Positions 1 through 64,000 of a stretch of 64,000 nucleotides of DNA are shown piece after piece. How positions within the stretch are numbered: the first letter of the stretch is position 1; every line of letters begins with the position of its first letter. Where the stretch lies: positions 36,399 to 100,398 of the forward strand of contig JAZQKE010000002.1 in the NCBI GenBank assembly GCA_045541995.1. Reading direction: 5' to 3'. Origin of the DNA: Candidatus Nanosyncoccus sp. GTDB lineage: Bacteria > Patescibacteriota > Saccharimonadia > Saccharimonadales > Saccharimonadaceae. A program made the translations under genes and the position numbers. Under the pieces are notes generated by a model that was not told where the DNA came from, ran no database searches, and was given only the letters and a program-made list of their open reading frames with translations.

Positions 1-2
1 GT

Positions 3-3000
3 GTGTTTTTTGCTATCTTAAGTATTTTCGGTTTTACAACCATAAGCGCTTTTGTCAACCCTCCTACTAACGTTTATGCCGAGCCTGCTGACACTGATTC
101 CTCATCTGACACAATCAAAAACTTACTCACTCCTGGTTCAAATCCTCCTACAACCAACTCACAAAACACAGAAAACACCACCGCCAACCCAAGTGGCAAC
201 CCTTCTGACGCGTCCGCCGATGGTACATCTACTGACAGTTCCAATCAAACCGCCAATCCTCAAACCACTGACAACTGTTACAGCCAAGTAGGCGCTCTTG
301 GTTGGTTTATTTGTCCTGGCGTCGGCGTCCTTAGTAAAGCCATCGACTCCATCTATTCTCAGATAGAGGTGCTCCTTCAAGTTAATCCCGTCTCAGTAGA
401 AGGAGACTCACCACTCTTTTACGTCTGGCAAATCATGCGCGATATCACCAATATTCTCTTCGTTATCGCTCTGTTGATTGTTATCTATTCCCAAGTCACC
501 GGTATCGGCATTACCAACTATGGCATCAAAAAGGCTTTGCCAAAACTAATCATCGCCGCTGTCTTAGTCAATCTCTCATTTATCCTCTGTGCGCTCGCTG
601 TTGACGCTAGCAACATCATTGGCTCTGGTCTCAGAGGAATCTTCGACAACATCCAGACCCAAGCTATTAACTCGGGCGGCTTATCTAGCGCTTCCACCAT
701 CACTTGGACAGATCTCGCAACCGCTCTCATCAGCGGCGGAGTTGTCGCTGGATTCGTCATCAGCGCGTCCTCCCTCCTCTTCCCAATTCTTGGCGCCGTA
801 CTCTGTGCTATTATCTCTGTCCTTGTGGGCCTAATTACCCTTGGGCTTCGTCAGTCACTTGTTTCAGTCTTGATTATGATTTCTCCTGTCGCTTTCATCT
901 GCTACCTGTTACCAAATACCGAAAAATGGTTTAGTAAGTGGAGAGAAGTCTTCATCTCTATGCTCATCTTCTATCCATTATTCAGCCTACTTTTCGGCGC
1001 CTCTCGCCTTGCTGGATGGACACTAATCACCACCTCTATCGCTAATGATAACGCCTTTGGGGTCGCCATCGGTATGGTAGTCCAGGTTCTACCTCTAGTC
1101 TTATCCATCTCCCTAATGAAAATGAGTGGCACTATCTTGGGCAAAGTCAGTAGCGGCCTTGATAAACTTGCTGATATTCCTCGCGGTGGCATCAGAGATA
1201 CTGCTAAAAGATACCGCCAATTTGCTCACGATAATCGCATTAATACTTCTGCATCACCGTCCGCACATCTCCAACGCTTCCTCGACCGTCGCAAACGTGG
1301 TCTCGAACTGGACACCGAAGATGCCGCTAGAACTCGTCTTAATCGTGCTGAATACTGGGCACAGCGTAATAGGTCCTCTGGTATCCAAAATTACGATTCC
1401 GCCTATGATGATGAGTACAAACATAACGGTGTAGATGAGAAAGGTAGAAAAACCAACCGCAAACTCCGCACTACGCGCTCTGCCCGCATCGCAAAGGAAG
1501 CCCTTACCTCTCAGATGGCCGCTGATAATGCTACTCGTGATGCCTCCCATATTCTCAGTGGATATGGAGAATTCCATAACCGTACCAAGCAAGATACTAT
1601 CCTCGGTAAAAAAGCTGCTGATACCTTTATCGAGATGGACCGCACTCTCCGTACTGAGGAAAATGATAGTTTCGCCGACCAAGACTGGCTCATGGGTAAA
1701 TATGATGCCTTCCGCAAAGCCGGAGAGGATTCTTATGCCTACAAACATTATATTATTGGCGGCGCCGGAGCTCTTGGCAAAACCGGCGAGAGCTTAGTTC
1801 TCGGCGAAGTCATCGCGAAATCAGCCCAAAACGAAGCCAAGCGTAAATCTTATGTCGGTCTCAATTTTGCTAAATATGGTTACAATAAATCTGACGCTAG
1901 GGACTGTATTACGGGGTACTCTGTTAATGATGATGGTTTTGCAGTCGATAGAGTTACCCGCAAACCTCTTTCCAGCTACACCGATCCAAAAACCGGTAAA
2001 ACTATCAAAATTAAAGAGCGTGTACCTGGTGAATTTCTTAAATACCATCCAGAATATCTTGAGCAGTGCGCCTACACGCTCAAAGACGAAAAAGGCTATT
2101 ACTTCAATGCTACCGACCAAGACGGCAAATTCGTTGCCCGTATTTATAAGAACGATGGTGCTGCCCTCAAAGAGATCTTTCAAAACTGGGATATGCCCAT
2201 CAACGATCCTATTAACGGTCTATATGGTATACTTTCCGGAGTCAAACCGGGCGCCCTCAAAAATGCCCATCCTGCTCTAGCCGATGTCGGTCTGTCCAAC
2301 TTCAGTACCACTCTACAGAGAGCTATGCTATCCTCTAAATTTAAAGAAAAAGCGGCCTTCGCCAGCCCGCTGTACGCAACCATGGTTGGTAATCGCGACA
2401 TCCAGGACTTTGTACACCAAGAACTAGCCCGCCTTGATAGTATTAATAAAACTGCCAAGCCAAGCAACTTTAATACTCAAGATGCGGCGGAATTCAAACA
2501 TTTGCAGATGCTGATGGATCCAGACAACTGGGATTGGATGCTATTTAATGAAGAGTCTCTTCGCTCTTTCCGCAATATCAACCGCCAAAAACTCACTGGT
2601 ACGCGCTACAAAAAGGATGCTAATGGGAATTACATCAAAAATAGTGATGGCTCCTACGCTTATGATGAAATTGCCGCCGACAGTGCCGATCTCACCTTTG
2701 ACGATCTTAAGAATACCGTAATTCGCAAATTCCTTGCTCCGGCCGGTCCAAAGTTCGCTACCCTTATGTCTAGAGTTACCCAAAACGTCAAGGATAATCA
2801 AAAACCTGGTGTTGCCGAGCCATGGAGCGGCACTCTCGACTCCCTAGAAAAATGGACCAAAGACGGTAATTTAGAAAGATTCCCAGGTCTCGTCGATCCA
2901 TATGCCGAGCAGCTTAGCGAGACTACCACACGTGCCCGTGAAGTCGATCGCCGAATTAGACCGAAGAAACAGGGTGATAAACAACAGGGCTCCAAACAAC

Positions 3001-3440
3001 CTGCTCATCTATCACCCAATCAGAATATTCCTATCAAAAATCAAGAGATCGTCAAAGCATCTCCAGAGCTTCAGGCTCGCAAAGAGGCCTCACAAAGCCG
3101 CGCATCTGGAAAATTTACCCGCATTGCAGAAGATATCGCCAACGATGTAGAGTACTCGAAATTCGAACGCTCCCAGCCTTGGTACGCATATGCAGGAAAG
3201 ACAAACTTCCAAGAGGACTACATCCAAGGTTTGCAACATCTCGCCGATAGTATTGATGATCAACGACTTTTCATCTCCGCGGCTGAAGAATATATTAACC
3301 AAACTTTCCCAAATGATGAACGATTTAGTGAAGCTTTCGACGACTTTAGATATTACGCGGACCTAAATTACACTGACAATACCCAAGATCTAGCAGATAC
3401 CCTAAGCGACATTATCTCCACACGTATATTCGAAGAATAG
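3..3440 (+). CDS. VirB6/TrbL-like T4SS polytopic membrane protein with long C-terminal cytoplasmic extension (5' end probably outside window)
   Basis: N-terminal S/T/N-rich linker, GWFICP motif, then ~7 hydrophobic segments including WQIMRDITN, LPKLIIAAVLVNLSF and SPVAFICYLLPNTEKWFSKW, typical of VirB6/TrbL-like proteins; lies directly upstream of PrgI and VirB4. Confidence 0.7.
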   Translation: MFFAILSIFGFTTISAFVNPPTNVYAEPADTDSSSDTIKNLLTPGSNPPTTNSQNTENTTANPSGNPSDASADGTSTDSSNQTANPQTTDNCYSQVGALGWFICPGVGVLSKAIDSIYSQIEVLLQVNPVSVEGDSPLFYVWQIMRDITNILFVIALLIVIYSQVTGIGITNYGIKKALPKLIIAAVLVNLSFILCALAVDASNIIGSGLRGIFDNIQTQAINSGGLSSASTITWTDLATALISGGVVAGFVISASSLLFPILGAVLCAIISVLVGLITLGLRQSLVSVLIMISPVAFICYLLPNTEKWFSKWREVFISMLIFYPLFSLLFGASRLAGWTLITTSIANDNAFGVAIGMVVQVLPLVLSISLMKMSGTILGKVSSGLDKLADIPRGGIRDTAKRYRQFAHDNRINTSASPSAHLQRFLDRRKRGLELDTEDAARTRLNRAEYWAQRNRSSGIQNYDSAYDDEYKHNGVDEKGRKTNRKLRTTRSARIAKEALTSQMAADNATRDASHILSGYGEFHNRTKQDTILGKKAADTFIEMDRTLRTEENDSFADQDWLMGKYDAFRKAGEDSYAYKHYIIGGAGALGKTGESLVLGEVIAKSAQNEAKRKSYVGLNFAKYGYNKSDARDCITGYSVNDDGFAVDRVTRKPLSSYTDPKTGKTIKIKERVPGEFLKYHPEYLEQCAYTLKDEKGYYFNATDQDGKFVARIYKNDGAALKEIFQNWDMPINDPINGLYGILSGVKPGALKNAHPALADVGLSNFSTTLQRAMLSSKFKEKAAFASPLYATMVGNRDIQDFVHQELARLDSINKTAKPSNFNTQDAAEFKHLQMLMDPDNWDWMLFNEESLRSFRNINRQKLTGTRYKKDANGNYIKNSDGSYAYDEIAADSADLTFDDLKNTVIRKFLAPAGPKFATLMSRVTQNVKDNQKPGVAEPWSGTLDSLEKWTKDGNLERFPGLVDPYAEQLSETTTRAREVDRRIRPKKQGDKQQGSKQPAHLSPNQNIPIKNQEIVKASPELQARKEASQSRASGKFTRIAEDIANDVEYSKFERSQPWYAYAGKTNFQEDYIQGLQHLADSIDDQRLFISAAEEYINQTFPNDERFSEAFDDFRYYADLNYTDNTQDLADTLSDIISTRIFEE

Positions 3441-3498
3441 AAACCGTCCATTCCCCCCACATTTATCCAATATTCCACTTCATCTTTTATTCCATTTA

Positions 3499-3507
3499 TG
3501 CTAAAAT
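3499..3507 (+). promoter_or_regulatory. Extended -10 promoter (TGCTAAAAT), leaderless-type
   Basis: TGnTAnAAT exactly 6 nt before ATG 3514; no SD. Confidence 0.6.
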
Positions 3508-3513
3508 AGTATC

Positions 3514-4242
3514 ATGGCGCAATATAAGGTCCCTCAGGACGTTGAAGCCGACGATAAGCTTCTTGGTCCATTCACCTTTCGCCAGTTCATCTATCTTATG
3601 ATTATGGGTGGATGTATTGGTGTTGCTTTTGGGCTCTTTCAAATTTTCCCACTTCTTGCAATTATCCCTATTCCTTTTGCCTTGTTTTTTGGCGCTCTAG
3701 CACTACCAATCAAACGTGATCAACCAATGGAGACTTACTTAGCAGCAATTATTTCTTATCATCTCAAGCCCCGCAAGCGTCTTTGGCATCCTGGCCAGCG
3801 CGAGTCCACCATCGAAATCACTGCTCCAAAGGTAGTAGAGCAACCTCGCACCCGCGAGCTCTCTGGCGAGGAAGCGGGAAATCGTCTATCTTTCCTGGCT
3901 AATGTCGTAGATACCGAAGGATATGCCGTACGTGGCGATATCCCCAACGCCCCGCTTCGCGAGGATTATCTTGCAGAAGCCGCCAGTACTCCAGATGTTC
4001 TTGATGCTAATTCATCTGCCATCATCAATCAAAAGCTCGCAGCTCAGCAAAATGCCCAGCATCAACAAGCACTTAATCAGATGCGTAATGCAATTAACCA
4101 AACTGGTAATCCAACTTACGAAGACGAGATTGACTACGGCAGCATTCCTAGTGCTTCGCTGCAAAATCTCGCTAATAATAATCAATATTCCGTCGAAACT
4201 ATATCAAAAGAAGCCGCTCGTATAGGCAGGGAAAACCAATAG
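3514..4242 (+). CDS. PrgI family (VirB3-like) T4SS membrane protein
   Basis: YKVPQDVEADDKLLGPFTFRQF N-terminus, two TM helices, then DQPMETYL..I.YHLKPRKRLW; classic PrgI pattern. Confidence 0.85.
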   Translation: MAQYKVPQDVEADDKLLGPFTFRQFIYLMIMGGCIGVAFGLFQIFPLLAIIPIPFALFFGALALPIKRDQPMETYLAAIISYHLKPRKRLWHPGQRESTIEITAPKVVEQPRTRELSGEEAGNRLSFLANVVDTEGYAVRGDIPNAPLREDYLAEAASTPDVLDANSSAIINQKLAAQQNAQHQQALNQMRNAINQTGNPTYEDEIDYGSIPSASLQNLANNNQYSVETISKEAARIGRENQ

Positions 4243-4252
4243 GAGAACACTG

Positions 4253-5380
4253 ATGAACCCACAAGACAATCCACAGTACAATCCGCAATATAGAGCCTAC
4301 AATCCATACATTACTGGCATGCCAATTCAGCAGCCAACACCTACTATGCAGCCAGTTATTCAACAACCAGCTACCCCTCAGCAGCCGCCAGTACAACCTT
4401 CTACACCAACTATGCAGCCCGTCCTAAATCAACAAGTGCCGGTCCAGCCAGCTCAGCCTACTCCTCCAGTAGCCCCACAGCCTAACCCTATCCCTCAGCC
4501 TCAGCCTCTCCCTCAACAACCATTATCTCAGCCTACAGGACAGCCTATAAACCAACCAGTTTCACAGCCTCAGCAACTACCCCAACAGGCTCCAGTCCAG
4601 CCAGTCTCACCTATATCTAACGCTCCCACTACTCAAGCCAATACTAATAAGCCTGCTGTTACTACCAAAGCTACTACTGAAGCCCCTCTATCTACCCAGG
4701 CCACTCTGCTCATCTCTGAGCTTCGTGATGGTCTAGTAGTAATGAAAGACGGCTCCTTCCGTGCTGTTGTAGCCTGTCAATCCATCAACTTCGACCTCAT
4801 GAGCGAGTCCGAACGTGAAGCTGTCGAGTACTCTTATCAAAACTTTCTCAACTCGCTCAACTTCACCACCCAAATCCTCATCCGTTCGCAACGCGTCGAC
4901 ATCGGCCCATACATCGAGCGCCTCACTGATATCCGCAAAAACACCGATAATATGCTCCTTGGCGTTTTAATGGACGATTATATCAACTTCATCGATATCC
5001 TTTCCCAAGAAGCAAACATTATGGACAAGTCTTTCTTTATTGTTATTCCATACTATACGTCTACTGATGCCGAAAAAGTCTTAACCCAAACCAAAAATAT
5101 CTTTAGTAGCTTTGCTAAACCCAAGCAGACAGAGATCACCAAGATTGACCGCGCAACTTACGATAAAGCTGTTACCGAACTAAATAACCGCGTAGAGTCT
5201 GTCATCTCCGGTCTTTTCCAGATTGGGATTCATTCCGTCCGTCTCAACACCCGCGAGCTTGGCGCACTCTATTATAATTTCAATAATCCAGATACTGCCG
5301 TCCGCGAACCACTCGTCGATTTTTCCAAACTCGCTACTACCTATGTAAAGAAAGGAGATTCTAATGCCGCGCAAGAATAA
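4253..5380 (+). CDS. T4SS VirB4-associated protein (TraE/TrsD N-domain-like) with Q/P-rich N-terminal low-complexity region
   Basis: First ~140 aa are Q/P/T rich; then STQATLLISELRDGLVVMKDGSFRAVV..SINFDLMS..EREAV...YQNFLNSLNF..QILIRS; overlaps the virB4 start. Confidence 0.6.
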   Translation: MNPQDNPQYNPQYRAYNPYITGMPIQQPTPTMQPVIQQPATPQQPPVQPSTPTMQPVLNQQVPVQPAQPTPPVAPQPNPIPQPQPLPQQPLSQPTGQPINQPVSQPQQLPQQAPVQPVSPISNAPTTQANTNKPAVTTKATTEAPLSTQATLLISELRDGLVVMKDGSFRAVVACQSINFDLMSESEREAVEYSYQNFLNSLNFTTQILIRSQRVDIGPYIERLTDIRKNTDNMLLGVLMDDYINFIDILSQEANIMDKSFFIVIPYYTSTDAEKVLTQTKNIFSSFAKPKQTEITKIDRATYDKAVTELNNRVESVISGLFQIGIHSVRLNTRELGALYYNFNNPDTAVREPLVDFSKLATTYVKKGDSNAAQE

Positions 5381-7199
5381 AAACCAACTCACAGCCGCAG
5401 AAATTGCTGCTCAAGCTCAGGCTATGGAAGAAGCTGAAATTCAGCGCGCTTTCGAGCAGGGTATCACCACCCTTCGCGACCTAATCTCTCCGTCTTCCAT
5501 CGAAATCCACTCCGACTACTTCCGCCTAGGTACTAAATATGGTCGTACGCTCTACGTCTATGGTTATCCTCGTGCTCTTATCACTGGCTGGCTCTCTCCT
5601 CTGATTAATATTGATGAGGTCTTGGATATTTCGATGTATGTTTACCCAGTAGATACTACCGTTGTCATGAAAAACCTTCAGAAAAAAGTTACCCAGCTTG
5701 AGGCATCCATCGCCGTCAATACCGAGCGTGGCAAGATTCGTGATCCAGAGCTAGAGGCCGCCATTGGAGATGCCGAAGAACTGCGCGATCAGCTCCAAGT
5801 TGGCGCCGAAAAGTTTTTCCGTTTTGGTCTCTATGTTACCCTCTGGGCCGATTCTCTAGAAGAACTTGGTTTCGTACAACGCAAAATCGAGACTCTCTTT
5901 GGGCAACAAATGGTTTTCTCCAAAGTCGCTAGTTCGCAACAAGAGCAGGGCATGAACTCCTGTATGCCTCAGTGCACCGATCAGCTCTTGATTAGGCGCA
6001 ATATGAATACCGGCGCCATCTCCACCAGTTTCCCATTCACCTCTGCCGACCTTACCCAAGAAAAGGGCATCCTCTACGGCATCAACATGCATAATAATGG
6101 CCTGGTAATTTTTGATCGTTTCTCCCTAGAAAATGCCAACATGGTGGTCTTCGCTAAATCTGGTGCTGGTAAATCTTTTACCGTCAAACTAGAAGCTCTT
6201 CGCTCAATGATGACCGGCTCAGAAATTCTCATTATCGACCCAGAAAATGAATACCAAAAACTTGCCGATGCCGTCGGTGGTACCTACATCCGCCTATCTC
6301 TCAATTCTGACGTTCGCATTAACCCATTTGATCTACCAAAAGTCGTCGATGCCGAAGACGCTAATGACGCTTTGCGCGCTAACTTAGTCACCCTGCATGG
6401 TCTTTTACGCTTAATGCTCACCAATTCACAACAAGGACGCGGTACTGTAAATCAAGGTCTCACCCCTACCGAGGAAGCCGATCTTGACCAAGCCTTAATC
6501 GATACTTACGCCCGTGCCGGCATCACTTCTGATCCTTTGACGCATCAGTCTACTCCGCCGACCATTCTTAACCTATACGATACTCTCCTTCATATGGGTG
6601 GCACTGGTCCAAACCTCGCCCAGCGTCTTCGCAAATATACTACTGGTACTTTTGCTGGAATTTTCTCACAGCAATCCAATGTCGATATTAATAACCAAAT
6701 GGTCGTATTTAATATCCGTGATTTGGAGGATGAGTTACGCCCTGTCGCAATGTACATTGTCCTATCTCATATCTGGAACACCGTCCGTGCCGAACAAAAA
6801 CGTCGCCTCCTAATAGTAGATGAGGCCTGGCAGCTCATGCAGTATGAAGATTCCGCCAACTTCCTCTTCAGTCTCGCCAAGCGTGCCCGTAAATACTATC
6901 TCGGCCTCACAACTATCACCCAAGATGTTGAGGATTTTATGTCTACCAAACTTGGCCGCGCCATCGTCGCCAACTCCTCTATGCAAATCCTCCTCAAACA
7001 ATCTAGTTCAGCCGTAGATGTCCTGTCCGATGTATTTAAGCTCACCAACGAAGAAAAGAAGCGTCTTGCTAGCTTCCCAGTCGGTCAAGGTCTTTTCTTC
7101 GCCGGCCAAAACCACGTTCATATCCAGATTATCGCTTCCGAAACAGAAGAGTCTTTAATCACTACTACCCCGAATACCAATACTCGTCAAGCTTTCTAG
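5364..7199 (+). CDS. virB4: VirB4/TraE-family T4SS ATPase
   Basis: Walker A AKSGAGKS, IIDPENEY, Walker B LIVDEAW, RARKYYLG..TITQ; SD AAGGAG upstream. Confidence 0.9.
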   Translation: MPRKNKNQLTAAEIAAQAQAMEEAEIQRAFEQGITTLRDLISPSSIEIHSDYFRLGTKYGRTLYVYGYPRALITGWLSPLINIDEVLDISMYVYPVDTTVVMKNLQKKVTQLEASIAVNTERGKIRDPELEAAIGDAEELRDQLQVGAEKFFRFGLYVTLWADSLEELGFVQRKIETLFGQQMVFSKVASSQQEQGMNSCMPQCTDQLLIRRNMNTGAISTSFPFTSADLTQEKGILYGINMHNNGLVIFDRFSLENANMVVFAKSGAGKSFTVKLEALRSMMTGSEILIIDPENEYQKLADAVGGTYIRLSLNSDVRINPFDLPKVVDAEDANDALRANLVTLHGLLRLMLTNSQQGRGTVNQGLTPTEEADLDQALIDTYARAGITSDPLTHQSTPPTILNLYDTLLHMGGTGPNLAQRLRKYTTGTFAGIFSQQSNVDINNQMVVFNIRDLEDELRPVAMYIVLSHIWNTVRAEQKRRLLIVDEAWQLMQYEDSANFLFSLAKRARKYYLGLTTITQDVEDFMSTKLGRAIVANSSMQILLKQSSSAVDVLSDVFKLTNEEKKRLASFPVGQGLFFAGQNHVHIQIIASETEESLITTTPNTNTRQAF

Positions 7200-7279
7200 C
7201 TAGCATTATCTAAGTTAGGCACATAATCCACCTTCTCCTGTTGTTCTACACCCCTTATTATGGTATAATTTAATCAGTT

Positions 7280-9943
7280 ATGTCGGGTCAAAAAAACTAT
7301 TTTGGCAAAGATTCCATTCGCCCTGATTTTTTAAATCCCAAAAAAACTTTATCCGCTGCCGAGACCAACGCCCATCGTGCTCCAACTTCTAAAGCCAACG
7401 ATCTAGAGTCCAACCCCCAGCCTGTCAAATCTCTTTATGTTGGCCAAAGCCGCTCCGGACCTACTCGCCGTCGCTCTCAAACTTCACTTCCCAAACAATC
7501 TAACCCCAAAAACTTTTTCAATAACATACGAAAAAAATTCCGCAGTCACAAAACATTATATTTCGCACCATTAGCACTTATTGCCATTATTGCCATCGTT
7601 TTTATCTTTATCTTCAGTTCGACCAGCTTTCTTGGTCCACATATTAGTGCATTATTTACAGATTCTACAAATACCGACTATACTGCATATAATTTACGCA
7701 CCAATGAAGTAATTGTCGAAATTCTCTCTGGGTCCCAAAAAATGCCGGACTATCTCAGAGACCGTTTTCAAAAAGAGGGAATCACCACCAATAATGACCA
7801 CTCATTATCTTTTAATGGCAACACTATCACTGCTGCCAACTTTGAAACTTCTTACAACAACAATGCCGACTTCCGCGAAGCCGTTATTCGCGCCCATCGT
7901 GGTCGTGCTGCAACTTTCTTCGATTCCGCCGCTGAGACTTTTTATAAAAAACTAGGCCTTTCTCGCGATGTACTACATGATTACCAAACTACAGGCAATG
8001 CCGAGTCTGATACCGCAAATTACGATCAAATCATGACTGAATATTTTGACGTTCAAAGTAACTCTACCATCGAAACCGCAACAAATAAAACTACTACCGA
8101 CTCTAATGGTAATAAAATTACCACCACTTCCACATCTGGCACTGTTTCTAGCAATTCTTTTTCCAGTGCCGATACTAAGGCTCGCGCTAGCGAGTTTCTT
8201 GATGCAGTTGGTAATGAAGTCGAGTCGTCATCAACTAGTTGTGCCGCCCGCACCACCGGTGACACAATTGCCACAGCCGTCGCTTCCAATGCTAAATACA
8301 CCTACGCAAATACCTTTATGACAATCATGGAAAGTATTAGTAAAGCTATGGCTGGCGAAGCAAATAGTTCTGGAATCAACAATGTTCTCAATTGGTTTAC
8401 CAAACCAGAAACAGCTACCGTCCATAATCCTACTACTGGCCAAGAGTCTCAGGTTACCGGCACCCCATTGGAAGCGCAATCCGTACGCGCAGTTTTGAGC
8501 GGACTTCCAATCGACCAATCAAAAACTCAGGACTACTCGCTTGAACGCGCTTTTGTTGCTACAGACTCAAGTATCAACAATTCTGATCTTTTCGCTTCTC
8601 CATGCGATGACCAAACCGACAACATTGCCCTAAGCCTTAACGCGCAGGGTACGCCGGGATCAAACTTTGTCCGGACCACCATCGGAGCCTTACTTAATAC
8701 TACTGTTGGCTCTGGCTTCAGAATCACTGCTAGCTCTACTCTTAGCCTACTCATCCCGTCAATTTCCGATGTTTTGTATAGCAATGCTTATCAATCCGCA
8801 GTTGGCGTTTCTGGAGGAGAACTGTTTGGCATGGGCGCGGCCAACGTTAACCAACTAGCAGCCCAACAAAATTCCGGCGCCACAGGAGCCTCCAAAGAAC
8901 AAGTCTTGGCCTACAACCAGGCAAATAATATCGTTCTCGCACAACAGGCGGAGATCGACCAGAAAAACCATAGCCCTTTTGATACTTCTAATCCCCACAC
9001 CTTTCTTGGTTCCGTTGCCAGCTCCTTCATACCTCTAGCCACCACTACTTCTACAGCCTTTGTACCAATCTCAACCTTCTCCTCAATTTCTACTACCGCT
9101 TTGGCTAATATTAACCCTACCTATGCCGCAGGCGAAAATACGTCTTATCTCACCAATTTCGGCGATAATTGTCAAAAATCTAATTCTATCGGTGCCGTTA
9201 GTAATGTTTATTGCAATATGATTGCCGTCAACGACCTTTCCACTATTAACATCCCAGAAAACGATCCTGCCTACCAAAAAGTCATTTCAGAATCAATCGA
9301 TTATATTGATGGCAAAGAAGTCGTCCGCGAAGGCTCCCCTCTTGCAGATTTTATTACGTACTGGACTGGACGCTACTCAATGCCGGGCATCTACGATGCC
9401 AATATTGCTTCCGCTTGTGAAGAAAACCGTACCGGCAATATTCCTATCTTATCTAGCGTTATCAGCATGATTAAACCCGTCTCAGAATATTGTCGCTCCG
9501 TAGCCGATGGCTCACGCTATATCAACTCTAGCTCCAACCCATATTGGGCCACCGAAAAATATCATCAGCTTTGGGTACTAAATGCACGCGTCAAAGAAAA
9601 CTTGGGCTTTTACCAGAATTCTACCAACCCACTTACAGCTTACCGCGAGCAATACGACCAAAACCACCCTCTAGATAATTCCCGGTCTGGCTATCTCGCC
9701 CGTATCTCCGGCCTCTCCAAATATGATGCCGAGACAGTCATTGCTCTCTTCGACTATTACCAAAAAGTTGCAGATTACCACCCTCAATACGCCTACCAGT
9801 TTGCTCACCAAGCGAATTCACCTTTTTCTCCATCTCCTACTGATATATCCAATCAATATTCATATGATTCCGAAGATACAGCCCTCACCGCAATTAGTGC
9901 CGCTGCTACCTCACTGATTCGTAGGGAGGAGACATCAGCATGA
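7280..9943 (+). CDS. Large membrane-anchored hypothetical protein of the T4SS locus
   Basis: 887 aa ORF; basic N-terminus, one TM (LALIAIIAIVFIFIF), long S/T-rich ectodomain with Cys pairs; preceded by TGGTATAAT (7261-7269). Confidence 0.75.
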   Translation: MSGQKNYFGKDSIRPDFLNPKKTLSAAETNAHRAPTSKANDLESNPQPVKSLYVGQSRSGPTRRRSQTSLPKQSNPKNFFNNIRKKFRSHKTLYFAPLALIAIIAIVFIFIFSSTSFLGPHISALFTDSTNTDYTAYNLRTNEVIVEILSGSQKMPDYLRDRFQKEGITTNNDHSLSFNGNTITAANFETSYNNNADFREAVIRAHRGRAATFFDSAAETFYKKLGLSRDVLHDYQTTGNAESDTANYDQIMTEYFDVQSNSTIETATNKTTTDSNGNKITTTSTSGTVSSNSFSSADTKARASEFLDAVGNEVESSSTSCAARTTGDTIATAVASNAKYTYANTFMTIMESISKAMAGEANSSGINNVLNWFTKPETATVHNPTTGQESQVTGTPLEAQSVRAVLSGLPIDQSKTQDYSLERAFVATDSSINNSDLFASPCDDQTDNIALSLNAQGTPGSNFVRTTIGALLNTTVGSGFRITASSTLSLLIPSISDVLYSNAYQSAVGVSGGELFGMGAANVNQLAAQQNSGATGASKEQVLAYNQANNIVLAQQAEIDQKNHSPFDTSNPHTFLGSVASSFIPLATTTSTAFVPISTFSSISTTALANINPTYAAGENTSYLTNFGDNCQKSNSIGAVSNVYCNMIAVNDLSTINIPENDPAYQKVISESIDYIDGKEVVREGSPLADFITYWTGRYSMPGIYDANIASACEENRTGNIPILSSVISMIKPVSEYCRSVADGSRYINSSSNPYWATEKYHQLWVLNARVKENLGFYQNSTNPLTAYREQYDQNHPLDNSRSGYLARISGLSKYDAETVIALFDYYQKVADYHPQYAYQFAHQANSPFSPSPTDISNQYSYDSEDTALTAISAAATSLIRREETSA

Positions 9944-11160
9944 TTATTTCATCCATCACCCAAAATCGCGCCAAATTATTACTTCCTCGCACTATGCAAT
10001 TTTTATCCATCCTTACAGTCGTCTTCACTCTCTTCACAAGTTCAACAACCTCAGCAATTTCTTCCGCTACTCTAGACTTTTATGATCAAAATGGCATCTA
10101 TTATTATAATCCAGATGGTTTTTCTGCTGGCTGTTACGCTGGATTGGGTAGCTACGATGGCGTCACTACTGCCGGCCTTACTGATCTTCAAGCTGCTTTT
10201 ATTGATACCTACCATGGAATAGCCGCAGAGTTAAGTGCCGAGTATGGTATTCCGTGGGAAACTGTAATAGCACAGGGAATCATCGAATCTGCTTCCGGTA
10301 CGTCAAATTTTGCTCGTGAACGCAATAACTTTTTTGGGATTGGAGCTTTTGACTCTAATCCCAATGCTGCCAAAAGTTATTCTTCTCCACAAGAAGGCTG
10401 GCAAGGATATTATGAGAATATTGCCGAAACTTCGACCTACAGCGAGCACGGTGCCTTTAATTATTCTAATGATCCATACGGCTATCTCGTTGCCATCAAG
10501 GAGGCCGGCTATGCGACAGATCCAGACTATGTCCAAAAGGTAGGAGAATATGTCAAAGCTATCGAGAATCGCGCTGAGGAAAAGGGCTGGCAACTTTCCT
10601 CTTCTCTCCCTGCTACCAACACTACCCCACTTACTCCTGTCTCTAGCTCCTATTCTAGCGCCTCCCACGGATGTAGCACATCCACTTATGGTAATGGCGA
10701 TATCAATAAAACAGCTCTGGATCTCTCTTGGCCTGATCGCACCCATGATCTCCACGATACAAAGCCAGCCTACACCGAGGCTCTGGCCCAGGTCGGTCTA
10801 GATAGCTATGGTGACGAATGGGTACGTATCGGTGCTAGCTGTGATGCCTTTGTCGCAACTGTTTTACGATTCTCTGGTGCAGATCCTGATGTGGTATGTT
10901 GTGGTGCCGCAAACATGTTAAATTACTTTGCCACACATCCTGATTTGTATGAAGAAGTTCCAAATCTTGATAATTCCAGCAATCTCCAGCCAGGAGATAT
11001 CCGTGCAAGACCTTCCCATGTAGAAATTTACGTCGTTGACGAATCTGGTACTGGTAGGATCGCCTCTGCATCCCATGGTGATCGTACCGCCGATCATGCT
11101 CGTGATTTCTATGCAAATTCAGAATATCGTGTGTTTAGGTTTAAAGGATTTAATAAATGA
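9940..11160 (+). CDS. Secreted peptidoglycan hydrolase: GH73 glucosaminidase + NlpC/P60-like peptidase
   Basis: Signal peptide; GH73 motifs AQGIIESASG, RNNFFGIGA, GYATDPDY; C-terminal SCDAFV...SHVEIY Cys/His dyad; ATGA overlap and GGAGG SD. Confidence 0.8.
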   Translation: MIISSITQNRAKLLLPRTMQFLSILTVVFTLFTSSTTSAISSATLDFYDQNGIYYYNPDGFSAGCYAGLGSYDGVTTAGLTDLQAAFIDTYHGIAAELSAEYGIPWETVIAQGIIESASGTSNFARERNNFFGIGAFDSNPNAAKSYSSPQEGWQGYYENIAETSTYSEHGAFNYSNDPYGYLVAIKEAGYATDPDYVQKVGEYVKAIENRAEEKGWQLSSSLPATNTTPLTPVSSSYSSASHGCSTSTYGNGDINKTALDLSWPDRTHDLHDTKPAYTEALAQVGLDSYGDEWVRIGASCDAFVATVLRFSGADPDVVCCGAANMLNYFATHPDLYEEVPNLDNSSNLQPGDIRARPSHVEIYVVDESGTGRIASASHGDRTADHARDFYANSEYRVFRFKGFNK

Positions 11161-11804
11161 GTAGACTTTCAAAAATAATTAAAAACTACCCCCTAGTCTT
11201 TGTTGTATTGGGCCTACTAATCTTTTTTACAATTATCTTAGTCATTTCCGCTTTTAATATGCACCCCACTGTCGAGGTTGAACTATTGGTCGCACCAACG
11301 TCTGCCACCACAACCATTGACGGTAAATCATACCAAAACGGCACTTTTAAAATTGCGCCAGGAGAACATCAGGTACACATAGAAAAAGAGGGATTCGTGT
11401 CTCAAGATTTTTCTTTCAACACTTTGTCTACTAATAAGGTTTATGCCTATCTTCGCCAAACTGACGGTTCTTTTAGCTGGTATAGATCCCATCCCGAAGA
11501 TAGTCAAGTCCTTACCAAAATTGGAGATTACTTAGCCGATCAAGAGGCCACTAATTATACTAGACAGAACCCTATCACCCAGGCCCTACCGATAATTTAT
11601 GCAAATTATGACGATCATTATAACTACACAGAGTATCGTATCGACGGCGGCAAATTTGATAGCTGTCAGACCGACTTCTGTATCAAGATTACTGATTCTA
11701 CTGGCGGAAATCTAGAATTGGCAAAACAAAAGATCCGCGATTCTGGCTTTAATCCAGACGACTACCAGATTATTTATGAATATAAACCCGTACAGGCACT
11801 ATAA
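11157..11804 (+). CDS. Membrane-anchored PEGA-like domain protein
   Basis: N-terminal TM, then VAPTSATTTIDGK...IAPGEHQVHIEKEGF, a PEGA-like beta-strand pattern; ATGA coupling to the upstream hydrolase. Confidence 0.6.
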   Translation: MSRLSKIIKNYPLVFVVLGLLIFFTIILVISAFNMHPTVEVELLVAPTSATTTIDGKSYQNGTFKIAPGEHQVHIEKEGFVSQDFSFNTLSTNKVYAYLRQTDGSFSWYRSHPEDSQVLTKIGDYLADQEATNYTRQNPITQALPIIYANYDDHYNYTEYRIDGGKFDSCQTDFCIKITDSTGGNLELAKQKIRDSGFNPDDYQIIYEYKPVQAL

Positions 11805-11885
11805 GCTCATATTCTCTATATAAGCAATAAGATGGCTACTTCTATCTTTTTAGTTTTAGCATGACCGTGATATAATATAGATAGT

Positions 11886-13865
11886 ATGGGTCAGGGAAAA
11901 ACACTAGTATTTCGTATTTTTACCTGCTTTTTTCTGTCCTTCTTAATCACCGCTTCTTCCATAGTAAACGTCTTTGCATTGACCGATCGCCAGCGCACCA
12001 TTTTTGGACAAAACAATCTCCTTTTCTATAATCCCGATGAGAATCTTACCGATTGTACCACTTCTGCCGCAGGGTTAGTCATGGGGGATGATAATCAAGC
12101 TAAGGTTTGGAATTATTTTGTAACTGCTAATATTCCTGGCGTATCCGATAACGCAGCTGTTATTGCCGGTATCATGGGTAACCTTCAACAAGAGTCCGGT
12201 TTTAACCCTTTTGATAAAACGGGTATATACTATGGTATTTATCAAACAGATAACCCAGAATTAATTAGCTCTATAGAATCAGCAGGATACTCTAGTTACT
12301 GGGGCTCATCCCTCGATAGTATCCCAACAGATGTAAACGATAATGCACTTAAAATAGAGTTGGATATTCTTATTTCTACGGATCGCTTCATGAAATTTAC
12401 CAACTATCTAGATTGGGTATCTCACACTTCTGGCCCCGAAGGTGCTAGATCATATGCTGAACTTTTCCTAGTTGAAATTGAACGCGCCGTTGGCGGCTCT
12501 AGTCCCCTCGAAGATTCACGTGTTCAATCATATGTAAATGAGATACTATATCCAGGCATGTCACAATACCAAAACAAGCCTTACCAGGAAACCAATAAGC
12601 GCCGCGACTATGCCGAACAGTTTTTCAACACCTACGCTAGCGCTTCCGGCACTGTAAGCACCACTACTGGCGCCCCTGCTGGGGGATCGTCTAGTTCTAG
12701 TAGTAATTCCTCTATTTCCTGGGATGATGCCGGATGGATTAGTGGCATGCCCGGTATTACCAAGGATGATGTCACCACAAGAACTGACCTTAATGAGACT
12801 ATTCTAGGCAAAACTTATGAAAATGGCAAACCTAACAAAATTTTACTCCATAGTACCGAAGGGACCTCTAATGGCTACGATGCTTATCCAGTTGGCAATA
12901 AATACCCGGCTCATTTCATAGTCGACCTCAAAAAGAAAGAAGGATACCAAAATATCCCAATTGGAATACCGTCTACCGCTACCAAGGGGGCCGATAAAAC
13001 TACAGTTCAAATAGAAATCGTTGGTTTCTCTGGTAATAGTAGTAGTGATTATGCTCTCCAAAGCTTCTCGGATGAAGATTGGGATTATCTCGCTGTTTTA
13101 CTTGGGGCCATCGCCGGTAATACCGGCATCCCATTAACTACATCCGTAGACTGGGATGATACCACACATGGAATCAGCCAGAGCGATTTTAACAGTTTGA
13201 CCGGTATCGTTGGACACCGCCATTCTCCAGGGGATGATCATGACGATCCTGGCAATATTTGGGCACAGGTAGAAGCCGCAATCAAACGAAACCCTGATGC
13301 TTCTCAGTTTGGCGCCGGCAATGATGTTTGTCGCAATAATGGTAGTGGGTTATCTTCTGGTGGTATGACAAAGGAAGAGGCAAACTCCTTTATGGAAATA
13401 TATCGTGCAATTTCTCCTCGTAATATCTCAGAAAATCCACAACTATCAGAGTGGGGCATCCCAGATACCACAAGTTGTACATCAGACCTAGAAAACTGTG
13501 TGGCCTTCTCGACATACTTCATCAATAGATATACTTCGATTTCCACAAATGCTCTCGGTAATGGTAGTGAGGTCGCCAATAATCTTTCCAAAAATTACGG
13601 TCTCCCTATCGGAAATAAACCCCAACCCTATGCAATATTTAGTGTAGCTAGTGGCGTCACACAGTGTGGCGCGGTCCTATGTGGACATACGGGCGTAGTA
13701 CTAGGTATTGATGAGGAAAATGATACTATCATTATTGGTGAAGCCGGTTGTAGCCAGCCTTTTGAATGGACTGGCGCTCACGAATACTCGCTCTCAAAAT
13801 ATAGCGATGGCAGCTACACTTATGCCTACACTGATAGCGTTATTAATTTACAAGGAGTCAAATAA
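11886..13865 (+). CDS. Secreted tri-domain peptidoglycan hydrolase: phage-tail-type lysozyme + Amidase_2 + CHAP
   Basis: AGIMGNLQQESGFNP..YGIYQ (phage tail lysozyme); KILLHSTEG, PAHFIVD, QIEIVG, VGHRHSPGDDHDDPG (zinc amidase); NCVAFSTYF, GHTGVV, IGEAG (CHAP Cys-His-Glu); own TGATATAAT promoter at 11868-11876. Confidence 0.8.
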   Translation: MGQGKTLVFRIFTCFFLSFLITASSIVNVFALTDRQRTIFGQNNLLFYNPDENLTDCTTSAAGLVMGDDNQAKVWNYFVTANIPGVSDNAAVIAGIMGNLQQESGFNPFDKTGIYYGIYQTDNPELISSIESAGYSSYWGSSLDSIPTDVNDNALKIELDILISTDRFMKFTNYLDWVSHTSGPEGARSYAELFLVEIERAVGGSSPLEDSRVQSYVNEILYPGMSQYQNKPYQETNKRRDYAEQFFNTYASASGTVSTTTGAPAGGSSSSSSNSSISWDDAGWISGMPGITKDDVTTRTDLNETILGKTYENGKPNKILLHSTEGTSNGYDAYPVGNKYPAHFIVDLKKKEGYQNIPIGIPSTATKGADKTTVQIEIVGFSGNSSSDYALQSFSDEDWDYLAVLLGAIAGNTGIPLTTSVDWDDTTHGISQSDFNSLTGIVGHRHSPGDDHDDPGNIWAQVEAAIKRNPDASQFGAGNDVCRNNGSGLSSGGMTKEEANSFMEIYRAISPRNISENPQLSEWGIPDTTSCTSDLENCVAFSTYFINRYTSISTNALGNGSEVANNLSKNYGLPIGNKPQPYAIFSVASGVTQCGAVLCGHTGVVLGIDEENDTIIIGEAGCSQPFEWTGAHEYSLSKYSDGSYTYAYTDSVINLQGVK

Positions 13866-14593
13866 TGGATCAGACAAACCCCATCGATAAAAAACGTAAA
13901 ATAATCATTATTGTTGGCCTAGTAATCTTTTTGGGATTTGTCGGACTTATTGTTTTTATTTCACTGCAAAATACTACCCCACGCCTCAAAATTGACAATA
14001 TAGACTATGTTCAGAATCTCTCTGATGATGTTAAAAACTCCTTAGAAATAGATCTATATCGTACTGTCGATGATAATACCGACGAAAAAGTCCCAACCTC
14101 CGGAGCTCTCATCCGTACTAATACGGCTACTTCTGATTATAACAGCACTACAAAGGTTTATTCTGGTAATTTTATTGTAGATATTGAATCTCTAAAACAA
14201 TCATATTTTATTCAGTTTTCTTGGTCTAAGGAGAAGAATAATCCTAATCTTTCCTCTACCTCCAACCTAGTCTCCTGCGTCCGTGATAAAAGTCTAATTA
14301 TTTATCCAGACTTTAAATGTAAAGACCAATTCTCATTCAGTAATGACACTGATGATGCCGACGTTTATTTAAATGGGTACCTTCCTCATATTGAAGCCTT
14401 AAGTACTGGTGAAAATTTTGTTCTACTAGATAATGGTATTAATAAATTAATGATTCAGTTAGATAATTGCCATAACAATACTTTGGTTTCTGAAGCTATT
14501 TCTAAAACTAATGAATGGTTAGATTCTATAGGTGTAGACCATAATAAAATCGATATTCAGCCTATGAAAGATTGCGGCTACTCACACCAGTAA
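13865..14593 (+). CDS. Membrane-anchored hypothetical protein
   Basis: KKRK followed by one TM, then a soluble domain with Cys pairs; start overlaps the hydrolase stop (TAATG). Confidence 0.7.
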   Translation: MDQTNPIDKKRKIIIIVGLVIFLGFVGLIVFISLQNTTPRLKIDNIDYVQNLSDDVKNSLEIDLYRTVDDNTDEKVPTSGALIRTNTATSDYNSTTKVYSGNFIVDIESLKQSYFIQFSWSKEKNNPNLSSTSNLVSCVRDKSLIIYPDFKCKDQFSFSNDTDDADVYLNGYLPHIEALSTGENFVLLDNGINKLMIQLDNCHNNTLVSEAISKTNEWLDSIGVDHNKIDIQPMKDCGYSHQ

Positions 14594-14594
14594 C

Positions 14595-15611
14595 CTATAT
14601 CTCCACACCCTCCACACTAGTCAGTATTACTTGGTGATTTTTAAAATTCTTCACTAGACTATTTTGTCTATCTTTATCCAATTCAGAAAAAACATCATCT
14701 AATAATACAAGCGGCTTTTTTTGCTGTGATTCTTGTATTAATTCCGCCTCAATAAATTTGAGTGCCAATATAATACTCCTCACCTCCCCACGTGAAGCGC
14801 TTCCATTAGCCTGCATACTATTAAATATAAAACTGTAATCATCTTTATGCACTCCAAAATTTGTATGTCCAGTTATTTTATCCCTATCAAAATCCATCGC
14901 GAGTAGTTTTAGATATCCACTCTCATCCACGTTGCTAGTATAACTATCAAAATTAATTTCTACAGTATCATTATTATTTGCTATAGATCTATATGTTTTT
15001 GTTAATGTTTTATTAATTTTATCTATAATATTTTTTCTTTTTTCTCTAATTTCTACTCCATATTTTGCTAATAAAACATTCCAAGAAAACAGCATCTCCT
15101 CGCTTATATATTCATTCTTTAGAGCTTCATTCCTCTGTTTTAGCGCTTTATTATAACGAAGTAGGGAATTATTATATTTATCATCTAGCTGACTAATTAG
15201 TCTATCAAAGTAATCCCTTTTCTTAGTTGGTGATGTTGCAATTAGATGTAAATCTTCCGGTAGAAAAAGAATTATCGGGTATTTTTGCGACTTAGGTAGT
15301 CTCGCTGATTTTTTCCCATGGATTAAGAAAGTTTTTTTAGAAGTATCATCACTATACGTCACTACTACCGACTCACCATTTTTGTAGTAAAGTTCCACCC
15401 TATAGAACTCTTTTTCTCGCTTTACAATCTCTCTATCTACCGCCCGAAAACTTTTCCCCTGCATCGCAATATAAATTGCCTCTAAAATTGATGTTTTACC
15501 ACAGCCATTTTCCCCCAATATAAGAGATGTTTTTTTATCACAAGTAAGTATTCGCTCCGTATGGCTACGAAAATTTATTAAGCTTACTTTCTCAATTACT
15601 ACATCTTTCAT
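14595..15611 (-). CDS. recF: DNA replication and repair protein RecF
   Basis: LINFRSH, Walker A GENGCGKTSILEAI, ASRGEVRS signature, LLDDVFSELD; downstream of dnaN. Confidence 0.92.
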   Translation of the reverse strand: MKDVVIEKVSLINFRSHTERILTCDKKTSLILGENGCGKTSILEAIYIAMQGKSFRAVDREIVKREKEFYRVELYYKNGESVVVTYSDDTSKKTFLIHGKKSARLPKSQKYPIILFLPEDLHLIATSPTKKRDYFDRLISQLDDKYNNSLLRYNKALKQRNEALKNEYISEEMLFSWNVLLAKYGVEIREKRKNIIDKINKTLTKTYRSIANNNDTVEINFDSYTSNVDESGYLKLLAMDFDRDKITGHTNFGVHKDDYSFIFNSMQANGSASRGEVRSIILALKFIEAELIQESQQKKPLVLLDDVFSELDKDRQNSLVKNFKNHQVILTSVEGVEI

Positions 15612-15616
15612 CTATA

Positions 15617-16723
15617 TTAAATATTTAGTGGCATAATAATATGTCTATATTTTTTGTCTTTTAAATTTGTTATTAACACTGGTGCTGAGCCCACCGCAAA
15701 CTCCATCTTTACATGATCCTCTTCTAGTACATTGAGTGCATCCATCAAGAAACGAGAATCTAACTTTACTTTACCACTTTTTTCTATTTTAGCTTCAATT
15801 TCTGATCTGTTTTCGCCTACTTCATTAGAGATAGATGAGACAGAAAATATCCCTTTCTTCGCGTCCGTCTCACATGTAATTGCTCTATTAGACTCTCTCG
15901 CAAAAAGTGCAGCTATTTTTACAAATCTACTTAATTCCTCTCTATCCAAATCAACTTTTATCTCATTATCTTTTGGAATCAACTGTCTATAGTCTGGAAA
16001 AGTACCGTCAATTAATTTTGATGTAATTTCCAATTCACCCACTCTGAATCTCACTTGGTTATCATCAAATAAAATTTCAATCTCATTCGCATCTTCTGGA
16101 ATAGACCTTAAAACTTCTTGTAAAGAAGCTGTTGGTACAATCGCAGCCACATCACTTTTAATCTTATCAATAAACTTCCTCTCGGCAAGCCTATATCCGT
16201 CCGTCGCCGCTACGTAAAGAGCTCCATCCGATGTATTAAAATATACACCGGTTAACGCTGGCCTAGTAGTATCTCCACTAGCTGCAATAATTACTTCAGA
16301 TAAACCTACCTTAAACTCGTCTACCCCCATTCTGTAAATTACGGCTTTGCTCTCATCAATCTCTGGTAGTTCTGGAAAATCATCTGCCGGCGTTCCATTA
16401 ATTACTGATGAGTATCTACCAGCTGAAATATTTACTCTATTTTTATCAACCTTAATTTTAACCTTTTCACCACGAGGTAAATTTTGAACAAACTCAGCAA
16501 TTAGTCGCGCAGGAACCGTAATAACCCCATCTGTAGCATTGATTACTGGTACGAAATCCACTACAGCCATATCTAAGTTTGTTGTGATTACAGATACTTT
16601 TTCTTTTTCTGCTTTAATTAAAACATTAGACAAAATTGGTAATGTAGATTTTGCACCCACAGCAACTCTACTAACTACACTTAGTGCCTTAGCAAGCTTT
16701 TCGCGTGAAACCTCAATCTCCAT
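15617..16723 (-). CDS. dnaN: DNA polymerase III beta sliding clamp
   Basis: LPILSNVLI, TNLDM, DDFPELP, ATDGYRLA, LIDGTFPDYRQLIP, IIMPL; SD AGGAGG. Confidence 0.97.
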   Translation of the reverse strand: MEIEVSREKLAKALSVVSRVAVGAKSTLPILSNVLIKAEKEKVSVITTNLDMAVVDFVPVINATDGVITVPARLIAEFVQNLPRGEKVKIKVDKNRVNISAGRYSSVINGTPADDFPELPEIDESKAVIYRMGVDEFKVGLSEVIIAASGDTTRPALTGVYFNTSDGALYVAATDGYRLAERKFIDKIKSDVAAIVPTASLQEVLRSIPEDANEIEILFDDNQVRFRVGELEITSKLIDGTFPDYRQLIPKDNEIKVDLDREELSRFVKIAALFARESNRAITCETDAKKGIFSVSSISNEVGENRSEIEAKIEKSGKVKLDSRFLMDALNVLEEDHVKMEFAVGSAPVLITNLKDKKYRHIIMPLNI

Positions 16724-16761
16724 TTTTCCTCCTAATTATAATTATTATTTCTTTATTAAAT

Positions 16762-16998
16762 TAATAGTAGTAATAGTAATAAGCTATGTGGAAATTGTGT
16801 AAAACCTCCCTACTAATAGATTATATTCGGTGCGGAAGTTTGTGTAAAACAAGTTGAAAAAACTGTGCAAATTTTTGTGGAAATTTAACCTTTTCCACCA
16901 AATATACATACTGCCAACAAATTTTTCAAACACAGTGGAAAGTTTTTCACCGCTTTCCCACATATTTTTTCGCAGATATTTTCGCATTTTTTTCCACA
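16762..16998. promoter_or_regulatory. Replication origin (oriC), dnaA-dnaN intergenic: DnaA-trios plus DnaA boxes
   Basis: Seven TA(A/G) trimers at 16762-16782, a GCTA spacer, then tandem boxes TGTGGAAAT (16787) and TGTGTAAAA (16796); further boxes at 16841, 16876 and 16990; AT-rich DUE on the left. Same layout as the Bacillus-type basal unwinding system. Confidence 0.85.
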
Positions 16999-17000
16999 AT

Positions 17001-18359
17001 CTACTCATAGATTTTCTCCCGTGTGACTGCTACCCTCTCTCGTAAAGCGAAGTCGGATTTAATATCCTCTCGAATTTTCTTAATGCCATGCATCACAGTG
17101 GTATGATCCTTAACACCTACTTCCAGAGCAATTTTAGTAGTACTCATCCCTAACTCCTCCGACAATAAATACATCGCTATTTGCCTTGCAGTTTTAATAT
17201 GGGACACCCTACTCTTTCCACACATCTCCTTGACACTTAATCCGGAAACATCAGCTACTGTATCGACAATCTTGGTAGGTGAGATGACACCATGCCTAGA
17301 TTCTATCTTTGTAGTTACGTAACCATCATTAATTACTGCCAGTGGGGAAATACCCTTAAACTCAGCGAAAGTTAGGATTTTCTTATATTCACGTTCTAGA
17401 TCACGGATGTTAGTTTTTACACTTTCAGCAATATATTCTATAGCCTCGTCTTCGATTTCCACATCATCAAACTCGGCCTTCATACGCAAAATTGCACACT
17501 TATCCTCAAATTTTGGTAATTGGATATCGTACGCCCCATCACAAGCTAAGCGGGAGGATAAACGCACATCTAGTGATTTTAATTGCTCTGGTAGGCGGTC
17601 TGAAGTAATAATAATTTGCTTACCGTGTTGATGAAGCTCATTAAATACATCAAAGAAGGCATTTTGGGTAGCTTCTTTATTAATAATCATTTGTATGTCA
17701 TCAATAATGAGAACATCAACCTTCTGGTATTTTTTAGTAAATTTATTACCTTGCTTTGAACCAAGAGCCTCAATAAACTCATTGTAGAAACTATTTGTAG
17801 GCATATATACTACTTTCAACTCAGGTCGAGTCTTCAATAATTCATTTCCAATAGCTTGAACCAGATGAGTTTTACCAAGACCAGGCCCACCATATAAATA
17901 GAATGGATTGTGTCTAGTACCAGGCTCCCTAATAATTGCCTGCGCAACTGAAGCAGCCAAATCATTATTTGACCCAACTACGAAATTATCCATAGTGTAA
18001 TTTGGATTCAAATTAGAGTTAATTTTTTTAGTAGAAGATATAGAAGCCGATTTTTTCTTTGATGCGGATCTTGTCAATTCACCAATAGAAATTTCTCTAG
18101 AGCGAGGTTTTACGCGTGTTTCCGAGGAAACAATATATTTTACATCAGTAAAATCTACCGAATTATGAGTAAGAGCATCACGAATTACACCATCATATTT
18201 TTTGCGTATTTGACCTTCCTTAAATACATTGGGGGTCTTAATAATAACAACATCACCATCGATAGAATCTAAAGAAACATCCTTAAACCAGGTGGTAAAA
18301 GCAGAGTGCGGAATAGCCTGCTCGACTTCGGCAAGAACATTTTTCCACACATCAAACAT
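17001..18359 (-). CDS. dnaA: Chromosomal replication initiator DnaA
   Basis: YTMDNFVVGSNNDLA, NPFYLYGGPGLGKTHL, LIIDDIQ, IITSDR, LSSRL, ARQIAMYL, KDHTTVMHG; SD AGGAGGT. Confidence 0.98.
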   Translation of the reverse strand: MFDVWKNVLAEVEQAIPHSAFTTWFKDVSLDSIDGDVVIIKTPNVFKEGQIRKKYDGVIRDALTHNSVDFTDVKYIVSSETRVKPRSREISIGELTRSASKKKSASISSTKKINSNLNPNYTMDNFVVGSNNDLAASVAQAIIREPGTRHNPFYLYGGPGLGKTHLVQAIGNELLKTRPELKVVYMPTNSFYNEFIEALGSKQGNKFTKKYQKVDVLIIDDIQMIINKEATQNAFFDVFNELHQHGKQIIITSDRLPEQLKSLDVRLSSRLACDGAYDIQLPKFEDKCAILRMKAEFDDVEIEDEAIEYIAESVKTNIRDLEREYKKILTFAEFKGISPLAVINDGYVTTKIESRHGVISPTKIVDTVADVSGLSVKEMCGKSRVSHIKTARQIAMYLLSEELGMSTTKIALEVGVKDHTTVMHGIKKIREDIKSDFALRERVAVTREKIYE

Positions 18360-18427
18360 ATCCGATTACCTCCTGACCCACCTTGATGAATTAAACTCTA
18401 AGAATATTATACACCATCCACCCGTAC

Positions 18428-18557
18428 TTTTCCACAACAAGACCAAAAATAGTTTTCATTTTATAATAAAAATTTCAAATAACAGGGGTAGACTTTTCCA
18501 CAATAATACCGCCAAATCTGTATAAAATGTGGAAAACCCCTTGGTTTTTGTGTAAAA
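18428..18557. promoter_or_regulatory. DnaA-box cluster in the dnaA-rpmH divergent promoter region
   Basis: TTTTCCACA at 18428 and 18494, TGTGGAAAA at 18528, TGTGTAAAA at 18549; TGCTATACT -10 at 18561 for rpmH. Confidence 0.7.
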
Positions 18558-18610
18558 AAGTGCTATACTATAACAAAGATTTCAATAATTAAAACTAATA
18601 GGGAATTATT

Positions 18611-18748
18611 ATGCCAAAACGAACATATCAGCCACACAAGCGCCACCGCAAGGCGGAGCATGGTTTTATGAAGAGAAACAACACCAAAACGGGCCGCAAA
18701 GTTTTAAAACGTCGCCGTATTAAAGGCCGCGCTCGCTTATCTGCCTAG
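18611..18748 (+). CDS. rpmH: 50S ribosomal protein L34 (not in ORF track)
   Basis: Hand translation gives [45 protein letters not shown]; divergent from dnaA. Confidence 0.97.
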
Positions 18749-18769
18749 CTTTATGTTATAATAAAGCTA

Positions 18770-20512
18770 ATGTTTAAAGAGCAGTTTCGGTACTTTCGTG
18801 ACTTTATTAAGCTCGTAGATTTTAGCTGGTTTTATTTTGTAGCATCACTACTACTGGCAACGGTATATAGATTAGCAGAAGTTGCTATGCCGGCTATTGC
18901 TGCAATGGTAATTGATGCTCTTACCAAACTTAATCGCCCAGATACATTTTTTTATATTTCAATTTATATGTTCGTCTACTTTATTTATGTGGTCTCATAT
19001 TTTCTTGATTGGCGCGTCTATAGCCGAAGTGTGGCGTATTATTACACTCAGCTACAAGAAAAAATCTTCCAAAAGCTCATCTCAGTAGACAATAATTTTT
19101 ATCACAAGATAAATCGTGGCAGATTATTTAATGTTATTAATTCCGATTTATTTAGCATCGGCGAGGGGAGTGATAATTTAGCAGAATACATAATTACTTT
19201 TGCCCAAATGATTGTGATTGTAATTATCTCACTACGCTGTGATGTTGTGGTAACAATTCTAATGATAGTGTCCACTATGATAGTTACACGGATGCGAACG
19301 GTCCATGATAGAAAATTCAATTTTTACTGGTGGAAGAGTATGGCATTAAACGATAAGTTTAGTGATTTTGTTAATCAAATATTAACAGGGCTTCAGGAGA
19401 TTAAGGTGTTTAACATGTTACCAAGGCTCCATAGTCACCTAGATATCATCCAAAAAAAATATACTAAGTCTTATCTCACCCAAAGAGATCACCTCACTAT
19501 TAGAGACAATGATACGAAATACCTGATTTATGTATTCCGGGCTGCTATTCTTGCGGTTTGTATCGTGATGATGGCGATGGGACACATGGAGATAGATATT
19601 TTAATTATGCTCTATGCTTATCATCAACAAATTATTAACACCGCAAATAAATTCACTGACGTCACTATTGAGAATAGACTTAACGACGCTTCTATAAGAC
19701 GAGTAGCATCCATCCTTAATTATCGCAATAACAATAAGGCAGAGTTTGGCGATGTCATTCTCGATCAAATATCTGGTAAAATTGAACTTAAGAATATTTC
19801 ACTTACTCTTAACCATCATCAAATTATCAAAGATGTCAGCTTCAAAGTCAAGCCTCATGAGTTTGTGGCAATAGTTGGTTATCCAGGCGCCGGCAAGACC
19901 AAGCTCTTTGATTTACTCCTTCGTATCAATCGCCCTACGCATGGAAAAATTTTTCTTGATAATATCAATATTAATGACTTTTCCCCAGAGGTTTATACCT
20001 CAAACGTCGCCGTCGCAAACCAAGTACCATTTATTTTTAACACTAGCATACGTAAGAACCTTAGCCTTGTAGATACTAATATTAAACACCAAATCGAAGC
20101 TTGTAAAACCGCAGGTATACACAACTTTATCGAGAACCTACCGATGGGATACAACACTATCTTGCGCGAGAATGGTGGTAATATTTCTGGTGGACAACGC
20201 CAAATGATATCAATCGCTAGGACTTTGCTTACTGAATCCGAAGTAATCCTGCTAGATGATGTTTCTACGTCACTCGACCCAGACACAGCTAAACTTATAC
20301 CCCGCCTGATTGAACGAATCCGTGGTAAGCGTACCATAATTATGATTACTAAAAAACCAGAGCTTATGAAAATAGCCGACCGCATTATTGTATTGGACCA
20401 CGGCAAAATTGCTGACTCTGGTACTCATGAAAAACTACTCAAGCGCAGTTCACTATACCGCTCCTTACAAACGGTTAAATCGTCAGATGGTTTGGGAGGA
20501 AACACGACATGA
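18770..20512 (+). CDS. ABC exporter half (TMD+NBD), degenerate subunit of a heterodimer
   Basis: Six-TM domain; GYPGAGKT, ISGGQRQ, Walker B ILLDD (no catalytic E), switch ITKK (no His). Confidence 0.9.
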   Translation: MFKEQFRYFRDFIKLVDFSWFYFVASLLLATVYRLAEVAMPAIAAMVIDALTKLNRPDTFFYISIYMFVYFIYVVSYFLDWRVYSRSVAYYYTQLQEKIFQKLISVDNNFYHKINRGRLFNVINSDLFSIGEGSDNLAEYIITFAQMIVIVIISLRCDVVVTILMIVSTMIVTRMRTVHDRKFNFYWWKSMALNDKFSDFVNQILTGLQEIKVFNMLPRLHSHLDIIQKKYTKSYLTQRDHLTIRDNDTKYLIYVFRAAILAVCIVMMAMGHMEIDILIMLYAYHQQIINTANKFTDVTIENRLNDASIRRVASILNYRNNNKAEFGDVILDQISGKIELKNISLTLNHHQIIKDVSFKVKPHEFVAIVGYPGAGKTKLFDLLLRINRPTHGKIFLDNININDFSPEVYTSNVAVANQVPFIFNTSIRKNLSLVDTNIKHQIEACKTAGIHNFIENLPMGYNTILRENGGNISGGQRQMISIARTLLTESEVILLDDVSTSLDPDTAKLIPRLIERIRGKRTIIMITKKPELMKIADRIIVLDHGKIADSGTHEKLLKRSSLYRSLQTVKSSDGLGGNTT

Positions 20513-22209
20513 AATACTACTACACATTACTGAGACGCTTCTTCTCCATGCACGCCACCGATAAAAGGTTAATGCGTAATCTAATCATTACTGCTGTTTT
20601 GCGCACGGCCACTAATCTATCAGTCCCGCTAGTCTCAGCCATGGTAGTGGATGCAGCTACAGATGGTGATTATCGCCGCGCGCTAATTGATGCAGCACTG
20701 TTCGCATTAGTCGCAATTATCTATGTGTTTTTCCATCATCTCAACTACAGAGCATATGCCAAAAACGCACTATTTATCCATAACGCTCTGCAAAGGAAAA
20801 TACTAGACAAAGTTAGCAAGTTAGATCAAGATTACACCAAGAAAATTTCCCATGCTGCCATTGTTAATTCATGCTATAGCGACACAACATCTTGTCAGCG
20901 CATTCCTGATTATCTGTTTGATTTTATTACACAAATTATCGGCATGGCAATAGACGCCGTAATTTTGTTTATCGTTGATCCACTTATTGGCGGAGTCACC
21001 ACAGGCTTAATGATTATTTCGATGGCTGCCTTCGTCCGTCACATGAAAAAACGCGATTACTATAATGAAATCCGCCGTACTCATCAAGACGAGATCAGTA
21101 GCCTATATTCGCAAATCATTGACGGTCACAAAGAAGTGCATACATTTAATTTGCAACAAAAGCTTCACGAGGTGCTCAAAAAGGAAAACAAGGAATGGAA
21201 GAGACTACATCTTAAACAGCGCATGCACAATGATTTAGGACAAGGATTTATCCCAGCTCTACTAGGGCTAGGGCGCATCTTTGCTTATGTCTACGCTGCC
21301 TTCCTTATCCTAAAAGGCGAATACAATGTAGCCACCCTTGTTTTGGTGATTAGCTACTATGAAAATATGAATGAAAAATACGATGATATTTCTACAATTA
21401 TTCTCCAGTTATCAAAAGCCCACGTAGGTATCAACCGCCTATACAAATTCTTCAACTACAAACCGGCTAAACAGACCCAGTTCGGTGAGTATGATAATGA
21501 CTATATTCAAGGGGCAATTTCTTTTAATGATGTCTCTTTCACTTATGGCAGAAAACCGCTGATGCGCGACGTCTCCTTCAATCTTAAGCCGTGCAGCCTC
21601 ACTGGCATCGTTGGTAAATCTGGCTCTGGTAAATCCACCATTTTCCGGTTACTACTGCGACTATACAAGCCAACGCGCGGCAGCATCACCATAGACGGTA
21701 AAAACATCAACAGCTTCAACAAAAAAGTCTATGCCACCAATGTTAGTATTGTTAACCAGAAGCCCTTCGTCTTTGATATGTCCATCAGAGAAAACCTCAA
21801 CATGGTTGACTCAGACGAGGAACACCAGATCGAGGCTTGCAAAAAAGTTGGCATCCATGATTTTATCATGCGCCTAGACAAGGGTTATGATACTGTGCTA
21901 CTGGCGGACGGCAGTAACCTTTCTGCAGGGCACAAGCAGCTTCTCTCTCTTGCTCGCACGTTGCTCAGCAAATCAGAGGTCCTCCTTTTCGACGAGATTA
22001 CATCTACACTTGATGCCGATACTACTAAGCAGATTATCTCAATCCTTAGGAAACTCAAAAAAGACCACACCGTCTTAGTCATTACGCACAAACCAGAAGT
22101 AATGCGCAGTATGGACGAGCTATTGGTTATTGACCAAGGAAGACTGGTTGGTCGCGGCACTCACAAAAATCTCCTACACAACAAATATTACAAACTTTTA
22201 CAAAAGTAG
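20509..22209 (+). CDS. ABC exporter half (TMD+NBD), partner subunit
   Basis: GKSGSGKST, non-canonical signature LSAGHKQ, LLFDE, ITHK; ATGA overlap with the preceding gene. Confidence 0.9.
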   Translation: MKYYYTLLRRFFSMHATDKRLMRNLIITAVLRTATNLSVPLVSAMVVDAATDGDYRRALIDAALFALVAIIYVFFHHLNYRAYAKNALFIHNALQRKILDKVSKLDQDYTKKISHAAIVNSCYSDTTSCQRIPDYLFDFITQIIGMAIDAVILFIVDPLIGGVTTGLMIISMAAFVRHMKKRDYYNEIRRTHQDEISSLYSQIIDGHKEVHTFNLQQKLHEVLKKENKEWKRLHLKQRMHNDLGQGFIPALLGLGRIFAYVYAAFLILKGEYNVATLVLVISYYENMNEKYDDISTIILQLSKAHVGINRLYKFFNYKPAKQTQFGEYDNDYIQGAISFNDVSFTYGRKPLMRDVSFNLKPCSLTGIVGKSGSGKSTIFRLLLRLYKPTRGSITIDGKNINSFNKKVYATNVSIVNQKPFVFDMSIRENLNMVDSDEEHQIEACKKVGIHDFIMRLDKGYDTVLLADGSNLSAGHKQLLSLARTLLSKSEVLLFDEITSTLDADTTKQIISILRKLKKDHTVLVITHKPEVMRSMDELLVIDQGRLVGRGTHKNLLHNKYYKLLQK

Positions 22210-22223
22210 CATATAATATATAT

Positions 22224-22562
22224 ATGCTATCCAAAAAATACCGATTCCATTCTCGTGGCGGCGTCCAGTATACTTATAAGCATGGCAAAACTATCCGCAC
22301 ACCCAAGATTTCCCTTATTCATAATATTAACGATCGGGGATTTCAGCGCTTTGCCGTAGTCGTGTCAAAGAAGGTTAGCAAATCCGCCGTGGGCAGGAAC
22401 CGTATCCGTCGCCGCGTATACGAGGCCATTCGTCTTGAGTTGCCAGAGTTTTCTGCTAAGAAGGATAACATTTTTGTCGTCTACTCAAAAGAGGTTGGCA
22501 GCATGGACTTTTTAGAGCTTCGCACCCTCATCCATTCACTTTTAGAACAGAGTATGGTATAA
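22224..22562 (+). CDS. rnpA: Ribonuclease P protein component
   Basis: RFAVVVSKKVSKSAVGRNRIRRRVYEAIR (RNR motif). Confidence 0.95.
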   Translation: MLSKKYRFHSRGGVQYTYKHGKTIRTPKISLIHNINDRGFQRFAVVVSKKVSKSAVGRNRIRRRVYEAIRLELPEFSAKKDNIFVVYSKEVGSMDFLELRTLIHSLLEQSMV

Positions 22563-22572
22563 TATTCTGTAT

Positions 22573-23664
22573 ATGTTCTGGTTAATTGATACGATTATTG
22601 TTCGTCCAATTGTTAATATTCTTTTTGTAATATATGATTTTGTGGGCGATTTTGGCCTTGCCATCATTATCTTTACTGTGCTGGTCAAGTTAGCCATGTG
22701 GCCTCTTGTCAAACGCCAACTCCATCAGACCAAGCTTATGCGTAAGATCCAGCCAGAGCTAGCTGAGATTAAGAAAAATTGTAAGGGTAACCGCCAGATG
22801 GAATCTCTCCAAATGATGGATCTTTACAAGCGTAATAATATTAAGCCTTTCCGTACCGTTCTTACTACATTGATCCAGTTGCCAATCTTCTTAGCTTTGT
22901 TTATGGCCATCTCCGCCATGGTCAATCCTCGCCCATCTGCTGACACGTGTGGCTATACCAACGTTGCCAACTGTGCTTATGAGCCCGTTCGTAACATGTC
23001 TCGTATTGGCGACCTAGCTAATAAACAGGACAACTACTTTGATGCACTTGCTAAGGCACAGGACAACCAAAATTCAGAAAACAATAACCAAAACGAGCAG
23101 ACTGACCAGCAGAATGCTACGCCAGTATATGAATTTGAACCAAAGCTTTTTGGCACCATAGATCTTTCTGCACATCCAGCAGATATATTCCAGGGTAAAT
23201 TTAATGTTAGTTCAATTATCATTTTCCTCTTTGCCCTTGGCGCATCTTTCCTTCAGTATTTCGCTTCCAAGCAACTCAATCCATCTAATAAGTCAAAGAA
23301 GTCTAAATCGTTCCGCCAGCTTATGAAAGAAGCTGCTGAGGGCGGTAAAGAGCCAGATCAAGCAGAAATCAGCGCCATGGCTACTAGCCGGATGACAGCC
23401 TTCATGCCTATTATGATGTTCTTCATTATGCTCTACCTTCCAGGTGCTCTAGTGTTTTACTATCTCTTATCTACCGGCACCAGTATCGTCCAGCAAAAAA
23501 TTGCCTTAAATCAGGCCGAAAACGAGATGGAGGTCTCAGCTGACAAAGCCGTATTAAAAGAGCTCCGCAAAATCAAAGAAGCCGAAGTTATAGAAAACAA
23601 AAAAACAGGCACAAAAATTACCCGCATCTCCGCAAAGGATAGTAAAAAGAAAAGGAGAAAATAA
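22573..23664 (+). CDS. yidC: Membrane protein insertase YidC/Oxa1
   Basis: DFGLAIIIFTVLVK, QPELAEIK, LYKRNNIKP, LIQLPIFLALF, LPGALVFYY. Confidence 0.95.
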   Translation: MFWLIDTIIVRPIVNILFVIYDFVGDFGLAIIIFTVLVKLAMWPLVKRQLHQTKLMRKIQPELAEIKKNCKGNRQMESLQMMDLYKRNNIKPFRTVLTTLIQLPIFLALFMAISAMVNPRPSADTCGYTNVANCAYEPVRNMSRIGDLANKQDNYFDALAKAQDNQNSENNNQNEQTDQQNATPVYEFEPKLFGTIDLSAHPADIFQGKFNVSSIIIFLFALGASFLQYFASKQLNPSNKSKKSKSFRQLMKEAAEGGKEPDQAEISAMATSRMTAFMPIMMFFIMLYLPGALVFYYLLSTGTSIVQQKIALNQAENEMEVSADKAVLKELRKIKEAEVIENKKTGTKITRISAKDSKKKRRK

Positions 23665-23666
23665 CA

Positions 23667-24131
23667 ATGGACAGAGATGAATCGGTTCGCTTTGCTACAA
23701 AATATCTAGAAGATCTACTCAGCTTCTTCGGTATTAATGTTGCAGTAGATTCAACAATAGACGATGAAGTCATCCAGCTTTCAATACCATCAACATCAAT
23801 AAATTCACTATTAATTGGCAAAAATGCAGATAATCTACGCGCACTACAATTTATAGTTTCACAGTCCCTAGCTGCGCGTAGTGCCGAAGTTACAAGAGTA
23901 AATGTAGACGTTGCTGATTATAAGCGTCAGCGTGCTAATCGTATTGCCGAAAAAGCCGAAGGTTGGATCAAAAAAGTACGCGAGACAGGTCAACCAATGC
24001 GTCTCGATCTTTCTCCTGCAGACCGTCGTGTAGTCCACAAGCTCGCAGAAGATTACTCGGGAATCACCACCCACTCAGAGGGTGAGGGTCGTGAGCGCCA
24101 GCTCGTCATCGAACCAGTCGCAGAAGAGTAA
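23667..24131 (+). CDS. jag: Jag/KhpB-like RNA-binding protein (KH + R3H, lacking Jag_N)
   Basis: LLIGKNADNLRALQ, VNVDVADYKRQR, LSPADRRVVHKL, HSEGEGRER; conserved position after yidC. Confidence 0.85.
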   Translation: MDRDESVRFATKYLEDLLSFFGINVAVDSTIDDEVIQLSIPSTSINSLLIGKNADNLRALQFIVSQSLAARSAEVTRVNVDVADYKRQRANRIAEKAEGWIKKVRETGQPMRLDLSPADRRVVHKLAEDYSGITTHSEGEGRERQLVIEPVAEE

Positions 24132-24200
24132 AGAGCTCGGTTAATTACCCTCAACACTATCAACAGGCCGTCGTCAGAATAATCCTCTCTATAGAGAGGA

Positions 24201-25916
24201 TTATTGATTGCTAGCCTTACTATCTGCACCTACTATAATTATAATATCAGTACCGCTCGTATCGATACCAGCTGGTAAGGAATCGGTAGGAGAGACTTCT
24301 ATGCCATAGCGTTGTTTCAGCTTCTCAACAGACCCAGGTGTCTTGCCAGATATATCATAAAGATAATACTTGGAAGGATAGCTACCATCAGGAGCGTTTC
24401 CAGTATCAGTGTTAGAGAATCCATCAGTTACAAGCTTAGCCTGCTCGCTGTTGGCAGCGCCAGTTACGCCGGATCCATTAAGCACAAGTATTTGAGCATT
24501 TTCGCGGATTGCTGGGTCGCTAGATATTAGCCTTTGTACGTATTTCTGGATGTCAGCATAATTTTTCACGCCGGCAGTTGGCACTACGTAGGAGATGCCA
24601 TTCATATCAGCATTAGTTAGGTATATTATGTTGTTATCATAATCTATCAAAGGAATTTGACGAACATTTGCAAGGGAAATATCTTTAGCAATATAGAATA
24701 CAGCCTTTATTTCATCGAGGCTAAAGTTAGAGCGGACGTTGTCTCCCACAGCATCAACAATATTGAGCATCGATCCCAGATCAAGACCGCCAGTAAGCAG
24801 CTTGTCTTGCAGGCCAGCCAGAATCTTTTGTTGGCTATTTGCTCGAGAGAAGTCGCCCATCTCTGTGCCGTGTCTTGCGCGAGCTAAGGCTACAGCATTC
24901 CAGCCGTTTAGCTGAGTTGGCTCGCCAGCTTTGATATAAATGCCTGTCCAGTCGTCTTCAATATCTTCATCAAGAGTTACGGTGATTCCGCCAACACCAT
25001 CTACTACCTGCATCAATGCACCCCAGTTGACATGTGCCCAATACTGAATATCAACATCAAATATATTACTGATAGTATGCATCAAGGCCTCTGCACCACC
25101 CTGCTCATCATTACCATCAATATTCGAACAGTAATAAACTTCGTTGACTTTACCAGTAGAAGTACAAGTGTTTCCAACATATAGATCTCTCGGCAGGCTC
25201 ACCATTGCTACGTCACCAGTCTTCTGATCTAACGATACTAACATAACAGAATCTGTCAGCTGAGCACCCTCATGCTCCTCGCCATCAATTCCAGTGCCTT
25301 TCATGTCGAAGCCGGAAGTACCAAATAGCAAGATATTCGTACGGCCATTTTTATCGGTTTTGAGGTCTACGTGGCTAGTCATGGCTCCAATTAAATCAAA
25401 CAGACCAGACTTGCCACCAGTAAGCTTAGCAATCAGCGCATTGCCCCATATCGCAAAAGCACCACCAGCGATTAAAATAATAGCCCCAATAATAATCAAA
25501 GCACGCTTTAGTTTCTTATGCTTCTTTTTGCCAATTTTTTTGCCTGGACGCGGAGAATTGCCGGAAAAATCGCGTTTTTTGAGACTATAATCGGGCTTCA
25601 ACTCCTTTGAGCTGAGATCAAATTCAAGGGTGGAAACAGGTTTTAGAAAATCCTGGTTGGCCTTAAGGCGAGCCTTTTCTTTTATGGCGCCTTTTTGGGA
25701 TAAGCCAAAGCTAGACGCTGCTCTTTTTGTAGATATTTGTTTTCCCACGGACGTTGGCTGAGAGCCAATAGAAACTCTTTTCGCAGAGCCAGATTGCACT
25801 TTGCGAATCCTGATGGATTCTCCCTTTCCTGCACCACCAAAACCAACAGCTCTCTCAGAAGAGTCTATACTACGCGTACGCATTCCATCAATTGTCCTCG
25901 CAGTTTTTGCAACCAT
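24201..25916 (-). CDS. LCP (LytR-CpsA-Psr) glycopolymer transferase with C-terminal LytR_C domain
   Basis: TM; RTNILLFG, LTDSVMLVS, SLPRDLYV, VDGVGGITV, ARARHG..GDFSRANSQQ; QILVLNGSGVTGAA. Start 25916 preferred over 25922 from the -10 spacing. Confidence 0.9.
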   Translation of the reverse strand: MVAKTARTIDGMRTRSIDSSERAVGFGGAGKGESIRIRKVQSGSAKRVSIGSQPTSVGKQISTKRAASSFGLSQKGAIKEKARLKANQDFLKPVSTLEFDLSSKELKPDYSLKKRDFSGNSPRPGKKIGKKKHKKLKRALIIIGAIILIAGGAFAIWGNALIAKLTGGKSGLFDLIGAMTSHVDLKTDKNGRTNILLFGTSGFDMKGTGIDGEEHEGAQLTDSVMLVSLDQKTGDVAMVSLPRDLYVGNTCTSTGKVNEVYYCSNIDGNDEQGGAEALMHTISNIFDVDIQYWAHVNWGALMQVVDGVGGITVTLDEDIEDDWTGIYIKAGEPTQLNGWNAVALARARHGTEMGDFSRANSQQKILAGLQDKLLTGGLDLGSMLNIVDAVGDNVRSNFSLDEIKAVFYIAKDISLANVRQIPLIDYDNNIIYLTNADMNGISYVVPTAGVKNYADIQKYVQRLISSDPAIRENAQILVLNGSGVTGAANSEQAKLVTDGFSNTDTGNAPDGSYPSKYYLYDISGKTPGSVEKLKQRYGIEVSPTDSLPAGIDTSGTDIIIIVGADSKASNQ

Positions 25917-25943
25917 TACCATTTATTATAACACGAGCGGCAT

Positions 25944-25960
25944 AAAAAAGCTGCTTTTTT
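25944..25960. promoter_or_regulatory. Perfect palindrome AAAAAAGC-T-GCTTTTTT between the divergent lcp and lexA-like promoters (candidate operator)
   Basis: 8-bp inverted repeat abutting TGATATAAT (25960-25968) and 11 bp from the opposite-strand TGTTATAAT (25925-25933). Confidence 0.4.
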
Positions 25961-25977
25961 GATATAATAATAGTAAT

Positions 25978-26304
25978 ATGGGTATTAAATTAACTAAAAA
26001 ACAGTCTTTGGTATACGATTATATTGCAGAGTACGTGAAAAACAATGGCACGTCTCCTACCTACAGAGAAATCTGCGCGGGCCTAGGACTTTCCTCAGTC
26101 TCAGCAGTAGCCGAACATATCGATAATCTCATTACTCTGGGTGCACTCAAAAAATCCCCAAAATCTGCTCGCTCTCTAGAGGTGGTGGATATTACTTTTC
26201 CTGAGACCACTGCACTATTTCGTCAAAAGATGGCTACAGCTACCGAAGAGGAACTTGAAACTCTACGCAAAGCCGCTATAATATTGGATATTAATTTATC
26301 ATGA
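25978..26304 (+). CDS. LexA-type winged-helix DNA-binding protein lacking the S24 autoprotease domain
   Basis: LTKKQSLVYDYI...GTSPTYREICAGLGLSSVSAVAEHIDNL..LGALKK.PKSARSLEV; only 108 aa, no Ala-Gly cleavage site. Confidence 0.85.
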   Translation: MGIKLTKKQSLVYDYIAEYVKNNGTSPTYREICAGLGLSSVSAVAEHIDNLITLGALKKSPKSARSLEVVDITFPETTALFRQKMATATEEELETLRKAAIILDINLS

Positions 26305-27473
26305 GTGATTTTGATTACCTATCAGAGAAGGATATTTATTTAGATTCTGCCTGCCAATCATTGCGCCCGCAGCCAGTGATTGATGTGCTAAACGATTATT
26401 ATAATAAGCACAATTCATGCGGAGAGAGGGTTAAATATGATTGGGGACGCATCACTGATGAAAAAGTTGCTGCAACCAGACATAAAATACTCAAATATCT
26501 TAAACTTAGCCCCCGCAAATATTTTGTTTCTTTCACCCTTAATACAACGTATGGCATTAATCTATTATTGTCTCAGATTGACACCAAAAAGGCCGGAATA
26601 ACCAGTGTCGTCACTTCCGATATTGAGCACAACTCCCCCTTTCTCGCCACCATTAGCTGTGCTAAACAGAATAATATCCCAAGAAAGGTTATCACAAGGG
26701 AAAATGACGGTTCAATTTTGCCAGATCGGATTCCAGATCACGCTCTTGTCGTAGTCAACTGCACATCCAATATTGATGGCCGGCTCCTGGTAAATATCAA
26801 AGAAGTTGTCAAGAAGGTGCACAAATCCAATGGTTATATTATTATAGACGCCGCCCAAGCCCTAGCACACTCGTCTGAATTATTACACAAGACTGAGGCG
26901 GATGCTATCTGCTTCTCCGCGCACAAAATGTATGCACCCTCCCTTGGTGGTATTATTATTCGGCGAGATTTCGCCAAATTAATAGAGCCAACATTCATTG
27001 GTGGCGGCATGGTAGATGACGTTGATAAGGATACATACCTCCTCTCCAAAGACAATTCGGAACATACATACACGCAATTTGAGCCAGGCCTACAAGCGTG
27101 GGGCGAAATAATCGCCTTAGGAGGTGCGATTGACTGGCTAAATAGTCGTACTAAGGAAGATAAGTTAATGCTTCGTTCTAATGCCGAGAGGTTATTTAAT
27201 TTCCTTAAACAGCAAAAGCATCTTCACCTTATTAATGAGACGCCATCTACCACTATGTCATTTTATGTTGACAAAAAGGAAGTTGGCTTTGATAGCCACA
27301 CCCTAGGCGCTGCGCTTGCGGATGAGGGTATAATGGCGCGCACAGGCTATTTCTGTGTACATTATTACCTCGATCACGTCAAACATTATCCACCCTTAAT
27401 CCGCTTTTCTCTGGGTTACCATACTCGCCCCGAGGATATTGATAAGGTAATTGCCGCTCTAGAAAAAATTTAA
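26301..27473 (+). CDS. Aminotransferase class V / SufS-like cysteine desulfurase
   Basis: YLDSACQSLRP, IIDAAQ, FSAHKMY (PLP Lys), ARTGYFCVH (resembles the group II RxGHHCA motif); ATGA overlap. Confidence 0.85.
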   Translation: MSDFDYLSEKDIYLDSACQSLRPQPVIDVLNDYYNKHNSCGERVKYDWGRITDEKVAATRHKILKYLKLSPRKYFVSFTLNTTYGINLLLSQIDTKKAGITSVVTSDIEHNSPFLATISCAKQNNIPRKVITRENDGSILPDRIPDHALVVVNCTSNIDGRLLVNIKEVVKKVHKSNGYIIIDAAQALAHSSELLHKTEADAICFSAHKMYAPSLGGIIIRRDFAKLIEPTFIGGGMVDDVDKDTYLLSKDNSEHTYTQFEPGLQAWGEIIALGGAIDWLNSRTKEDKLMLRSNAERLFNFLKQQKHLHLINETPSTTMSFYVDKKEVGFDSHTLGAALADEGIMARTGYFCVHYYLDHVKHYPPLIRFSLGYHTRPEDIDKVIAALEKI

Positions 27474-27490
27474 TATGCTACAATATACAT

Positions 27491-28654
27491 ATGGTTTGTG
27501 TTGCAGCATTTATTATCCTAGTACTTGTGGGCGTTGCCGCCGCACTAATTTCTATCTTTAACCGCGATTTTGGACGCAAATATCTAGCTGTTCTCAAAAA
27601 ATCATTTCATTGTTTCGGTAAACGCGTCCGTCTCCAAAAATGCGACACTAATTTCTCTGAGGATGTAAAAACTACCTTACTTAAAAAAGTAGTCATCAAA
27701 AAGCCAAAACTAGTCAAGCCGTTATCTTATCTTATTGAATTTTTCTCGGCAATATTAATTATTGTCACAATTTGGTCTATTATCGAAGCCGCAAAAGCAG
27801 GACTTGCGCTGTGGGTCTTTGGCACCTGCAATGTTTCTCAACCAAGTAATTGTGCGCTCGGAGCGGAGTCCTGTAGTATAGAGGAAACTAACCTCAACTG
27901 GTTTACTGAGTGGGGAGAAATTTTCAGCAACATCCCAGATCGCATTCGCGACTGGGACGCATCTGCCTACATTAATCGCGATAATGGCTTTACCCCTGCA
28001 TTTGTGTTAGGCAGTAATTCAAAATCATCTGATACGTCTGTCAACTCCAATTATATTGATCCTACAATTAATGCAATTGAGATCATCGATCCGGGATGTT
28101 CTGTATGTCTACAGTCTTATAAGAACATCACCTCTAATAATAGCTTTATGAGCAATCACGCTACGGCCTTTATCATTTACCCGATTACTAACCCTAACGG
28201 CGAGCTCCGCTTCAAGAATTCCGAGATAATCACTCGCTATATATATGCAACTAATATCCAGCAGCAAAAGGTTTACACAGAATTTGCCGGTAAACCAGGC
28301 TCCAGTAATTCTAAAACGGATATTTCTCTAGACGAGCAAAGAGATATTCTATATGGTTACTCGCAGAAAATTATTAACCGTATTTTTACGGAGTACAATT
28401 CTGACGGTATTATTTATCAAAATGTCTTCAACGAGCAATTCACAGGTGACCAAGCAGGCTCTCTACTGGACGAGTGGCTGACTGAGTGGGGAATGACAAA
28501 AGACGAACTATCCCAGGTCCATTCAGAGCTCTATTCCGAAACAGTGGAGACTATTCTTCGCCAAAACAATGAGATAATCAACAAAGAGATTCGTCCAAAA
28601 GGTATCCCTACCATGATCTATGATGGTAAAAAACACCTCGGACTTTTTAAATAA
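27491..28654 (+). CDS. Membrane protein with C-terminal thioredoxin/DsbA-like domain
   Basis: Two to three TM segments, Cys cluster, IIDPGCSVC (CxxC) and KGIPTMIYDGK (cis-Pro loop). Confidence 0.6.
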   Translation: MVCVAAFIILVLVGVAAALISIFNRDFGRKYLAVLKKSFHCFGKRVRLQKCDTNFSEDVKTTLLKKVVIKKPKLVKPLSYLIEFFSAILIIVTIWSIIEAAKAGLALWVFGTCNVSQPSNCALGAESCSIEETNLNWFTEWGEIFSNIPDRIRDWDASAYINRDNGFTPAFVLGSNSKSSDTSVNSNYIDPTINAIEIIDPGCSVCLQSYKNITSNNSFMSNHATAFIIYPITNPNGELRFKNSEIITRYIYATNIQQQKVYTEFAGKPGSSNSKTDISLDEQRDILYGYSQKIINRIFTEYNSDGIIYQNVFNEQFTGDQAGSLLDEWLTEWGMTKDELSQVHSELYSETVETILRQNNEIINKEIRPKGIPTMIYDGKKHLGLFK

Positions 28655-28670
28655 GCGAATGACTCTGCCG

Positions 28671-28698
28671 TTGACAAGCGCTACTAGCAAGCTAAAAT
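28671..28698 (+). promoter_or_regulatory. Sigma70-type promoter
   Basis: TTGACA-16 nt-TAAAAT upstream of 28738. Confidence 0.5.
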
Positions 28699-28737
28699 TA
28701 ACTTGAACTTTTTCCTAATATATGATAAAAATAAAGT

Positions 28738-29325
28738 ATGGCAGTTAAAAATCAAAAACTCAAAACCAACGCCATGCTTACCCCTGTCAGAAAACGCTCT
28801 AGAAAAGGTGTCGTTGTTGTCATTTTGATTTCTGTGCTTGTCTTAGGGGCTGCGGGGACAGTTTTAGCATTGAATATCGCCAATCAGAAATCGTCTGATC
28901 AGTCGGCAAGCGGACAGAACCAGTCTCCAGATCAGACCGATATGACTTCTGGCAAGTCAACGACCACTGCCGAGGCTCTCGGCTCAAATAACGAAGCGGA
29001 GAACAAAACGCCAGCTCAGTATGATGGCGAAAATCCCAATAATTATGATAGCCTGACCGGTATCATCACATTTAGTGGAGTAGCAGAAAACAAATTTGTT
29101 ATTAGCGCCGCGATCGATCAGTATACTACTGGTAGCTGCAAGTTCGAAGCCACAGGCCCAAATGGAGTCGTAATTTCTGCTGAAAACCCTATCATGGCCG
29201 GCCCAACATCCTCGTTTTGTTCTTACAGCGGAGATATACCATCAGTCGCAGGTAAATATAATATAGTAATCACACTGACGAGTGATAATAAAACTGGTAC
29301 TATTACCGGGGAGGTAGAGATCTAA
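28738..29325 (+). CDS. Membrane-anchored hypothetical protein
   Basis: Basic N-terminus, one TM, S/Q/T linker, small beta-rich domain with a Cys pair. Confidence 0.75.
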   Translation: MAVKNQKLKTNAMLTPVRKRSRKGVVVVILISVLVLGAAGTVLALNIANQKSSDQSASGQNQSPDQTDMTSGKSTTTAEALGSNNEAENKTPAQYDGENPNNYDSLTGIITFSGVAENKFVISAAIDQYTTGSCKFEATGPNGVVISAENPIMAGPTSSFCSYSGDIPSVAGKYNIVITLTSDNKTGTITGEVEI

Positions 29326-31934
29326 TGTCTGTAATCACCGAAATACGAGTTAACTATAAGGAAAAACTATTTCTCCTTTTTGCCTTCGTCCTTTCTGCCA
29401 CGCTTGGTTTTCTCGCTTTTAAGAATCTAGATCAAACGTCTGCTGTGCACTCTGCGTATAGTGGTTTTAACGCAGGTAATATTATTAACGATACGGTAAT
29501 GTCAGATTATAATTCCATGAGCGAGTCTGATATTCATAATTTTCTTAAATCAAAAAACCCCTGTAATGATACCAATTTATCCAAAGCAGACGGCTATTGG
29601 CATTTGAATTACCATGTAGAGAATGGGCATTTTGTCTGTATGGCAGACGAGCGGTTTAATGGGGAGTCTGCCGCACATATCATCTGGCAGGCTGCTCAGG
29701 ATTATAAAATCAACCCAAGAGTTCTAATTGTATTACTACAAAAAGAACAGGGCTTAGTCACCGACACCTGGCCAAACTTCAATCTGCAATATCGCTCCGC
29801 CACCGGCTATGGCTGCCCAGATACAGCTGCGTGTGATAGCCAATATTACGGATTCAAAAATCAAGTTAGAAACGCCGCTAGCTTTTATCGCTACATCCTT
29901 AATAATGGCTCTGCCTATTATCCAGTCGGCAACAGATCTGTAAAATATAATCCAGACGGGGGTTGTGGCAGTTCGATCGTAAATATTCAAAACCGCGCTA
30001 CGTCCGCACTCTACCAGTATACCCCATACCAGCCAAATAATGCTGTCCTAAACGCTGGCCCAGGCGTAGTAGTAAACTGTGGCGCCTATGGTAATGTTAA
30101 TTTCTACTATTACTACACTCAGTGGTTTGGCAGCACCCAAGGCAAAGAGCTGAGTGGGATTACGTTGCCGGACGGTAACATGCAGCTAAAAACCACTTCT
30201 GGTCTCGCACTATCCTTTGACGGTACTGGAAATGGCGCATCTGCTATTCTGGTCAATTCTAATACCACAGATTCACTGCAACAATTCAAGCCAATACGTG
30301 ACGGCAAATATTATCGTTTCCAAAATGTAAGAACCGGAAAATACTTGGACTTATACAATACGGAAACAAATGACGGTACGAAGGTTGAATTATGGGATGG
30401 GAATAATACCTGTGCCCAGAAATGGTTAGTCCAAAATAATGGATCTGGTTATCGCTTAATTTCTGCCTGCGCTAGTGAAGCAAACACAAAATCCCTTGAT
30501 GTTTATGGTGGCAATACAGGTAATGTAGGAAACCAAGTTAAACTATGGTCTGACAATACAAGTTCTGCTCAAAGGTGGGGAATGAATAACTTGTCCGCGT
30601 CGCCGGTTTCTGAAGGGACATATTCTCTAAAAACTACCAGCGGAAAGACATTGACTCCTACCACGGAAACACCAGGCAACGGTACTAGCGTGACTATCTG
30701 GGAGAACAACACTTCTGCCGTGAACCGTTTCAAGTTTATTCGACTAGCCGATGGTTATTATCATCTTCAGAATACTAAAACTGGACTACTCCTTGATGTC
30801 AGTGGTAACGGCACTAACGATGGTGCCAAAGTCCAGCTATGGTCAGGAAACGATAGCTGTGCTCAAAAGTGGATAATCGCAAAATCAAGTGGCAGCAACT
30901 ATACCTTAAAAAATTCATGCTCTGGTAAATCATTAGATGTCAATAATGGTGCGACCAACACGAATAACACCAAGATCCAGATTTGGTCAAATAATTCTTC
31001 TAATGCACAGAAATGGTCACTTGTCTCTCCGACCACTACCCAGCCTGTTGCCAATGGCACATATTCACTTAACTCCGCACTAGGTAATGGCCAACGTGTT
31101 GATGTCAATGGTAGCCGCGCGGCAACAAACGGAACTAATGTCCAACTTTGGAGTCGCAATGGTGGTAATAATCAAAAGTTTACATTCACGTATGATTCTA
31201 ATACAGGATATTACACCATTTACAGCCCTTCAGCTAACAGAAATCTTGATACGGCAAGTAACGGTGCAAACGGAGCGAATATACAGGTTTACAATGGCAA
31301 CAATGGCTGCTATCAACGCTGGATTGTTATCCCAGTTAACGGGCAATATTATATTGCCTCTGCCTGCTCTCGCAACGTGATAGACGCCTTTGGCGGAAAG
31401 GCGCAGGCTGGCACCAATATCGGAGTATGGACACTTAATGGTAACGCCAATCAGCGATGGAGTATTGACTCTAATACGGCAGGGCTAACGGGTCCGATAG
31501 CCAACGGCAACTATATCATTACTTCTGGTCTTAGTAATAATCTCGCTCTAGACATCTCTGGAGCAAATGCTCGGGATGGTGCCAATGTTGCCCTTTGGGG
31601 ATTGCATAAGAAAGGAAACCAACAGTTTAACCTTACCGTTGATCCAGCTACAGGGTATTACACGATATATAATGCTAGCACCAGGCGCAATCTTGATGCT
31701 ACAGGAGCAATCGCCAAAAACGGTACCAATATTGAGATATGGTCTGGGAATGCAAGCTGTGCACAGAAATGGAAAATCACCTCATCTGGCAACGATTATT
31801 ATCGAATATCATCAGTTTGTAATACGAATTTTTCACTTGATGCAAATGGAGGCGTCTCTCGTGCTGGCACCAATATCCTACTGTGGACTAACCACAACGG
31901 TAACAACCAGAAGTGGAAATTTACAAAAATCTAG
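29325..31934 (+). CDS. Secreted surface protein: putative lysozyme-like N-domain + about four ricin-B (beta-trefoil) lectin domains
   Basis: Signal/TM; SAAHIIWQAAQDYKINPRVLIVLLQKEQGL..GYGCPD; repeated LD(V/L)...G(T/A)N(V/I)QLW...(C/N)AQKW QxW units. Confidence 0.8.
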   Translation: MSVITEIRVNYKEKLFLLFAFVLSATLGFLAFKNLDQTSAVHSAYSGFNAGNIINDTVMSDYNSMSESDIHNFLKSKNPCNDTNLSKADGYWHLNYHVENGHFVCMADERFNGESAAHIIWQAAQDYKINPRVLIVLLQKEQGLVTDTWPNFNLQYRSATGYGCPDTAACDSQYYGFKNQVRNAASFYRYILNNGSAYYPVGNRSVKYNPDGGCGSSIVNIQNRATSALYQYTPYQPNNAVLNAGPGVVVNCGAYGNVNFYYYYTQWFGSTQGKELSGITLPDGNMQLKTTSGLALSFDGTGNGASAILVNSNTTDSLQQFKPIRDGKYYRFQNVRTGKYLDLYNTETNDGTKVELWDGNNTCAQKWLVQNNGSGYRLISACASEANTKSLDVYGGNTGNVGNQVKLWSDNTSSAQRWGMNNLSASPVSEGTYSLKTTSGKTLTPTTETPGNGTSVTIWENNTSAVNRFKFIRLADGYYHLQNTKTGLLLDVSGNGTNDGAKVQLWSGNDSCAQKWIIAKSSGSNYTLKNSCSGKSLDVNNGATNTNNTKIQIWSNNSSNAQKWSLVSPTTTQPVANGTYSLNSALGNGQRVDVNGSRAATNGTNVQLWSRNGGNNQKFTFTYDSNTGYYTIYSPSANRNLDTASNGANGANIQVYNGNNGCYQRWIVIPVNGQYYIASACSRNVIDAFGGKAQAGTNIGVWTLNGNANQRWSIDSNTAGLTGPIANGNYIITSGLSNNLALDISGANARDGANVALWGLHKKGNQQFNLTVDPATGYYTIYNASTRRNLDATGAIAKNGTNIEIWSGNASCAQKWKITSSGNDYYRISSVCNTNFSLDANGGVSRAGTNILLWTNHNGNNQKWKFTKI

Positions 31935-31996
31935 CGCTTATGAAGACTGCGAGCCACCAAATAAAAAGGGTCGCAAATAGGTTCAAAGATTCAACG

Positions 31997-33160
31997 TTAT
32001 TTTTTCTTAAGTAGCTGGTCAATTTTATACTCAAGAGTCTGCAACTCGTCCTGAATAACCTCGTTTTGCAGTTCCATTTCGTAAATGCGCCACTTGTTAT
32101 AGACGCCAACCCTATATGCAGGCAAGAATATACTAAAGAATCTCTCTGCGCGTCGTTTAATTCCGCCAAAGATATGACTCATTTGTAGCCACACCCAAGA
32201 ATTCTTAGTTAAAATATATTTTACGGAAATTTTATCCTCAGTCCTAAAATAAGTGTACTTAAAACCAGGAAGACCTTTTAAATCGCCAAAAATTTTTTGT
32301 AATCTTTTGTAATATTCTTTTTTGAACTTAATATCGATTTTAAAGAAAAACCCGATATTGGTCCAAAAAGCATGTGCAAAAAATGGCTCGCAAACATAGT
32401 CAAATAAGCCGCTTTCTTTGACAATATCGAGTCCCGTCTGGGTGTTTTGAGCCATCAAAAGTAGCTTTTTGCCACCGGCGCTAGTAGAGTTACCTTGCTT
32501 TGGCTCGTTGCGCCAGTGAACGAAAGGTTTTTTGACTACAGTAATACGCTCTGCCTTAGTCAAAAACTCGCACATAAAAGGAAAATCTTGATAGCTAGCA
32601 CCAGCAGTCTCTGGGATTTTAATTTTTTTAATAAAATCAGCACGATAAATCGCAGACCAAATTGAGGCATGGAAACCAATAATCTTCGGCCATTCATAAA
32701 GCTTGAAAGCGCGATTTGGGGCAAAGCGCAAATCGATACCAGAAGGATTAGTATAGACTACATTTTGTTTTGCACCAGATAGGGTGGGGTTGTAATAGTA
32801 GAAAAGCCCCTTGGTAACGTCAGCGTTGTTTTCCTTGGCGTTATTATAGAGTTTCTCATACATATCTGGCTCAATCCAGTCATCAGACTCAATAATGCCA
32901 ATATACTCACCCTTAGCCATATCGATACCTTTATTAACAGCGACACTATAACCGCTATTTTTTTGGTGGACAGCAACAACGCGCTTGTCTTTGGCCGCAT
33001 ATTCATCGACAATTTTACCACAGTTATCTGGCGAGCCATCATCTACTAAGATGACTTCTATTTCTTTTAGTTCCTGTGCCAAGATACTATCGACACATTC
33101 ACGTAAATATTTTTCAACGTTATAAATTGGTACAATAATAGAAACTTTAGGTTTTGACAT
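31997..33160 (-). CDS. GT2 glycosyltransferase
   Basis: KVSIIVPIYNVEKYLRECVDS, VDDGSPD, IESDDW; start moved to 33160 (6 nt after TGGTATAAT). Confidence 0.92.
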   Translation of the reverse strand: MSKPKVSIIVPIYNVEKYLRECVDSILAQELKEIEVILVDDGSPDNCGKIVDEYAAKDKRVVAVHQKNSGYSVAVNKGIDMAKGEYIGIIESDDWIEPDMYEKLYNNAKENNADVTKGLFYYYNPTLSGAKQNVVYTNPSGIDLRFAPNRAFKLYEWPKIIGFHASIWSAIYRADFIKKIKIPETAGASYQDFPFMCEFLTKAERITVVKKPFVHWRNEPKQGNSTSAGGKKLLLMAQNTQTGLDIVKESGLFDYVCEPFFAHAFWTNIGFFFKIDIKFKKEYYKRLQKIFGDLKGLPGFKYTYFRTEDKISVKYILTKNSWVWLQMSHIFGGIKRRAERFFSIFLPAYRVGVYNKWRIYEMELQNEVIQDELQTLEYKIDQLLKKK

Positions 33161-33197
33161 AACACCATTATACCACATCTAGTGATATAATAGATAT

Positions 33198-34733
33198 ATG
33201 TTCAAAGAGAAAAAACAAAAGAGGAAAATAATCAGTCTGGCGACAGCCAAAAACATATCAAAAAAGGTCAGCAAAGTAGGGATATTCAAGGTGGTTTTTA
33301 GCGCTTTAGCTGCAATATTATTTGTTCTCACTATGTCATTTAGCACGTCACCATTTTACAAAGAAAATTATGGTGGAGATTCTGCTCAATTCCAGACCAT
33401 CGGCAAAGTATGGGCAAATGGTGGTGTACCATACCGCGATGTCTTTGATCACAAAGGCCCTATAATTTTTTTTGCAAACAGTATCGGATATAGATTGACA
33501 GGTAATAAAACTGGTGTAGCCATCGTTCAAATTGTTTGTCTATTTATAACTATTCTAATACTGTTTAAAATATGTGAATTGGCCAGTAAAAAATTCTACT
33601 ATGGAGTCGTTGGCGTAATACTTTCCCTAATTTTTCTGAGTATATTCTATGTCGAAGGCAACATGACAGAAGAATATTGTTTGCCATTTATCGCTTGGTC
33701 CATATACGGGCTGGCTAAGTATTTCAACTCCGCAAGAAAAGGTGAAGAAATAGAGCATTCTCCAAAATGTGCCTTGATATATGGTGTCTGTTTTGGTGTA
33801 TGCTTAATGACCCGAGCAACAAACGCAGTCCCAGTAGCCATAGGCGTGTTAGTAGTTGCTGTCTGGTTAATCGTGAAGAAAAAATGGATAAATTTGCTTA
33901 AAAATGCTGGATGCTGTCTTGCTGGTGCAATGATGGTAATTATTCCTTTTGTGCTTTATTTTGCTTCACAAGGAGCACTGGGCGATCTACTCTATGGCAC
34001 AATTGGGTTTAATCTTGAATATGCCTCAGGAGTTAGAAGCTGGCTGGAGGGTGCTACAAAAGAAGTCTTCGTGCACATGAGCATAATATTGTTCCCGTCG
34101 TACATGCTGTTACTAGCAGCATTCTTAGCATGGAAGAGAGGAAAAAACACCTACAGTATTTTCTTGGCACTATGTGCTGTACTTGAGGTAGTTTGGTTTT
34201 GTTCGGAGTCGTTTTTTCCACAATACGAAATGATAACAGTCCCCCAGATTGCACTATTATTAAACGAACTAATTTTGCAGAAAGATAGTGGCGAGGCGAG
34301 GTTGCTCCAGTCACTAATTATTGCACTAGTTGTAATCTTATGTTATGGTCAAGTCCAGGAAGTTTCAAAAAAGGTATTAGATAGTTACCGCACTTTCTCC
34401 CAACTAACTGCAGAACAACGTGATGTGGAATATCTCATTAATACAATTCCAGAAACAGAAAAAAATAGTTTTGTAGCGTTTGGCGGGAATGAGCTTAAAG
34501 ACGTCTACTTACGGAACAACCTCACCCCACACTATAAGTATTTCATTATCCAGGGTTGGCATAGCCTGTATAGCGAAAATATTAAAAAGAATATTCATGA
34601 CACATTTGCCTATGGTGACGCCAAATGGATTCTTGCAGATGAGGACAAAATAAAGATTAAAGATATCCTAGACTCCAGATACAATGCGATCGATGAAAGA
34701 GGGAGGTATACTCTCTACAAGATTAGTGAATAA
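33198..34733 (+). CDS. GT-C-like polytopic membrane glycosyltransferase
   Basis: DSAQF..IG..W..G.VPYRDVFDHKGP loop, ~11 TM segments, GNMTEEY. Confidence 0.65.
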   Translation: MFKEKKQKRKIISLATAKNISKKVSKVGIFKVVFSALAAILFVLTMSFSTSPFYKENYGGDSAQFQTIGKVWANGGVPYRDVFDHKGPIIFFANSIGYRLTGNKTGVAIVQIVCLFITILILFKICELASKKFYYGVVGVILSLIFLSIFYVEGNMTEEYCLPFIAWSIYGLAKYFNSARKGEEIEHSPKCALIYGVCFGVCLMTRATNAVPVAIGVLVVAVWLIVKKKWINLLKNAGCCLAGAMMVIIPFVLYFASQGALGDLLYGTIGFNLEYASGVRSWLEGATKEVFVHMSIILFPSYMLLLAAFLAWKRGKNTYSIFLALCAVLEVVWFCSESFFPQYEMITVPQIALLLNELILQKDSGEARLLQSLIIALVVILCYGQVQEVSKKVLDSYRTFSQLTAEQRDVEYLINTIPETEKNSFVAFGGNELKDVYLRNNLTPHYKYFIIQGWHSLYSENIKKNIHDTFAYGDAKWILADEDKIKIKDILDSRYNAIDERGRYTLYKISE

Positions 34734-34750
34734 TAATATATAATAAAAGA

Positions 34751-35830
34751 ATGAGTAGAAAAGAAACTAAAGAAAAAGAGAGAACTGGGCAGAAGAGATT
34801 CAGAACTTCGACAGAAGAGACCCTGGAACCTACTAATCACAAGGGCCCCCGCGTTACGGTCCTAGTCCCAGTTTACAACACCTCAAAATACCTCACTCAA
34901 TGTCTGCAAAGCCTTTGTAACCAGATCCTCGACGATATGGAGATTCTCTGTCTCAACGATGGCTCTACCGACAATTCCCTTGATATTTTAGAAAACTTCG
35001 CCAAAAAAGACTCTCGTATCCGTATTATTAACAAAAAGAACACCGGATATGGTGACACCATGAACAAGGGAATTATGCAGGCTAAAGGCGAGTATATCGG
35101 CATTGTTGAATCCGATGATTTTGTCGATCCAGATATGTTCATTGAGCTTTACTCATTAGCAAAAAAACACGATGCAGATATTGTCCGCTGTAACTATTTC
35201 GAATATAGAGATGGAAATGACATTATTCATCCAGCTATCTTGCCAGAAGAAACCGGTTTTCTTGTTGATCTAGTAGAGGATGTACGTATTCTTTATCAGG
35301 CACCTGCAATTTGGGCCGGACTTTATCGCCGCGAATTCTTGATCAAAGAGAAACTATTTTTCTTGCCAACTCCTGGGGCATCGTATCAAGATGCTAGCTT
35401 CAACTTCAAGACTTTGGTATCTGGCGGAAAACTTGTTTTTACGGATAAACCCTATCTCCACTATCGTCGTGATAACGAAACGTCTTCGGTCAAGAGTGAT
35501 CAAAAGGTTTTCTGCATCAACGAAGAATATGCCGAGATCGAAAAATATCTCAAAAAGAAAGATAAATGGAAAATCTTTGGTTATACATTTGAGGCCGTCA
35601 AATTTGCCGGTTACCACTGGAATCTCCTGCGCCTACCAAAGGACAAGCTAGAGCCATTCCTGCTTCGTATGCGCGCAGAGTTTCACGATGCAGATAACCA
35701 AAAAATGCTAAAGCGCTCTTACTTTCCAAGAAATCACTGGCGCGCGCTACGCATTTTACTAGATATTTCGCCAAAAGCATTTTTGCTGATTTTTAATACC
35801 TACCAGAAAAAGAAGAAAAAGAATCTATAA
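34751..35830 (+). CDS. GT2 glycosyltransferase
   Basis: VTVLVPVYNTSKYL, LNDGSTD, VESDDF, SYQDASF; paralog of 31997-33160. Confidence 0.92.
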   Translation: MSRKETKEKERTGQKRFRTSTEETLEPTNHKGPRVTVLVPVYNTSKYLTQCLQSLCNQILDDMEILCLNDGSTDNSLDILENFAKKDSRIRIINKKNTGYGDTMNKGIMQAKGEYIGIVESDDFVDPDMFIELYSLAKKHDADIVRCNYFEYRDGNDIIHPAILPEETGFLVDLVEDVRILYQAPAIWAGLYRREFLIKEKLFFLPTPGASYQDASFNFKTLVSGGKLVFTDKPYLHYRRDNETSSVKSDQKVFCINEEYAEIEKYLKKKDKWKIFGYTFEAVKFAGYHWNLLRLPKDKLEPFLLRMRAEFHDADNQKMLKRSYFPRNHWRALRILLDISPKAFLLIFNTYQKKKKKNL

Positions 35831-35940
35831 CAATAAATATTATCAATTGTTATTACAGGGTAAAACGCAAATTTGTTATGGACCATTTTGCTGGTTGCTT
35901 ATGTTTGCGCGTGTGAGATGCTGCGTGATAGAATAAAGCT

Positions 35941-37047
35941 ATGCAGGAGGTAACACGCAAAAAGCGAATTATAAGCTACGATGTGGCTAGAACGCTCGCG
36001 ATATTTTTGGTAGTTTTGTGCCACGCGACAGAGCTAACGTATACGCTCTGTTTCAAACAGCCAGAGTTAGTTGGAGGCTCAACCAAACTCATCGCATCAG
36101 CATTATTCACTCTTGGTCGCCTTGGCGTGCCGCTATTCCTATTCTTAACAGGCGCCCTAGTCTTGAAAAAGCAGATAAACAAGGATGACGACGTACTGGT
36201 TTTTTACAGAAAGAACCTTCTTCCTCTCGTTGTAGTCAATTTTTCGTGGGTGATTATCTATAATATATTCTTTCTGCTAAACGGCCACAGTGATTATGTG
36301 AGTATTGGGAACATTATAAAGGAGGCACTATTCATGAAAACTGTCCCTCTCATGAACATGTGGTATATTCCAATGATAGTAGGTATTTACATTGGGATAC
36401 CGTTTGTAGCAAAACTTGTTAAGTTATTTTCAAAAAAGAGTCTATTAATCGGCACATTCATAGTTTTTGTGTCGTGTTTCATCTTCCCGTTTATTAGTTT
36501 TCTAATGAAAACCCGAGGTATTTCGCCAGAATACCAACCAATAACAGTGCTAGATTTATCGTTTTTAGGTGGTACATACGGCTTATACATTTTAATAGGA
36601 AATTGGATTGCCAATGAGAAAGAATGCAAAATCAAATCCCTCTGGCTAGTAATTGGGACAATCGCCTCTTTCTTGTCGGCTTGCGCCTGGCAAGTATTTA
36701 CCAAATCCCCTGGCTCGCATCCAGAGTACAGTATCTGGTATAATTGTCCATTCATTCTAATATCCGGGATAGGTATTTTTATGTTAATAAATAGCATCAA
36801 TTTTTCAAAACTTAACAAAAAAGTAATAAGTTTTATTACTTTCATAAGCAAATCTAGCTTAGCAGTTTTCTTTATACACATCATACTACAGACGATATTA
36901 ACTAGCATAATTGCGCCACTGCAAATATTCATGCTGGCTAAATTCGCTATACTTTTGGTTACTAGCTTCTGTGGCAGCATTTTGATTTGCTATATTCTAG
37001 GTAAATCAAAAATTCTTTCCAGATATGTGCTGCTAATCAAAAATTAA
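35941..37047 (+). CDS. Acyltransferase_3 (OafA-like) membrane O-acyltransferase
   Basis: YDVARTLAIFLVVLCH, RLGVPLFLFLTGAL, WYIPM, ~10 TM. Confidence 0.85.
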   Translation: MQEVTRKKRIISYDVARTLAIFLVVLCHATELTYTLCFKQPELVGGSTKLIASALFTLGRLGVPLFLFLTGALVLKKQINKDDDVLVFYRKNLLPLVVVNFSWVIIYNIFFLLNGHSDYVSIGNIIKEALFMKTVPLMNMWYIPMIVGIYIGIPFVAKLVKLFSKKSLLIGTFIVFVSCFIFPFISFLMKTRGISPEYQPITVLDLSFLGGTYGLYILIGNWIANEKECKIKSLWLVIGTIASFLSACAWQVFTKSPGSHPEYSIWYNCPFILISGIGIFMLINSINFSKLNKKVISFITFISKSSLAVFFIHIILQTILTSIIAPLQIFMLAKFAILLVTSFCGSILICYILGKSKILSRYVLLIKN

Positions 37048-37069
37048 TAAATGTGCTATCATATATAGT

Positions 37070-38194
37070 ATGAACTACGATTACATTATTGCAGGCGCAG
37101 GCATCTTCGGTGCCGTGGTCGCCCAAAACTTAGCAGCGAAAGACAAAAAAGTTTTAGTCATCGAAAAGCGTGACCATCTTGCTGGTAATATCTATAGCTA
37201 TACGGATGAGGAGACTGGCATAGAGATTCACAAATACGGTTCCCACATCTTCCATACCGAACTAGACGAGGTTTGGGATTATATTACCCAGTTTGGTGAG
37301 TTCAATGATTACGTACACACTGTCGACACGCGCCACGATGGCAAATTATACCCAATGCCAATTAATTTGGATACCATCAATCTTCTCTATGGTACTGATA
37401 TGGATGCAGCAGAGGCCGAGAAGTTTGTCGCAGAAGAGGCTGCCAAAACTGGTATCACCGATCCAAAAAATTTCGAAGAAAAGGGCCTATCATTAGTTGG
37501 CGAAAAACTTTATACTGCTTTCCTCAAAAATTACACAGAGAAACAGTGGCATAGCCCTGCTACAGAGATTTCTGCCGCAATTCTTTCTCGCATCCCAGTT
37601 CGTTTTTCACGCGACAATCGCTATTTCATTACCGCTAAGCACCAGGGAATTCCAAAAGCTGGTTATACCAAGATCGTCGAGAACTTGTTAGATTCCCCGA
37701 ATATCGAGGTTCGTTTGAACACTAACTTCAAAGATATCGAGTCAGATATCCCGGCTGAGGCCAAAATTATTTATTGTGGTCAGGTTGACGAGTTGTTAGA
37801 TTATGAGTTGGGCGTATTACCATACCGCAGCCTTCGCTTCGAAGAAGAGCGCACCACAGACTCGTTAGGCCAGGCAGTAATTAACGAGGCCGATGCAGAC
37901 GTTCCATACACCCGTTCCCATGATTATAAATATTATCAGGTTCATCAACCAGAGGTAGTTAATAATAAAACTTCCATCATCTGCCGCGAATACCCAGCCG
38001 ATTTTGAGAAGGGCGGAGACGCATATTACCCAGTCAATAATGAAGAGTCAGAGAAACTCTATCAGCAGTACGTTGAATTAGCTAAGCAGAAGTATCCAAA
38101 TCTCATCCTTGGCGGCCGTCTTGGCGCTTATCGCTACTGGGATATGGATCTTGCGATTAAGAATGCTTTGGAGCTAAGCAAGACTCTAAACTAA
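37070..38194 (+). CDS. glf: UDP-galactopyranose mutase
   Basis: GAGIFG FAD motif, HKYGSHIFHT, NYTEKQW, RYF...HQGIP, LPYRSLRF, YYPVN, GRLGAYRYWDMD. Confidence 0.95.
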   Translation: MNYDYIIAGAGIFGAVVAQNLAAKDKKVLVIEKRDHLAGNIYSYTDEETGIEIHKYGSHIFHTELDEVWDYITQFGEFNDYVHTVDTRHDGKLYPMPINLDTINLLYGTDMDAAEAEKFVAEEAAKTGITDPKNFEEKGLSLVGEKLYTAFLKNYTEKQWHSPATEISAAILSRIPVRFSRDNRYFITAKHQGIPKAGYTKIVENLLDSPNIEVRLNTNFKDIESDIPAEAKIIYCGQVDELLDYELGVLPYRSLRFEEERTTDSLGQAVINEADADVPYTRSHDYKYYQVHQPEVVNNKTSIICREYPADFEKGGDAYYPVNNEESEKLYQQYVELAKQKYPNLILGGRLGAYRYWDMDLAIKNALELSKTLN

Positions 38195-38276
38195 GCGAAA
38201 TTCTTAATGAGATTGACTTTTCTTTTTATCAGGCTGAAACCAAGTGCTACAGAAGTTAATCTCATTGAATTTCGCT
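38194..38276. repeat. Long imperfect inverted repeat between the convergent glf and wzt genes
   Basis: AGCGAAATTC(TT)AATGAGATTGACTT ... AAGTTAATCTCATTGAATTTCGCT; ~24-bp arms, ~33-nt loop. Confidence 0.8.
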
Positions 38277-38297
38277 ACAAGTAGAGAACTAGAAGAT

Positions 38298-39092
38298 CTA
38301 GTCCCAAAGTTTATGATATTCTCTAGTGACCTTACTTGGCTTGCCTTCGCATTTGATCTTACCATTTTCAATTAAGATAGCGCGATCACAAAACTTCTCG
38401 ACGTTTTCCATATCATGTGTCACTAGAATTACAGTTTGGTTTCCATGCAGGCTCTTGAAGTAGTCGTTACATTTTTCCTGGAAAGCAGCATCGCCAACAG
38501 CTAGCACTTCGTCAAGAATTAAGATATCACCACGTGCACGAATCGCAATTGAAAAAGCTAGACGTACTTGCATGCCAGAAGAGTAATTCTTTAATTTTTG
38601 ATCCATAAAATCCTCTAGCTCAGCAAAGCGAACTATTTCTCCATACATCTCGCCGATCTCTTTATTAGAGAAGCCCAGCAGTGCGCCGTTAAGATAAATG
38701 TTTTCACGGCCTGTTAACTCAGGGTTAAATCCAACGCCCAACTCGATGAATGGGACTAGAGTACCATTGACTTTGACAGAGCCACTATCCGGGACATATA
38801 TCTCTGACATAACTTTGAGAAGGGTAGATTTACCCGATCCGTTTCGGCCAACAATGCCAACAAATTCACCCTTTTTAATTTTGAAAGAAATCCCACGTAG
38901 TACTTCTTGCTTACGAAATCCTTTTACGCCCTTTAAGCGGTTAAATATCGCTTGTTTCAGCCCCCAGGCTCGTTCAGTAGGCAACTTAAAGCTTTTAACT
39001 AGGTCCTTTACTTCAATTGCCACATCATTTTCTAATGCATGCTCTTTAGCAGCTGCGCGCATTCTTTTTAGATATTTGTCGCTCCACTTCAT
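38298..39092 (-). CDS. wzt: Polysaccharide ABC exporter ATPase (Wzt/TagH-like)
   Basis: GRNGSGKSTL, ELGVGFNPELTGRENIYLNG, YSSGMQVRLAF, LILDEVLAVGDAAFQEKC. Confidence 0.92.
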   Translation of the reverse strand: MKWSDKYLKRMRAAAKEHALENDVAIEVKDLVKSFKLPTERAWGLKQAIFNRLKGVKGFRKQEVLRGISFKIKKGEFVGIVGRNGSGKSTLLKVMSEIYVPDSGSVKVNGTLVPFIELGVGFNPELTGRENIYLNGALLGFSNKEIGEMYGEIVRFAELEDFMDQKLKNYSSGMQVRLAFSIAIRARGDILILDEVLAVGDAAFQEKCNDYFKSLHGNQTVILVTHDMENVEKFCDRAILIENGKIKCEGKPSKVTREYHKLWD

Positions 39093-39902
39093 TTAGACTT
39101 CCTCCGCAAAATACTTTGATTTTTTCTTGAAATAGAACACTGAGAATACAAAAACAGCAATTACTATCAGGACGGAAACAACTCCCCAGGCCGGACCAGC
39201 TAATTCCCAAGTCGTTGTAGTAGCATCGGTAATTAGATTTTCCCTAACATCCTGGATAACTTGCGCAATTGGATTAATCAAAAGTATTTTTGCTACAATT
39301 ACGCTAGCATCCGTAACCATAGATATAGGATAAAGAATTGGTACTGCATAGAACATAGCCTGCATCAAAACTTCCCAAATAGAACCAATATCGCGGAATT
39401 TGACGTTGATTGCGCCTAGTAGCAGAGAGATACCAAGAGCTAAAACATATAACTCTACGATAGAGATTGGGACAAGCAGCCATGTCCAGCTAAATCCGAT
39501 ACCGGTCAATAGAGCGAAAACAACTACAACACAAAGATTAATTGCAAGGTTAATTAGCGCAGTTGAGGTCGCCGAAACAACAACGATATATTTTGGAAAA
39601 TTAATCTTGCGGATCAAATCACAACGTTGCTCAATTGAATGAATACCCTGAAACGTACACTCTGTGAAAAAGTTCCAGAGCACAGTACCAGTAAGAAGAT
39701 AAACTGGATAGTGAGGCACAGCATCGCCAAAACGTAAAACCTTCGCGAAAACAACGTACAAGATTGCAAACATCAACAGTGGTTTAATAACTGCCCACAA
39801 ATATCCAAGAACAGAGCCCTGGTACCGGAGCTTGAAATCAGTTTTGACAAGCTCACGCAAGAGCACGCCATTCCGCTTTCTGGTATTAGAAATAGAGCTC
39901 AT
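39093..39902 (-). CDS. wzm: Polysaccharide ABC exporter permease (Wzm/TagG-like)
   Basis: LVKTDFKLRYQGSVLGYLW..IKPL, KFRDI...W, FYAVPILYP, NPIAQVI. Confidence 0.92.
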   Translation of the reverse strand: MSSISNTRKRNGVLLRELVKTDFKLRYQGSVLGYLWAVIKPLLMFAILYVVFAKVLRFGDAVPHYPVYLLTGTVLWNFFTECTFQGIHSIEQRCDLIRKINFPKYIVVVSATSTALINLAINLCVVVVFALLTGIGFSWTWLLVPISIVELYVLALGISLLLGAINVKFRDIGSIWEVLMQAMFYAVPILYPISMVTDASVIVAKILLINPIAQVIQDVRENLITDATTTTWELAGPAWGVVSVLIVIAVFVFSVFYFKKKSKYFAEEV

Positions 39903-41467
39903 TTTTTGCTCTCCACTCTTGTATCTTTTCTTTGTTTCATCGACCCTTTTATTATATCATTCTCGGTCAATTTTATCACAATCTGATCAATAAAGTATGT
40001 CATCAAAATTGAGAACAATGGTAAATAATTAAGTAGATATCGTGATGTCGTTTCCCAGACTAAAAAGAAAACAAAAAGCCCCATTAGCGTCAATTTTAAA
40101 ATCAATGACCAGTCTCGTGTTCTTCTGGTAACTACTGCTCCGTAGCAAAAAATTGCTAACATCAATAATTGAAAGCCATGTGCAAAGTAAATGTAGATAG
40201 AACTATACCTTCCATCTGATGTAAAAACGTCTACCATTATATTATTATGTTTTGGGAGCTTATTCAATTGAGCCGAAACATAGTAGGTGCCGTCGCCCCA
40301 AACATAGGAAATCTTTTTAGCTAAGAACCCAACATTGCCGAAAAGACCTCTTTGACTGATCCGTTCTTTAATTGTTTGGACGTTCATAGAGACAGTGTCT
40401 TCCCCATGTTCTATAGAATCAAAGGTCTTTGACACGTCGCTTTCGGTGTAATCACCATATCCCTGCTGTGCCATCATCAACCAGTGTGTAACGGGTGTCT
40501 GTTTAGAAAAGTCTACTATACTTTTCTCGTAATTTTGGACTAGTATATGCCCAGGTAAAAATACGCTTATGAAAATTAGGGCGTACATTAGGAACTGCTT
40601 CAAGTATTTCTTTTCAAACGACGCTAGGAGGTAGATTATCATTGCAACCAGTACGATTATAGAAGTAGCCTTTAATTCAAAAGCAAATAACTCGGTGGCT
40701 GCAAAGGCAATGACAAGTAGGCCACTTTGCCACCACTTTCTCGAGATTTTTCCTGTCAGCCACAAGAAAAGATAAAAACCTAGAGAAATGAAAAACATCG
40801 ATGTTGTATCACTATATAAAATTGGAGTATATAGTATAATCGGCGTAAATAATAGTGCCAGGCCCAGCCCAAAAAGAGCTTTCTTTTGACAGAATAGCTT
40901 CCGCAAGATTAAGTATGTTACAAGGTAAGTACCTGTGATAAACAGCATGTTCAATACCATTTGCAAGCCCTCAATTGACATCGTCAGGCCAAGATGCCAG
41001 GCTCCGCGGATAAATATAATTTCTATCGTTGTGAGGAACAATTGAAAAGGGTAGTGGGTAAAGTATGTGATGTTTCCTATTTGACCAGTTTCGAAATAAT
41101 GACTTATACCCCAATATATCTCATTCGGATCCCAGGTTAGATTAACTACTAATGTTCTTGCGATGAGAACCTCAATCAATAATAGCCCGAGCATCACTAA
41201 GGAGACAACAAGAATTTCCGCCCGTAGGCTTAAGTTAGTATTTTGCTTTATTATCTTTCTGTATACAAAAAAGAGTATCGCGCCTAGTCCCAAAGCAATA
41301 AGAATCACAATCAACATATTGTAGTTATGCATTGCAAAGGTCTCACCATCCACAAATAGGCAGCAAAAAAGGATGATAGACACGATGATTACAAAAATCG
41401 TTGATAGTATTAGGAAGCAATTTTTATTGAATTTTTTTGCCACTTTATTCTCCAACAACTTCCTCAA
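39899..41467 (-). CDS. GT-C/PMT-like membrane glycosyltransferase
   Basis: ~11 TM, WDPNEI, YFTHYPFQ, YSDT, FLVWETTSRYL; TTG start overlapping the upstream GT2. Confidence 0.6.
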   Translation of the reverse strand: MRKLLENKVAKKFNKNCFLILSTIFVIIVSIILFCCLFVDGETFAMHNYNMLIVILIALGLGAILFFVYRKIIKQNTNLSLRAEILVVSLVMLGLLLIEVLIARTLVVNLTWDPNEIYWGISHYFETGQIGNITYFTHYPFQLFLTTIEIIFIRGAWHLGLTMSIEGLQMVLNMLFITGTYLVTYLILRKLFCQKKALFGLGLALLFTPIILYTPILYSDTTSMFFISLGFYLFLWLTGKISRKWWQSGLLVIAFAATELFAFELKATSIIVLVAMIIYLLASFEKKYLKQFLMYALIFISVFLPGHILVQNYEKSIVDFSKQTPVTHWLMMAQQGYGDYTESDVSKTFDSIEHGEDTVSMNVQTIKERISQRGLFGNVGFLAKKISYVWGDGTYYVSAQLNKLPKHNNIMVDVFTSDGRYSSIYIYFAHGFQLLMLAIFCYGAVVTRRTRDWSLILKLTLMGLFVFFLVWETTSRYLLNYLPLFSILMTYFIDQIVIKLTENDIIKGSMKQRKDTRVESKK

Positions 41468-42383
41468 TTACATACCGTGGCCGGCCTTTGCTCTCGGCGT
41501 AGATCTTCCCGACATACTCACCTACTAGCCCCAAAGAAATCATCTGTAGTCCGCCTAAAATCCAAACAGAACAAATGATAAATGTCCACCCGCTTACTGC
41601 ATTACCGACAGCTTTCATGATAAGTGAATAAATCGTAATAATAATACTAATAATGAAGATTAGTGCACCTAACCACAGAACTGCCCTAATCGGCTTAATA
41701 GAGAAGGAGGTAATTCCGTCCCAAGCAAACTTGAGCATCTTTTTTAGTGGATATTTGCTCTCCCCAGCAAAACGCTCCGCGCGGGGGTATTTAACTTCGC
41801 TGGTTTTCAGACCTATAAGCGGTACTAAACCACGTAAGAACAAGTTAACTTCCTTGTACTTTGATAATTCCTCTAGTGCACGTTTGCTCATCAAGCGATA
41901 ATCAGCAGAGTTGTAAACCACTTCTGCGCCCAATAAATTCATGATTTTATAAAAGGCTAATGCAGTGCGACGTTTAAAAGCTGAATCCGTTTTACGCTCG
42001 CTCCGCACACCATAGACGATTTCACTCCCGCCCTCATATTCTACTAACATTTTATCGATTGCATTAATATCATCTTGTAGGTCTGCGTCCATCGAAATAA
42101 CAATATCTGCATGGTCTTTTGCATACATCAACCCAGCGAGCAGAGCATTTTGATGGCCGCGATTACGGGCTAGCTTTAGCCCAATCACTGGAGAACCGTA
42201 GCCTGAGATCTTCTCCCAAGTTTTGTCCTTAGAACCATCGTCCACATAAACAATCTTGCTTGTCTTATCAATCTTTTTTGCAGTAATTAGGTCGGCAAGT
42301 TTTTGCCTTAGTCGTCCTGTTGTCTCGTCCAGACAAGCCTCTTCGTTATAGCAAGGTAGAACTAGATATAATACGTTTTTCAT
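41445..42383 (-). CDS. GtrB-like polyprenyl-phosphate glycosyltransferase (GT2)
   Basis: VLPCYNEE, VDDGSKD, LARNRGHQNALLAGL, MDADLQD, SADYRLMS, RFAGESKY, two C-terminal TM; start moved to 42383. Confidence 0.9.
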   Translation of the reverse strand: MKNVLYLVLPCYNEEACLDETTGRLRQKLADLITAKKIDKTSKIVYVDDGSKDKTWEKISGYGSPVIGLKLARNRGHQNALLAGLMYAKDHADIVISMDADLQDDINAIDKMLVEYEGGSEIVYGVRSERKTDSAFKRRTALAFYKIMNLLGAEVVYNSADYRLMSKRALEELSKYKEVNLFLRGLVPLIGLKTSEVKYPRAERFAGESKYPLKKMLKFAWDGITSFSIKPIRAVLWLGALIFIISIIITIYSLIMKAVGNAVSGWTFIICSVWILGGLQMISLGLVGEYVGKIYAESKGRPRYVIEEVVGE

Positions 42384-42418
42384 ATTACTATTATACCATT
42401 TATAGTATAATAATACAT

Positions 42419-43423
42419 ATGCAAACACCCCTAATTTCCGTAATCATTCCAGTTTACAATGTGCGAATGTACCTTGAAGAGTGTCTGGAATCACTTCGCA
42501 AACAAAATTACCCCAAGCTTGAATTTATTCTTGTTAACGACGGTTCTAATGATGGCAGTGGCGTCTTTTGTGATGAGTTTGCAAAAAAGGATTCCCGTTT
42601 CAAGGTAATTCATCAGGATAATCGCGGCCTTTCCGCCGCACGCAATCGCGGCATCCAAGAAGCAAAGGGCCAATACATCACTTTCGTAGATTCAGACGAT
42701 TACGTAGACGGCAATTACGTTAGCTACTTATTTGATTTGGCTAACAAAAACCAGACTGCCCTTTCTATTTGCCCGATCAAAGAGCTAACCATTAAAAACC
42801 ACCTTATAAATTATGGCAACGGATACGCCAACAAAGTTATGAGCACCGAGGAAGCTCTTGGTCGCATGCTCCGCGAAGAGGGCTTTACTGTGGTCGCTTA
42901 CGCCAAACTCTACCACCGCAATCTTTGGTCTGATGTCGCATTTCCTGAGGGGCGTATCCACGAAGATCTCGCCACCACCTATAAATTGATAGAAAAATGC
43001 CCGCGCATCGCTTTTGGCCACTCTGCCAAGTATATTTATAGAAAGCGTAACGATTCAATCTCGAACGACGGTTTTTCCAACAAAAAATTCGACATCATCA
43101 CTTTCACCGACACCATGTGTGATGACATCCAGTCAAAATATCCATATCTGCTTAACTCTATTAATTTGCGTAGAATGCACGCAAGATTTACCGTTCTAAG
43201 GCAGCTTCTACTAGCAAAAAATCTCTCTGCCACGCAAAAAGCTTCCAAAGAAAAAATCGTGGACTATCTAATCTATCACAAAGACTTTATCACTAAAAAT
43301 ACCTGTGCGAACTTCCGTGATAAGGTCGCTCTGCTTGTGCTTATGATAGGCGAACCAGTCTTTGCATTACTTTGGAGAGCATACGTAATTTTCACTCACT
43401 ATTTTGGAAAATTTTTCCGCTAG
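42419..43423 (+). CDS. GT2 glycosyltransferase
   Basis: ISVIIPVYNVRMYLEECL, VNDGSND, NRGLSAARN.G, FVDSDD, HEDL; start moved to 42419. Confidence 0.92.
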   Translation: MQTPLISVIIPVYNVRMYLEECLESLRKQNYPKLEFILVNDGSNDGSGVFCDEFAKKDSRFKVIHQDNRGLSAARNRGIQEAKGQYITFVDSDDYVDGNYVSYLFDLANKNQTALSICPIKELTIKNHLINYGNGYANKVMSTEEALGRMLREEGFTVVAYAKLYHRNLWSDVAFPEGRIHEDLATTYKLIEKCPRIAFGHSAKYIYRKRNDSISNDGFSNKKFDIITFTDTMCDDIQSKYPYLLNSINLRRMHARFTVLRQLLLAKNLSATQKASKEKIVDYLIYHKDFITKNTCANFRDKVALLVLMIGEPVFALLWRAYVIFTHYFGKFFR

Positions 43424-43481
43424 CCAAAACATGCAGGTATCTAACCAGGCGATTTTACAACTCTCAAAGATTCAACTATAG

Positions 43482-44480
43482 TTAGGAGATAAACCGCAAA
43501 GTATCTTCCATCGCATCGTCGATAGAGAGTTCTGCCTTCCAACCCAACTCGCGCTCGGCCTTACCAGGGTTTGCACAAAGCACAGGCAAATCGCCAGCTC
43601 TACGTTCTGTCACGACATAAGGCAGTTTCTTGCCGCTTGCTTTGTCAAAAGCAGCTATCATCTCTAGCACAGACGTGCCTTTGCCAGTTCCTAGATTATA
43701 AATCTGTGTGCCGGTATGCATCTTATCAAGGGCGGCTACATGGCCTTTTGCCAAATCTACTACATGGATATAATCACGCACACAAGTCCCGTCCGGTGTC
43801 GGATAATCATCTCCGTATACAGACAGTTCTGGATATACACCCTGTGCCACTTTCATTACGATCGGCATTAAATTATTTGGACGGCCATTTGGATCTTCGC
43901 CAAGCTTGCCAGATTTATGCGCGCCTACAGGATTAAAATATCTCAGAATTGTAGCGCTAAATTTAGGATCTGCTACGCAAACGTCTTTTAAAATTTCCTC
44001 AATCATATACTTAGTGCGACCATATGGATTAGTAATACCTTGGCCGGTCGGCAAATCTTCTGCTAGGCCAGCTTCTGTCACTTCTCCAGGATCTCCATAG
44101 ACCGTGGCCGAAGAAGAAAAGACGATTTTCTTAACATCATGTTTTGCCATAGATTTTAGCAAATTCAGCGTACCGGTAATATTGTTGTCATAATAACGAA
44201 TTGGTTGCTCCACGCTTTCGCCTACTGCCTTTAGCCCAGCAAAATGAATTACTGCGTCAAAGTTACTATTCTCAAAAACCTGATCAGTCGCTGATGCATT
44301 GAGTAAATCCACCTCATGGAATTTTGGCTTGATACCAGTTAATTCCTCGATCACATCGAGCACGCTAACCTTACTATTAAATAAGTTATCTAAAATTTCT
44401 ACTTCGTGGCCTGCAGCTATCAGTTCGACTACAGTATGAGATCCAATATATCCGGTCCCACCAGTTACTAAAATTTTCAT
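43482..44480 (-). CDS. galE: UDP-glucose 4-epimerase
   Basis: GGTGYIG, HFAGLKAVGES, FSSSATVYG, NPYGRTK, LRYFNP, RDYIHVVDLA; SD AAGGAGG. Confidence 0.96.
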   Translation of the reverse strand: MKILVTGGTGYIGSHTVVELIAAGHEVEILDNLFNSKVSVLDVIEELTGIKPKFHEVDLLNASATDQVFENSNFDAVIHFAGLKAVGESVEQPIRYYDNNITGTLNLLKSMAKHDVKKIVFSSSATVYGDPGEVTEAGLAEDLPTGQGITNPYGRTKYMIEEILKDVCVADPKFSATILRYFNPVGAHKSGKLGEDPNGRPNNLMPIVMKVAQGVYPELSVYGDDYPTPDGTCVRDYIHVVDLAKGHVAALDKMHTGTQIYNLGTGKGTSVLEMIAAFDKASGKKLPYVVTERRAGDLPVLCANPGKAERELGWKAELSIDDAMEDTLRFIS

Positions 44481-44590
44481 AGATTCCTCCTTACATTAAT
44501 ACAAAGATGAGCCTAGTTTCTCAAAAGCTTGTGCAACACTCGACCCACTTGTCTCTTAACTAATTATACTATAAATGCTATAATATACCT

Positions 44591-46015
44591 ATGAAAAAAG
44601 ACCCAGGGTTAGTGTTCCGCATTATCCTAATTTTCGCCGATGCGCTTGCTATTATTGCAGCATTTTTGATTGCGTACCTAGTCCGTATTCATTTTGACAG
44701 TCGTCCGTATTATTTTGAGGCCGAGCCAGCTGTATTTATTACCACTATTATGTTAATCATCCCGTTCTGGCTAATCATCCACGCAATTATCGGTCTTTAT
44801 CGCAAGTCCATCATCATCTCACATTCTCGTTTTCCAGAGTTAGCGCGCTTGTTTGCCGCGGCCATTATCGATATCATGGCGCTTATCACTTACGAGTTCT
44901 TCACCGGCAAGAATTTTTTCCCGACTCGTACCGTCGCCATTTATGCTATGCTTCTATGTTTTATTATGCTCTGCATCTTTCGCGGTATCATTCATTATAT
45001 CCGCAATCGGATTCTTCGCCGCCATCACGGCACGCTCCGTGCGCTCATTATCGGCAATAGCTCTAATACCATGCGCATTACTGAGCACATCGCTGATTTT
45101 CCAGAAGATGGATATAGCCTTGCCGCTATCGTTTCCAACAAAAAATACATACCAGACGAGTTTCTTAGCAAGCGTTATACTTCGCTCAAAGAGGCCTTAT
45201 CAAAAACTCATGTTGATGTCATCTTCCAGACAGATGAGCAGGGAAGTGAGTATGTCTACGGCCAGGCGATCAAGCACCATTTGCTTTACTACTTTGTACC
45301 GTCAGAATCAGCACTTTTTTCACACATCGGCAATTTGCAGCTATTTGGGGATACCCCAGCTATCTTAGTCAAAGTCACACCATTAATCGGCGGTGCCCGT
45401 ATCGCCAAGCGTACCATGGATATAATTATTGGGCTGGTTGGTTTTATCCTGGCGCTTATCCCGATGATCATTATTTGGCTTGTGATTAAACTTTCTGACA
45501 TTCACCACGGCGCAATTTATTCTGAGTACCGTCTTTCTCGTTACAACAAAAAAGTTAAAATTTTCAAATTCCGCTCCATGCGTCCAGAATATTCGGGCAT
45601 GTCTCCAGAAGCTGCCTTTACGAAAATGGGCCGTCCAGAGCTGATAGAAAAATATCGTTCAGGTGGCGATTACTTACCAAACGATCCTCGCATTACCAAA
45701 ATTGGACGTTTTATTCGCAAGACTTCACTCGATGAACTTCCTCAGCTGTTTAATGTTGTCCGCGGCGATATTTCACTCGTAGGCCCACGCGCCTTAGTGC
45801 CAGGCGAGCTTCGTGATTACGGCGATCGTTCTCTCCTTCTATCTGTCAAATCTGGACTCACTGGGTTGGCACAAGTCTCCGGCCGCCGCGATATTTCATT
45901 CGAAGAGCGACGCTCTCTTGATTTGTATTACGTCCAAAACTGGTCGCTCTGGCTAGATATCACCATCCTTTTCCGGACCATTGGCTCTGTCATTTTTCGG
46001 AAAGGCGCTAAGTAA
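44591..46015 (+). CDS. Polyprenyl-phosphate sugar-1-phosphate priming transferase (WcaJ/WbaP/CpsE family)
   Basis: Four N-terminal TM, KRTMDII, KFRSM, DPRITKIGRFIRKTSLDELPQLFNV..GDISLVGPR, KSGLTGLAQV.GR. Confidence 0.93.
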   Translation: MKKDPGLVFRIILIFADALAIIAAFLIAYLVRIHFDSRPYYFEAEPAVFITTIMLIIPFWLIIHAIIGLYRKSIIISHSRFPELARLFAAAIIDIMALITYEFFTGKNFFPTRTVAIYAMLLCFIMLCIFRGIIHYIRNRILRRHHGTLRALIIGNSSNTMRITEHIADFPEDGYSLAAIVSNKKYIPDEFLSKRYTSLKEALSKTHVDVIFQTDEQGSEYVYGQAIKHHLLYYFVPSESALFSHIGNLQLFGDTPAILVKVTPLIGGARIAKRTMDIIIGLVGFILALIPMIIIWLVIKLSDIHHGAIYSEYRLSRYNKKVKIFKFRSMRPEYSGMSPEAAFTKMGRPELIEKYRSGGDYLPNDPRITKIGRFIRKTSLDELPQLFNVVRGDISLVGPRALVPGELRDYGDRSLLLSVKSGLTGLAQVSGRRDISFEERRSLDLYYVQNWSLWLDITILFRTIGSVIFRKGAK

Positions 46016-46017
46016 TA

Positions 46018-47166
46018 ATGCGCGTAGCCTTAGTCTGCGATTGGCTCACAACTGTAGGTGGAGCAGAGTCTGTTTTGCTTGCATTGCACCAGATGTATCC
46101 AGAAGCTCCAATTTACACCTCCAAGTATACTCCCAAGAATATAGACTGGTTTCAGGATGCAGAGATTAAAACCGGATTTTTACAATACTTTCCAAACTGC
46201 CTGCGCCGTTTTATCGGTCCCCTGAGGCAATTTTATTTTTCTCACCTTGATTTGTCCGATTATGATCTTGTTATTTCCGTTACCGGCGCAGAGGCAAAAG
46301 CTGTCAAGACGTGGTCAGGAAAACATCACTGTGTTCACCTTTGCTACTGCCACGTTCCTACCCAGTATTATTGGGAAATGTATGACGACTATATTAAAAA
46401 TCCAGGGTTTGGAATTCTAAATCCCATAGCGCGTCTAGGGTTAAAACTTTTAGTTAGGCCCCTCCGAAAAAAAGATTATCAATCCGCTCAGCGCCCAGAT
46501 CAATTTATTACTATCTCTTCCTATGCTGCAGATTTAATAAAAAAATATTATGGTAGGGAATCAGTTATTATTAACCCACCTGCTAATCTTAAAAAGATTT
46601 CCACGAGTAAAAGCGAGTTTTCCACTGCAAAAGACCATAAAACTAGAAAAAATCAAACGAAAAACAAAACAAATTATATCACAACTTCCAGACAAGTCAA
46701 CTGGAAAAGGTTAGATCTTTGTGTCAAAGCTTGCCTTCAAACAGGGGATAATTTGACTCTAATTGGTGATGGCCCAGAGCATAATAATCTAGTGCAACTA
46801 GCCCGCGGTGCTGATAATATTCATTTTCTCCCTACTATGTCGCAGTCCCAATTAGGCCAGTACCTTTTAGCTAGTGATGCGTTTCTCTTTCCTAGCATGG
46901 AGCCTTTTGGCCTAGCTCCCGTAGAAGCTATGGCGATGGGCCTGCCAGTTTTGGCCTACAAAAAAGGCGGAGCTTTAGATTTCATTAAACCCGGCCAAAA
47001 CGGTATTTTCTTTGATCAGCAAACAGTCTCATCATTAGTAAAAGCGATGACAGAGGCCAAAAAGATAAAATGGTCTCCCGAAAAAATCAGACAATCTGCC
47101 ATGGGTTACGATCAGTCCGTATTCAAGCAAAAAATGCAGGAGCTCATCAATGCAAAAGTACGCTAA
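46018..47166 (+). CDS. GT4 glycosyltransferase
   Basis: DWLTTVGGAE, LCYCHVPTQYYW, EPFGLAPVEAMAMG.PV. Confidence 0.9.
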   Translation: MRVALVCDWLTTVGGAESVLLALHQMYPEAPIYTSKYTPKNIDWFQDAEIKTGFLQYFPNCLRRFIGPLRQFYFSHLDLSDYDLVISVTGAEAKAVKTWSGKHHCVHLCYCHVPTQYYWEMYDDYIKNPGFGILNPIARLGLKLLVRPLRKKDYQSAQRPDQFITISSYAADLIKKYYGRESVIINPPANLKKISTSKSEFSTAKDHKTRKNQTKNKTNYITTSRQVNWKRLDLCVKACLQTGDNLTLIGDGPEHNNLVQLARGADNIHFLPTMSQSQLGQYLLASDAFLFPSMEPFGLAPVEAMAMGLPVLAYKKGGALDFIKPGQNGIFFDQQTVSSLVKAMTEAKKIKWSPEKIRQSAMGYDQSVFKQKMQELINAKVR

Positions 47167-48619
47167 AAAAATAGTCACTGCGCTTATTCTTATCATGCCG
47201 CTCGCACTTTTTTTGTCGTATCACCCGGTTATCTCGCTCGGCGCAAATTCAGCCATGAACTTTGAGTTTTCTATAGCCGAGATCTGGCTCTGTATCTTCT
47301 GTCTCGTCTCATTATTTTTTATCAAAAAAGTAATGAGGTACTATGGTTGGAAAAAACTCTGTCTTGCGGCGTTAATTCCAGCTTACTTTACCGTTTCTGC
47401 GGCCTGGTCGACCAATCGCATTCGTACACTACTTACAGCGGGAATATTTTGGCTCATTGTGTTTGCAGCTCTTAATCTAATCTTTTGGTTGAAAAACGAC
47501 AACGGCCCAGAGCTTCGCCGCAAATTAGTAAAGTCATTACTCATTACTGCCGTGGGTGTATCAGTTTTTTGCTGGGCACAATGTACCCTCGATCTTGCAG
47601 GCGTCGCTCGTGATTACACACTTCTCTGCCAAGGCTGTATTTCTACCAAATTTGGCTTTCCCCATCCAAACGGTTTTGCCATCGAGCCGCAATTTATGGG
47701 CAACCTCTTGTTAGCGCCGGTCCTGCTTGGCTTCTATTTATTAATTAGCCCTACCGAGCGTGCCAAAAAACCTTCCCAGAGGATCGTCTTGTTTATCACC
47801 ACTATTTTTCTTACTGCTACACTATTTCTTACCTTTTCACGTGGGGCGATTTACGCATTTATTATCGGGTTGATATTAGAGATAATTTTAGCAATTGCCC
47901 AATATCGATGTAGTACCCCCAAGCATCGCAAAAAAGTCTCATTAAAAACTACCATCTTTCAGCCAGTTCTGATTGCAGCCATAGCATTTACTGCTAGTCT
48001 TTGTGCCCAAGGGTTGTTTGCGGCAATGGGCCCTACCAACGATACCTTTTATTCTGGTATCGCTAAAGCCGTCCACCAGCTTTCGCTTGGTAAAATAGAT
48101 ATTCGTTCTACGGATGTTACGCAAACACAGCAAGATCAGAATCAGCCCGAGGAGCAGAGCTCCCAATTCACTGGTTATGTTGCAGAATCGACAGATGTTC
48201 GTCTCAGCCTTAATCAAATTGCTATCAGGACTTGGCAATCAAACGCACAATACCTATTAGTTGGCACAGGACTCGGTGGTGCTGGTGTTGCAATGAATGC
48301 CGCTTTTCCAGACGAGCTCGGTCCCAAAGAAATCGTACAAAACGAGTACGTCAGCCTTTTGCTAGAGACCGGAATAATTGGTTACGCCATTATTCTAGCA
48401 GTCACTTTTGCGTCCGTTAAATATATCATTGTCAACAACAAAAAGGCGCATCTGGCCTTTGCCAAACAGCTTCTACTTCCGCTTTTCGCCGGAATCTCTT
48501 TGGCCTTTTTGCTTTCGTTGCTTTTCTTCTCCGGCCTTCCTAACGCCATCCACATCTACCTTTTCCCGTTGATTTTCATCGGCCTTGGCAGTGCCAAAAA
48601 CGATACGATTGTAGAATAG
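47150..48619 (+). CDS. O-antigen ligase / O-oligosaccharyltransferase-like (Wzy_C) membrane protein
   Basis: ~12 TM, GFAIEPQF, TFSRGA, R..L...A...W.....VGTGLGG, VQNEYVSLLLETGIIG. Confidence 0.75.
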   Translation: MQKYAKKIVTALILIMPLALFLSYHPVISLGANSAMNFEFSIAEIWLCIFCLVSLFFIKKVMRYYGWKKLCLAALIPAYFTVSAAWSTNRIRTLLTAGIFWLIVFAALNLIFWLKNDNGPELRRKLVKSLLITAVGVSVFCWAQCTLDLAGVARDYTLLCQGCISTKFGFPHPNGFAIEPQFMGNLLLAPVLLGFYLLISPTERAKKPSQRIVLFITTIFLTATLFLTFSRGAIYAFIIGLILEIILAIAQYRCSTPKHRKKVSLKTTIFQPVLIAAIAFTASLCAQGLFAAMGPTNDTFYSGIAKAVHQLSLGKIDIRSTDVTQTQQDQNQPEEQSSQFTGYVAESTDVRLSLNQIAIRTWQSNAQYLLVGTGLGGAGVAMNAAFPDELGPKEIVQNEYVSLLLETGIIGYAIILAVTFASVKYIIVNNKKAHLAFAKQLLLPLFAGISLAFLLSLLFFSGLPNAIHIYLFPLIFIGLGSAKNDTIVE

Positions 48620-49051
48620 ATAGTTAAGAACCATTGTTACCGCAATCATCAATACAAATATGCCAGTGCTTTCTACAAACTCGTAAGAAAACGGTAGACC
48701 AATACCGTCGGTAATCATAAACGCAAACTGATATAGACCGGTCAGTATTCCAAAGATAAAGGTAAGCACCGGGCGAATTGCGATCACAAGCAAGATGTTC
48801 CAGGCAAAGAATTTAACGATGCCGTATTTTCCCGGATCACGCTCTTTCCAAGTAATGTGGCTATGCAGCATATATGCTGCAAAAGTCGCGACCGTGCCAG
48901 AGATCATTGTTGCAAGCCAATATAAATTAGGATTTCCGCCAAAGACCACCACTGCGAATAAACTGTAGAGTGCATAATCAACAATTGTGCAAGTGATTCC
49001 TACACCAGTAAACTTTAAGATTCTGTTTATTAGCGTATTTTCTTTCTTCAT
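48473..49051 (-). CDS. GtrA family flippase-like protein
   Basis: RILKFTGVGITCTIVDY, four TM, VLNYLFYNRIVF; ATG at 49051 preferred. Confidence 0.75.
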   Translation of the reverse strand: MKKENTLINRILKFTGVGITCTIVDYALYSLFAVVVFGGNPNLYWLATMISGTVATFAAYMLHSHITWKERDPGKYGIVKFFAWNILLVIAIRPVLTFIFGILTGLYQFAFMITDGIGLPFSYEFVESTGIFVLMIAVTMVLNYLFYNRIVFGTAKADENQREKVDVDGVRKAGEEKQRKQKGQRDSGEKRK

Positions 49052-49090
49052 AATTACATCTATTTTACTACTTCTCTTATCAAAAACCAA

Positions 49091-49870
49091 TTATTTCTCT
49101 GTGCGCACAAGTTTTTTCATAGCGTCAAATACTAACCTAACATCATCTACCGTACTCCCGCGCGATAAGTCCGAAACCGGTGCCTTAAACCCCTGCAGTA
49201 ATGGCCCAGCTGCTGTCATTTTGCCAAATTGCATCATAGATTTGTACAGAATATTCCCGGAGTTAAGATCTGGCGCTATCAATACATTTGCTTTGCCAGC
49301 CACTTTGGAGCCAGGAGCCTTTTTGGCCGCCACCCGTGGATTTATTGCCGTATCGAGCTGTAATTCTCCATCGATTTGAATCTCAGGATGCTCTGCTCTA
49401 ATTCTACGTACGACACTTTGTGCTTTTTCAATGGAAGGGTCTGTGCCACCACTTCCGAGGGTAGAGAATGATAAAATCGCTACTTTTGGGTCTTCTGATA
49501 ATAAACATTTTGCAGTCTGATAGGTCTGTAACACAATGTCAAAAAGTTGGTCCTCTGTTGGATTTTTGCAAGCAGCCACATCCCCAACCACATATTCATG
49601 ATTGCCGTCCTCATTCTGTGCAGACTGAGACTTCATCCAAAAAGCTGCAGAAAAAGTCTTGTCTGTCATACCAATAACATCACGACAAGCCAGAATCACA
49701 TCCCTTGATGTATGATCAATTCCTGCCACCAAAACATCAGCAATATTATTTTTTACGGCCGCGCAAGCTGCCTCCAAATTTTCGCACGAAACCGGTGTAA
49801 TATCAGTAGATTTCTGCACCGCCTCTTTGATGATTGGATTGTTCCATTCAGGAAAAGCGACTCTAATCAC
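49091..49870 (-). CDS. pta: Phosphate acetyltransferase (PTA_PTB)
   Basis: RVAFPE, PKVAILSFSTLGSG, DGELQLDTA, SKVAGKANVLIAPDLNSGNILYK, GPLLQG...PVSDLSRG. Confidence 0.9.
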   Translation of the reverse strand: MIRVAFPEWNNPIIKEAVQKSTDITPVSCENLEAACAAVKNNIADVLVAGIDHTSRDVILACRDVIGMTDKTFSAAFWMKSQSAQNEDGNHEYVVGDVAACKNPTEDQLFDIVLQTYQTAKCLLSEDPKVAILSFSTLGSGGTDPSIEKAQSVVRRIRAEHPEIQIDGELQLDTAINPRVAAKKAPGSKVAGKANVLIAPDLNSGNILYKSMMQFGKMTAAGPLLQGFKAPVSDLSRGSTVDDVRLVFDAMKKLVRTEK

Positions 49871-51191
49871 GAAAAACCTCCCTTATCCACGCATCTGCAG
49901 GCCCGGCTGTCATCAGCAGTATCAGACTACCATTAGCTCTTGCCTGCTTAATTTTTTTCGCTAATTCTGGGCCAGCTTCCGCGGGCTCGCCTACATCTGC
50001 GTTGTCCAAACTTTGTATAAAATCATCAGGCTGCAAAATTTTAAGTTCGGAGTCTTCGCGTACTAAATATGTTGGCAACCAATAAATTTTATTAGCACCC
50101 ACAAATGCACTTTTGTAATCATCAAAAACCTCGTGCTGTCTTGTATTTTGATGGGGTTCATATATCACTACCACACCATTTTTGTCTAGTCGGTTAGCTT
50201 CTTCTAATGCCATTTTAACAGTCGCAGCAATTTCCTCTGGATGGTGCCCATAGTCGGAATAAACTCCGTCTGTGATCCGCTCAAATCGTCGCCCGACACC
50301 AGGGAAGGAATTAAGTACTTCTATTACAAGTGACTCATCAATTACCCGGCCTTCATAATTGGGCCCATCTTCGAGTAGTGACTTACCAGCCTGTATCAAA
50401 TCAATATCCTCTACCATTTCAAAAATCGTTTGCATTGCCAGATTTGCATCGTATCTCCTCACTGGACCAGCTAAGTCGAACTTGTTGGAAAAATCGAGCG
50501 TTTCTGCATCGTTTTGTGAGACGGCAGCAGCCTCCAGATTACGTCCACGGATAACATTCTCGCTTTGTCCTTCAAACTTAGCGAAAGCCTGCAGATAGTC
50601 TAGCCTAGTTTTATAAATGTCTGGATGATCATAGCTAACCGTTGTAATTACAGCCAGCCAGGGGAAGAACCGCAAGAAGTTTCTATCGTATTCATCTGCC
50701 TCATAAATAAGAAAGCGCGATTTCTTATCGTACTTACCAGACTCAGCAAAACTAAGAGTCGTCCCCACCAGGTAAGAAATTGGGATCCCCAGCGATAGAG
50801 CCGTATAAACTATCATCGCAGTAGTAGTGGTCTTGCCATGGGTACCAGCGACGGCTACCATCTTTAACCCCATTTTTTCTACCAGATATGCGATCAGCTC
50901 ATCTCTCTTAGAAACTCTAATCCCTAGTTTTTTAGCAAGTACCAATTCTGGATGTTCATCAGGTAGAGCTGATGTATAAATAAACCAGTCCACATTTCCA
51001 AGATCAAACTGTTTCTGTAGAAACGATCCATCCTGCTTACCTATTTCCATCTTGATATCTGCCGCCACAAGCTCGCCTGTCACTGCCCCCTCCTGAGCAT
51101 CAGAGCCACAGACACCGATGCCCGCCTCCTTGCTCATCAAAGCCAGAGGTCCGAGACCAGTTCCAGAAATACCAGAAATATAGATATTCAT
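49863..51191 (-). CDS. murC: MurC/Mpl-family UDP-N-acetylmuramate amino-acid ligase
   Basis: GISGTGLGPLA, AVAGTHGKTTT, YEADEYDRNF, YDHPD, DYGHHPEEI, YEPHQ. Confidence 0.8.
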   Translation of the reverse strand: MNIYISGISGTGLGPLALMSKEAGIGVCGSDAQEGAVTGELVAADIKMEIGKQDGSFLQKQFDLGNVDWFIYTSALPDEHPELVLAKKLGIRVSKRDELIAYLVEKMGLKMVAVAGTHGKTTTTAMIVYTALSLGIPISYLVGTTLSFAESGKYDKKSRFLIYEADEYDRNFLRFFPWLAVITTVSYDHPDIYKTRLDYLQAFAKFEGQSENVIRGRNLEAAAVSQNDAETLDFSNKFDLAGPVRRYDANLAMQTIFEMVEDIDLIQAGKSLLEDGPNYEGRVIDESLVIEVLNSFPGVGRRFERITDGVYSDYGHHPEEIAATVKMALEEANRLDKNGVVVIYEPHQNTRQHEVFDDYKSAFVGANKIYWLPTYLVREDSELKILQPDDFIQSLDNADVGEPAEAGPELAKKIKQARANGSLILLMTAGPADAWIREVFRD

Positions 51192-51206
51192 GCTATAATT
51201 ATATCA
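51191..51206. promoter_or_regulatory. Overlapping back-to-back extended -10 promoters
   Basis: + strand TGCTATAAT 51191-51199; - strand TGATATAAT 51198-51206; divergent ATGs only 19 nt apart. Confidence 0.65.
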
Positions 51207-51210
51207 GGTT

Positions 51211-51912
51211 ATGGGTGGCTTCGATAAAAAACAACTTAAATTCTCACTTAAACAATTATCCAAAGTCAAGACTTGGCAGCTAATGATAATATTACTCCTG
51301 GTTTTGTTTATTGAAGCTACTTTGCTAAGATTCGATCATATCAAAATGACCGATCTCAAGGCTGCTGTTGTGGCCGCAGATGCCGAAGGAAACGATGAAA
51401 CCATTGCCAAATCGCTAGAAGAGCTACGCAATTTTACCTCTAGCCACACAGTCATTAATGTTGTAGAAAAAAACGGCAAATCATATGTTACTTTTGGCAC
51501 TGGTCCGATTTATTTAGAGCAGCAGTATATTAGAAAGGCGACTGCTGCGCTTGCCGAGGCCGAGGCAAATGCCAATACTGACGAAAATCCCAATGGTAAT
51601 GTCTTTGCTAAGGCAATGGATGTCTGCAAGCCGCAAGCCATTAATAATGGTTGGGCCTGGAATAGCCCAGAATATTTAGGCTGTATGACTGGCGAGATTG
51701 CGAAATATCCTACTACAGAGACCCTAGAGGATACTTACGCCGCGTCACTCCCATCTACTGCTCTGTTTCGTTACGAATTTGCCTCGCCTGTTTGGACTTT
51801 TACGCTTTCGGGCATTGTCGGAATTATTTGTATTATCCTGGCAGCAATCGTTTTCATTAGGGTTTTTATCTGGATAATCCTCCATATTGCCCTAATTTTT
51901 GTAAAAAATTAA
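51211..51912 (+). CDS. Hypothetical membrane protein (N- and C-terminal TM, ectodomain with Cys pair)
   Basis: 233 aa ORF with a hydrophobic segment at each end. Confidence 0.75.
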   Translation: MGGFDKKQLKFSLKQLSKVKTWQLMIILLLVLFIEATLLRFDHIKMTDLKAAVVAADAEGNDETIAKSLEELRNFTSSHTVINVVEKNGKSYVTFGTGPIYLEQQYIRKATAALAEAEANANTDENPNGNVFAKAMDVCKPQAINNGWAWNSPEYLGCMTGEIAKYPTTETLEDTYAASLPSTALFRYEFASPVWTFTLSGIVGIICIILAAIVFIRVFIWIILHIALIFVKN

Positions 51913-51921
51913 GAAAACCCC

Positions 51922-51950
51922 TTGACATCTGGGGCTTGGGGTCATAAGAT
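51922..51950 (+). promoter_or_regulatory. Near-consensus sigma70 promoter
   Basis: TTGACA-17 nt-TAAGAT; SD AAGGAGG before ATG 51978. Confidence 0.7.
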
Positions 51951-51977
51951 AAGAAGTACAACAACTAAGGAGGAATT

Positions 51978-52181
51978 ATGGCCTACCAACATACTAACAG
52001 CAAAGGTGTTACCTACTACCTACGTCAGAGCGAAGTCACTCTCCGTGGTGGCAAGAAGCAGACTATCTACTTCTTCACAAAGACCGCAGAAGGCGGCAAG
52101 GGTACCCCAGTTGATCTTCCAGCAGATCGCGTTGTTAACGAAAACCCACGCAACGGTTTCTTGACTCTCAAGAAAAAATAA
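51978..52181 (+). CDS. Small basic hypothetical protein
   Basis: 67 aa, flanked by a strong promoter, SD and terminator; highly biased codons. Confidence 0.8.
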   Translation: MAYQHTNSKGVTYYLRQSEVTLRGGKKQTIYFFTKTAEGGKGTPVDLPADRVVNENPRNGFLTLKKK

Positions 52182-52196
52182 TCCACCGTTATGGTC

Positions 52197-52225
52197 AAAA
52201 AGCCGAGCGTAAGGCTCGGCTTTTT
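52197..52225 (+). terminator. Rho-independent terminator
   Basis: AAAA-AGCCGAGC-GTAAG-GCTCGGCT-TTTT. Confidence 0.9.
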
Positions 52226-52258
52226 GATTGCCTGATTAATAAGTGTTAAACTATTATT

Positions 52259-52963
52259 ATGAAAATTGGCGTTTTTGACTCTGGCTATGGCGGCATCACT
52301 ATACTTACTGCTATCAAAAAGCTTCTCCCCCATGAAAAATATTCCTACATTGCTGATTCCGAAAATTGCCCCTATGGGGAAAAATCAGATGAAGACCTAC
52401 ATCATATTGTTACTTGCAATGTAGAGAAGCTCAAGAAATGGGGAGCTAAAATCATTGTTATTGCCTGCAACACAGCCACCGTTAAATGTATTGCACAATT
52501 AAGAAAAGATTATCCAGAAATCAGATTCGTCGGTACGGAGCCAGCTATTAATCTTGCGACTCGACGTCGCTCGACAAAGAATATTCTTGTTCTTGCCACG
52601 CCTGGCACCGTCCATTCCGAGCGCACACTCAAGCTAGAAAAAAGAGCTAAGCTACCTGGCCAAAACATCCAGCTCCTAGCCTGTCCTGGTCTCGCTGATG
52701 CTATCGAACAGAGCATTCATATCGTTAATCATGATAGAGTCGAGACTGCAAGAGTAAATGAACGTAGTTATCCTATGCTTAGCCAGCTCTTAGACCAGCT
52801 GCTACCAGACGATTGCACCGCTTATGATGCAGTTGTTTTGGGCTGCACACACTATCCGCTGATTTTGCCACTTTTTAAACAAAAATTTCCCCACGCCACC
52901 ATTGTTGATGGTAGCCGGGGTGTAGCTAGACAAGTGGCGCGTTTATGCCGAAAAAGTTCATAA
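52259..52963 (+). CDS. murI: Glutamate racemase
   Basis: IGVFDSGYGG, PYGEK, IACNTAT, VGTEPAI, VVLGCTHYP, VDGSRGVARQ. Confidence 0.95.
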   Translation: MKIGVFDSGYGGITILTAIKKLLPHEKYSYIADSENCPYGEKSDEDLHHIVTCNVEKLKKWGAKIIVIACNTATVKCIAQLRKDYPEIRFVGTEPAINLATRRRSTKNILVLATPGTVHSERTLKLEKRAKLPGQNIQLLACPGLADAIEQSIHIVNHDRVETARVNERSYPMLSQLLDQLLPDDCTAYDAVVLGCTHYPLILPLFKQKFPHATIVDGSRGVARQVARLCRKSS

Positions 52964-52969
52964 ACTTGC

Positions 52970-53491
52970 TTACAAAAACCTAGTCTTGATTTTTTTGCCG
53001 CTTTCGCAATGCTTGTAAAATTCGGGGCAAGATAGATTTCTTTGCGGCGCACCGTACTCATACATAACAAGATTCTGTGGGTTATATTTGCCACCGAGCT
53101 CTTTATCAATGAATTTTTTGTGAACATCGGAAAGTGCACTTTCCAGATTATCATACTCATGCAATCCACGCATGATTTCCCAAGCATGCTCATACCAAAA
53201 CACTTTACCACCATGTTCAAAAATTGTAAATGAATGAGTCGGGTCCCTGTCACCGTCATAGTGAACAATAAAAAACGAACGCGTGGCAATATCAGCATCA
53301 GCAAAAAGTTTTCTTTGTAGCTCGGTCTGGTCCCAACAAACACCAAGGCAACTCTCTAGTAATTGGTCCGGCATTTGTAGCATGTAGTTTTCGCCGTAGC
53401 CTTCCATATCGGTATGCTTGCCACCAGTATTGTCAACCCACCCATACTGAATCGGAGACATCTTTGCATTAATCTCTTTTATGAATTCCAT
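52970..53491 (-). CDS. Hypothetical protein, possibly transglutaminase/papain-like fold
   Basis: GVCWDQTEL...THSF..F..GGKVFWYE gives a Cys...His spacing; TGCTAAACT 6 nt upstream of the ATG. Confidence 0.6.
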   Translation of the reverse strand: MEFIKEINAKMSPIQYGWVDNTGGKHTDMEGYGENYMLQMPDQLLESCLGVCWDQTELQRKLFADADIATRSFFIVHYDGDRDPTHSFTIFEHGGKVFWYEHAWEIMRGLHEYDNLESALSDVHKKFIDKELGGKYNPQNLVMYEYGAPQRNLSCPEFYKHCESGKKIKTRFL

Positions 53492-53524
53492 GATTTTAGT
53501 TTAGCATGGTAGGTGCCCACCGTC

Positions 53525-53545
53525 AAAAATCGGCCAAAATGCCGA
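53525..53545 (-). terminator. Copy of the tRNA-downstream terminator (putative original attB flank)
   Basis: TCGGC-ATTTTG-GCCGA-TTTTT on the - strand; near-identical copies at 57902-57923 and 58829-58850. Confidence 0.7.
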
Positions 53546-53558
53546 CTCATATAAAACC

Positions 53559-53568
53559 TGGTGGGGGC
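53559..53568 (-). repeat. tRNA 3'-end duplication GCCCCCACCA (att core R3)
   Basis: TGGTGGGGGC on +, identical to 58864-58873. Confidence 0.9.
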
Positions 53569-53594
53569 AGTTTAAGTAAGCATTAACAATCTAT

Positions 53595-53622
53595 AAAAAA
53601 GGCTACGTTTCGTAGCCTTTTT
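53595..53622. terminator. Bidirectional Rho-independent terminator
   Basis: AAAAAA-GGCTACG-TTT-CGTAGCC-TTTTT. Confidence 0.85.
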
Positions 53623-53632
53623 AGGAGGTTAG

Positions 53633-54355
53633 TCAAAGTGTTTTGCCTCTAGTATTATCCAATACCCTGAAGAGATTTTCCGACGGCATTAAGCTATAAA
53701 AGCTAAATCCTCCGCCTGGTTTTGGGAGAGGCTTAACTCCGTATTCTCCCCAAATTCGAGCTGCTTTCTCATTATTATAGCTGTTGTCCCACCATCCTGG
53801 TCTAGGAGAATCTCCGTTTGGAATAAAATATGCCTCAGTATTCTTCAGACACTTTTCTGGCTTCCATCTCCCAATGAACATAAGTTGATTACGGTATAGT
53901 AACGAATTCGCTCGCATATAATTGGTAGAGGACTGCTTTATTGCGGCTATCTTCTCATCTTTATATGGGTTTGGGTCATCGGCAAAGAAAGGGATTTTAC
54001 TATAATACCATAACCAAGATATGTATCTATGAAACACTTTTTGAGTTAGTCCCATAGCAGTACATGGTGCCCCGCCGATAAAGAATATCCTCGCGATTTG
54101 ATCTGACCGATATGCCGCCATCTCATATGCAACGGCTGCGCCAAATCCACCTTGCGCATGTATCTCAAACCTTTCATGATGTTCATTAAAAAAATTAACC
54201 ACACTTTCTCGTATGCCACGGATAATCAAGTTATCACCATTATACTGAAAAATTTGCACATGCGTGTTATAATGACGAGAAATATCGTTGGCATACCATG
54301 ATTCCGTATCTACAGAATCGCCTTCCGCTGGTATAATCAGAATACCATCTGTCAT
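53633..54355 (-). CDS. Thioesterase-like alpha/beta-hydrolase fold protein with degenerate nucleophile
   Basis: HAQGGFGAAVAYEMA resembles the GHSMGAxxAFExA nucleophile elbow but lacks Ser; ATG 54355 follows the SD-like GGGGTG. Confidence 0.5.
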   Translation of the reverse strand: MTDGILIIPAEGDSVDTESWYANDISRHYNTHVQIFQYNGDNLIIRGIRESVVNFFNEHHERFEIHAQGGFGAAVAYEMAAYRSDQIARIFFIGGAPCTAMGLTQKVFHRYISWLWYYSKIPFFADDPNPYKDEKIAAIKQSSTNYMRANSLLYRNQLMFIGRWKPEKCLKNTEAYFIPNGDSPRPGWWDNSYNNEKAARIWGEYGVKPLPKPGGGFSFYSLMPSENLFRVLDNTRGKTL

Positions 54356-54557
54356 TTTATCACCCCCTGTTAAGATACAACCTCCTTTTATATTATAACA
54401 TAATTTGTGTATTTTTGCTACATTTCGTTTCGCAATATTGACAGACATTTGCCGCTAAACAATCAATCAAACGCCTGCTCAGATAAAAACGTTAATACTA
54501 TTCGGTAAAGAGGTTCTATGCCATTTCCTATAGGAAAAAATGGTATAATAACACTAT

Positions 54558-55100
54558 ATGGAAAAATATGTAATTCTACACGGAAGTTTTGGGTCTAATA
54601 AAGGAAATTGGTTCCCATGGTTAAAGAAAGAATTGCAAAGTAAGGGCAAGCAAGTTTCTGCTCCACAAATGCCAGTTGGTGTCGGAAAACAAAATTTTGA
54701 ATCTTGGAGTAATGAGTTAGATAAACTGATAATTGATGAAAATACTATAATCATTGCCCATAGTATTGCTCCAGTCTTTGTTTGCAAATATCTAATCAAG
54801 AATGATATAAGAGTTAAAAAACTCATTTTCGTCTGCGGTTTTAATAATTATTTAGGGATTAATTCCGACTACGATGCAGTAAACGAGCCAATGTATTTTG
54901 ATAATCTTGGAGACGTGAAAAAGTATTGCGATGATATAGTTTGCTTCTATTCGGATAATGATCCATATGTAAAGTTTGATGTCGAAAAACAATTTGCCGA
55001 TACTATTACTGGCAAACAGATTGTCATAAAGGATGGTGGTCATCTTAATTCAGAAAGTGGCTTTAATAAATTCGAAGAAATATTAAGCTACATTAACTAG
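54558..55100 (+). CDS. RBBP9/YdeN family alpha/beta hydrolase
   Basis: ILHGSFG, NWFPWLKKEL, IIAHSIA, SDNDPYV, GGHLN. Confidence 0.85.
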   Translation: MEKYVILHGSFGSNKGNWFPWLKKELQSKGKQVSAPQMPVGVGKQNFESWSNELDKLIIDENTIIIAHSIAPVFVCKYLIKNDIRVKKLIFVCGFNNYLGINSDYDAVNEPMYFDNLGDVKKYCDDIVCFYSDNDPYVKFDVEKQFADTITGKQIVIKDGGHLNSESGFNKFEEILSYIN

Positions 55101-55263
55101 ACCAAATTGCTGGGGATTTAACGGACAAAATTATAGAGGTAGATTTTGGTTTTTTATGCGTTTTTGTCGCAAAAATGGCATAAAAATAGCCCTCTGTTTT
55201 CGCAAGGGATTTAACGGACATTTACAGGTTAGCGAATAGTTGAAACCTATTTCATAAACCGTT

Positions 55264-55274
55264 TGGTGGGGGCG
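55264..55274 (-). repeat. tRNA 3'-end duplication CGCCCCCACCA (att core R2)
   Basis: TGGTGGGGGCG on +. Confidence 0.9.
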
Positions 55275-55335
55275 AATTGTCCAAGCATTAACAATCTACA
55301 AGAAGATATCGGGCTAAAATTGCTAAATACGCCAT

Positions 55336-55431
55336 AAAAAAAGTTTCCGTCGGAGCAGAATGCTTCGCCCTCGTGAACATCAATAAATGAAAGCTCCGAA
55401 CCTGCGTTACAACGCTGCCCGACGAGCTTTC
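55336..55431 (-). ncRNA. Candidate small RNA
   Basis: TATAAT at 55436-55441 (-), long 5' stem-loop GAAAGCTC...GAGCTTTC with internal GCGTT/AACGC helix, imperfect 3' stem and T7 tract. Confidence 0.35.
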
Positions 55432-55634
55432 GTTAATTATATTAAACTGATATTGGACTTCATTTTTCAATTTGATGGGATGTAATTTTGATTTTCTGCT
55501 ACCAATACTATGGTCGTTGGTTTTGGGATGAAAGTATTAGTAATTATACCCGGTAAATATGCTATAATTATAGAGTAGTCTGAGGGATAAATCCTCAAGA
55601 ACATTAACTTTACACTATTTGGGAGGTGACTGTG

Positions 55635-56756
55635 ATGAAAACAGTTATGAAAATCGTACTCACCGGAGGCCCCTGCGCCGGAAAAACCACGGCGCTGAGC
55701 TGGATCTCCAATTACTTTGGCAAGATGGGCTGGCGAACTTTAATCGTCAATGAAGCGGCAACAGAACTGATTACCGCAGGGATTTTCCCCATGGACTTTG
55801 ACGATCCGCTGTTCTTCCAGAGTATTCTACTGGATACTCAAATGTTAAAAGAACGGAACTGCGTTGATGCAGCTTACGAGCTGAAAGATGCCGATAAAGT
55901 TCTAGTCGTCTGCGATCGCGGAATGCGTGATAACAAGGCTTATATGACCGACGAGCAGTTCGAGGTTTGTCTTGACCGACTCGGCGTAGCCGCACGCGAG
56001 GCTGTAAATAGCTACGATGCGGTGTTCCATCTCGTGACGGCAGCAGACGGCGCAGAGGAGTTTTATACTCTTGCGAATAATGCAGCACGGAGCGAGGACT
56101 TAAAAGAAGCTCGTGTGCTGGATCAGAAAACCCAGAACGCCTGGGTTGGGCATCCGCATCTGCGCGTCATCAAGAACGAAGGGAGCTTTGAGGACAAGCT
56201 GAAGAAACTGCTTTCGGAGATTTCTATCGTGCTCGGCGAGCCGGAGCCGTTCGAGATTGAGCGGAAGTACCTGATCGAGTACCCGGATTTGACGCTTCTT
56301 CGCGAGATGCCAAACTGTCAGGAGGTGGAGATTCTCCAGACTTATCTACGTAGCGGCAATGAGAACGACGAGGTGCGCGTGCGCCAGAGGGAAGTGGACG
56401 GAAACTATACCTTCACGAAGACAATCAAGCGCTGGACAGAGGACCCGACAAAGCGCGTGGAGATTGAAAAGCGCATCTCTAGGGATGAATACCTGAAAGC
56501 CCTAATGGACGCTTATCCCGGCCCGAACTCGATTCGCAAGACGCGGTTCTGCGTTATGCAACGCGAAACCGGCCAGTATCTCGAAATCGACATTTACCCG
56601 ACATCGGATAAATATGCGATTCTCGAAGTAGAGTTTGTCTCGACCGAAGACCAGCTCATTGCGCCGAGCTTCATCAAGGTCGTTAAGGAAGTCACCGGGG
56701 ATAAAGACTATCTTAACTTCAACATTGCTTTCAGAGGGAATCGGCTGCCTGAATAA
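55635..56756 (+). CDS. AAA_28-type P-loop NTPase fused to a CYTH (adenylate cyclase/triphosphatase-like) domain
   Basis: KIVLTGGPCAGKTT, LVVCDRG, HPHLRVI; EIERKYLI (ExExK), RVRQR, EIEKRI, RKTR, LEIDIY, ILEVE; SD GGAGG. Confidence 0.85.
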   Translation: MKTVMKIVLTGGPCAGKTTALSWISNYFGKMGWRTLIVNEAATELITAGIFPMDFDDPLFFQSILLDTQMLKERNCVDAAYELKDADKVLVVCDRGMRDNKAYMTDEQFEVCLDRLGVAAREAVNSYDAVFHLVTAADGAEEFYTLANNAARSEDLKEARVLDQKTQNAWVGHPHLRVIKNEGSFEDKLKKLLSEISIVLGEPEPFEIERKYLIEYPDLTLLREMPNCQEVEILQTYLRSGNENDEVRVRQREVDGNYTFTKTIKRWTEDPTKRVEIEKRISRDEYLKALMDAYPGPNSIRKTRFCVMQRETGQYLEIDIYPTSDKYAILEVEFVSTEDQLIAPSFIKVVKEVTGDKDYLNFNIAFRGNRLPE

Positions 56757-56768
56757 TTGTAATACATG

Positions 56769-56795
56769 AAAACCCGTTCGAGAGAGCGGGTTTTT
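56769..56795 (+). terminator. Rho-independent terminator
   Basis: AAAACCCGTTC-GAGA-GAGCGGGTTTTT. Confidence 0.8.
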
Positions 56796-56813
56796 AACTT
56801 ATATTAAATTAAT

Positions 56814-56837
56814 ATAGCCTCACTGTAGTGAGGCTAT
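56814..56837 (-). terminator. Hairpin, probable terminator of the convergent gene
   Basis: ATAGCCTCAC-TGTA-GTGAGGCTAT perfect 10-bp stem. Confidence 0.65.
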
Positions 56838-56851
56838 GTTTTTGCAGAAAT

Positions 56852-57643
56852 TTAGAGCCATCTTTCTGTCCTGAAGATTTCCCAAGGCTGTGCCTTTCCG
56901 TCTACGAAATTACCCTGTACGGCAAATCTATAAAGTTTATCTTCCAATAGCCTATGCTTTTGTCTGATAAGCTCAAATACTATATCGTTAAAGAAATTGC
57001 TGACGAGGCTATCTTTGAGCGGCTGATACCGCTTTGGGACGTTAATGTTTACTAACTCTGCATTATAATGACAGTCGCTAGTCAGAAAAGCGATTCGCTC
57101 ATCACGCTGTTTAATATATGCATCGTGAGAGACTTTGAATTTCGCGATGGCTTCATTTTTCATCAGGTCAATCCGTTTCTCAACAAATAAAAGCTCATCC
57201 CAGGGTATTATAAATCTTTCATGTATGGCTAAACCCTGAGTGAGTTCGTGCCCATCAAAAGCTTTACCAACAAACTCAACTATAAGACTGTCTTCGATGG
57301 TAAAAACTGAATTAAAACCACCGTCGTATAGGTAACGTGGGCAGCCCGGTTCTTTGGTAGATATCAATAAAAGTACACCCTCGTTGCTCTGTTTGTTAAT
57401 TTTTTCAATCAGAGCTGGTATTTCATTTGTGTATCCGTTGGCCCCAGGCACGACATTTTTCATAGATTGTCCAATAGGCATATCCATGCGACATGGGGCG
57501 AAACTCCCGTGTCTATCTTTTATAGATTCCCATTCTTTCAGATTACTGATGATATCAATATTCTTGAAAGGTGTAACCCTCGGTAAATATTTGTTAAGAA
57601 GCACGATCCCTTTTGCTTTGCCATAATTCATAGGGTTTCTCAT
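56852..57643 (-). CDS. Hypothetical protein
   Basis: 263 aa ORF with SD AGGAGGTG and TGTTATAAT upstream; no motif recognised. Confidence 0.75.
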   Translation of the reverse strand: MRNPMNYGKAKGIVLLNKYLPRVTPFKNIDIISNLKEWESIKDRHGSFAPCRMDMPIGQSMKNVVPGANGYTNEIPALIEKINKQSNEGVLLLISTKEPGCPRYLYDGGFNSVFTIEDSLIVEFVGKAFDGHELTQGLAIHERFIIPWDELLFVEKRIDLMKNEAIAKFKVSHDAYIKQRDERIAFLTSDCHYNAELVNINVPKRYQPLKDSLVSNFFNDIVFELIRQKHRLLEDKLYRFAVQGNFVDGKAQPWEIFRTERWL

Positions 57644-57936
57644 AAAACAACACCTCCTTCTATACGATTGCCCTATTTCTCTGCTGGAAATGTACAGGCT
57701 CCCACCAGACTTTTTTCATTATAACATAGTTATGGACAAAAGTAAAATAGATACGTGGGCAGGTTTTATATGGTTAGATTGTTTAGGGTATTAACAGACG
57801 ATTTATAGAGTCAAAATGCGCTTTCTGGCGCATTTTTCGTGCAAATTTTGTACAAAATAGCAACCTAGAACCTGAAAGGTACTTAACAGAAATCTACTAC
57901 TAAAAAATCGGCTAAAATGCCGACTCATATAAAATT

Positions 57937-57947
57937 TGGTGGGGGCG
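57937..57947 (-). repeat. tRNA 3'-end duplication CGCCCCCACCA (att core R1)
   Basis: TGGTGGGGGCG on +. Confidence 0.9.
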
Positions 57948-58036
57948 AATTGTTCAGGCATTAACAATCTATAAGGAAGATATCCGCGAAAAGTGGCGAC
58001 TTGCGTCTCATGATATAATAGTAGAAAGGAGAATAG

Positions 58037-58696
58037 ATGATAGATTCTAAAGCATGGAACTGGAATATGGTAAAAGGCGACCACGAAAAATATTGGCAAG
58101 AGCCAGCGACGGAATCCTATTATCTCATCAACCGATGGCTTTCCCAGAACAAAAGCGATTTCCTCGATCTCGGTTGCGGGCTAGGAAGACATACTATTCA
58201 ATTTGCCAAAGCAGGGTTTAATACTTCTGGGTTTGATTTAAGCGAAACATCGATCGAAAGAACAGAAGAGTACGCTGAGCAAGCAGGAGTAAAAGTCGAT
58301 TTACGAGTTGGCGATATGCTGAACCTGCCGTACGGTGACGATAGTTTCGATTGCATTTATTGTCGCAACGTAATATCTCATACTGATACAGCGGGAATGA
58401 GAAAAATTGTTTCTGAGCTAAAACGAGTCTTGAGAAAAGGCGGGGAGTGTTATTTGACTTTGGGTTCAAAGCAGACCTGGGGCTTTCAGCAAGATTGGCC
58501 GGTGGTGGACGAGAACACAAAAATTAGAGTTGAGGATGGACCAGAGAATGGCATACCACATTTTTATGCTGACTATGATCTAATCGTAGATTTATTCAGG
58601 GACTTTGAAATCGTGAAAGTTTTTCAAGTTGAAGAGTTTATTACGAAAGAGCGAACCACTAGCTCATATCACTATCACGTACTAATCAGAAAATAA
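58037..58696 (+). CDS. Class I SAM-dependent methyltransferase
   Basis: FLDLGCGLGRH, GFDLS, VGDMLNLPYGDDSFDCI, RVLRKGG; SD AAGGAG. Confidence 0.9.
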   Translation: MIDSKAWNWNMVKGDHEKYWQEPATESYYLINRWLSQNKSDFLDLGCGLGRHTIQFAKAGFNTSGFDLSETSIERTEEYAEQAGVKVDLRVGDMLNLPYGDDSFDCIYCRNVISHTDTAGMRKIVSELKRVLRKGGECYLTLGSKQTWGFQQDWPVVDENTKIRVEDGPENGIPHFYADYDLIVDLFRDFEIVKVFQVEEFITKERTTSSYHYHVLIRK

Positions 58697-58863
58697 TAAC
58701 CTGATTTTAGGGTATTAACAGATGAATTTATAGGGGTAAAAATGTGCTTCCAAAGCACATTTTTCGTGCTAAATCGGTGCAAAATAGCATACTAGGACTT
58801 AGATGGTACTTAACAGAAAATTACTACTAAAAAATCGGCTAAAATGCCGAGTTAGATATAATC

Positions 58864-58939
58864 TGGTGGGGGCGGCTGGGTTCGAACCAGCGACCAATCG
58901 GTTATGAGCCGACTGCTCTAACCCCTGAGCTACGCCCCC
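58864..58939 (-). tRNA. tRNA with CAU anticodon, most likely tRNA-Ile2 (lysidine-modified); elongator Met not excluded
   Basis: GGGGGCGTAGCTCAGGGGTTAGAGCAGTCGGCT-CAT-AACCGATTGGTCGCTGGTTCGAACCCAGCCGCCCCCACCA: 76 nt, full cloverleaf, encoded CCA, G1-C72 paired (not initiator), resembles ileX-type tRNAs; TGCTATAAT promoter at 58953-58961 (-). Confidence 0.93.
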
Positions 58940-58987
58940 AAGAGCTAGACTAATTATAGCAAAAACTGGTATAATAGAAAAGCACAA

Positions 58988-59422
58988 ATGGAAAACATTA
59001 AAACCAAATTTCGTAGACTTGGATACCGCATCAAACGCTGGTTTAATCAGGATCGCATGGTTTTTTTGGTGGCTATCGCCATGTGTCTAATCTGGACCTG
59101 GGGTGCTATTTCTGCGATGACCAGAAACTGGGATCTAGAACAGCGTCTTACCTCTCGGCGCCAGGAGCTAGCTTTGCTACAACTAGAAATCGATTCACTA
59201 GAGCTAGAGAATCGTTATTACGCCTCGGATGAGTATCAAGAGCTAATTGCCCGCGCGAAGCAAAACAAGCTCAATGATGGCGAGACTCTAATATACCTGC
59301 CAGAAAACAGCAATTTCGCCAAAAACAAGCACGACGATACTACAGAGGAGCGTCCAATTACCGAAGAGCCGTCTAATTTCGAGCAATGGTTTACCTTTAT
59401 CTTTGGCTCACAAAAGTCTTAA
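58988..59422 (+). CDS. Septum formation initiator (FtsB/DivIC-like)
   Basis: One TM, a leucine coiled coil, then DEYQELIAR.K......GETLIYLP. Confidence 0.7.
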   Translation: MENIKTKFRRLGYRIKRWFNQDRMVFLVAIAMCLIWTWGAISAMTRNWDLEQRLTSRRQELALLQLEIDSLELENRYYASDEYQELIARAKQNKLNDGETLIYLPENSNFAKNKHDDTTEERPITEEPSNFEQWFTFIFGSQKS

Positions 59423-59472
59423 TTTAGCCTTAAATCATTGAATTTTTATTTCGCTTGTGGTTTAATTAAGAT

Positions 59473-60195
59473 ATGGAAAGGGAAGGTAATACTGCGGAGC
59501 AGCCTATTGCTCCAGATTTGTCTACAGAGCCAACAGATAGCAGTGTGGCTGTAGATACTACGACAGAAACATCGAGTCATCAAACAACACCAGAGGCAGT
59601 TCAGACAGCCCAACCGACACAAACGGAAGAAGCAAATAAACAAACCTCTCCGCAGCCACGCAAAAATAAAAAACGCATTGGCATCATCGCCGGTATTGCT
59701 GTAGCTGTTCTCCTAATTATCGCCGGTATTGCTGCTTTAGCGATTAATTTAACAAACAAAAATCAGGTAGCCCCAGCTGCAAGCGACGCTACAGTAAAAG
59801 ATATTACTAAGGAAATCAACCAACTTTCCGAAAATTCCAATATCGACGGTCTAATTTATTATATTAATGACATAACGACTACCAAGAACGATGGGTCTTC
59901 ACACCAGAACCTGACAAATCAAGATATGGGCGATATCTATAAAAGCGGAATGATGTCAATCATGAACTACATTAACAAAAACCAAGATTTAGGCTCTGAA
60001 CAAAAAGACAACTACACCTCTACCGCCATCAGTTACGCACACTCCGCAGATGATATGCTTCAAACCGGCGGCTCTGCTGCTAGCGTCTACGTGGCCGAGA
60101 GCGCTTTTGGTAATATGGAAGTCGCAAATCAATACTTACAGCTAGCCAAAGAACGTGGGATTAATTACAATATCGAACCAGAAGGGCAAGAATAA
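59473..60195 (+). CDS. Membrane-anchored hypothetical protein
   Basis: Acidic T/E/Q-rich N-terminus, KKR + TM, helical C-domain. Confidence 0.75.
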   Translation: MEREGNTAEQPIAPDLSTEPTDSSVAVDTTTETSSHQTTPEAVQTAQPTQTEEANKQTSPQPRKNKKRIGIIAGIAVAVLLIIAGIAALAINLTNKNQVAPAASDATVKDITKEINQLSENSNIDGLIYYINDITTTKNDGSSHQNLTNQDMGDIYKSGMMSIMNYINKNQDLGSEQKDNYTSTAISYAHSADDMLQTGGSAASVYVAESAFGNMEVANQYLQLAKERGINYNIEPEGQE

Positions 60196-60197
60196 AT

Positions 60198-63100
60198 ATG
60201 ATACAAAATATAATCCAAAACAACAAAGTTATGATTAAGGGGATTTTAGCTTTCGCGGTAATGACAGCTGCTGGTTTTTTAGGCGTTCAGAATGTTTCAG
60301 CGCTAAGCTGTGATTCCAACGAGTCTACTTGGTGGGCCTGTAATACATGTAAGTCTGCTCACTGTGGCGCTACCTGGTTTAATAGTAGTAGCTGGGGAGA
60401 CGAGAGTAATACCCTAAATGTCAAGCCAGGCTCTATAGATGCTACTGGTTATATCCACGGCGCAGTCTATACCAGAGATAGCTCAGCAGAATATTCGCCT
60501 ACCGCCCATGATGTTTGGGTTTTAAGCTGGTTACCAGAAGGCGGCATCCCAGATGCACGTGGTGATTTTGATCCCGTACCGTATGCTGCTAGCTATATTT
60601 ACAATGGCCAAGGAAATGATCTATACCGTGGGAATGAAGGACCAAACGGTTCCTTTAGTACACATTGGGAAGGTAGCAGCATCCCGTTTGCGTTTTATGT
60701 CAAAGATTTCTTAAGAGGCGCTCAGCGTAGTGGTAATACTTTCTCGCGTACGGAACACATTTATCGTTGTTATTTTGCTGATAAAGGTTGCGATGCAACT
60801 CCAACCACTATTAACGTTGAAATCGAACAAACTATTATACCACAAGTAAAACATGATTACTATAGGGTCGCCTATCAAGGTAAGATCTCCCTCAAAAATG
60901 ACGACAACTCCCCCCTGTATGAACATGGATCCATACTTAGCTCCAATAGCTGGCCAGAATATGCTGGTTGGGGCGATGAAAATTCCTATGTGGATGTTAA
61001 TCTCTATACCCCCAAAGAATCTGGCCAAAAACTCCGCTCCATGTATGAACTTAGATGGCAGTGCAACGACTGGGATGGTGTATGCTGGTGGAAAAACCAC
61101 GAAACCTCATATTATCACGTAGACTACTGCTATTATGGACTATGTAACAACTGGTATACACAATATGCCTACCGTAGCGAAATTGCCGGTGGTGAAACTG
61201 GTAGAGGAAACTTTACTGTAGGTGGCCGTGGTGGACAAGGCCAAGTTACATCTCAAAAAACTAAGACCATTAATTCTATTCCTTATGGCACCTACCAATT
61301 CTATACAGAAAATCTCCAATACACAAGCATAGGTATGAACCATAAAGACGCAGATGAAGTCCTATATTCTTACATCGATGACGAAGGTGAAGAACATGTC
61401 GTTAATTATGCAACAATTACCAACGTAGGAGAACCGGACAACACTCTAAACGCCACCCGTAATCTTACAACCATCATTCGTAACCCATACAACTTCACCA
61501 CATCTGTCAGCTCTGCTATTAACGGTGGCAATGGTTCAACTGTCTTAGGTGGCAGTACCGCTACTCTACAGCTATCTGCCAATATCAAATCCCGTACTCA
61601 GCAGGACAGTGTTGCCAGCGCCGAAGTTGGTTTCCCATACTATACCAAGGTACCAGAAGACACCAAAGTAACTGCTGCAAAATTCATTCTCAAACAAGAT
61701 GTTGATGCCAACAGCGTCAACGATCTGCTAAAAGATAGGTTCGAGGTTAATAAATACCAGGTAGCCGATGATAATATCTGTAATTATCTTAACACTACTT
61801 TTGGTTCGAATATCGTTAAGGCGGGTGATACAGAAAGTGATAATAGCTGCCAGACGCTATTTACCGAGGATAGCAACAGTATTAACAATAACATCGGTGA
61901 GACTGGTTGGAATACCAGCGCCAATAATGCAGTAGCTAATAATGGTGTTTCCGCCATCACTGATGAGCACAAGAGCTTTTCTGTCTCTATTCCAGACATA
62001 GAGGATGGTTACAAGTACTGCACTGTTATTGGCATCAAGCACTCTAATAGTGGTGGTCGTGATGGTGGATACTTATTCCCATACTCTATCAACGACAACT
62101 GGCACCTCTCCAACATTTCCTGTCGCACCATTGCCAAGGTTCCATCTTTCCAGACTTGGGGCAATATCTACACTAGCGGCGGCATCAGTACTACTACCGT
62201 CAAAAAGATTCCAGACGCCAATATCAAGACCCCAGCCGAGTCTCAAAAGTACCTCTTTGGTTCCTGGTCCGAGACCTTCTCCCTCGCCAATAAAGACATT
62301 AAGAATTTCGGCACCGGCGCCTCCCTTGGTTATCTTAACAATAATCTCGGCGGCCTTCCGATTGCAGATTCCAATAACAAGATGAATTACTGCAATATCG
62401 TCAACATGACTATTGCCAACACTCGTTGCAATAGCGGCATCGGCGGTAATGCTGGTAATATTGTTGTCTCCAACGAGGATTTCCTTAATAAGTTTGTCGC
62501 TCACTACGCTACCACCACCACCGAGCAATTAGACCGCGTGACAGATACCGTTAGCTATTACAAGGCCAAAGGTAATGCCACCTTTAATGATACATCTGCT
62601 TTGGCAGACAATGGTTATCGTCTTGGCAATGGTGTAATTTCTCTCAATAATAACACCCTGATCTACCAGGTTGATGGTAATCTTACTATTAACCACAATG
62701 TCTGTACTGGTTACCCAACCGAAAGAGATCAATGTAATAATGGCACCAATGATCATTATATCTACAACTTCTATAATCTAGACAATGCCAATGTGCCATA
62801 CAATGCCAGCAGTGACAAAATTCCACAGATTATTATCATCGCCAGCGGCGATATCAATATTGATAAAAGCGTCACAGAAATTGATGCCTGGCTTTACTCA
62901 GGTGGTACCATCAAAACTTGTTACAACGGTAATCTAGGTGATGATTCCTGTGGCGAGCCACTCATTGTCCATGGTCCAGTCTTTGCTAAGAATCTCGAGC
63001 TTCATCGCACTTATGGCTCTGCTGATGCCAGGCGTTGGGAAGGAAACTTTGATAATGACAGTAGGTTCTTCTATTCTGGTGCCGCCACACCAGCAGAAAT

Positions 63101-63206
63101 CTTCGAGCTTCGCTCAGATGTCTATCAGTGGATTTACCAGCAAACCAGTACCGATAATAAAAACGCTAATGTCCGTTACATGCGTGAACTATCACCGCGG
63201 TATTAG
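60198..63206 (+). CDS. Large secreted Cys-rich protein, candidate type IV pilus-associated adhesin
   Basis: Signal peptide, 1002 aa with many Cys pairs, C-terminal GDINIDKSVTEIDAWLYSGGTIKTC...PAEIFELR; directly upstream of a prepilin. Confidence 0.6.
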   Translation: MIQNIIQNNKVMIKGILAFAVMTAAGFLGVQNVSALSCDSNESTWWACNTCKSAHCGATWFNSSSWGDESNTLNVKPGSIDATGYIHGAVYTRDSSAEYSPTAHDVWVLSWLPEGGIPDARGDFDPVPYAASYIYNGQGNDLYRGNEGPNGSFSTHWEGSSIPFAFYVKDFLRGAQRSGNTFSRTEHIYRCYFADKGCDATPTTINVEIEQTIIPQVKHDYYRVAYQGKISLKNDDNSPLYEHGSILSSNSWPEYAGWGDENSYVDVNLYTPKESGQKLRSMYELRWQCNDWDGVCWWKNHETSYYHVDYCYYGLCNNWYTQYAYRSEIAGGETGRGNFTVGGRGGQGQVTSQKTKTINSIPYGTYQFYTENLQYTSIGMNHKDADEVLYSYIDDEGEEHVVNYATITNVGEPDNTLNATRNLTTIIRNPYNFTTSVSSAINGGNGSTVLGGSTATLQLSANIKSRTQQDSVASAEVGFPYYTKVPEDTKVTAAKFILKQDVDANSVNDLLKDRFEVNKYQVADDNICNYLNTTFGSNIVKAGDTESDNSCQTLFTEDSNSINNNIGETGWNTSANNAVANNGVSAITDEHKSFSVSIPDIEDGYKYCTVIGIKHSNSGGRDGGYLFPYSINDNWHLSNISCRTIAKVPSFQTWGNIYTSGGISTTTVKKIPDANIKTPAESQKYLFGSWSETFSLANKDIKNFGTGASLGYLNNNLGGLPIADSNNKMNYCNIVNMTIANTRCNSGIGGNAGNIVVSNEDFLNKFVAHYATTTTEQLDRVTDTVSYYKAKGNATFNDTSALADNGYRLGNGVISLNNNTLIYQVDGNLTINHNVCTGYPTERDQCNNGTNDHYIYNFYNLDNANVPYNASSDKIPQIIIIASGDINIDKSVTEIDAWLYSGGTIKTCYNGNLGDDSCGEPLIVHGPVFAKNLELHRTYGSADARRWEGNFDNDSRFFYSGAATPAEIFELRSDVYQWIYQQTSTDNKNANVRYMRELSPRY

Positions 63207-63222
63207 TTAGGAGATTAGGCTA

Positions 63223-64000
63223 GTGGGAAGCAAGAAATTAAAAAACAAAAAAGGGTTTACCTTAATCGAGGTTACCCTTTTTCTTGCACTCACTGTCGCC
63301 CTCTTTTTCCCGCTCGTAGTTGGCACATCTACTAGTATCTCTAGACAGCGTTATCAGGATGCGGTCAACGATATTTATTCCTATCTTCAGAACACCTATT
63401 CAGAAGTAGAAAATCTCGTCAATGCTAATGGTGGCAGTAATGATCGTAGTTCTTGTACACTAGCCTCGTCCATCGCCACTGCCAACAATAGAAACAGCAG
63501 TCTGGCTTCGTCACGCCCAGAGGACCTTTCTTTTGGCCGCAGCAACTGTGCAATTTATGGTAAAGTTTTCTTCTTCTTACCTACAGAAGATAGTACTTAT
63601 AGCGATTCTGGCAAAACTACTCATACAATTGTCTCGTATGATGTTCTTGGCGATATTATTAGCTACAACAATGATCTTTCTGAGGATGTGAACGATATTT
63701 CTGCCGCCTTGCGTGCTGCGCACGCTGATTATCTTACTTGCGAATCAGGCCAGATTGTGCCTGCCGGAGCCACCACCTATCACACGCTCCAGTGGGACAG
63801 CTCAGTAGAAACCACCTCACCCGATCACGTGCCTTTCCAAGGAGCGTTGCTTATTGTCCGCTCCCCACTTAATGGTGCAATCAATTCATTATTTATTAAC
63901 ACCAACGATGTTAATGATAGTAATAATATTGTCTCAGCTATTAACTCTATTCGGGAAGGTGGATCATTTGGTTGTAGCGCTGGCAGTGGCAGTATCGCCA
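63223..64000 (+). CDS. Type IV prepilin/pseudopilin-like protein (3' truncated by the window; not in ORF track)
   Basis: GTG 63223 after SD AGGAG; MGSKKLKNKKG|FTLIEVTLFLALTVALFF class III signal; frame open to the end of the window. Confidence 0.85.
   Translation, partial: MGSKKLKNKKGFTLIEVTLFLALTVALFFPLVVGTSTSISRQRYQDAVNDIYSYLQNTYSEVENLVNANGGSNDRSSCTLASSIATANNRNSSLASSRPEDLSFGRSNCAIYGKVFFFLPTEDSTYSDSGKTTHTIVSYDVLGDIISYNNDLSEDVNDISAALRAAHADYLTCESGQIVPAGATTYHTLQWDSSVETTSPDHVPFQGALLIVRSPLNGAINSLFINTNDVNDSNNIVSAINSIREGGSFGCSAGSGSIA

Follow-up and report, generated by a model that had tools for sequence, protein, structure and literature searches.

One silent-site polarity across the DnaA-dependent replication origin of Candidatus Nanosyncoccus

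Copying by two forks that leave oriC is regarded as the rule for all bacterial chromosomes, and the inversion of GC skew is in routine use for origin placement, assembly validation and growth estimates from read depth. How, then, should a locus be read at which the skew passes through the predicted origin and keeps its sign? This question is raised by the window analysed here (the whole stretch of DNA under study, 64,000 nucleotides), which derives from a 757-kb genome (29 contigs) of Candidatus Nanosyncoccus (Saccharibacteria G3). The initial annotation described the unflipped skew and named as possible causes a recent origin-adjacent inversion or translocation, a different active origin, strongly asymmetric or unidirectional replication, or a misassembly. 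The unflipped skew at a well-founded oriC held, and two of the four causes could be rejected. Throughout the study, genes were called with a longest-ORF heuristic, not a gene finder, and annotated through NCBIfam matches.

The origin region and its strand bias

The window carries a normal, conserved DnaA-dependent origin, with its parts in the textbook order: rpmH, DnaA boxes, dnaA, DnaA boxes with an AT-rich tract, dnaN and recF. Three genes lie on the minus strand, i.e. recF (14595..15611; TIGR00611, 290 bits), dnaN (15617..16723; TIGR00663, 268 bits) and dnaA (17001..18359; TIGR00362, 426 bits), while rpmH, encoding ribosomal protein L34 (18611..18748; TIGR01030, 65 bits), is on the plus strand. 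The oriC consists of two parts. Its first half is the dnaA-rpmH spacer (18360..18610), around which TTTTCCACA boxes were found at 18341, 18428 and 18494 (plus strand) and at 18528 (minus strand); with 4 boxes per 400 bp this is the top window, and hence the densest DnaA-box cluster, genome-wide. The second half is the dnaA-dnaN spacer (16724..17000), which contains TTTTCCAC-type DnaA-box-like motifs and the AT-rich tract and is the second densest cluster, so that the two densest clusters of the 757-kb genome sit on either side of dnaA. Box clusters and an AT-rich element beside dnaA are what is expected of a canonical oriC. The top cluster is likewise located at dnaA in the genomes G213, G006 and G021, and the ++-- arrangement of boxes in the dnaA-rpmH spacer recurs across the genus.

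On the left, the origin is flanked by a type IV secretion (T4SS)-like cluster (3..14593, plus strand, convergent on recF), recognized by NCBIfam matches and including a TrsD/TraD-like gene (4253-5380), a VirB4-like ATPase (5364-7199) and a peptidoglycan hydrolase (9940-11160). On the right, two ABC exporter genes (18770..22209, plus strand; NCBIfam ABC permease/ATPase) are inserted between rpmH and the classical origin-linked genes rnpA, yidC and jag (22224..24131, plus strand; TIGR00188, TIGR03592 and NF041568). These are followed by an LCP gene, glycan and cell-wall genes, pta, murC and others (24201..64000). The left flank has a strong strand bias and the right flank a weak one of the same sign.

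GC skew of the plus strand was negative in 56 of 63 2-kb windows (18/18 of those starting left of 18 kb and 38/45 of those starting at 18001 or beyond), the seven positive ones being confined to 33-36 kb and 54-60 kb. Cumulative skew, computed over the window, has reached -2.89 at 17 kb and falls on past the origin to -6.01 at 64 kb; the turning point at about 16.8 kb that would have refuted the initial annotation is absent. The G/C skew at 4-fold silent sites was then split into a strand component (S) and a coding-strand, i.e. gene-direction, component (A), with bootstrapping over genes. S equals -0.53 (-0.58 to -0.48) left of dnaA (contig positions 1-53121; -0.69 for the part within the window), -0.17 (-0.27 to -0.08) right of dnaA in the window, where A is -0.24, and -0.34 (-0.48 to -0.20) farther right on the same contig. 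The strand component therefore weakens across dnaA without inverting, and the change of sign expected at a canonical origin was not found between the -0.53 on the left and the -0.17 on the right. The change-point of S lies inside the dnaA-dnaN spacer (contig 53390, window 16992; t = 8.1). Intergenic DNA in the window has a skew of -0.19 to the left and -0.03 to the right. The observation of the initial annotation, that the skew does not flip at the predicted origin, is thus confirmed.

Left of dnaA, minus-strand genes are G-ending (+0.35; 28 G and 4 C at the 4-fold sites of recF, 25 G and 8 C in dnaN) and plus-strand genes C-ending (-0.71), with coding skews of -0.66 to -0.79 in the T4SS-like cluster. 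Right of oriC, values of -0.69 to -0.77 were obtained for rnpA, yidC and jag; here codon preference is responsible for over half of the excess of C in plus-strand genes and the strand effect is weak. The suspicion that codon preference alone creates the C-richness is accordingly correct for over half of it on this side and fails as a full account, as S = -0.17 remains. The G-ending murC, to which the initial annotation had drawn attention, was counted correctly (47 G and 29 C), yet it does not typify minus-strand genes: the 11 that the window has right of dnaA divide into six with a C-ending preference, including the LCP gene (32 G and 66 C), four with a G-ending one and a single neutral gene.

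Polarity across the genus

The pattern extends far beyond the window. Among the 20 contigs of at least 15 kb in the same genome (G000) none changes sign, save for one +0.10 bin resting on one gene. In G213 (775,613 bp, of which a 6.5-kb third contig yielded no S estimate), the largest contig (C1; 593,654 bp) has a single sign, every 15-kb bin with an estimate lying between -0.27 and -0.73, and the second (C2; 175,467 bp) shows no sign switch, its lone +0.09 bin resting on few sites. A 594-kb run of one sign in a 776-kb genome cannot be reconciled with two equal replichores. One sign was also found over a 360-kb contig of G070, where S declines from +0.78 to +0.18, over 200 of 238 kb of a G006 contig, and over a 137-kb contig of G021 except for a near-zero bin at dnaA (-0.06). 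In all four dnaA-bearing contigs tested (4/4) the strongest change-point of S falls on dnaA (t = 6.6 to 9.9). The disparity is present in genes of both directions and thus goes beyond gene distribution; in the largest contig of G213, G occupies 7% of the 4-fold sites in plus-strand genes and 27% in minus-strand genes.

Of 80 dnaA loci surveyed, 57 had 300 or more informative sites on each flank. The sign is the same across dnaA in 53 of them (23 one way, 30 the other), canonical in 4 and reversed in 0, counts that overstate the support, as the loci come from kin and are not independent. In all 57 the step is of origin type, S being higher on the right than on the left; its median, 0.29, may be inflated where gene direction flips at dnaA, a fixed A of -0.2 having been used. 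This step is dwarfed by the offset (median |S| 0.54, maximum 0.94). Across 24 control loci of other Saccharibacteria, taken, G027 aside, from metagenome contigs, |S| has a median of 0.05 and a maximum of 0.25, and in the closed genome G027, whose pattern is weakly canonical, just two 20-kb bins reach 0.1 or more (largest +0.19). Loci from an order-wide dnaA search come with 1.5 kb of flank, which does not suffice to estimate skew. Single-contig genomes of the genus were found neither among 200 relatives nor among 176 in a second search; contig orientation is arbitrary, and sign switches could lie exactly at contig ends. In Candidatus Nanosyncoccus one silent-site polarity, independent of gene direction, probably extends around most or all of the chromosome, and only its strength jumps at oriC; this single polarity with a step on dnaA is spread through the genus and nearly absent from the other Saccharibacteria sampled. 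The resulting profile at oriC is a saw-tooth or has two levels. For G213, two levels fit slightly better than a linear saw-tooth; the levels meet about 330 kb from oriC, the antipode being at 388 kb.

Other features of these genomes were also examined. Between 58 and 76% of genes, the ribosomal-protein cluster included, are on the C-rich strand, and the 16S rRNA gene of G213 is on the G-rich one. The silent sites of the G-rich strand favour A over T, the strands being G+A and C+T. Polarity relative to dnaA varies by clade (23 versus 30 loci), and no difference in origin architecture was seen between the two polarity groups (22 and 30 loci), several zero-length spacers in this comparison being artefacts of crude ORF calls. 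Of the repair genes searched for in four Nanosyncoccus genomes and G027, fpg is present in 5/5 and mutY was found in none, while ung is present in 4/4 Nanosyncoccus genomes and was not found in G027; no pattern accounting for the bias emerged from them. PolC, the mark of a Firmicutes-like purine asymmetry, was not found, as 0/177 genomes of the genus reached the TIGR01405 cut-off; the weak matches to this family are ORFs of about 1250 aa, putatively DnaE-like. A search for dif and the terminus with a degenerate dif motif gave nothing convincing in the genus. In G027 its best match (225,414) coincides with the switch of gene direction and skew near 223 kb.

What keeps one polarity

One explanation would be a local artefact, whether from a chimeric assembly, from a recent inversion or translocation close to the origin, or from codon preference alone. 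Genes right of oriC are mostly on the plus strand and favour C-ending codons whatever their strand (A = -0.24); however, the opposite endings of minus- and plus-strand genes left of dnaA are beyond codon preference. From the T4SS-like cluster to past jag, the closest species, G148, has a colinear gene order (window 7.6-39.1 kb, only 66-80% nucleotide identity), which is also kept in G021 and G213. The junctions are bridged by contigs of run X1 (13311-15841, 16729-17762, 18175-19281 and 19430-22291), and many independently assembled genomes share the pattern. Silent-site identity between species is 0.38 to 0.24, against 0.28 to 0.24 expected, and is thus near or at saturation. The bias is therefore maintained now, as a present-day equilibrium, and is not a relic of an old arrangement. 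Given the conserved gene order and the saturated silent sites, both the recent rearrangement and the misassembly put forward by the initial annotation are rejected as unlikely causes; a local artefact is refuted as a full explanation and scarcely credible. For the 13 bins at 8.0-16.7 kb, left of oriC, summed contig word depth in run X1 came to about 8.5, and for the 14 bins at 18.7-28 kb, on the right, to about 8.4; such depth, being one figure per contig with strains pooled, speaks neither for nor against fork asymmetry.

The best reading, to which we assign a probability of roughly 45%, is that replication starts at this oriC with one fork doing most of the work, and asymmetric or unidirectional replication is the best supported of the four causes originally listed. 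Initiation would occur at the DnaA-dependent oriC and elongation would proceed mainly by one of the two forks, either as predominantly unidirectional theta replication or with a second fork that in most cycles is blocked or fails to start. Almost the entire circle would then have the same strand as its leading strand, and a minority of two-fork cycles would create the origin-type step. Two-state arithmetic on G213 (about -0.62 near oriC, -0.37 far from it) would put this minority at about one cycle in four. Replication as the cause, and the share of one-fork cycles, are inferred. Several observations fit one-fork copying poorly: the two-level fit in G213 is also expected from two-fork replication with a constant offset, polarity depends on the clade despite like origin architecture, the gene direction (58-76% on the C-rich strand) misfits the rule that the G-rich strand is leading, and the G-rich strand is rich in A rather than T at silent sites.

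Ordinary bidirectional replication with a terminus roughly opposite oriC could instead give only the step (about ±0.13 to 0.2), to which a mutational process of fixed polarity adds the offset. This main rival is unlikely but has to be taken seriously: the step on dnaA has the origin type in every case and an ordinary size, the two-level boundary of G213 falls not far from the antipode, genes change direction at dnaA in G006 and close to it in G213, and neither polarity group departs from a canonical origin architecture. A transcription-linked cause, however, predicts a shift of opposite sign in the region of G213 with genes on the other strand, which was not seen, and the repair genes tested show no difference between the genus and G027 that could account for the stronger bias. 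The process would also have to act on one and the same strand all round the circle, which is known only of one-way replication and one-way single-strand transfer. Such a transfer, or rolling-circle copying, driven for instance by the T4SS, might repeatedly expose the same strand, with the DNA that leaves first most exposed. The T4SS cluster is indeed directly beside recF, on the side with the strongest bias, in G000, G148, G021 and G213, and the bias fades with distance in G213 and G070; but in G006, where the step is again on dnaA, the main cluster occupies the G-rich strand on the opposite side of that gene, at a distance of 46-53 kb. A link of the cluster to the bias is contradicted by this genome. 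A relaxase and a transfer origin are moreover hypothetical and the discontinuity sits at a DnaA-type origin. We regard transfer as very improbable.

Improbable to a lesser degree is an active origin elsewhere, or extremely unequal replichores, with sign switches in the gaps at contig ends and a minor or silent origin at dnaA. Contig orientation being arbitrary, flipping the second contig of G213 (175 kb) would put two switches at its joins with the first, and about 15% of complete bacterial genomes have notably asymmetric skew (Chen et al., PMC7111523). Both switches would nevertheless have to fall in gaps in every assembly examined (the 29 contigs of G000, and G213, G070, G006 and G021), and neither the sharpest discontinuity on dnaA in 4/4 contigs nor the densest DnaA-box clusters around dnaA would be explained. 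The different active origin of the initial annotation is disfavoured on these grounds.

If the one-fork reading is followed further, it may be, tentatively and at rather less than even odds, that throughout this animal-associated genus the main chromosome is copied essentially by a single fork from a normal DnaA origin, with the direction reversed between clades. The initial annotation had the fork crossing right to left, which presumes that the G-rich strand is leading; this is unsafe here, because about two thirds of genes are on the C-rich strand and the A/T bias is non-canonical. In a bolder variant the leading strand may be the G-poor one, the reverse of the textbook rule, since about two thirds of genes and the ribosomal-protein operon are on the C/T-rich strand and the bias resembles the loss of G from one strand. 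Such a loss may be the class of mutation behind the bias.

Consequences and comparison with known systems

A large genus, widespread in gut and rumen, with non-inverting skew at a bona fide oriC breaks skew-based tools: it would be given wrong origin calls and wrong growth estimates from peak-to-trough ratios. As 4-fold G is as low as 7% on one strand, synonymous codons differ with the strand of the gene, which affects codon-usage and gene-transfer analyses in the group. With hundreds of genomes, the genus is a tractable test of mainly one-way copying of a cellular chromosome, and Candidatus Nanosyncoccus nanoralicus has been recovered from laboratory enrichment cultures (PMC7427843). In the literature on GC skew of Saccharibacteria we found no report of one-way skew, nor any paper treating Nanosyncoccus and skew together; the word 'skew' is absent from McLean et al. 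2020.

Vertebrate mitochondrial DNA has a strand-asymmetric mutation gradient of one polarity, with most genes on the G-poor strand. It resembles the Nanosyncoccus chromosome in the single polarity over the molecule, the gradient from the origin and the location of most genes, and differs in that its strands are G+T and A+C, as opposed to G+A and C+T at silent sites here. Unidirectionally replicating plasmids and Pseudoalteromonas chromids are described as using one-fork theta replication and having one-way skew (PMC7858055); these are secondary replicons with plasmid-type initiators, whereas here it would be a main chromosome with a DnaA-oriC. Chen et al. 2020 (PMC7111523, Supplemental Table S7) list 31 complete bacterial genomes under a 'rolling circle' skew pattern, which likewise lack the usual peak and trough of cumulative skew. 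None of the 31 belongs to Saccharibacteria or other candidate-phyla bacteria, the listing is not accompanied by silent-site analysis, and several are cyanobacteria, a group that according to the same paper includes genomes essentially without GC skew. For Saccharibacteria themselves, canonical skew inverting at oriC and terminus has been stated (Starr et al. 2018, PMC6031116). Nanosyncoccus shares with such an origin the DnaA boxes around dnaA and the origin-type discontinuity there, but the sign is not inverted and the offset is far above the step.

The closest parallel is the order UBA1400 of the Microgenomates (the Ch65 bacterium, Ca. Collierbacteria and Ca. Beckwithbacteria), for which one-way skew of a similar kind is already published. 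Its closed genomes are described as having near-linear cumulative GC skew, and adjacent origin and terminus or unidirectional theta replication were proposed (Kadnikov et al. 2020, PMC7143001). Like Nanosyncoccus, these are small candidate-phyla genomes with a strong G/C strand disparity that gene distribution does not explain, and the UBA1400 report notes little A/T disparity beside it; their one-way skew has its counterpart in the single sign over the large Nanosyncoccus contigs. Nanosyncoccus, by comparison, belongs to another class, Saccharibacteria, and is known from unclosed contigs, and its total skew is weaker (24.2% C and 17.2% G in the largest contig of G213 versus 29.8% and 15.0% in Ch65); it differs above all in its sharp origin-type step at dnaA, a bias that weakens with distance and a polarity that depends on the clade.

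Predicted origin and its surroundings

The window spans positions 36,399-100,398 of contig C2 in a source genome (G000) of 757,581 bp (29 contigs, 98.6% complete), whose closest dnaA relatives are recorded under the names Candidatus Saccharibacteria and Candidatus Nanosyncoccus (TM7 G3 group) and come in most cases from ruminant guts. Genes recF, dnaN and dnaA are located on the - strand (window 14595-18359) and are followed by rpmH (18611-18748, +), two ABC exporter genes (18770-22209) and rnpA, yidC and jag (all +), beyond which lie an LCP gene, a glycan and cell-wall gene set, pta, murC and others. The exporter genes split the usually contiguous rpmH-rnpA pair, likewise in the related Nanosyncoccus genomes G148 and G021. 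DnaA boxes of the TTTTCCACA type are present in the dnaA-dnaN spacer, together with an AT-rich tract, and in the dnaA-rpmH spacer. The predicted oriC beside dnaA is well founded, because these spacers hold the two densest DnaA-box clusters of the whole genome, along with the AT-rich tract. The G+C content of the recF-dnaN-dnaA segment (14001-19000) is 0.33-0.37, markedly lower than in its flanks (0.42-0.47).

A 14.6-kb type IV secretion-like cluster (3-14593, +), encoding a VirB4-like ATPase, a TrsD/TraD-like protein, a peptidoglycan hydrolase and several large proteins without a family match, adjoins recF and is convergent with it. The cluster is also found beside recF in G148, G021 and G213; in G006, another relative, its main part is placed 46-53 kb off, on the opposite side of dnaA. 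The cell-envelope glycan gene set (24201-48619) comprises an LCP transferase, several GT2/GT4 glycosyltransferases, a UDP-galactopyranose mutase, a galactan-type ABC exporter, a lectin-repeat protein, GalE and a priming phosphotransferase, and may be exchanged among strains; nowhere on the contig is strand bias weaker than in this segment, whose G+C content is low in places.

Strand bias at dnaA and across the genus

The initial annotation suggested that GC skew fails to invert at oriC (~16.8 kb), and this was borne out: total skew of the + strand is negative in 56 of the 63 2-kb windows, and the cumulative curve keeps falling straight across the origin. Since total skew confounds gene direction with strand effects, the G/C skew at 4-fold degenerate sites (ORFs being called in all genomes by a crude longest-ORF heuristic) was split into a coding-strand part, A, equal for genes of both strands, and a strand part, S, the + strand bias independent of gene direction. 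Left of dnaA on C2, coding skew is -0.71 in + genes and +0.35 in - genes, giving S = -0.53 [-0.58,-0.48]; right of dnaA, as far as the window extends, they become -0.41 and -0.07 (S = -0.17 [-0.27,-0.08], A = -0.24), and farther right along the contig S is -0.34. The sign of intergenic skew matches that of S. The strand bias thus drops in strength at the origin without inversion. Codon preference, named in the initial annotation as a possible full cause of the C-richness, is only part of the answer: right of oriC it accounts for over half the surplus of C, but it does not make the strand bias positive.

A scan for the largest S difference between neighbouring 40-kb stretches placed the strongest change-point at dnaA in all four dnaA-bearing contigs: G000:C2 (change-point 53390, dnaA 53399-54757, S from -0.55 to -0.18), G213:C1 (469061, 468016-469389, -0.71 to -0.41), G006:C2 (112243, 112076-113419, +0.55 to +0.80) and G021:C2 (97825, 95756-97117, +0.03 to +0.45). 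In each, right-minus-left S is positive, which is the direction expected of an origin and is invariant to reverse complementing. A wider survey covered 80 dnaA loci with 10-kb flanks, 57 of which had at least 300 informative sites on each side; being related to one another, the loci do not count as independent cases. The sign of S is the same on both flanks in 53 of them (in 23 the G-rich strand is the one that encodes dnaA, as it is in G000, and in 30 it is the other), while canonical inversion occurs in four and wrong-way inversion in none. The step is positive in 57/57 (median 0.29), with A fixed at -0.2 and possible inflation where gene direction switches at dnaA; the two-direction estimates of S in G000, G213 and G006 are free of such inflation. 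One Nanosyncoccus-type dnaA contig with equal strand bias (L135) is filed under a Methanobrevibacter MAG title and is probably a binning contaminant of that record.

The one-polarity bias at dnaA is not confined to this locus. None of the 20 contigs of at least 15 kb in G000 changes the sign of S, bar one +0.10 bin based on a single gene. Among the relatives compared within the genus (dnaA 52-85% identical; multi-contig assemblies, with S read in part of G006:C2 and one contig of G070), S is negative in all estimable 15-kb bins of G213:C1 (-0.27 to -0.73; C1 makes up 593,654 bp of the 775,613 bp that this genome has in three contigs) and of one sign throughout G213:C2 (175 kb), apart from one +0.09 bin with few sites. 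It ranges from +0.2 to +0.85 along 200 kb of G006:C2, with dnaA mid-stretch, and from +0.07 to +0.44 on both sides of dnaA in G021:C2, with a single near-zero bin (-0.06) at dnaA, and declines from +0.78 to +0.18 in G070:C2 (360 kb). With rising distance from oriC, S in G213 takes values of -0.71, -0.72, -0.61, -0.60, -0.58, -0.55, -0.45 and -0.51, and then about -0.1 to -0.5 in the half far from oriC. A two-level fit (-0.62/-0.37) slightly outperforms a linear slope and puts its boundary ~330 kb away from oriC, the antipode being at 388 kb. In G213:C1, the DnaA-box cluster that ranks second in density (~297,800-298,700; 3 + 2 boxes in ~1 kb) lies at a + to - gene-direction switch, and the strand bias has no step there.

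Other Saccharibacteria were represented by 24 loci with adequate sampling, their dnaA sharing 64-81% identity with dnaA of G027, a closed 669-kb genome from outside the genus; |S| among these loci has a median of 0.05 and does not exceed 0.25. In G027 itself, only two 20-kb bins reach an |S| of 0.1 or more (largest +0.19), and the pattern is weak and canonical, switching near dnaA and near 223 kb. Therefore, the strong one-polarity bias is a mark of the Nanosyncoccus lineage among the Saccharibacteria sampled, and it is not a product of the A/S method. The best dif-like 28-mer of G027 (225414-225441), at the switch of gene direction and weak skew near 223 kb, is a candidate for the terminus, and a search of Nanosyncoccus gave no equivalent. 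Contig C22 of G000 carries a dif-like 28-mer twice, 73 bp apart (~3130-3230), has a coding density of just 0.61, shows hardly any strand bias, and may be a mobile element.

Chemistry and possible causes of the bias

At silent sites, S for A/T shares the sign of S for G/C in G000, G213, G070 and G006, the G-rich strand being somewhat A-rich; the asymmetry is therefore purine versus pyrimidine, unlike the usual G+T versus A+C. In G213:C1, G occupies 7% of 4-fold sites in + genes and 27% in - genes. The C-rich strand carries 58-76% of genes across contig sets (G000 371/638; G213 329/521 and 111/147; G070:C2 227/343; G006:C2 115/182; G021:C2 79/122) and, in G213, the ribosomal-protein cluster, the 16S rRNA being on the G-rich strand. 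A profile search found PolC in 0 of 177 genomes of the genus at the cut-off. For these reasons the rule that the G-rich strand is leading is not trusted here as a guide to fork direction. The match of fpg (formamidopyrimidine glycosylase) falls into two stretches of one open frame in G000 (C7:9983-10894), G213 (C2:70960-71871) and G006 (C2:45891-46757), which suggests an insertion in the protein; the match is continuous in G021 and G027.

Among the causes listed in the initial annotation, a recent inversion or translocation at the origin does not agree with G148, the closest species, which shares colinear sequence with the window from 7.6 to 39.1 kb at 66-80% nucleotide identity and keeps one sign of S across dnaA, nor does misassembly with contigs from an independent run that span the junctions around dnaA. 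Moreover, third-base identity at conserved 4-fold codons is 0.38 for G148 (0.28 expected from base composition) and 0.24 in G006 (0.24 expected). Third bases this close to random between species argue that the bias must be maintained by a present-day process and is not a leftover of recent rearrangement. As full explanations, rearrangement of recent date, misassembly and codon preference by itself were rejected and retain next to no probability.

One-way copying is the sole established type of process known to leave its mark on the same strand all the way round a circular molecule. The simplest reading of the sequences, to which we give a probability of roughly 0.45, is that replication would begin at oriC beside dnaA, with a single fork performing the bulk of copying and two-fork cycles in the minority (about one quarter by two-state arithmetic on G213). 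The strongly asymmetric or unidirectional replication listed among the possible causes at the outset is favoured, with one polarity along contigs in its support, but ordinary two-fork replication combined with a constant strand-polar process of unexplained nature, which we consider rather unlikely, fits the same numbers, and sequence by itself cannot tell the two apart. An origin elsewhere, with sign switches falling at contig ends, is improbable and leaves the step at dnaA unexplained. A link between the neighbouring type IV secretion genes and the bias is weak and highly doubtful, since in G006 the step is still on dnaA although the cluster sits elsewhere.

Comparison with known systems

Saccharibacteria are stated to follow the typical bidirectional pattern (Starr et al. 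2018, PMC6031116), and no literature report of one-polarity skew in Nanosyncoccus or Saccharibacteria was found. Table S7 of Chen et al. 2020 (PMC7111523) gives 31 complete bacterial genomes with 'rolling circle' skew, none of them from candidate phyla. Near-linear cumulative GC skew was described by Kadnikov et al. 2020 (PMC7143001) in closed genomes of Microgenomates UBA1400, where it is presented as previously unreported in candidate-phyla genomes and adjacent ori/ter or unidirectional theta replication is proposed. In UBA1400 the one-way skew extends over closed genomes; in Nanosyncoccus a single polarity is seen along the contigs of multi-contig assemblies. What Nanosyncoccus adds to this picture is an abrupt origin-type step located at dnaA, a bias that declines as distance grows, and polarities that are opposite between two clades whose origins are laid out alike.

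Follow-up and report, generated by a model that had tools for sequence, protein, structure and literature searches.

The tRNA-CAU gene of the 64-kb stretch of DNA analyzed here (the window) is followed by an array of three cassettes, which are probably mobile, non-autonomous and site-specific integrative elements moved by an integrase acting in trans. Comparison with related loci shows that the units belong to a real mobile family of minimal cassettes. They are self-expressing, usually single-gene cassettes of ∼1 kb that stack behind the CCACCA ends of many tRNA genes, and they offer gut Saccharibacteria an integron-like route to gather accessory genes. No description of such integrase-less tRNA-end cassettes as an integron-like accessory-gene collection was found in the literature.

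Anatomy of the array behind tRNA-CAU

A single tRNA was called by ARAGORN in the window, tRNA-Met(cat), which is the tRNA-CAU gene at positions 58864 to 58939 of the minus strand, with its CCA encoded. The array attaches at the 3' end of this gene, CGCCCCCACCA (58864 to 58874). Exact copies of CGCCCCCACCA are present on the minus strand at 58864, 57937, and 55264, and a further copy on this strand, at 53559, has one mismatch (TGCCCCCACCA). With up to one mismatch allowed, the window holds seven matches against 0.44 expected, and none of 100 shuffles held as many. The repeats delimit three units (927, 2673, and 1705 bp), and the left-arm box GCATTAACAATCTA comes behind every repeat (57958, 55285, and 53580). 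Units 1 and 2 have right arms (58755 to 58874 and 57828 to 57947) that are 83% identical across 120 nt and that both contain the tRNA terminator hairpin, TCGGCTAAAATGCCGA. Each unit carries one or two cargo genes, which are mutually unrelated. The repeats, the unit sizes, the common left arm, the homology of the first two right arms with their terminator copy, the unrelated cargo, and the lack of a recombinase gene in the cassettes had all been claimed in a preliminary description of this DNA and are confirmed here, apart from the mismatch at 53559.

Unit 1 (57937 to 58863, plus strand) starts with a core copy (57937 to 57947), followed by the left-arm box (57958 to 57971), an extended −10 element, TGATATAAT (58011 to 58019), and a ribosome-binding site (58024 to 58031). 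Its cargo is a class I SAM-dependent methyltransferase of 219 amino acids (58037 to 58696, plus strand; Methyltransf_25, E value of 8e-24). The right arm (58703 to 58863, plus strand) contains box 1, GGGTATTAACAGA (58710 to 58722), the cargo terminator hairpin (58744 to 58758), box 2, GGTACTTAACAG (58805 to 58816), with the block AATTACTACT coming next, and the tRNA terminator hairpin (58835 to 58850), which is separated from the core by 13 nt.

Unit 2 (55264 to 57936, plus strand) has its core at 55264 to 55274, its left-arm box at 55285 to 55298, and a −10 element, TGCTATAAT, at 55560 to 55568. The first cargo gene (55626 to 56756, plus strand) encodes a 376-amino-acid protein with an AAA_28 P-loop and a CYTH domain and has a GC content of 0.51 and a GC3 of 0.62, compared with 0.42 for the window. 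The second (56852 to 57643, minus strand) encodes a 263-amino-acid protein with no match in Pfam, and a bidirectional terminator pair (56767 to 56837) lies between these convergent genes. The right arm spans 57779 to 57936, with box 1 at 57786, box 2 at 57878, and the hairpin at 57908 to 57923.

Unit 3 (53559 to 55263, plus strand) is the farthest from the tRNA and the most decayed. Its core (53559 to 53569) bears the mismatch, the stretch between the core and the left-arm box (53580 to 53593) has diverged, and the left arm has no promoter. The two cargo genes, in divergent orientation, encode a 271-amino-acid protein with no match in Pfam (53633 to 54448, minus strand), found in other metagenomes on contigs with a different neighbor, and a 180-amino-acid serine hydrolase (PF06821; 54558 to 55100, plus strand; GC content of 0.33) with its own −10 element, TGGTATAAT (54541 to 54549). 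The right arm, in which GGGATTTAACGG occurs at 55113 and 55206, represents a second arm subfamily and lacks a terminator hairpin of the tRNA type; the likeness of right arms described previously holds for units 1 and 2 and not for unit 3. The distal flank (53492 to 53558, plus strand) contains the terminator hairpin TCGGCCAAAATGCCGA (53530 to 53545), which is the same hairpin as the tRNA terminator, and no arm boxes, as had been described. It is either the original tRNA-downstream (attB-side) sequence, the reading given at that time, or all that is left of an earlier right arm.

The cassette family and its target site

The comparison covered 110 related loci from ruminant-gut Saccharibacteria. 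They contain 77 complete units (median, 1006 bp), whose 85 cargo proteins fall into 52 clusters, with no relation among the cargo Pfam families. A single open reading frame is present in 63 of the 77 units, and in 53 of these 63 the gene is oriented from the left arm to the right arm. The cassettes bring their own promoter and terminators, making them self-contained expression units, and arrays occupy several tRNA genes per genome. Both arms are conserved, the right over ∼175 nt and the left over ∼45 nt. An alignment of 40 right arms presents invariant blocks, freely variable spacers, and a hairpin with varying stem sequence; left arms likewise have conserved blocks and variable spacers. Arm blocks of ∼50 nt are >90% conserved from cassette to cassette, and the arms of one array are mostly 75 to 86% identical to each other, with single pairs at 92.5% and 92.9%. 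The large family of minimal cassettes with shared arms and diverse cargo that the preliminary description had supposed thus exists.

Local tandem duplication of the region downstream of the tRNA, with subsequent divergence, would give tandem direct repeats beside one gene, but the cargo within an array is unrelated, the arms are no closer to each other than to the arms of other genomes, and the same arms occur at many tRNAs and >90 loci. Such a history is hardly credible, and as the origin of the repeats it is refuted by the comparative data from arms, cargo, and cargo GC content, which spreads from 0.33 to 0.51. It also appears very improbable that each unit is what independent decay has left of a larger island or prophage with an integrase that once sat at the tRNA (ordinary CIMEs or island debris). 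It is common for islands at tRNAs to contain decayed elements and partial tRNA repeats scattered among them (10.1101/2020.12.28.424599; PMC5704250), and the core and left arm of unit 3 do show decay. However, the 77 units cluster tightly around 1 kb with one promoter-gene-terminator layout, the same arms enclose 52 unrelated cargo clusters and integrase fragments in none, and a clean 740-bp cassette indel separates strains that are 99.6% identical (L094 and L095). Independent decay is not expected to produce this design repeatedly.

The right arm abuts a tRNA 3' end at 51 junctions with seven anticodons (GAA, CAC, GAC, GAU, UAU, CUU, and, in several different genes, CAU). The sequence common to these junctions is TGGTGG (corresponding to CCACCA), present in 50 of the 51, with TGGTGC in the remaining one. 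At the distal junctions, the element's own GGGCGAATTG is retained behind TGGTGG, and the native flanks vary by locus. Judged from these junctions, the recombination-relevant sequence is only TGGTGG(GG), and the 11-nt identity is peculiar to tRNA-CAU in this array. The preliminary assignment of the att site to the 11 nt of this tRNA was too narrow, the site being the CCACCA end common to many tRNAs.

Non-autonomous derivatives of HUH or IS200-IS605-like single-strand transposons would insert 3' of a CCACCA penta- or hexamer via subterminal hairpins, and on the tRNA strand the cassettes do sit immediately 3' of CCACCA, with CCACCA as their own end. They also have a sequence-conserved hairpin, TCGGCnAAAATGCCGA, at ∼13 nt from one end and a weak one at ∼12 nt from the other. 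Against this, the left-arm hairpin is not kept in variants (GGGCAG versus GTTCAG), and the folding of the junctions relative to shuffles was no better at one of the two tested and only marginally better at the second. Incidental inspection of 0.8 Mb, as opposed to a dedicated search, brought up no TnpA-like gene, and long arms with three direct boxes suit a heterobivalent integrase better. A transposon of this kind is therefore given only a slight chance.

Mobility between tRNA genes and strains

The methyltransferase cassette adjoins tRNA-CAU in the window, tRNA-Phe in L010, tRNA-Lys-CUU in L073, and tRNA-Ile-GAU in L093-L102, and in L037 and L008 it occupies a mid-array position. A DUF218 cassette shared by a tRNA-Val array (L013) and a tRNA-Phe array (L039) is 97.3% identical between the two. 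The flanks of L094 and L095 are 99.5 to 99.8% identical, and L095 has one extra 740-bp cassette, whose insertion point is exactly TGGTGGGG, where the resident right arm meets tRNA-Ile. This indel may just as well reflect the loss of a cassette, or transformation followed by homologous recombination may have spread it. Moreover, L045 is 98 to 99% identical to L055 and L077 along the flank as far as TGGTGGGG and entirely different past it. Near-identical strains differ by one tRNA-proximal cassette or in everything beyond a shared flank, and the same arms carry other cargo elsewhere, with the same cassette also at different tRNAs and in different arrays. Given this family diversity, site switching, and strain differences, the scenario of identical content and no other associated cargo, which the preliminary description had set against its own reading, falls.

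A cassette comprises, in order, a left arm (GGGCGAATTGnnCAGGCATTAACAATCTA...), a promoter with a ribosome-binding site, a gene (in most cases only one) with its terminator, and a ∼175-nt right arm, in which two TTAACAG boxes in direct orientation and a TTTACyACT block are accompanied by a new terminator for the tRNA. In the mechanism that we propose, circularization would join the right arm, TGGTGG, and the left arm into an attP of ∼230 bp. This attP would recombine with a tRNA gene that encodes its CCA, at the CCACCA 3' end, which may be an unoccupied attB or the attR-like junction of an array already present; the cassette would thereby come to lie directly behind an intact tRNA. Repeated insertion would stack the cassettes, the newest most probably being adjacent to the tRNA and the older distal ones decaying. 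The enzyme would be a heterobivalent tyrosine integrase supplied from elsewhere, possibly of the Tn916/ICE type, and homologous recombination between conserved arm blocks would also reshuffle arrays. In the assembled contigs, neither an excised circle nor a same-cassette junction turned up; in such data, an array junction is indistinguishable from a circle junction. In principle, the arm boxes could bind a regulator and not a recombinase.

It is also conceivable, if unlikely, that no dedicated recombinase exists and that the arms are portable homology for the RecA-dependent exchange, gain, and removal of cassettes after natural transformation, in the style of minimal mobile elements lodged between conserved flanks. 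Saccharibacteria are naturally transformable, and the strong conservation of the ∼50-nt arm blocks is consistent with such exchange. The right-arm ends on either side of the L094/L095 indel are nearly identical. Rearrangement is not always core specific, because some breakpoints fall within arm boxes, away from the core, as in L039, where a fusion of the RA1 and RA2 boxes is seen that recurs in a metatranscriptome contig. In contrast, cassettes occur at ≥10 different tRNA genes that have only TGGTGG in common, with unrelated distal flanks, and the first cassette at each site cannot be placed by homology. Near-identical strains lose identity exactly at TGGTGGGG, and direct repeats of a box in both arms are the hallmark of protein-binding arm sites.

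Recombinase search and comparison with known systems

The preliminary description proposed a search for a recombinase with matching att arms. None was detected by Pfam scans of the cargo, the flanks, and the 64-kb window, by recombinase motif scans, or by tblastn with Tn916 Int and XerD in 0.81 Mb of related DNA. Three IMG/VR scans and the phage and plasmid collections likewise gave no integrase, excisionase, or autonomous element bearing these arms. Because no recombinase is present in any cassette, in the window, or in ∼0.8 Mb, we infer that the integrase acts in trans.

A lead to its family may come from one right-arm block, whose consensus, AATTTACTACT, is the reverse complement of the 11-mer AGTAGTAAATT. 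This 11-mer has three exact copies at the two Tn916 ends on pCF10, and we take it to be the arm site (DR-2) bound by the N-terminal domain of Tn916 Int. Exact matches are seen at 14 of 116 RA2-linked sites and matches with one mismatch at 57. In 0.56 Mb, the 11-mer has 15 exact copies, 14 of them at this right-arm position. The match was noticed post hoc and concerns a single short AT-rich motif with one copy per cassette, and, unlike in Tn916, no Tn916-like Int accompanies it in 0.8 Mb. The window also harbors a T4SS cluster of the Firmicutes type, of the kind present in Tn916/ICE elements.

Other systems also combine small cargo modules between recombination sites, tandem accumulation, and an enzyme encoded elsewhere, as is probable here. 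IMEX elements, Acinetobacter pdif modules, and ccr-less pseudo-SCC at rlmH are moved by host or helper recombinases at a single locus, through dif-like XerC/D sites or sites of the Ccr serine recombinases; the present cassettes target the CCA end of tRNAs and have no evident dif-like 11-6-11 site. The array is not an integron. The integron-like behavior proposed previously stands as regards ordered arrays of small, mostly single-gene, recombinase-less cassettes with diverse cargo, on which a recombinase would act in trans, but there is no intI beside the array, and attI and attC palindromes are absent. Integron cassettes depend on Pc, whereas these carry promoter and terminators, have long, lambda-like arms, and form arrays behind several of a genome's tRNA genes.

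Among known kinds, CIME accretion and tandem tRNA islands come closest. CIMEs keep attL and attR and have no integration or transfer genes, their recombinase being encoded elsewhere (PMC5704250). Those of ICESt1/ICESt3 and of streptococcal IME accretion are likewise recombinase-less elements bounded by att sites, but by definition they derive through decay from one particular ICE or IME and are few per genome, at one target gene, whereas the family here has >100 uniform 1-kb expression units, 52 or more cargo families, many tRNAs, and no cognate ICE or IME found. Tycheposons of Prochlorococcus, which has a streamlined genome, insert at tRNA 3' ends, leave partial tRNA repeats, and displace older elements away from the tRNA (10.1101/2020.12.28.424599). 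The site-specific insertion and repeated partial tRNA sequences are common to tycheposons, tandem tRNA/tmRNA islands, and these cassettes, which likewise occur in a streamlined genome and probably also have their older units displaced from the tRNA. Tycheposons and tandem islands, however, are 10 to 20 kb long, with their own tyrosine (or serine) recombinase specific to one tRNA and often replication genes, whereas the units here are 1 kb, integrase-less, and use a 6-nt end common to many tRNAs.

The tRNA-CAU array and its cargo

The sole tRNA gene of the window, a tRNA-CAU, lies on the minus strand at 58864-58939, and the 11 nt at its 3′ end (CGCCCCCACCA) are repeated on that strand, exactly at 57937 and 55264 and with one mismatch at 53559. 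The window contains seven near-matches to this sequence against 0.44 expected, a number reached in none of 100 shuffles. The spacings of 927, 2673, and 1705 bp between the repeats confirm the three units proposed in the preliminary description, numbered here from the tRNA outward. The common left arm is also found, with GCATTAACAATCTA beginning 10 nt past the end of each of the three core repeats. The right arms of units 1 and 2 are, as had been claimed, homologous (83% identity over 120 nt), and each carries a copy of the tRNA terminator, TCGGCTAAAATGCCGA, which is the intrinsic terminator of the tRNA when read on the minus strand. The right arm of unit 3 is of a second type, with two GGGATTTAACGG boxes and without the tRNA-type hairpin.

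Each unit holds one or two genes, and the cargo is unrelated between units: a SAM methyltransferase in unit 1, an AAA_28+CYTH protein and a 263-amino-acid orphan in unit 2, and a 271-amino-acid orphan and a PF06821 serine hydrolase in unit 3. The GC content of the cargo ranges from 0.33 to 0.51, compared with 0.42 for the window, and every plus-strand cargo gene is preceded by what its sequence indicates to be its own promoter (TGnTATAAT) and ribosome-binding site (RBS). The AAA_28+CYTH gene (55626-56756) has a GC3 of 0.62 against approximately 0.3 to 0.5 for the housekeeping genes of the window, which suggests that it was acquired recently from a donor richer in GC.

The tRNA, called as Met(CAT), adjoins an FtsB/DivIC-like gene (58988-59422). 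In four related loci (L006, L011, L022, and L050), tRNA-Ile(TAT) holds the same place beside this gene, so the tRNA-CAU of the window may be a lysidine-dependent tRNA-Ile2 instead of a Met tRNA.

A cassette family at the CCACCA end of tRNA genes

The pattern of core (TGGTGG, or CCACCA on the tRNA strand) plus left arm was found at 36 loci among species-representative genomes. These are MAGs of Candidatus Saccharibacteria or Ca. Nanosyncoccus, for the most part recovered from ruminant guts, with one chance match in Marinobacter in addition. The right-arm pattern retrieved 54 further loci from metagenome contigs. Across the approximately 110 related loci (L handles), 77 complete units could be delimited, with a median length of 1006 bp, and their cargo, 85 proteins, falls into 52 clusters between the same arms, which bears out the earlier reading of the window units as members of a family of minimal non-autonomous cassettes. 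Exactly one open reading frame of at least 80 amino acids is present in 63 of the 77 units, and in 53 of these 63 it is oriented from left arm to right arm.

The left arm has the consensus TGGTGG followed by GGGCGAATTGnnCAGGCATTAACAATCTAyAarGAaGAtAT. Beyond it the sequence is cassette specific and usually comprises an extended −10 element (TGnTATAAT), an RBS, and the gene, with the −10 element conserved at this position in many relatives. The alignment of 40 right arms shows strictly conserved blocks separated by freely variable spacers, in the following order: box 1 (TTAGGGTATTAACAGAC); a hairpin with a cassette-dependent stem sequence and a T run, which would serve as terminator of the cargo gene; box 2 (AAGGTACTTAACAGA); a block aATTTACyACT; AAAAAATCGGCnAAAATGCCGA, a terminator on the opposite strand for the tRNA; and about 13 variable nucleotides leading to TGGTGG. 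In total, three TTAACA(G/A) boxes lie in direct orientation around TGGTGG, two in one arm and one in the other, and the TTTACyACT block is also conserved. This layout around a short core would correspond to a lambda-type attP with putative arm-type sites. A short form of the right arm, with boxes 1 and 2 fused by deletion of the 92 nt between them, occurs in unrelated cassettes (L039, oriented, 878-891, and a contig in run X36), showing that the boxes themselves are hotspots of recombination or deletion.

Two other explanations of the arms were rejected. A gene running through the left arm was suggested by codon-like variation (..ALTIYKEDIREKL..), but the frame has no start codon and meets a stop after about 20 codons in 45 of 45 copies, and the apparently conserved residues downstream in this frame are in fact the −10 box. 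An RNA gene was discarded because Rfam recognizes nothing other than the tRNA.

Right arms abut a tRNA 3′ end at 51 junctions, which involve tRNA-Phe-GAA, Val-CAC, Val-GAC, Ile-GAU, Ile-UAU, Lys-CUU, and several different CAU genes. The only sequence common to these junctions is TGGTGG, present in 50 of them and replaced by TGGTGC in the remaining one, and at the tRNA-distal ends of the arrays, TGGTGG follows native flanks that are unrelated to one another and precedes the element's own GGGCGAATTG. These junctions place the exchange within at most 6 to 8 bp, and the 11-nt identity seen in the window is particular to its own tRNA. The proposal of an attachment site at the tRNA end therefore holds for the place of insertion, whereas its 11-nt definition was too narrow. 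CCA is encoded in every tRNA gene read out at these loci except one listed as Asn-GTT. Insertion at the 3′ part of the tRNA gene, flanking direct repeats, and restoration of the tRNA are all observed, as in tRNA-targeting integrative elements.

Different kinds of tRNA-end repeats also occur. In L003, L009, and L028, a 3′ fragment of tRNA-Phe (21 nt in L003 and shorter in the other two) follows the right arm; in L003 about 50 nt, in which the native tRNA flank is present a second time, separate it from the intact tRNA. These fragments suggest that another recombination system, using a longer identity segment, acts at the same tRNA-Phe. In L029 (oriented as the window), tandem 82-bp repeats at 5222-5501, 97% identical and each containing the 3′ 38 nt of tRNA-Met, lie directly downstream of that tRNA-Met and are unlike the cassettes.

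The cargo consists of accessory, mutually unrelated proteins. Its Pfam matches include methyltransferase, HAD, two GNATs, NUDIX, HD, LysE, DUF218, and TM2, as well as an LRR/C1-peptidase surface protein, an Eco57I/ResIII enzyme, DUF4379, Bro-N, DHH, and MMPL. The commonest type, 21 of the 85 proteins, has no Pfam match and combines a conserved N-terminal membrane anchor (MEQN..KQKSGNGLKIATAIACIVA..; in full, MEQN..GAP..KQKSGNGLKIATAIACIVAxCGIGFGVYGM) with a highly variable C-terminal domain. This family, present in L002, L003, L006, L015, L016, L020, L055, L060, and others, may represent a variable surface protein of these epibionts, and with its anchor and variable outer domain a role as host-interaction factor is plausible.

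Movement of cassettes between sites and strain-level differences

The same cassette occurs in different tRNA contexts. The unit 1 cassette of the window, at 86 to 92% nucleotide identity including the arms, is found beside tRNA-Phe in L010, beside tRNA-Lys-CUU in L073, and in the middle of arrays in L037 and L008, and a 92%-identical version adjoins tRNA-Ile-GAU in L093-L102. A DUF218 cassette is shared, at 97.3% identity over 1150 nt, by a tRNA-Val array (L013) and a tRNA-Phe array (L039), and an HD cassette is 98.4% identical between L036 and L039. In L045 and L055/L077, the flanks are 98 to 99% identical exactly up to ...AAAAAA followed by TGGTGGGG, beyond which the cassettes are wholly different.

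The gain or loss of a cassette between strains, anticipated in the preliminary description, is seen between L094/L096 and L095/L097, whose flanks are 99.5 to 99.8% identical. The latter pair contains one extra cassette of 740 bp, composed of a left arm, a gene for a 175-amino-acid protein, and a right arm, placed precisely between the resident right arm and tRNA-Ile-GAU. The empty allele reads ..TATAAAATC, TGGTGGGG, ATATGTGG.., and the occupied allele reads ..TATAAAATC, TGGTGGGG, GCGAATTG...TATAAAACC, TGGTGGGG, ATATGTGG..; each is present in several samples. Left arms are most degenerate at the most distal position (window unit 3 and L008), which together with the tRNA-proximal position of this indel, which may be a gain or a loss, fits growth of the arrays at the tRNA side. 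In Logan contigs, joints at the arms are ambiguous, since a circle junction equals an array junction and the arms of different cassettes are alike. Among the contigs of the loci, none is circular or tandem-identical.

Arms inside one array are mostly only 75 to 86% identical, so the arrays are not local duplications. Homologous recombination between arms, plausible in naturally transformable bacteria, is a rival explanation of cassette gain and exchange; as the sole explanation it is argued against by the targeting of many tRNAs that have 6 nt in common and by the uniform design of the cassettes. The same two features argue against independent decay of large islands as the only origin of the units. 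A DDE transposon with TGGTGG as target-site duplication was rejected, since terminal inverted repeats are absent and the target is always the same. Single-strand transposition by an HUH enzyme is a further rival. Nonautonomous elements of the IS200/IS605 type (PATEs) have conserved subterminal hairpins at both ends and a Y1 transposase in the genome. The cassettes have one conserved hairpin near the end of the right arm and a weak one in the left arm that is not maintained.

Comparison with known systems and possible source of the enzyme

The absence of a recombinase from the array, noted at first reading, was confirmed and extended to the relatives. Pfam searches of 49 cargo and flank proteins and of 20 further window proteins revealed no recombinase, a six-frame scan for RHRY-type motifs (H-x-x-R...H...Y) retrieved nothing real, and when Tn916 Int and E. 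coli XerD were compared with 0.81 Mb (window and loci) by tblastn, no hit had an E value below 0.27. No integrase or transfer gene occurs in any element with these arms at the approximately 110 loci, and the arms are absent from the phages, proviruses, and plasmids covered by IMG/VR pattern scans and by blastn of phage and plasmid collections. Exact-protein look-ups of three window proteins returned one short contig or nothing, and that of protein P0061 returned one fixed, uninformative context. The cassettes are thus nonautonomous, and the conservation of the arm blocks, clearly under selection, implies that a protein acts on them in trans.

Integrons carry intI beside an array with attI and Pc, whereas no recombinase lies in the window or next to the approximately 110 arrays. 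Their attC sites are imperfect palindromes that fold as single strands, in contrast to the long asymmetric arms with direct repeats found here, which have no Rfam match; attC-like folding of the cassette junctions was not significant, with a small terminator hairpin as the only structure and z-scores of −2.0 to +0.7. Integron cassettes are mostly promoterless and expressed from Pc, whereas these have their own predicted promoters. With no intI, attI, or attC, the system is not an integron. Modules of the IMEX/pdif type are bounded by dif-like XerC-spacer-XerD sites of 28 bp; no 11-6-11 palindrome is visible by eye at the core or the boxes of the cassettes.

Genomic islands at tRNA genes encode their own tyrosine integrase, unlike the cassettes, and excise as a circle, leaving an empty site. 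For the cassettes, contig data show occupied and unoccupied alleles between strains and no circle. CIMEs are defined by retention of attL and attR and loss of integration and transfer genes (PMC5704250). The cassettes likewise keep attL and attR without such genes, and the position of the extra cassette in L095/L097, between a resident right arm and tRNA-Ile, resembles CIME accretion, the known system that works most like these arrays. However, CIMEs are decay products of ICEs or IMEs with a cognate autonomous element, whereas none with these arms was found in the approximately 110 loci, IMG/VR, or the phage and plasmid collections, and the uniform cassette design argues against origin by decay. 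In tycheposons, newer elements displace older ones away from the tRNA, and a site-specific recombinase, often with a replication module, is carried with the cargo (10.1101/2020.12.28.424599); the cassettes carry no recombinase. They differ from both CIMEs and tycheposons in being minimal and uniform in size, in having very diverse cargo between the same arms at a site common to many tRNAs, and in the lack of a detected cognate autonomous element. The full-text literature search retrieved no description of such a system in Saccharibacteria or Patescibacteria, an absence that is not proof of novelty.

The units are site-specific, nonautonomous integrative cassettes. In the proposed mechanism, a heterobivalent tyrosine integrase made elsewhere would recombine a circular cassette bearing attP (right arm-TGGTGG-left arm) either into a tRNA gene, at its CCACCA end, or into an array that already exists, at its attR-like junction. 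The cassette would leave the tRNA intact and supply it with a new terminator, and its own promoter would drive the cargo gene. Repeated insertion would produce arrays, and homologous recombination between conserved arm blocks would cause reshuffling and box-level deletions and could spread an insertion between strains. In its full form, this model has gut Saccharibacteria operating a dedicated integron-like gene capture, in which one recombinase, encoded off the array (on the chromosome or a Tn916/ICE-type element) and working exclusively in trans, delivers a large pool of self-expressing single-gene cassettes to many tRNA genes by way of their universal CCACCA end. Much of the accessory genome of these ultra-small epibionts, including the hypervariable membrane-anchored protein family, would then reside in several arrays per genome, each anchored at a tRNA. 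We regard this full form as tentative, with a chance approaching but not reaching even. The first interpretation, serial capture of integrase-less cassettes by an enzyme in trans, is largely borne out, apart from the identity of the recombinase and the over-narrow attachment site.

Saccharibacteria and other CPR bacteria have tiny genomes; to our knowledge, few mobile elements have been described for them, and their acquisition of strain-specific genes is poorly understood. If the model is correct, a pool of 1-kb plug-and-play cassettes docking at tRNA ends would be one of the main channels through which accessory genes flow. It would also mean that the integron problem was solved a second time, independently, in evolution, here with three differences: the cassettes have their own promoter and terminators, the tRNA terminator is replaced, and the 6-nt target is common to many tRNAs. 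How genes are packaged between the arms is a question in common with integrons. The arms and their recombinase could become a tool for site-specific integration in organisms whose manipulation is very difficult.

There is one lead to the enzyme, which is not a test. The consensus of one right-arm block, AATTTACTACT, is the reverse complement of the 11-mer AGTAGTAAATT, which we take to be the arm-type site of the Tn916 integrase; on pCF10, two copies lie at one Tn916 end and one at the other. Of 116 right-arm sites, 14 carry the exact 11-mer and 57 a version with one mismatch; 0.56 Mb contains 15 exact copies in all, 14 of them at this right-arm position. The match may serve as a pointer to the integrase family. 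A literature text search for the string retrieved unrelated primer matches only. The window also carries a Firmicutes/ICE-type type IV secretion cluster at 3514-14593, a further possible pointer, which encodes a PrgI-family protein, a VirB4-like ATPase with a TraG P-loop, an 887-amino-acid protein without Pfam match, a glucosaminidase, and a lysozyme+CHAP hydrolase. Firmicutes-type clusters with PrgI, a VirB4-like ATPase, and cell-wall hydrolases are of the kind found on Tn916/ICE elements. Its immediate neighbor in the window is recF-dnaN-dnaA (14595-18359), which places the cluster adjacent to the presumed origin of replication. The window also encodes three very large predicted surface or secreted proteins (3-3440, 29325-31934, and 60198-63206), two without Pfam match and one with seven ricin-type lectin repeats.
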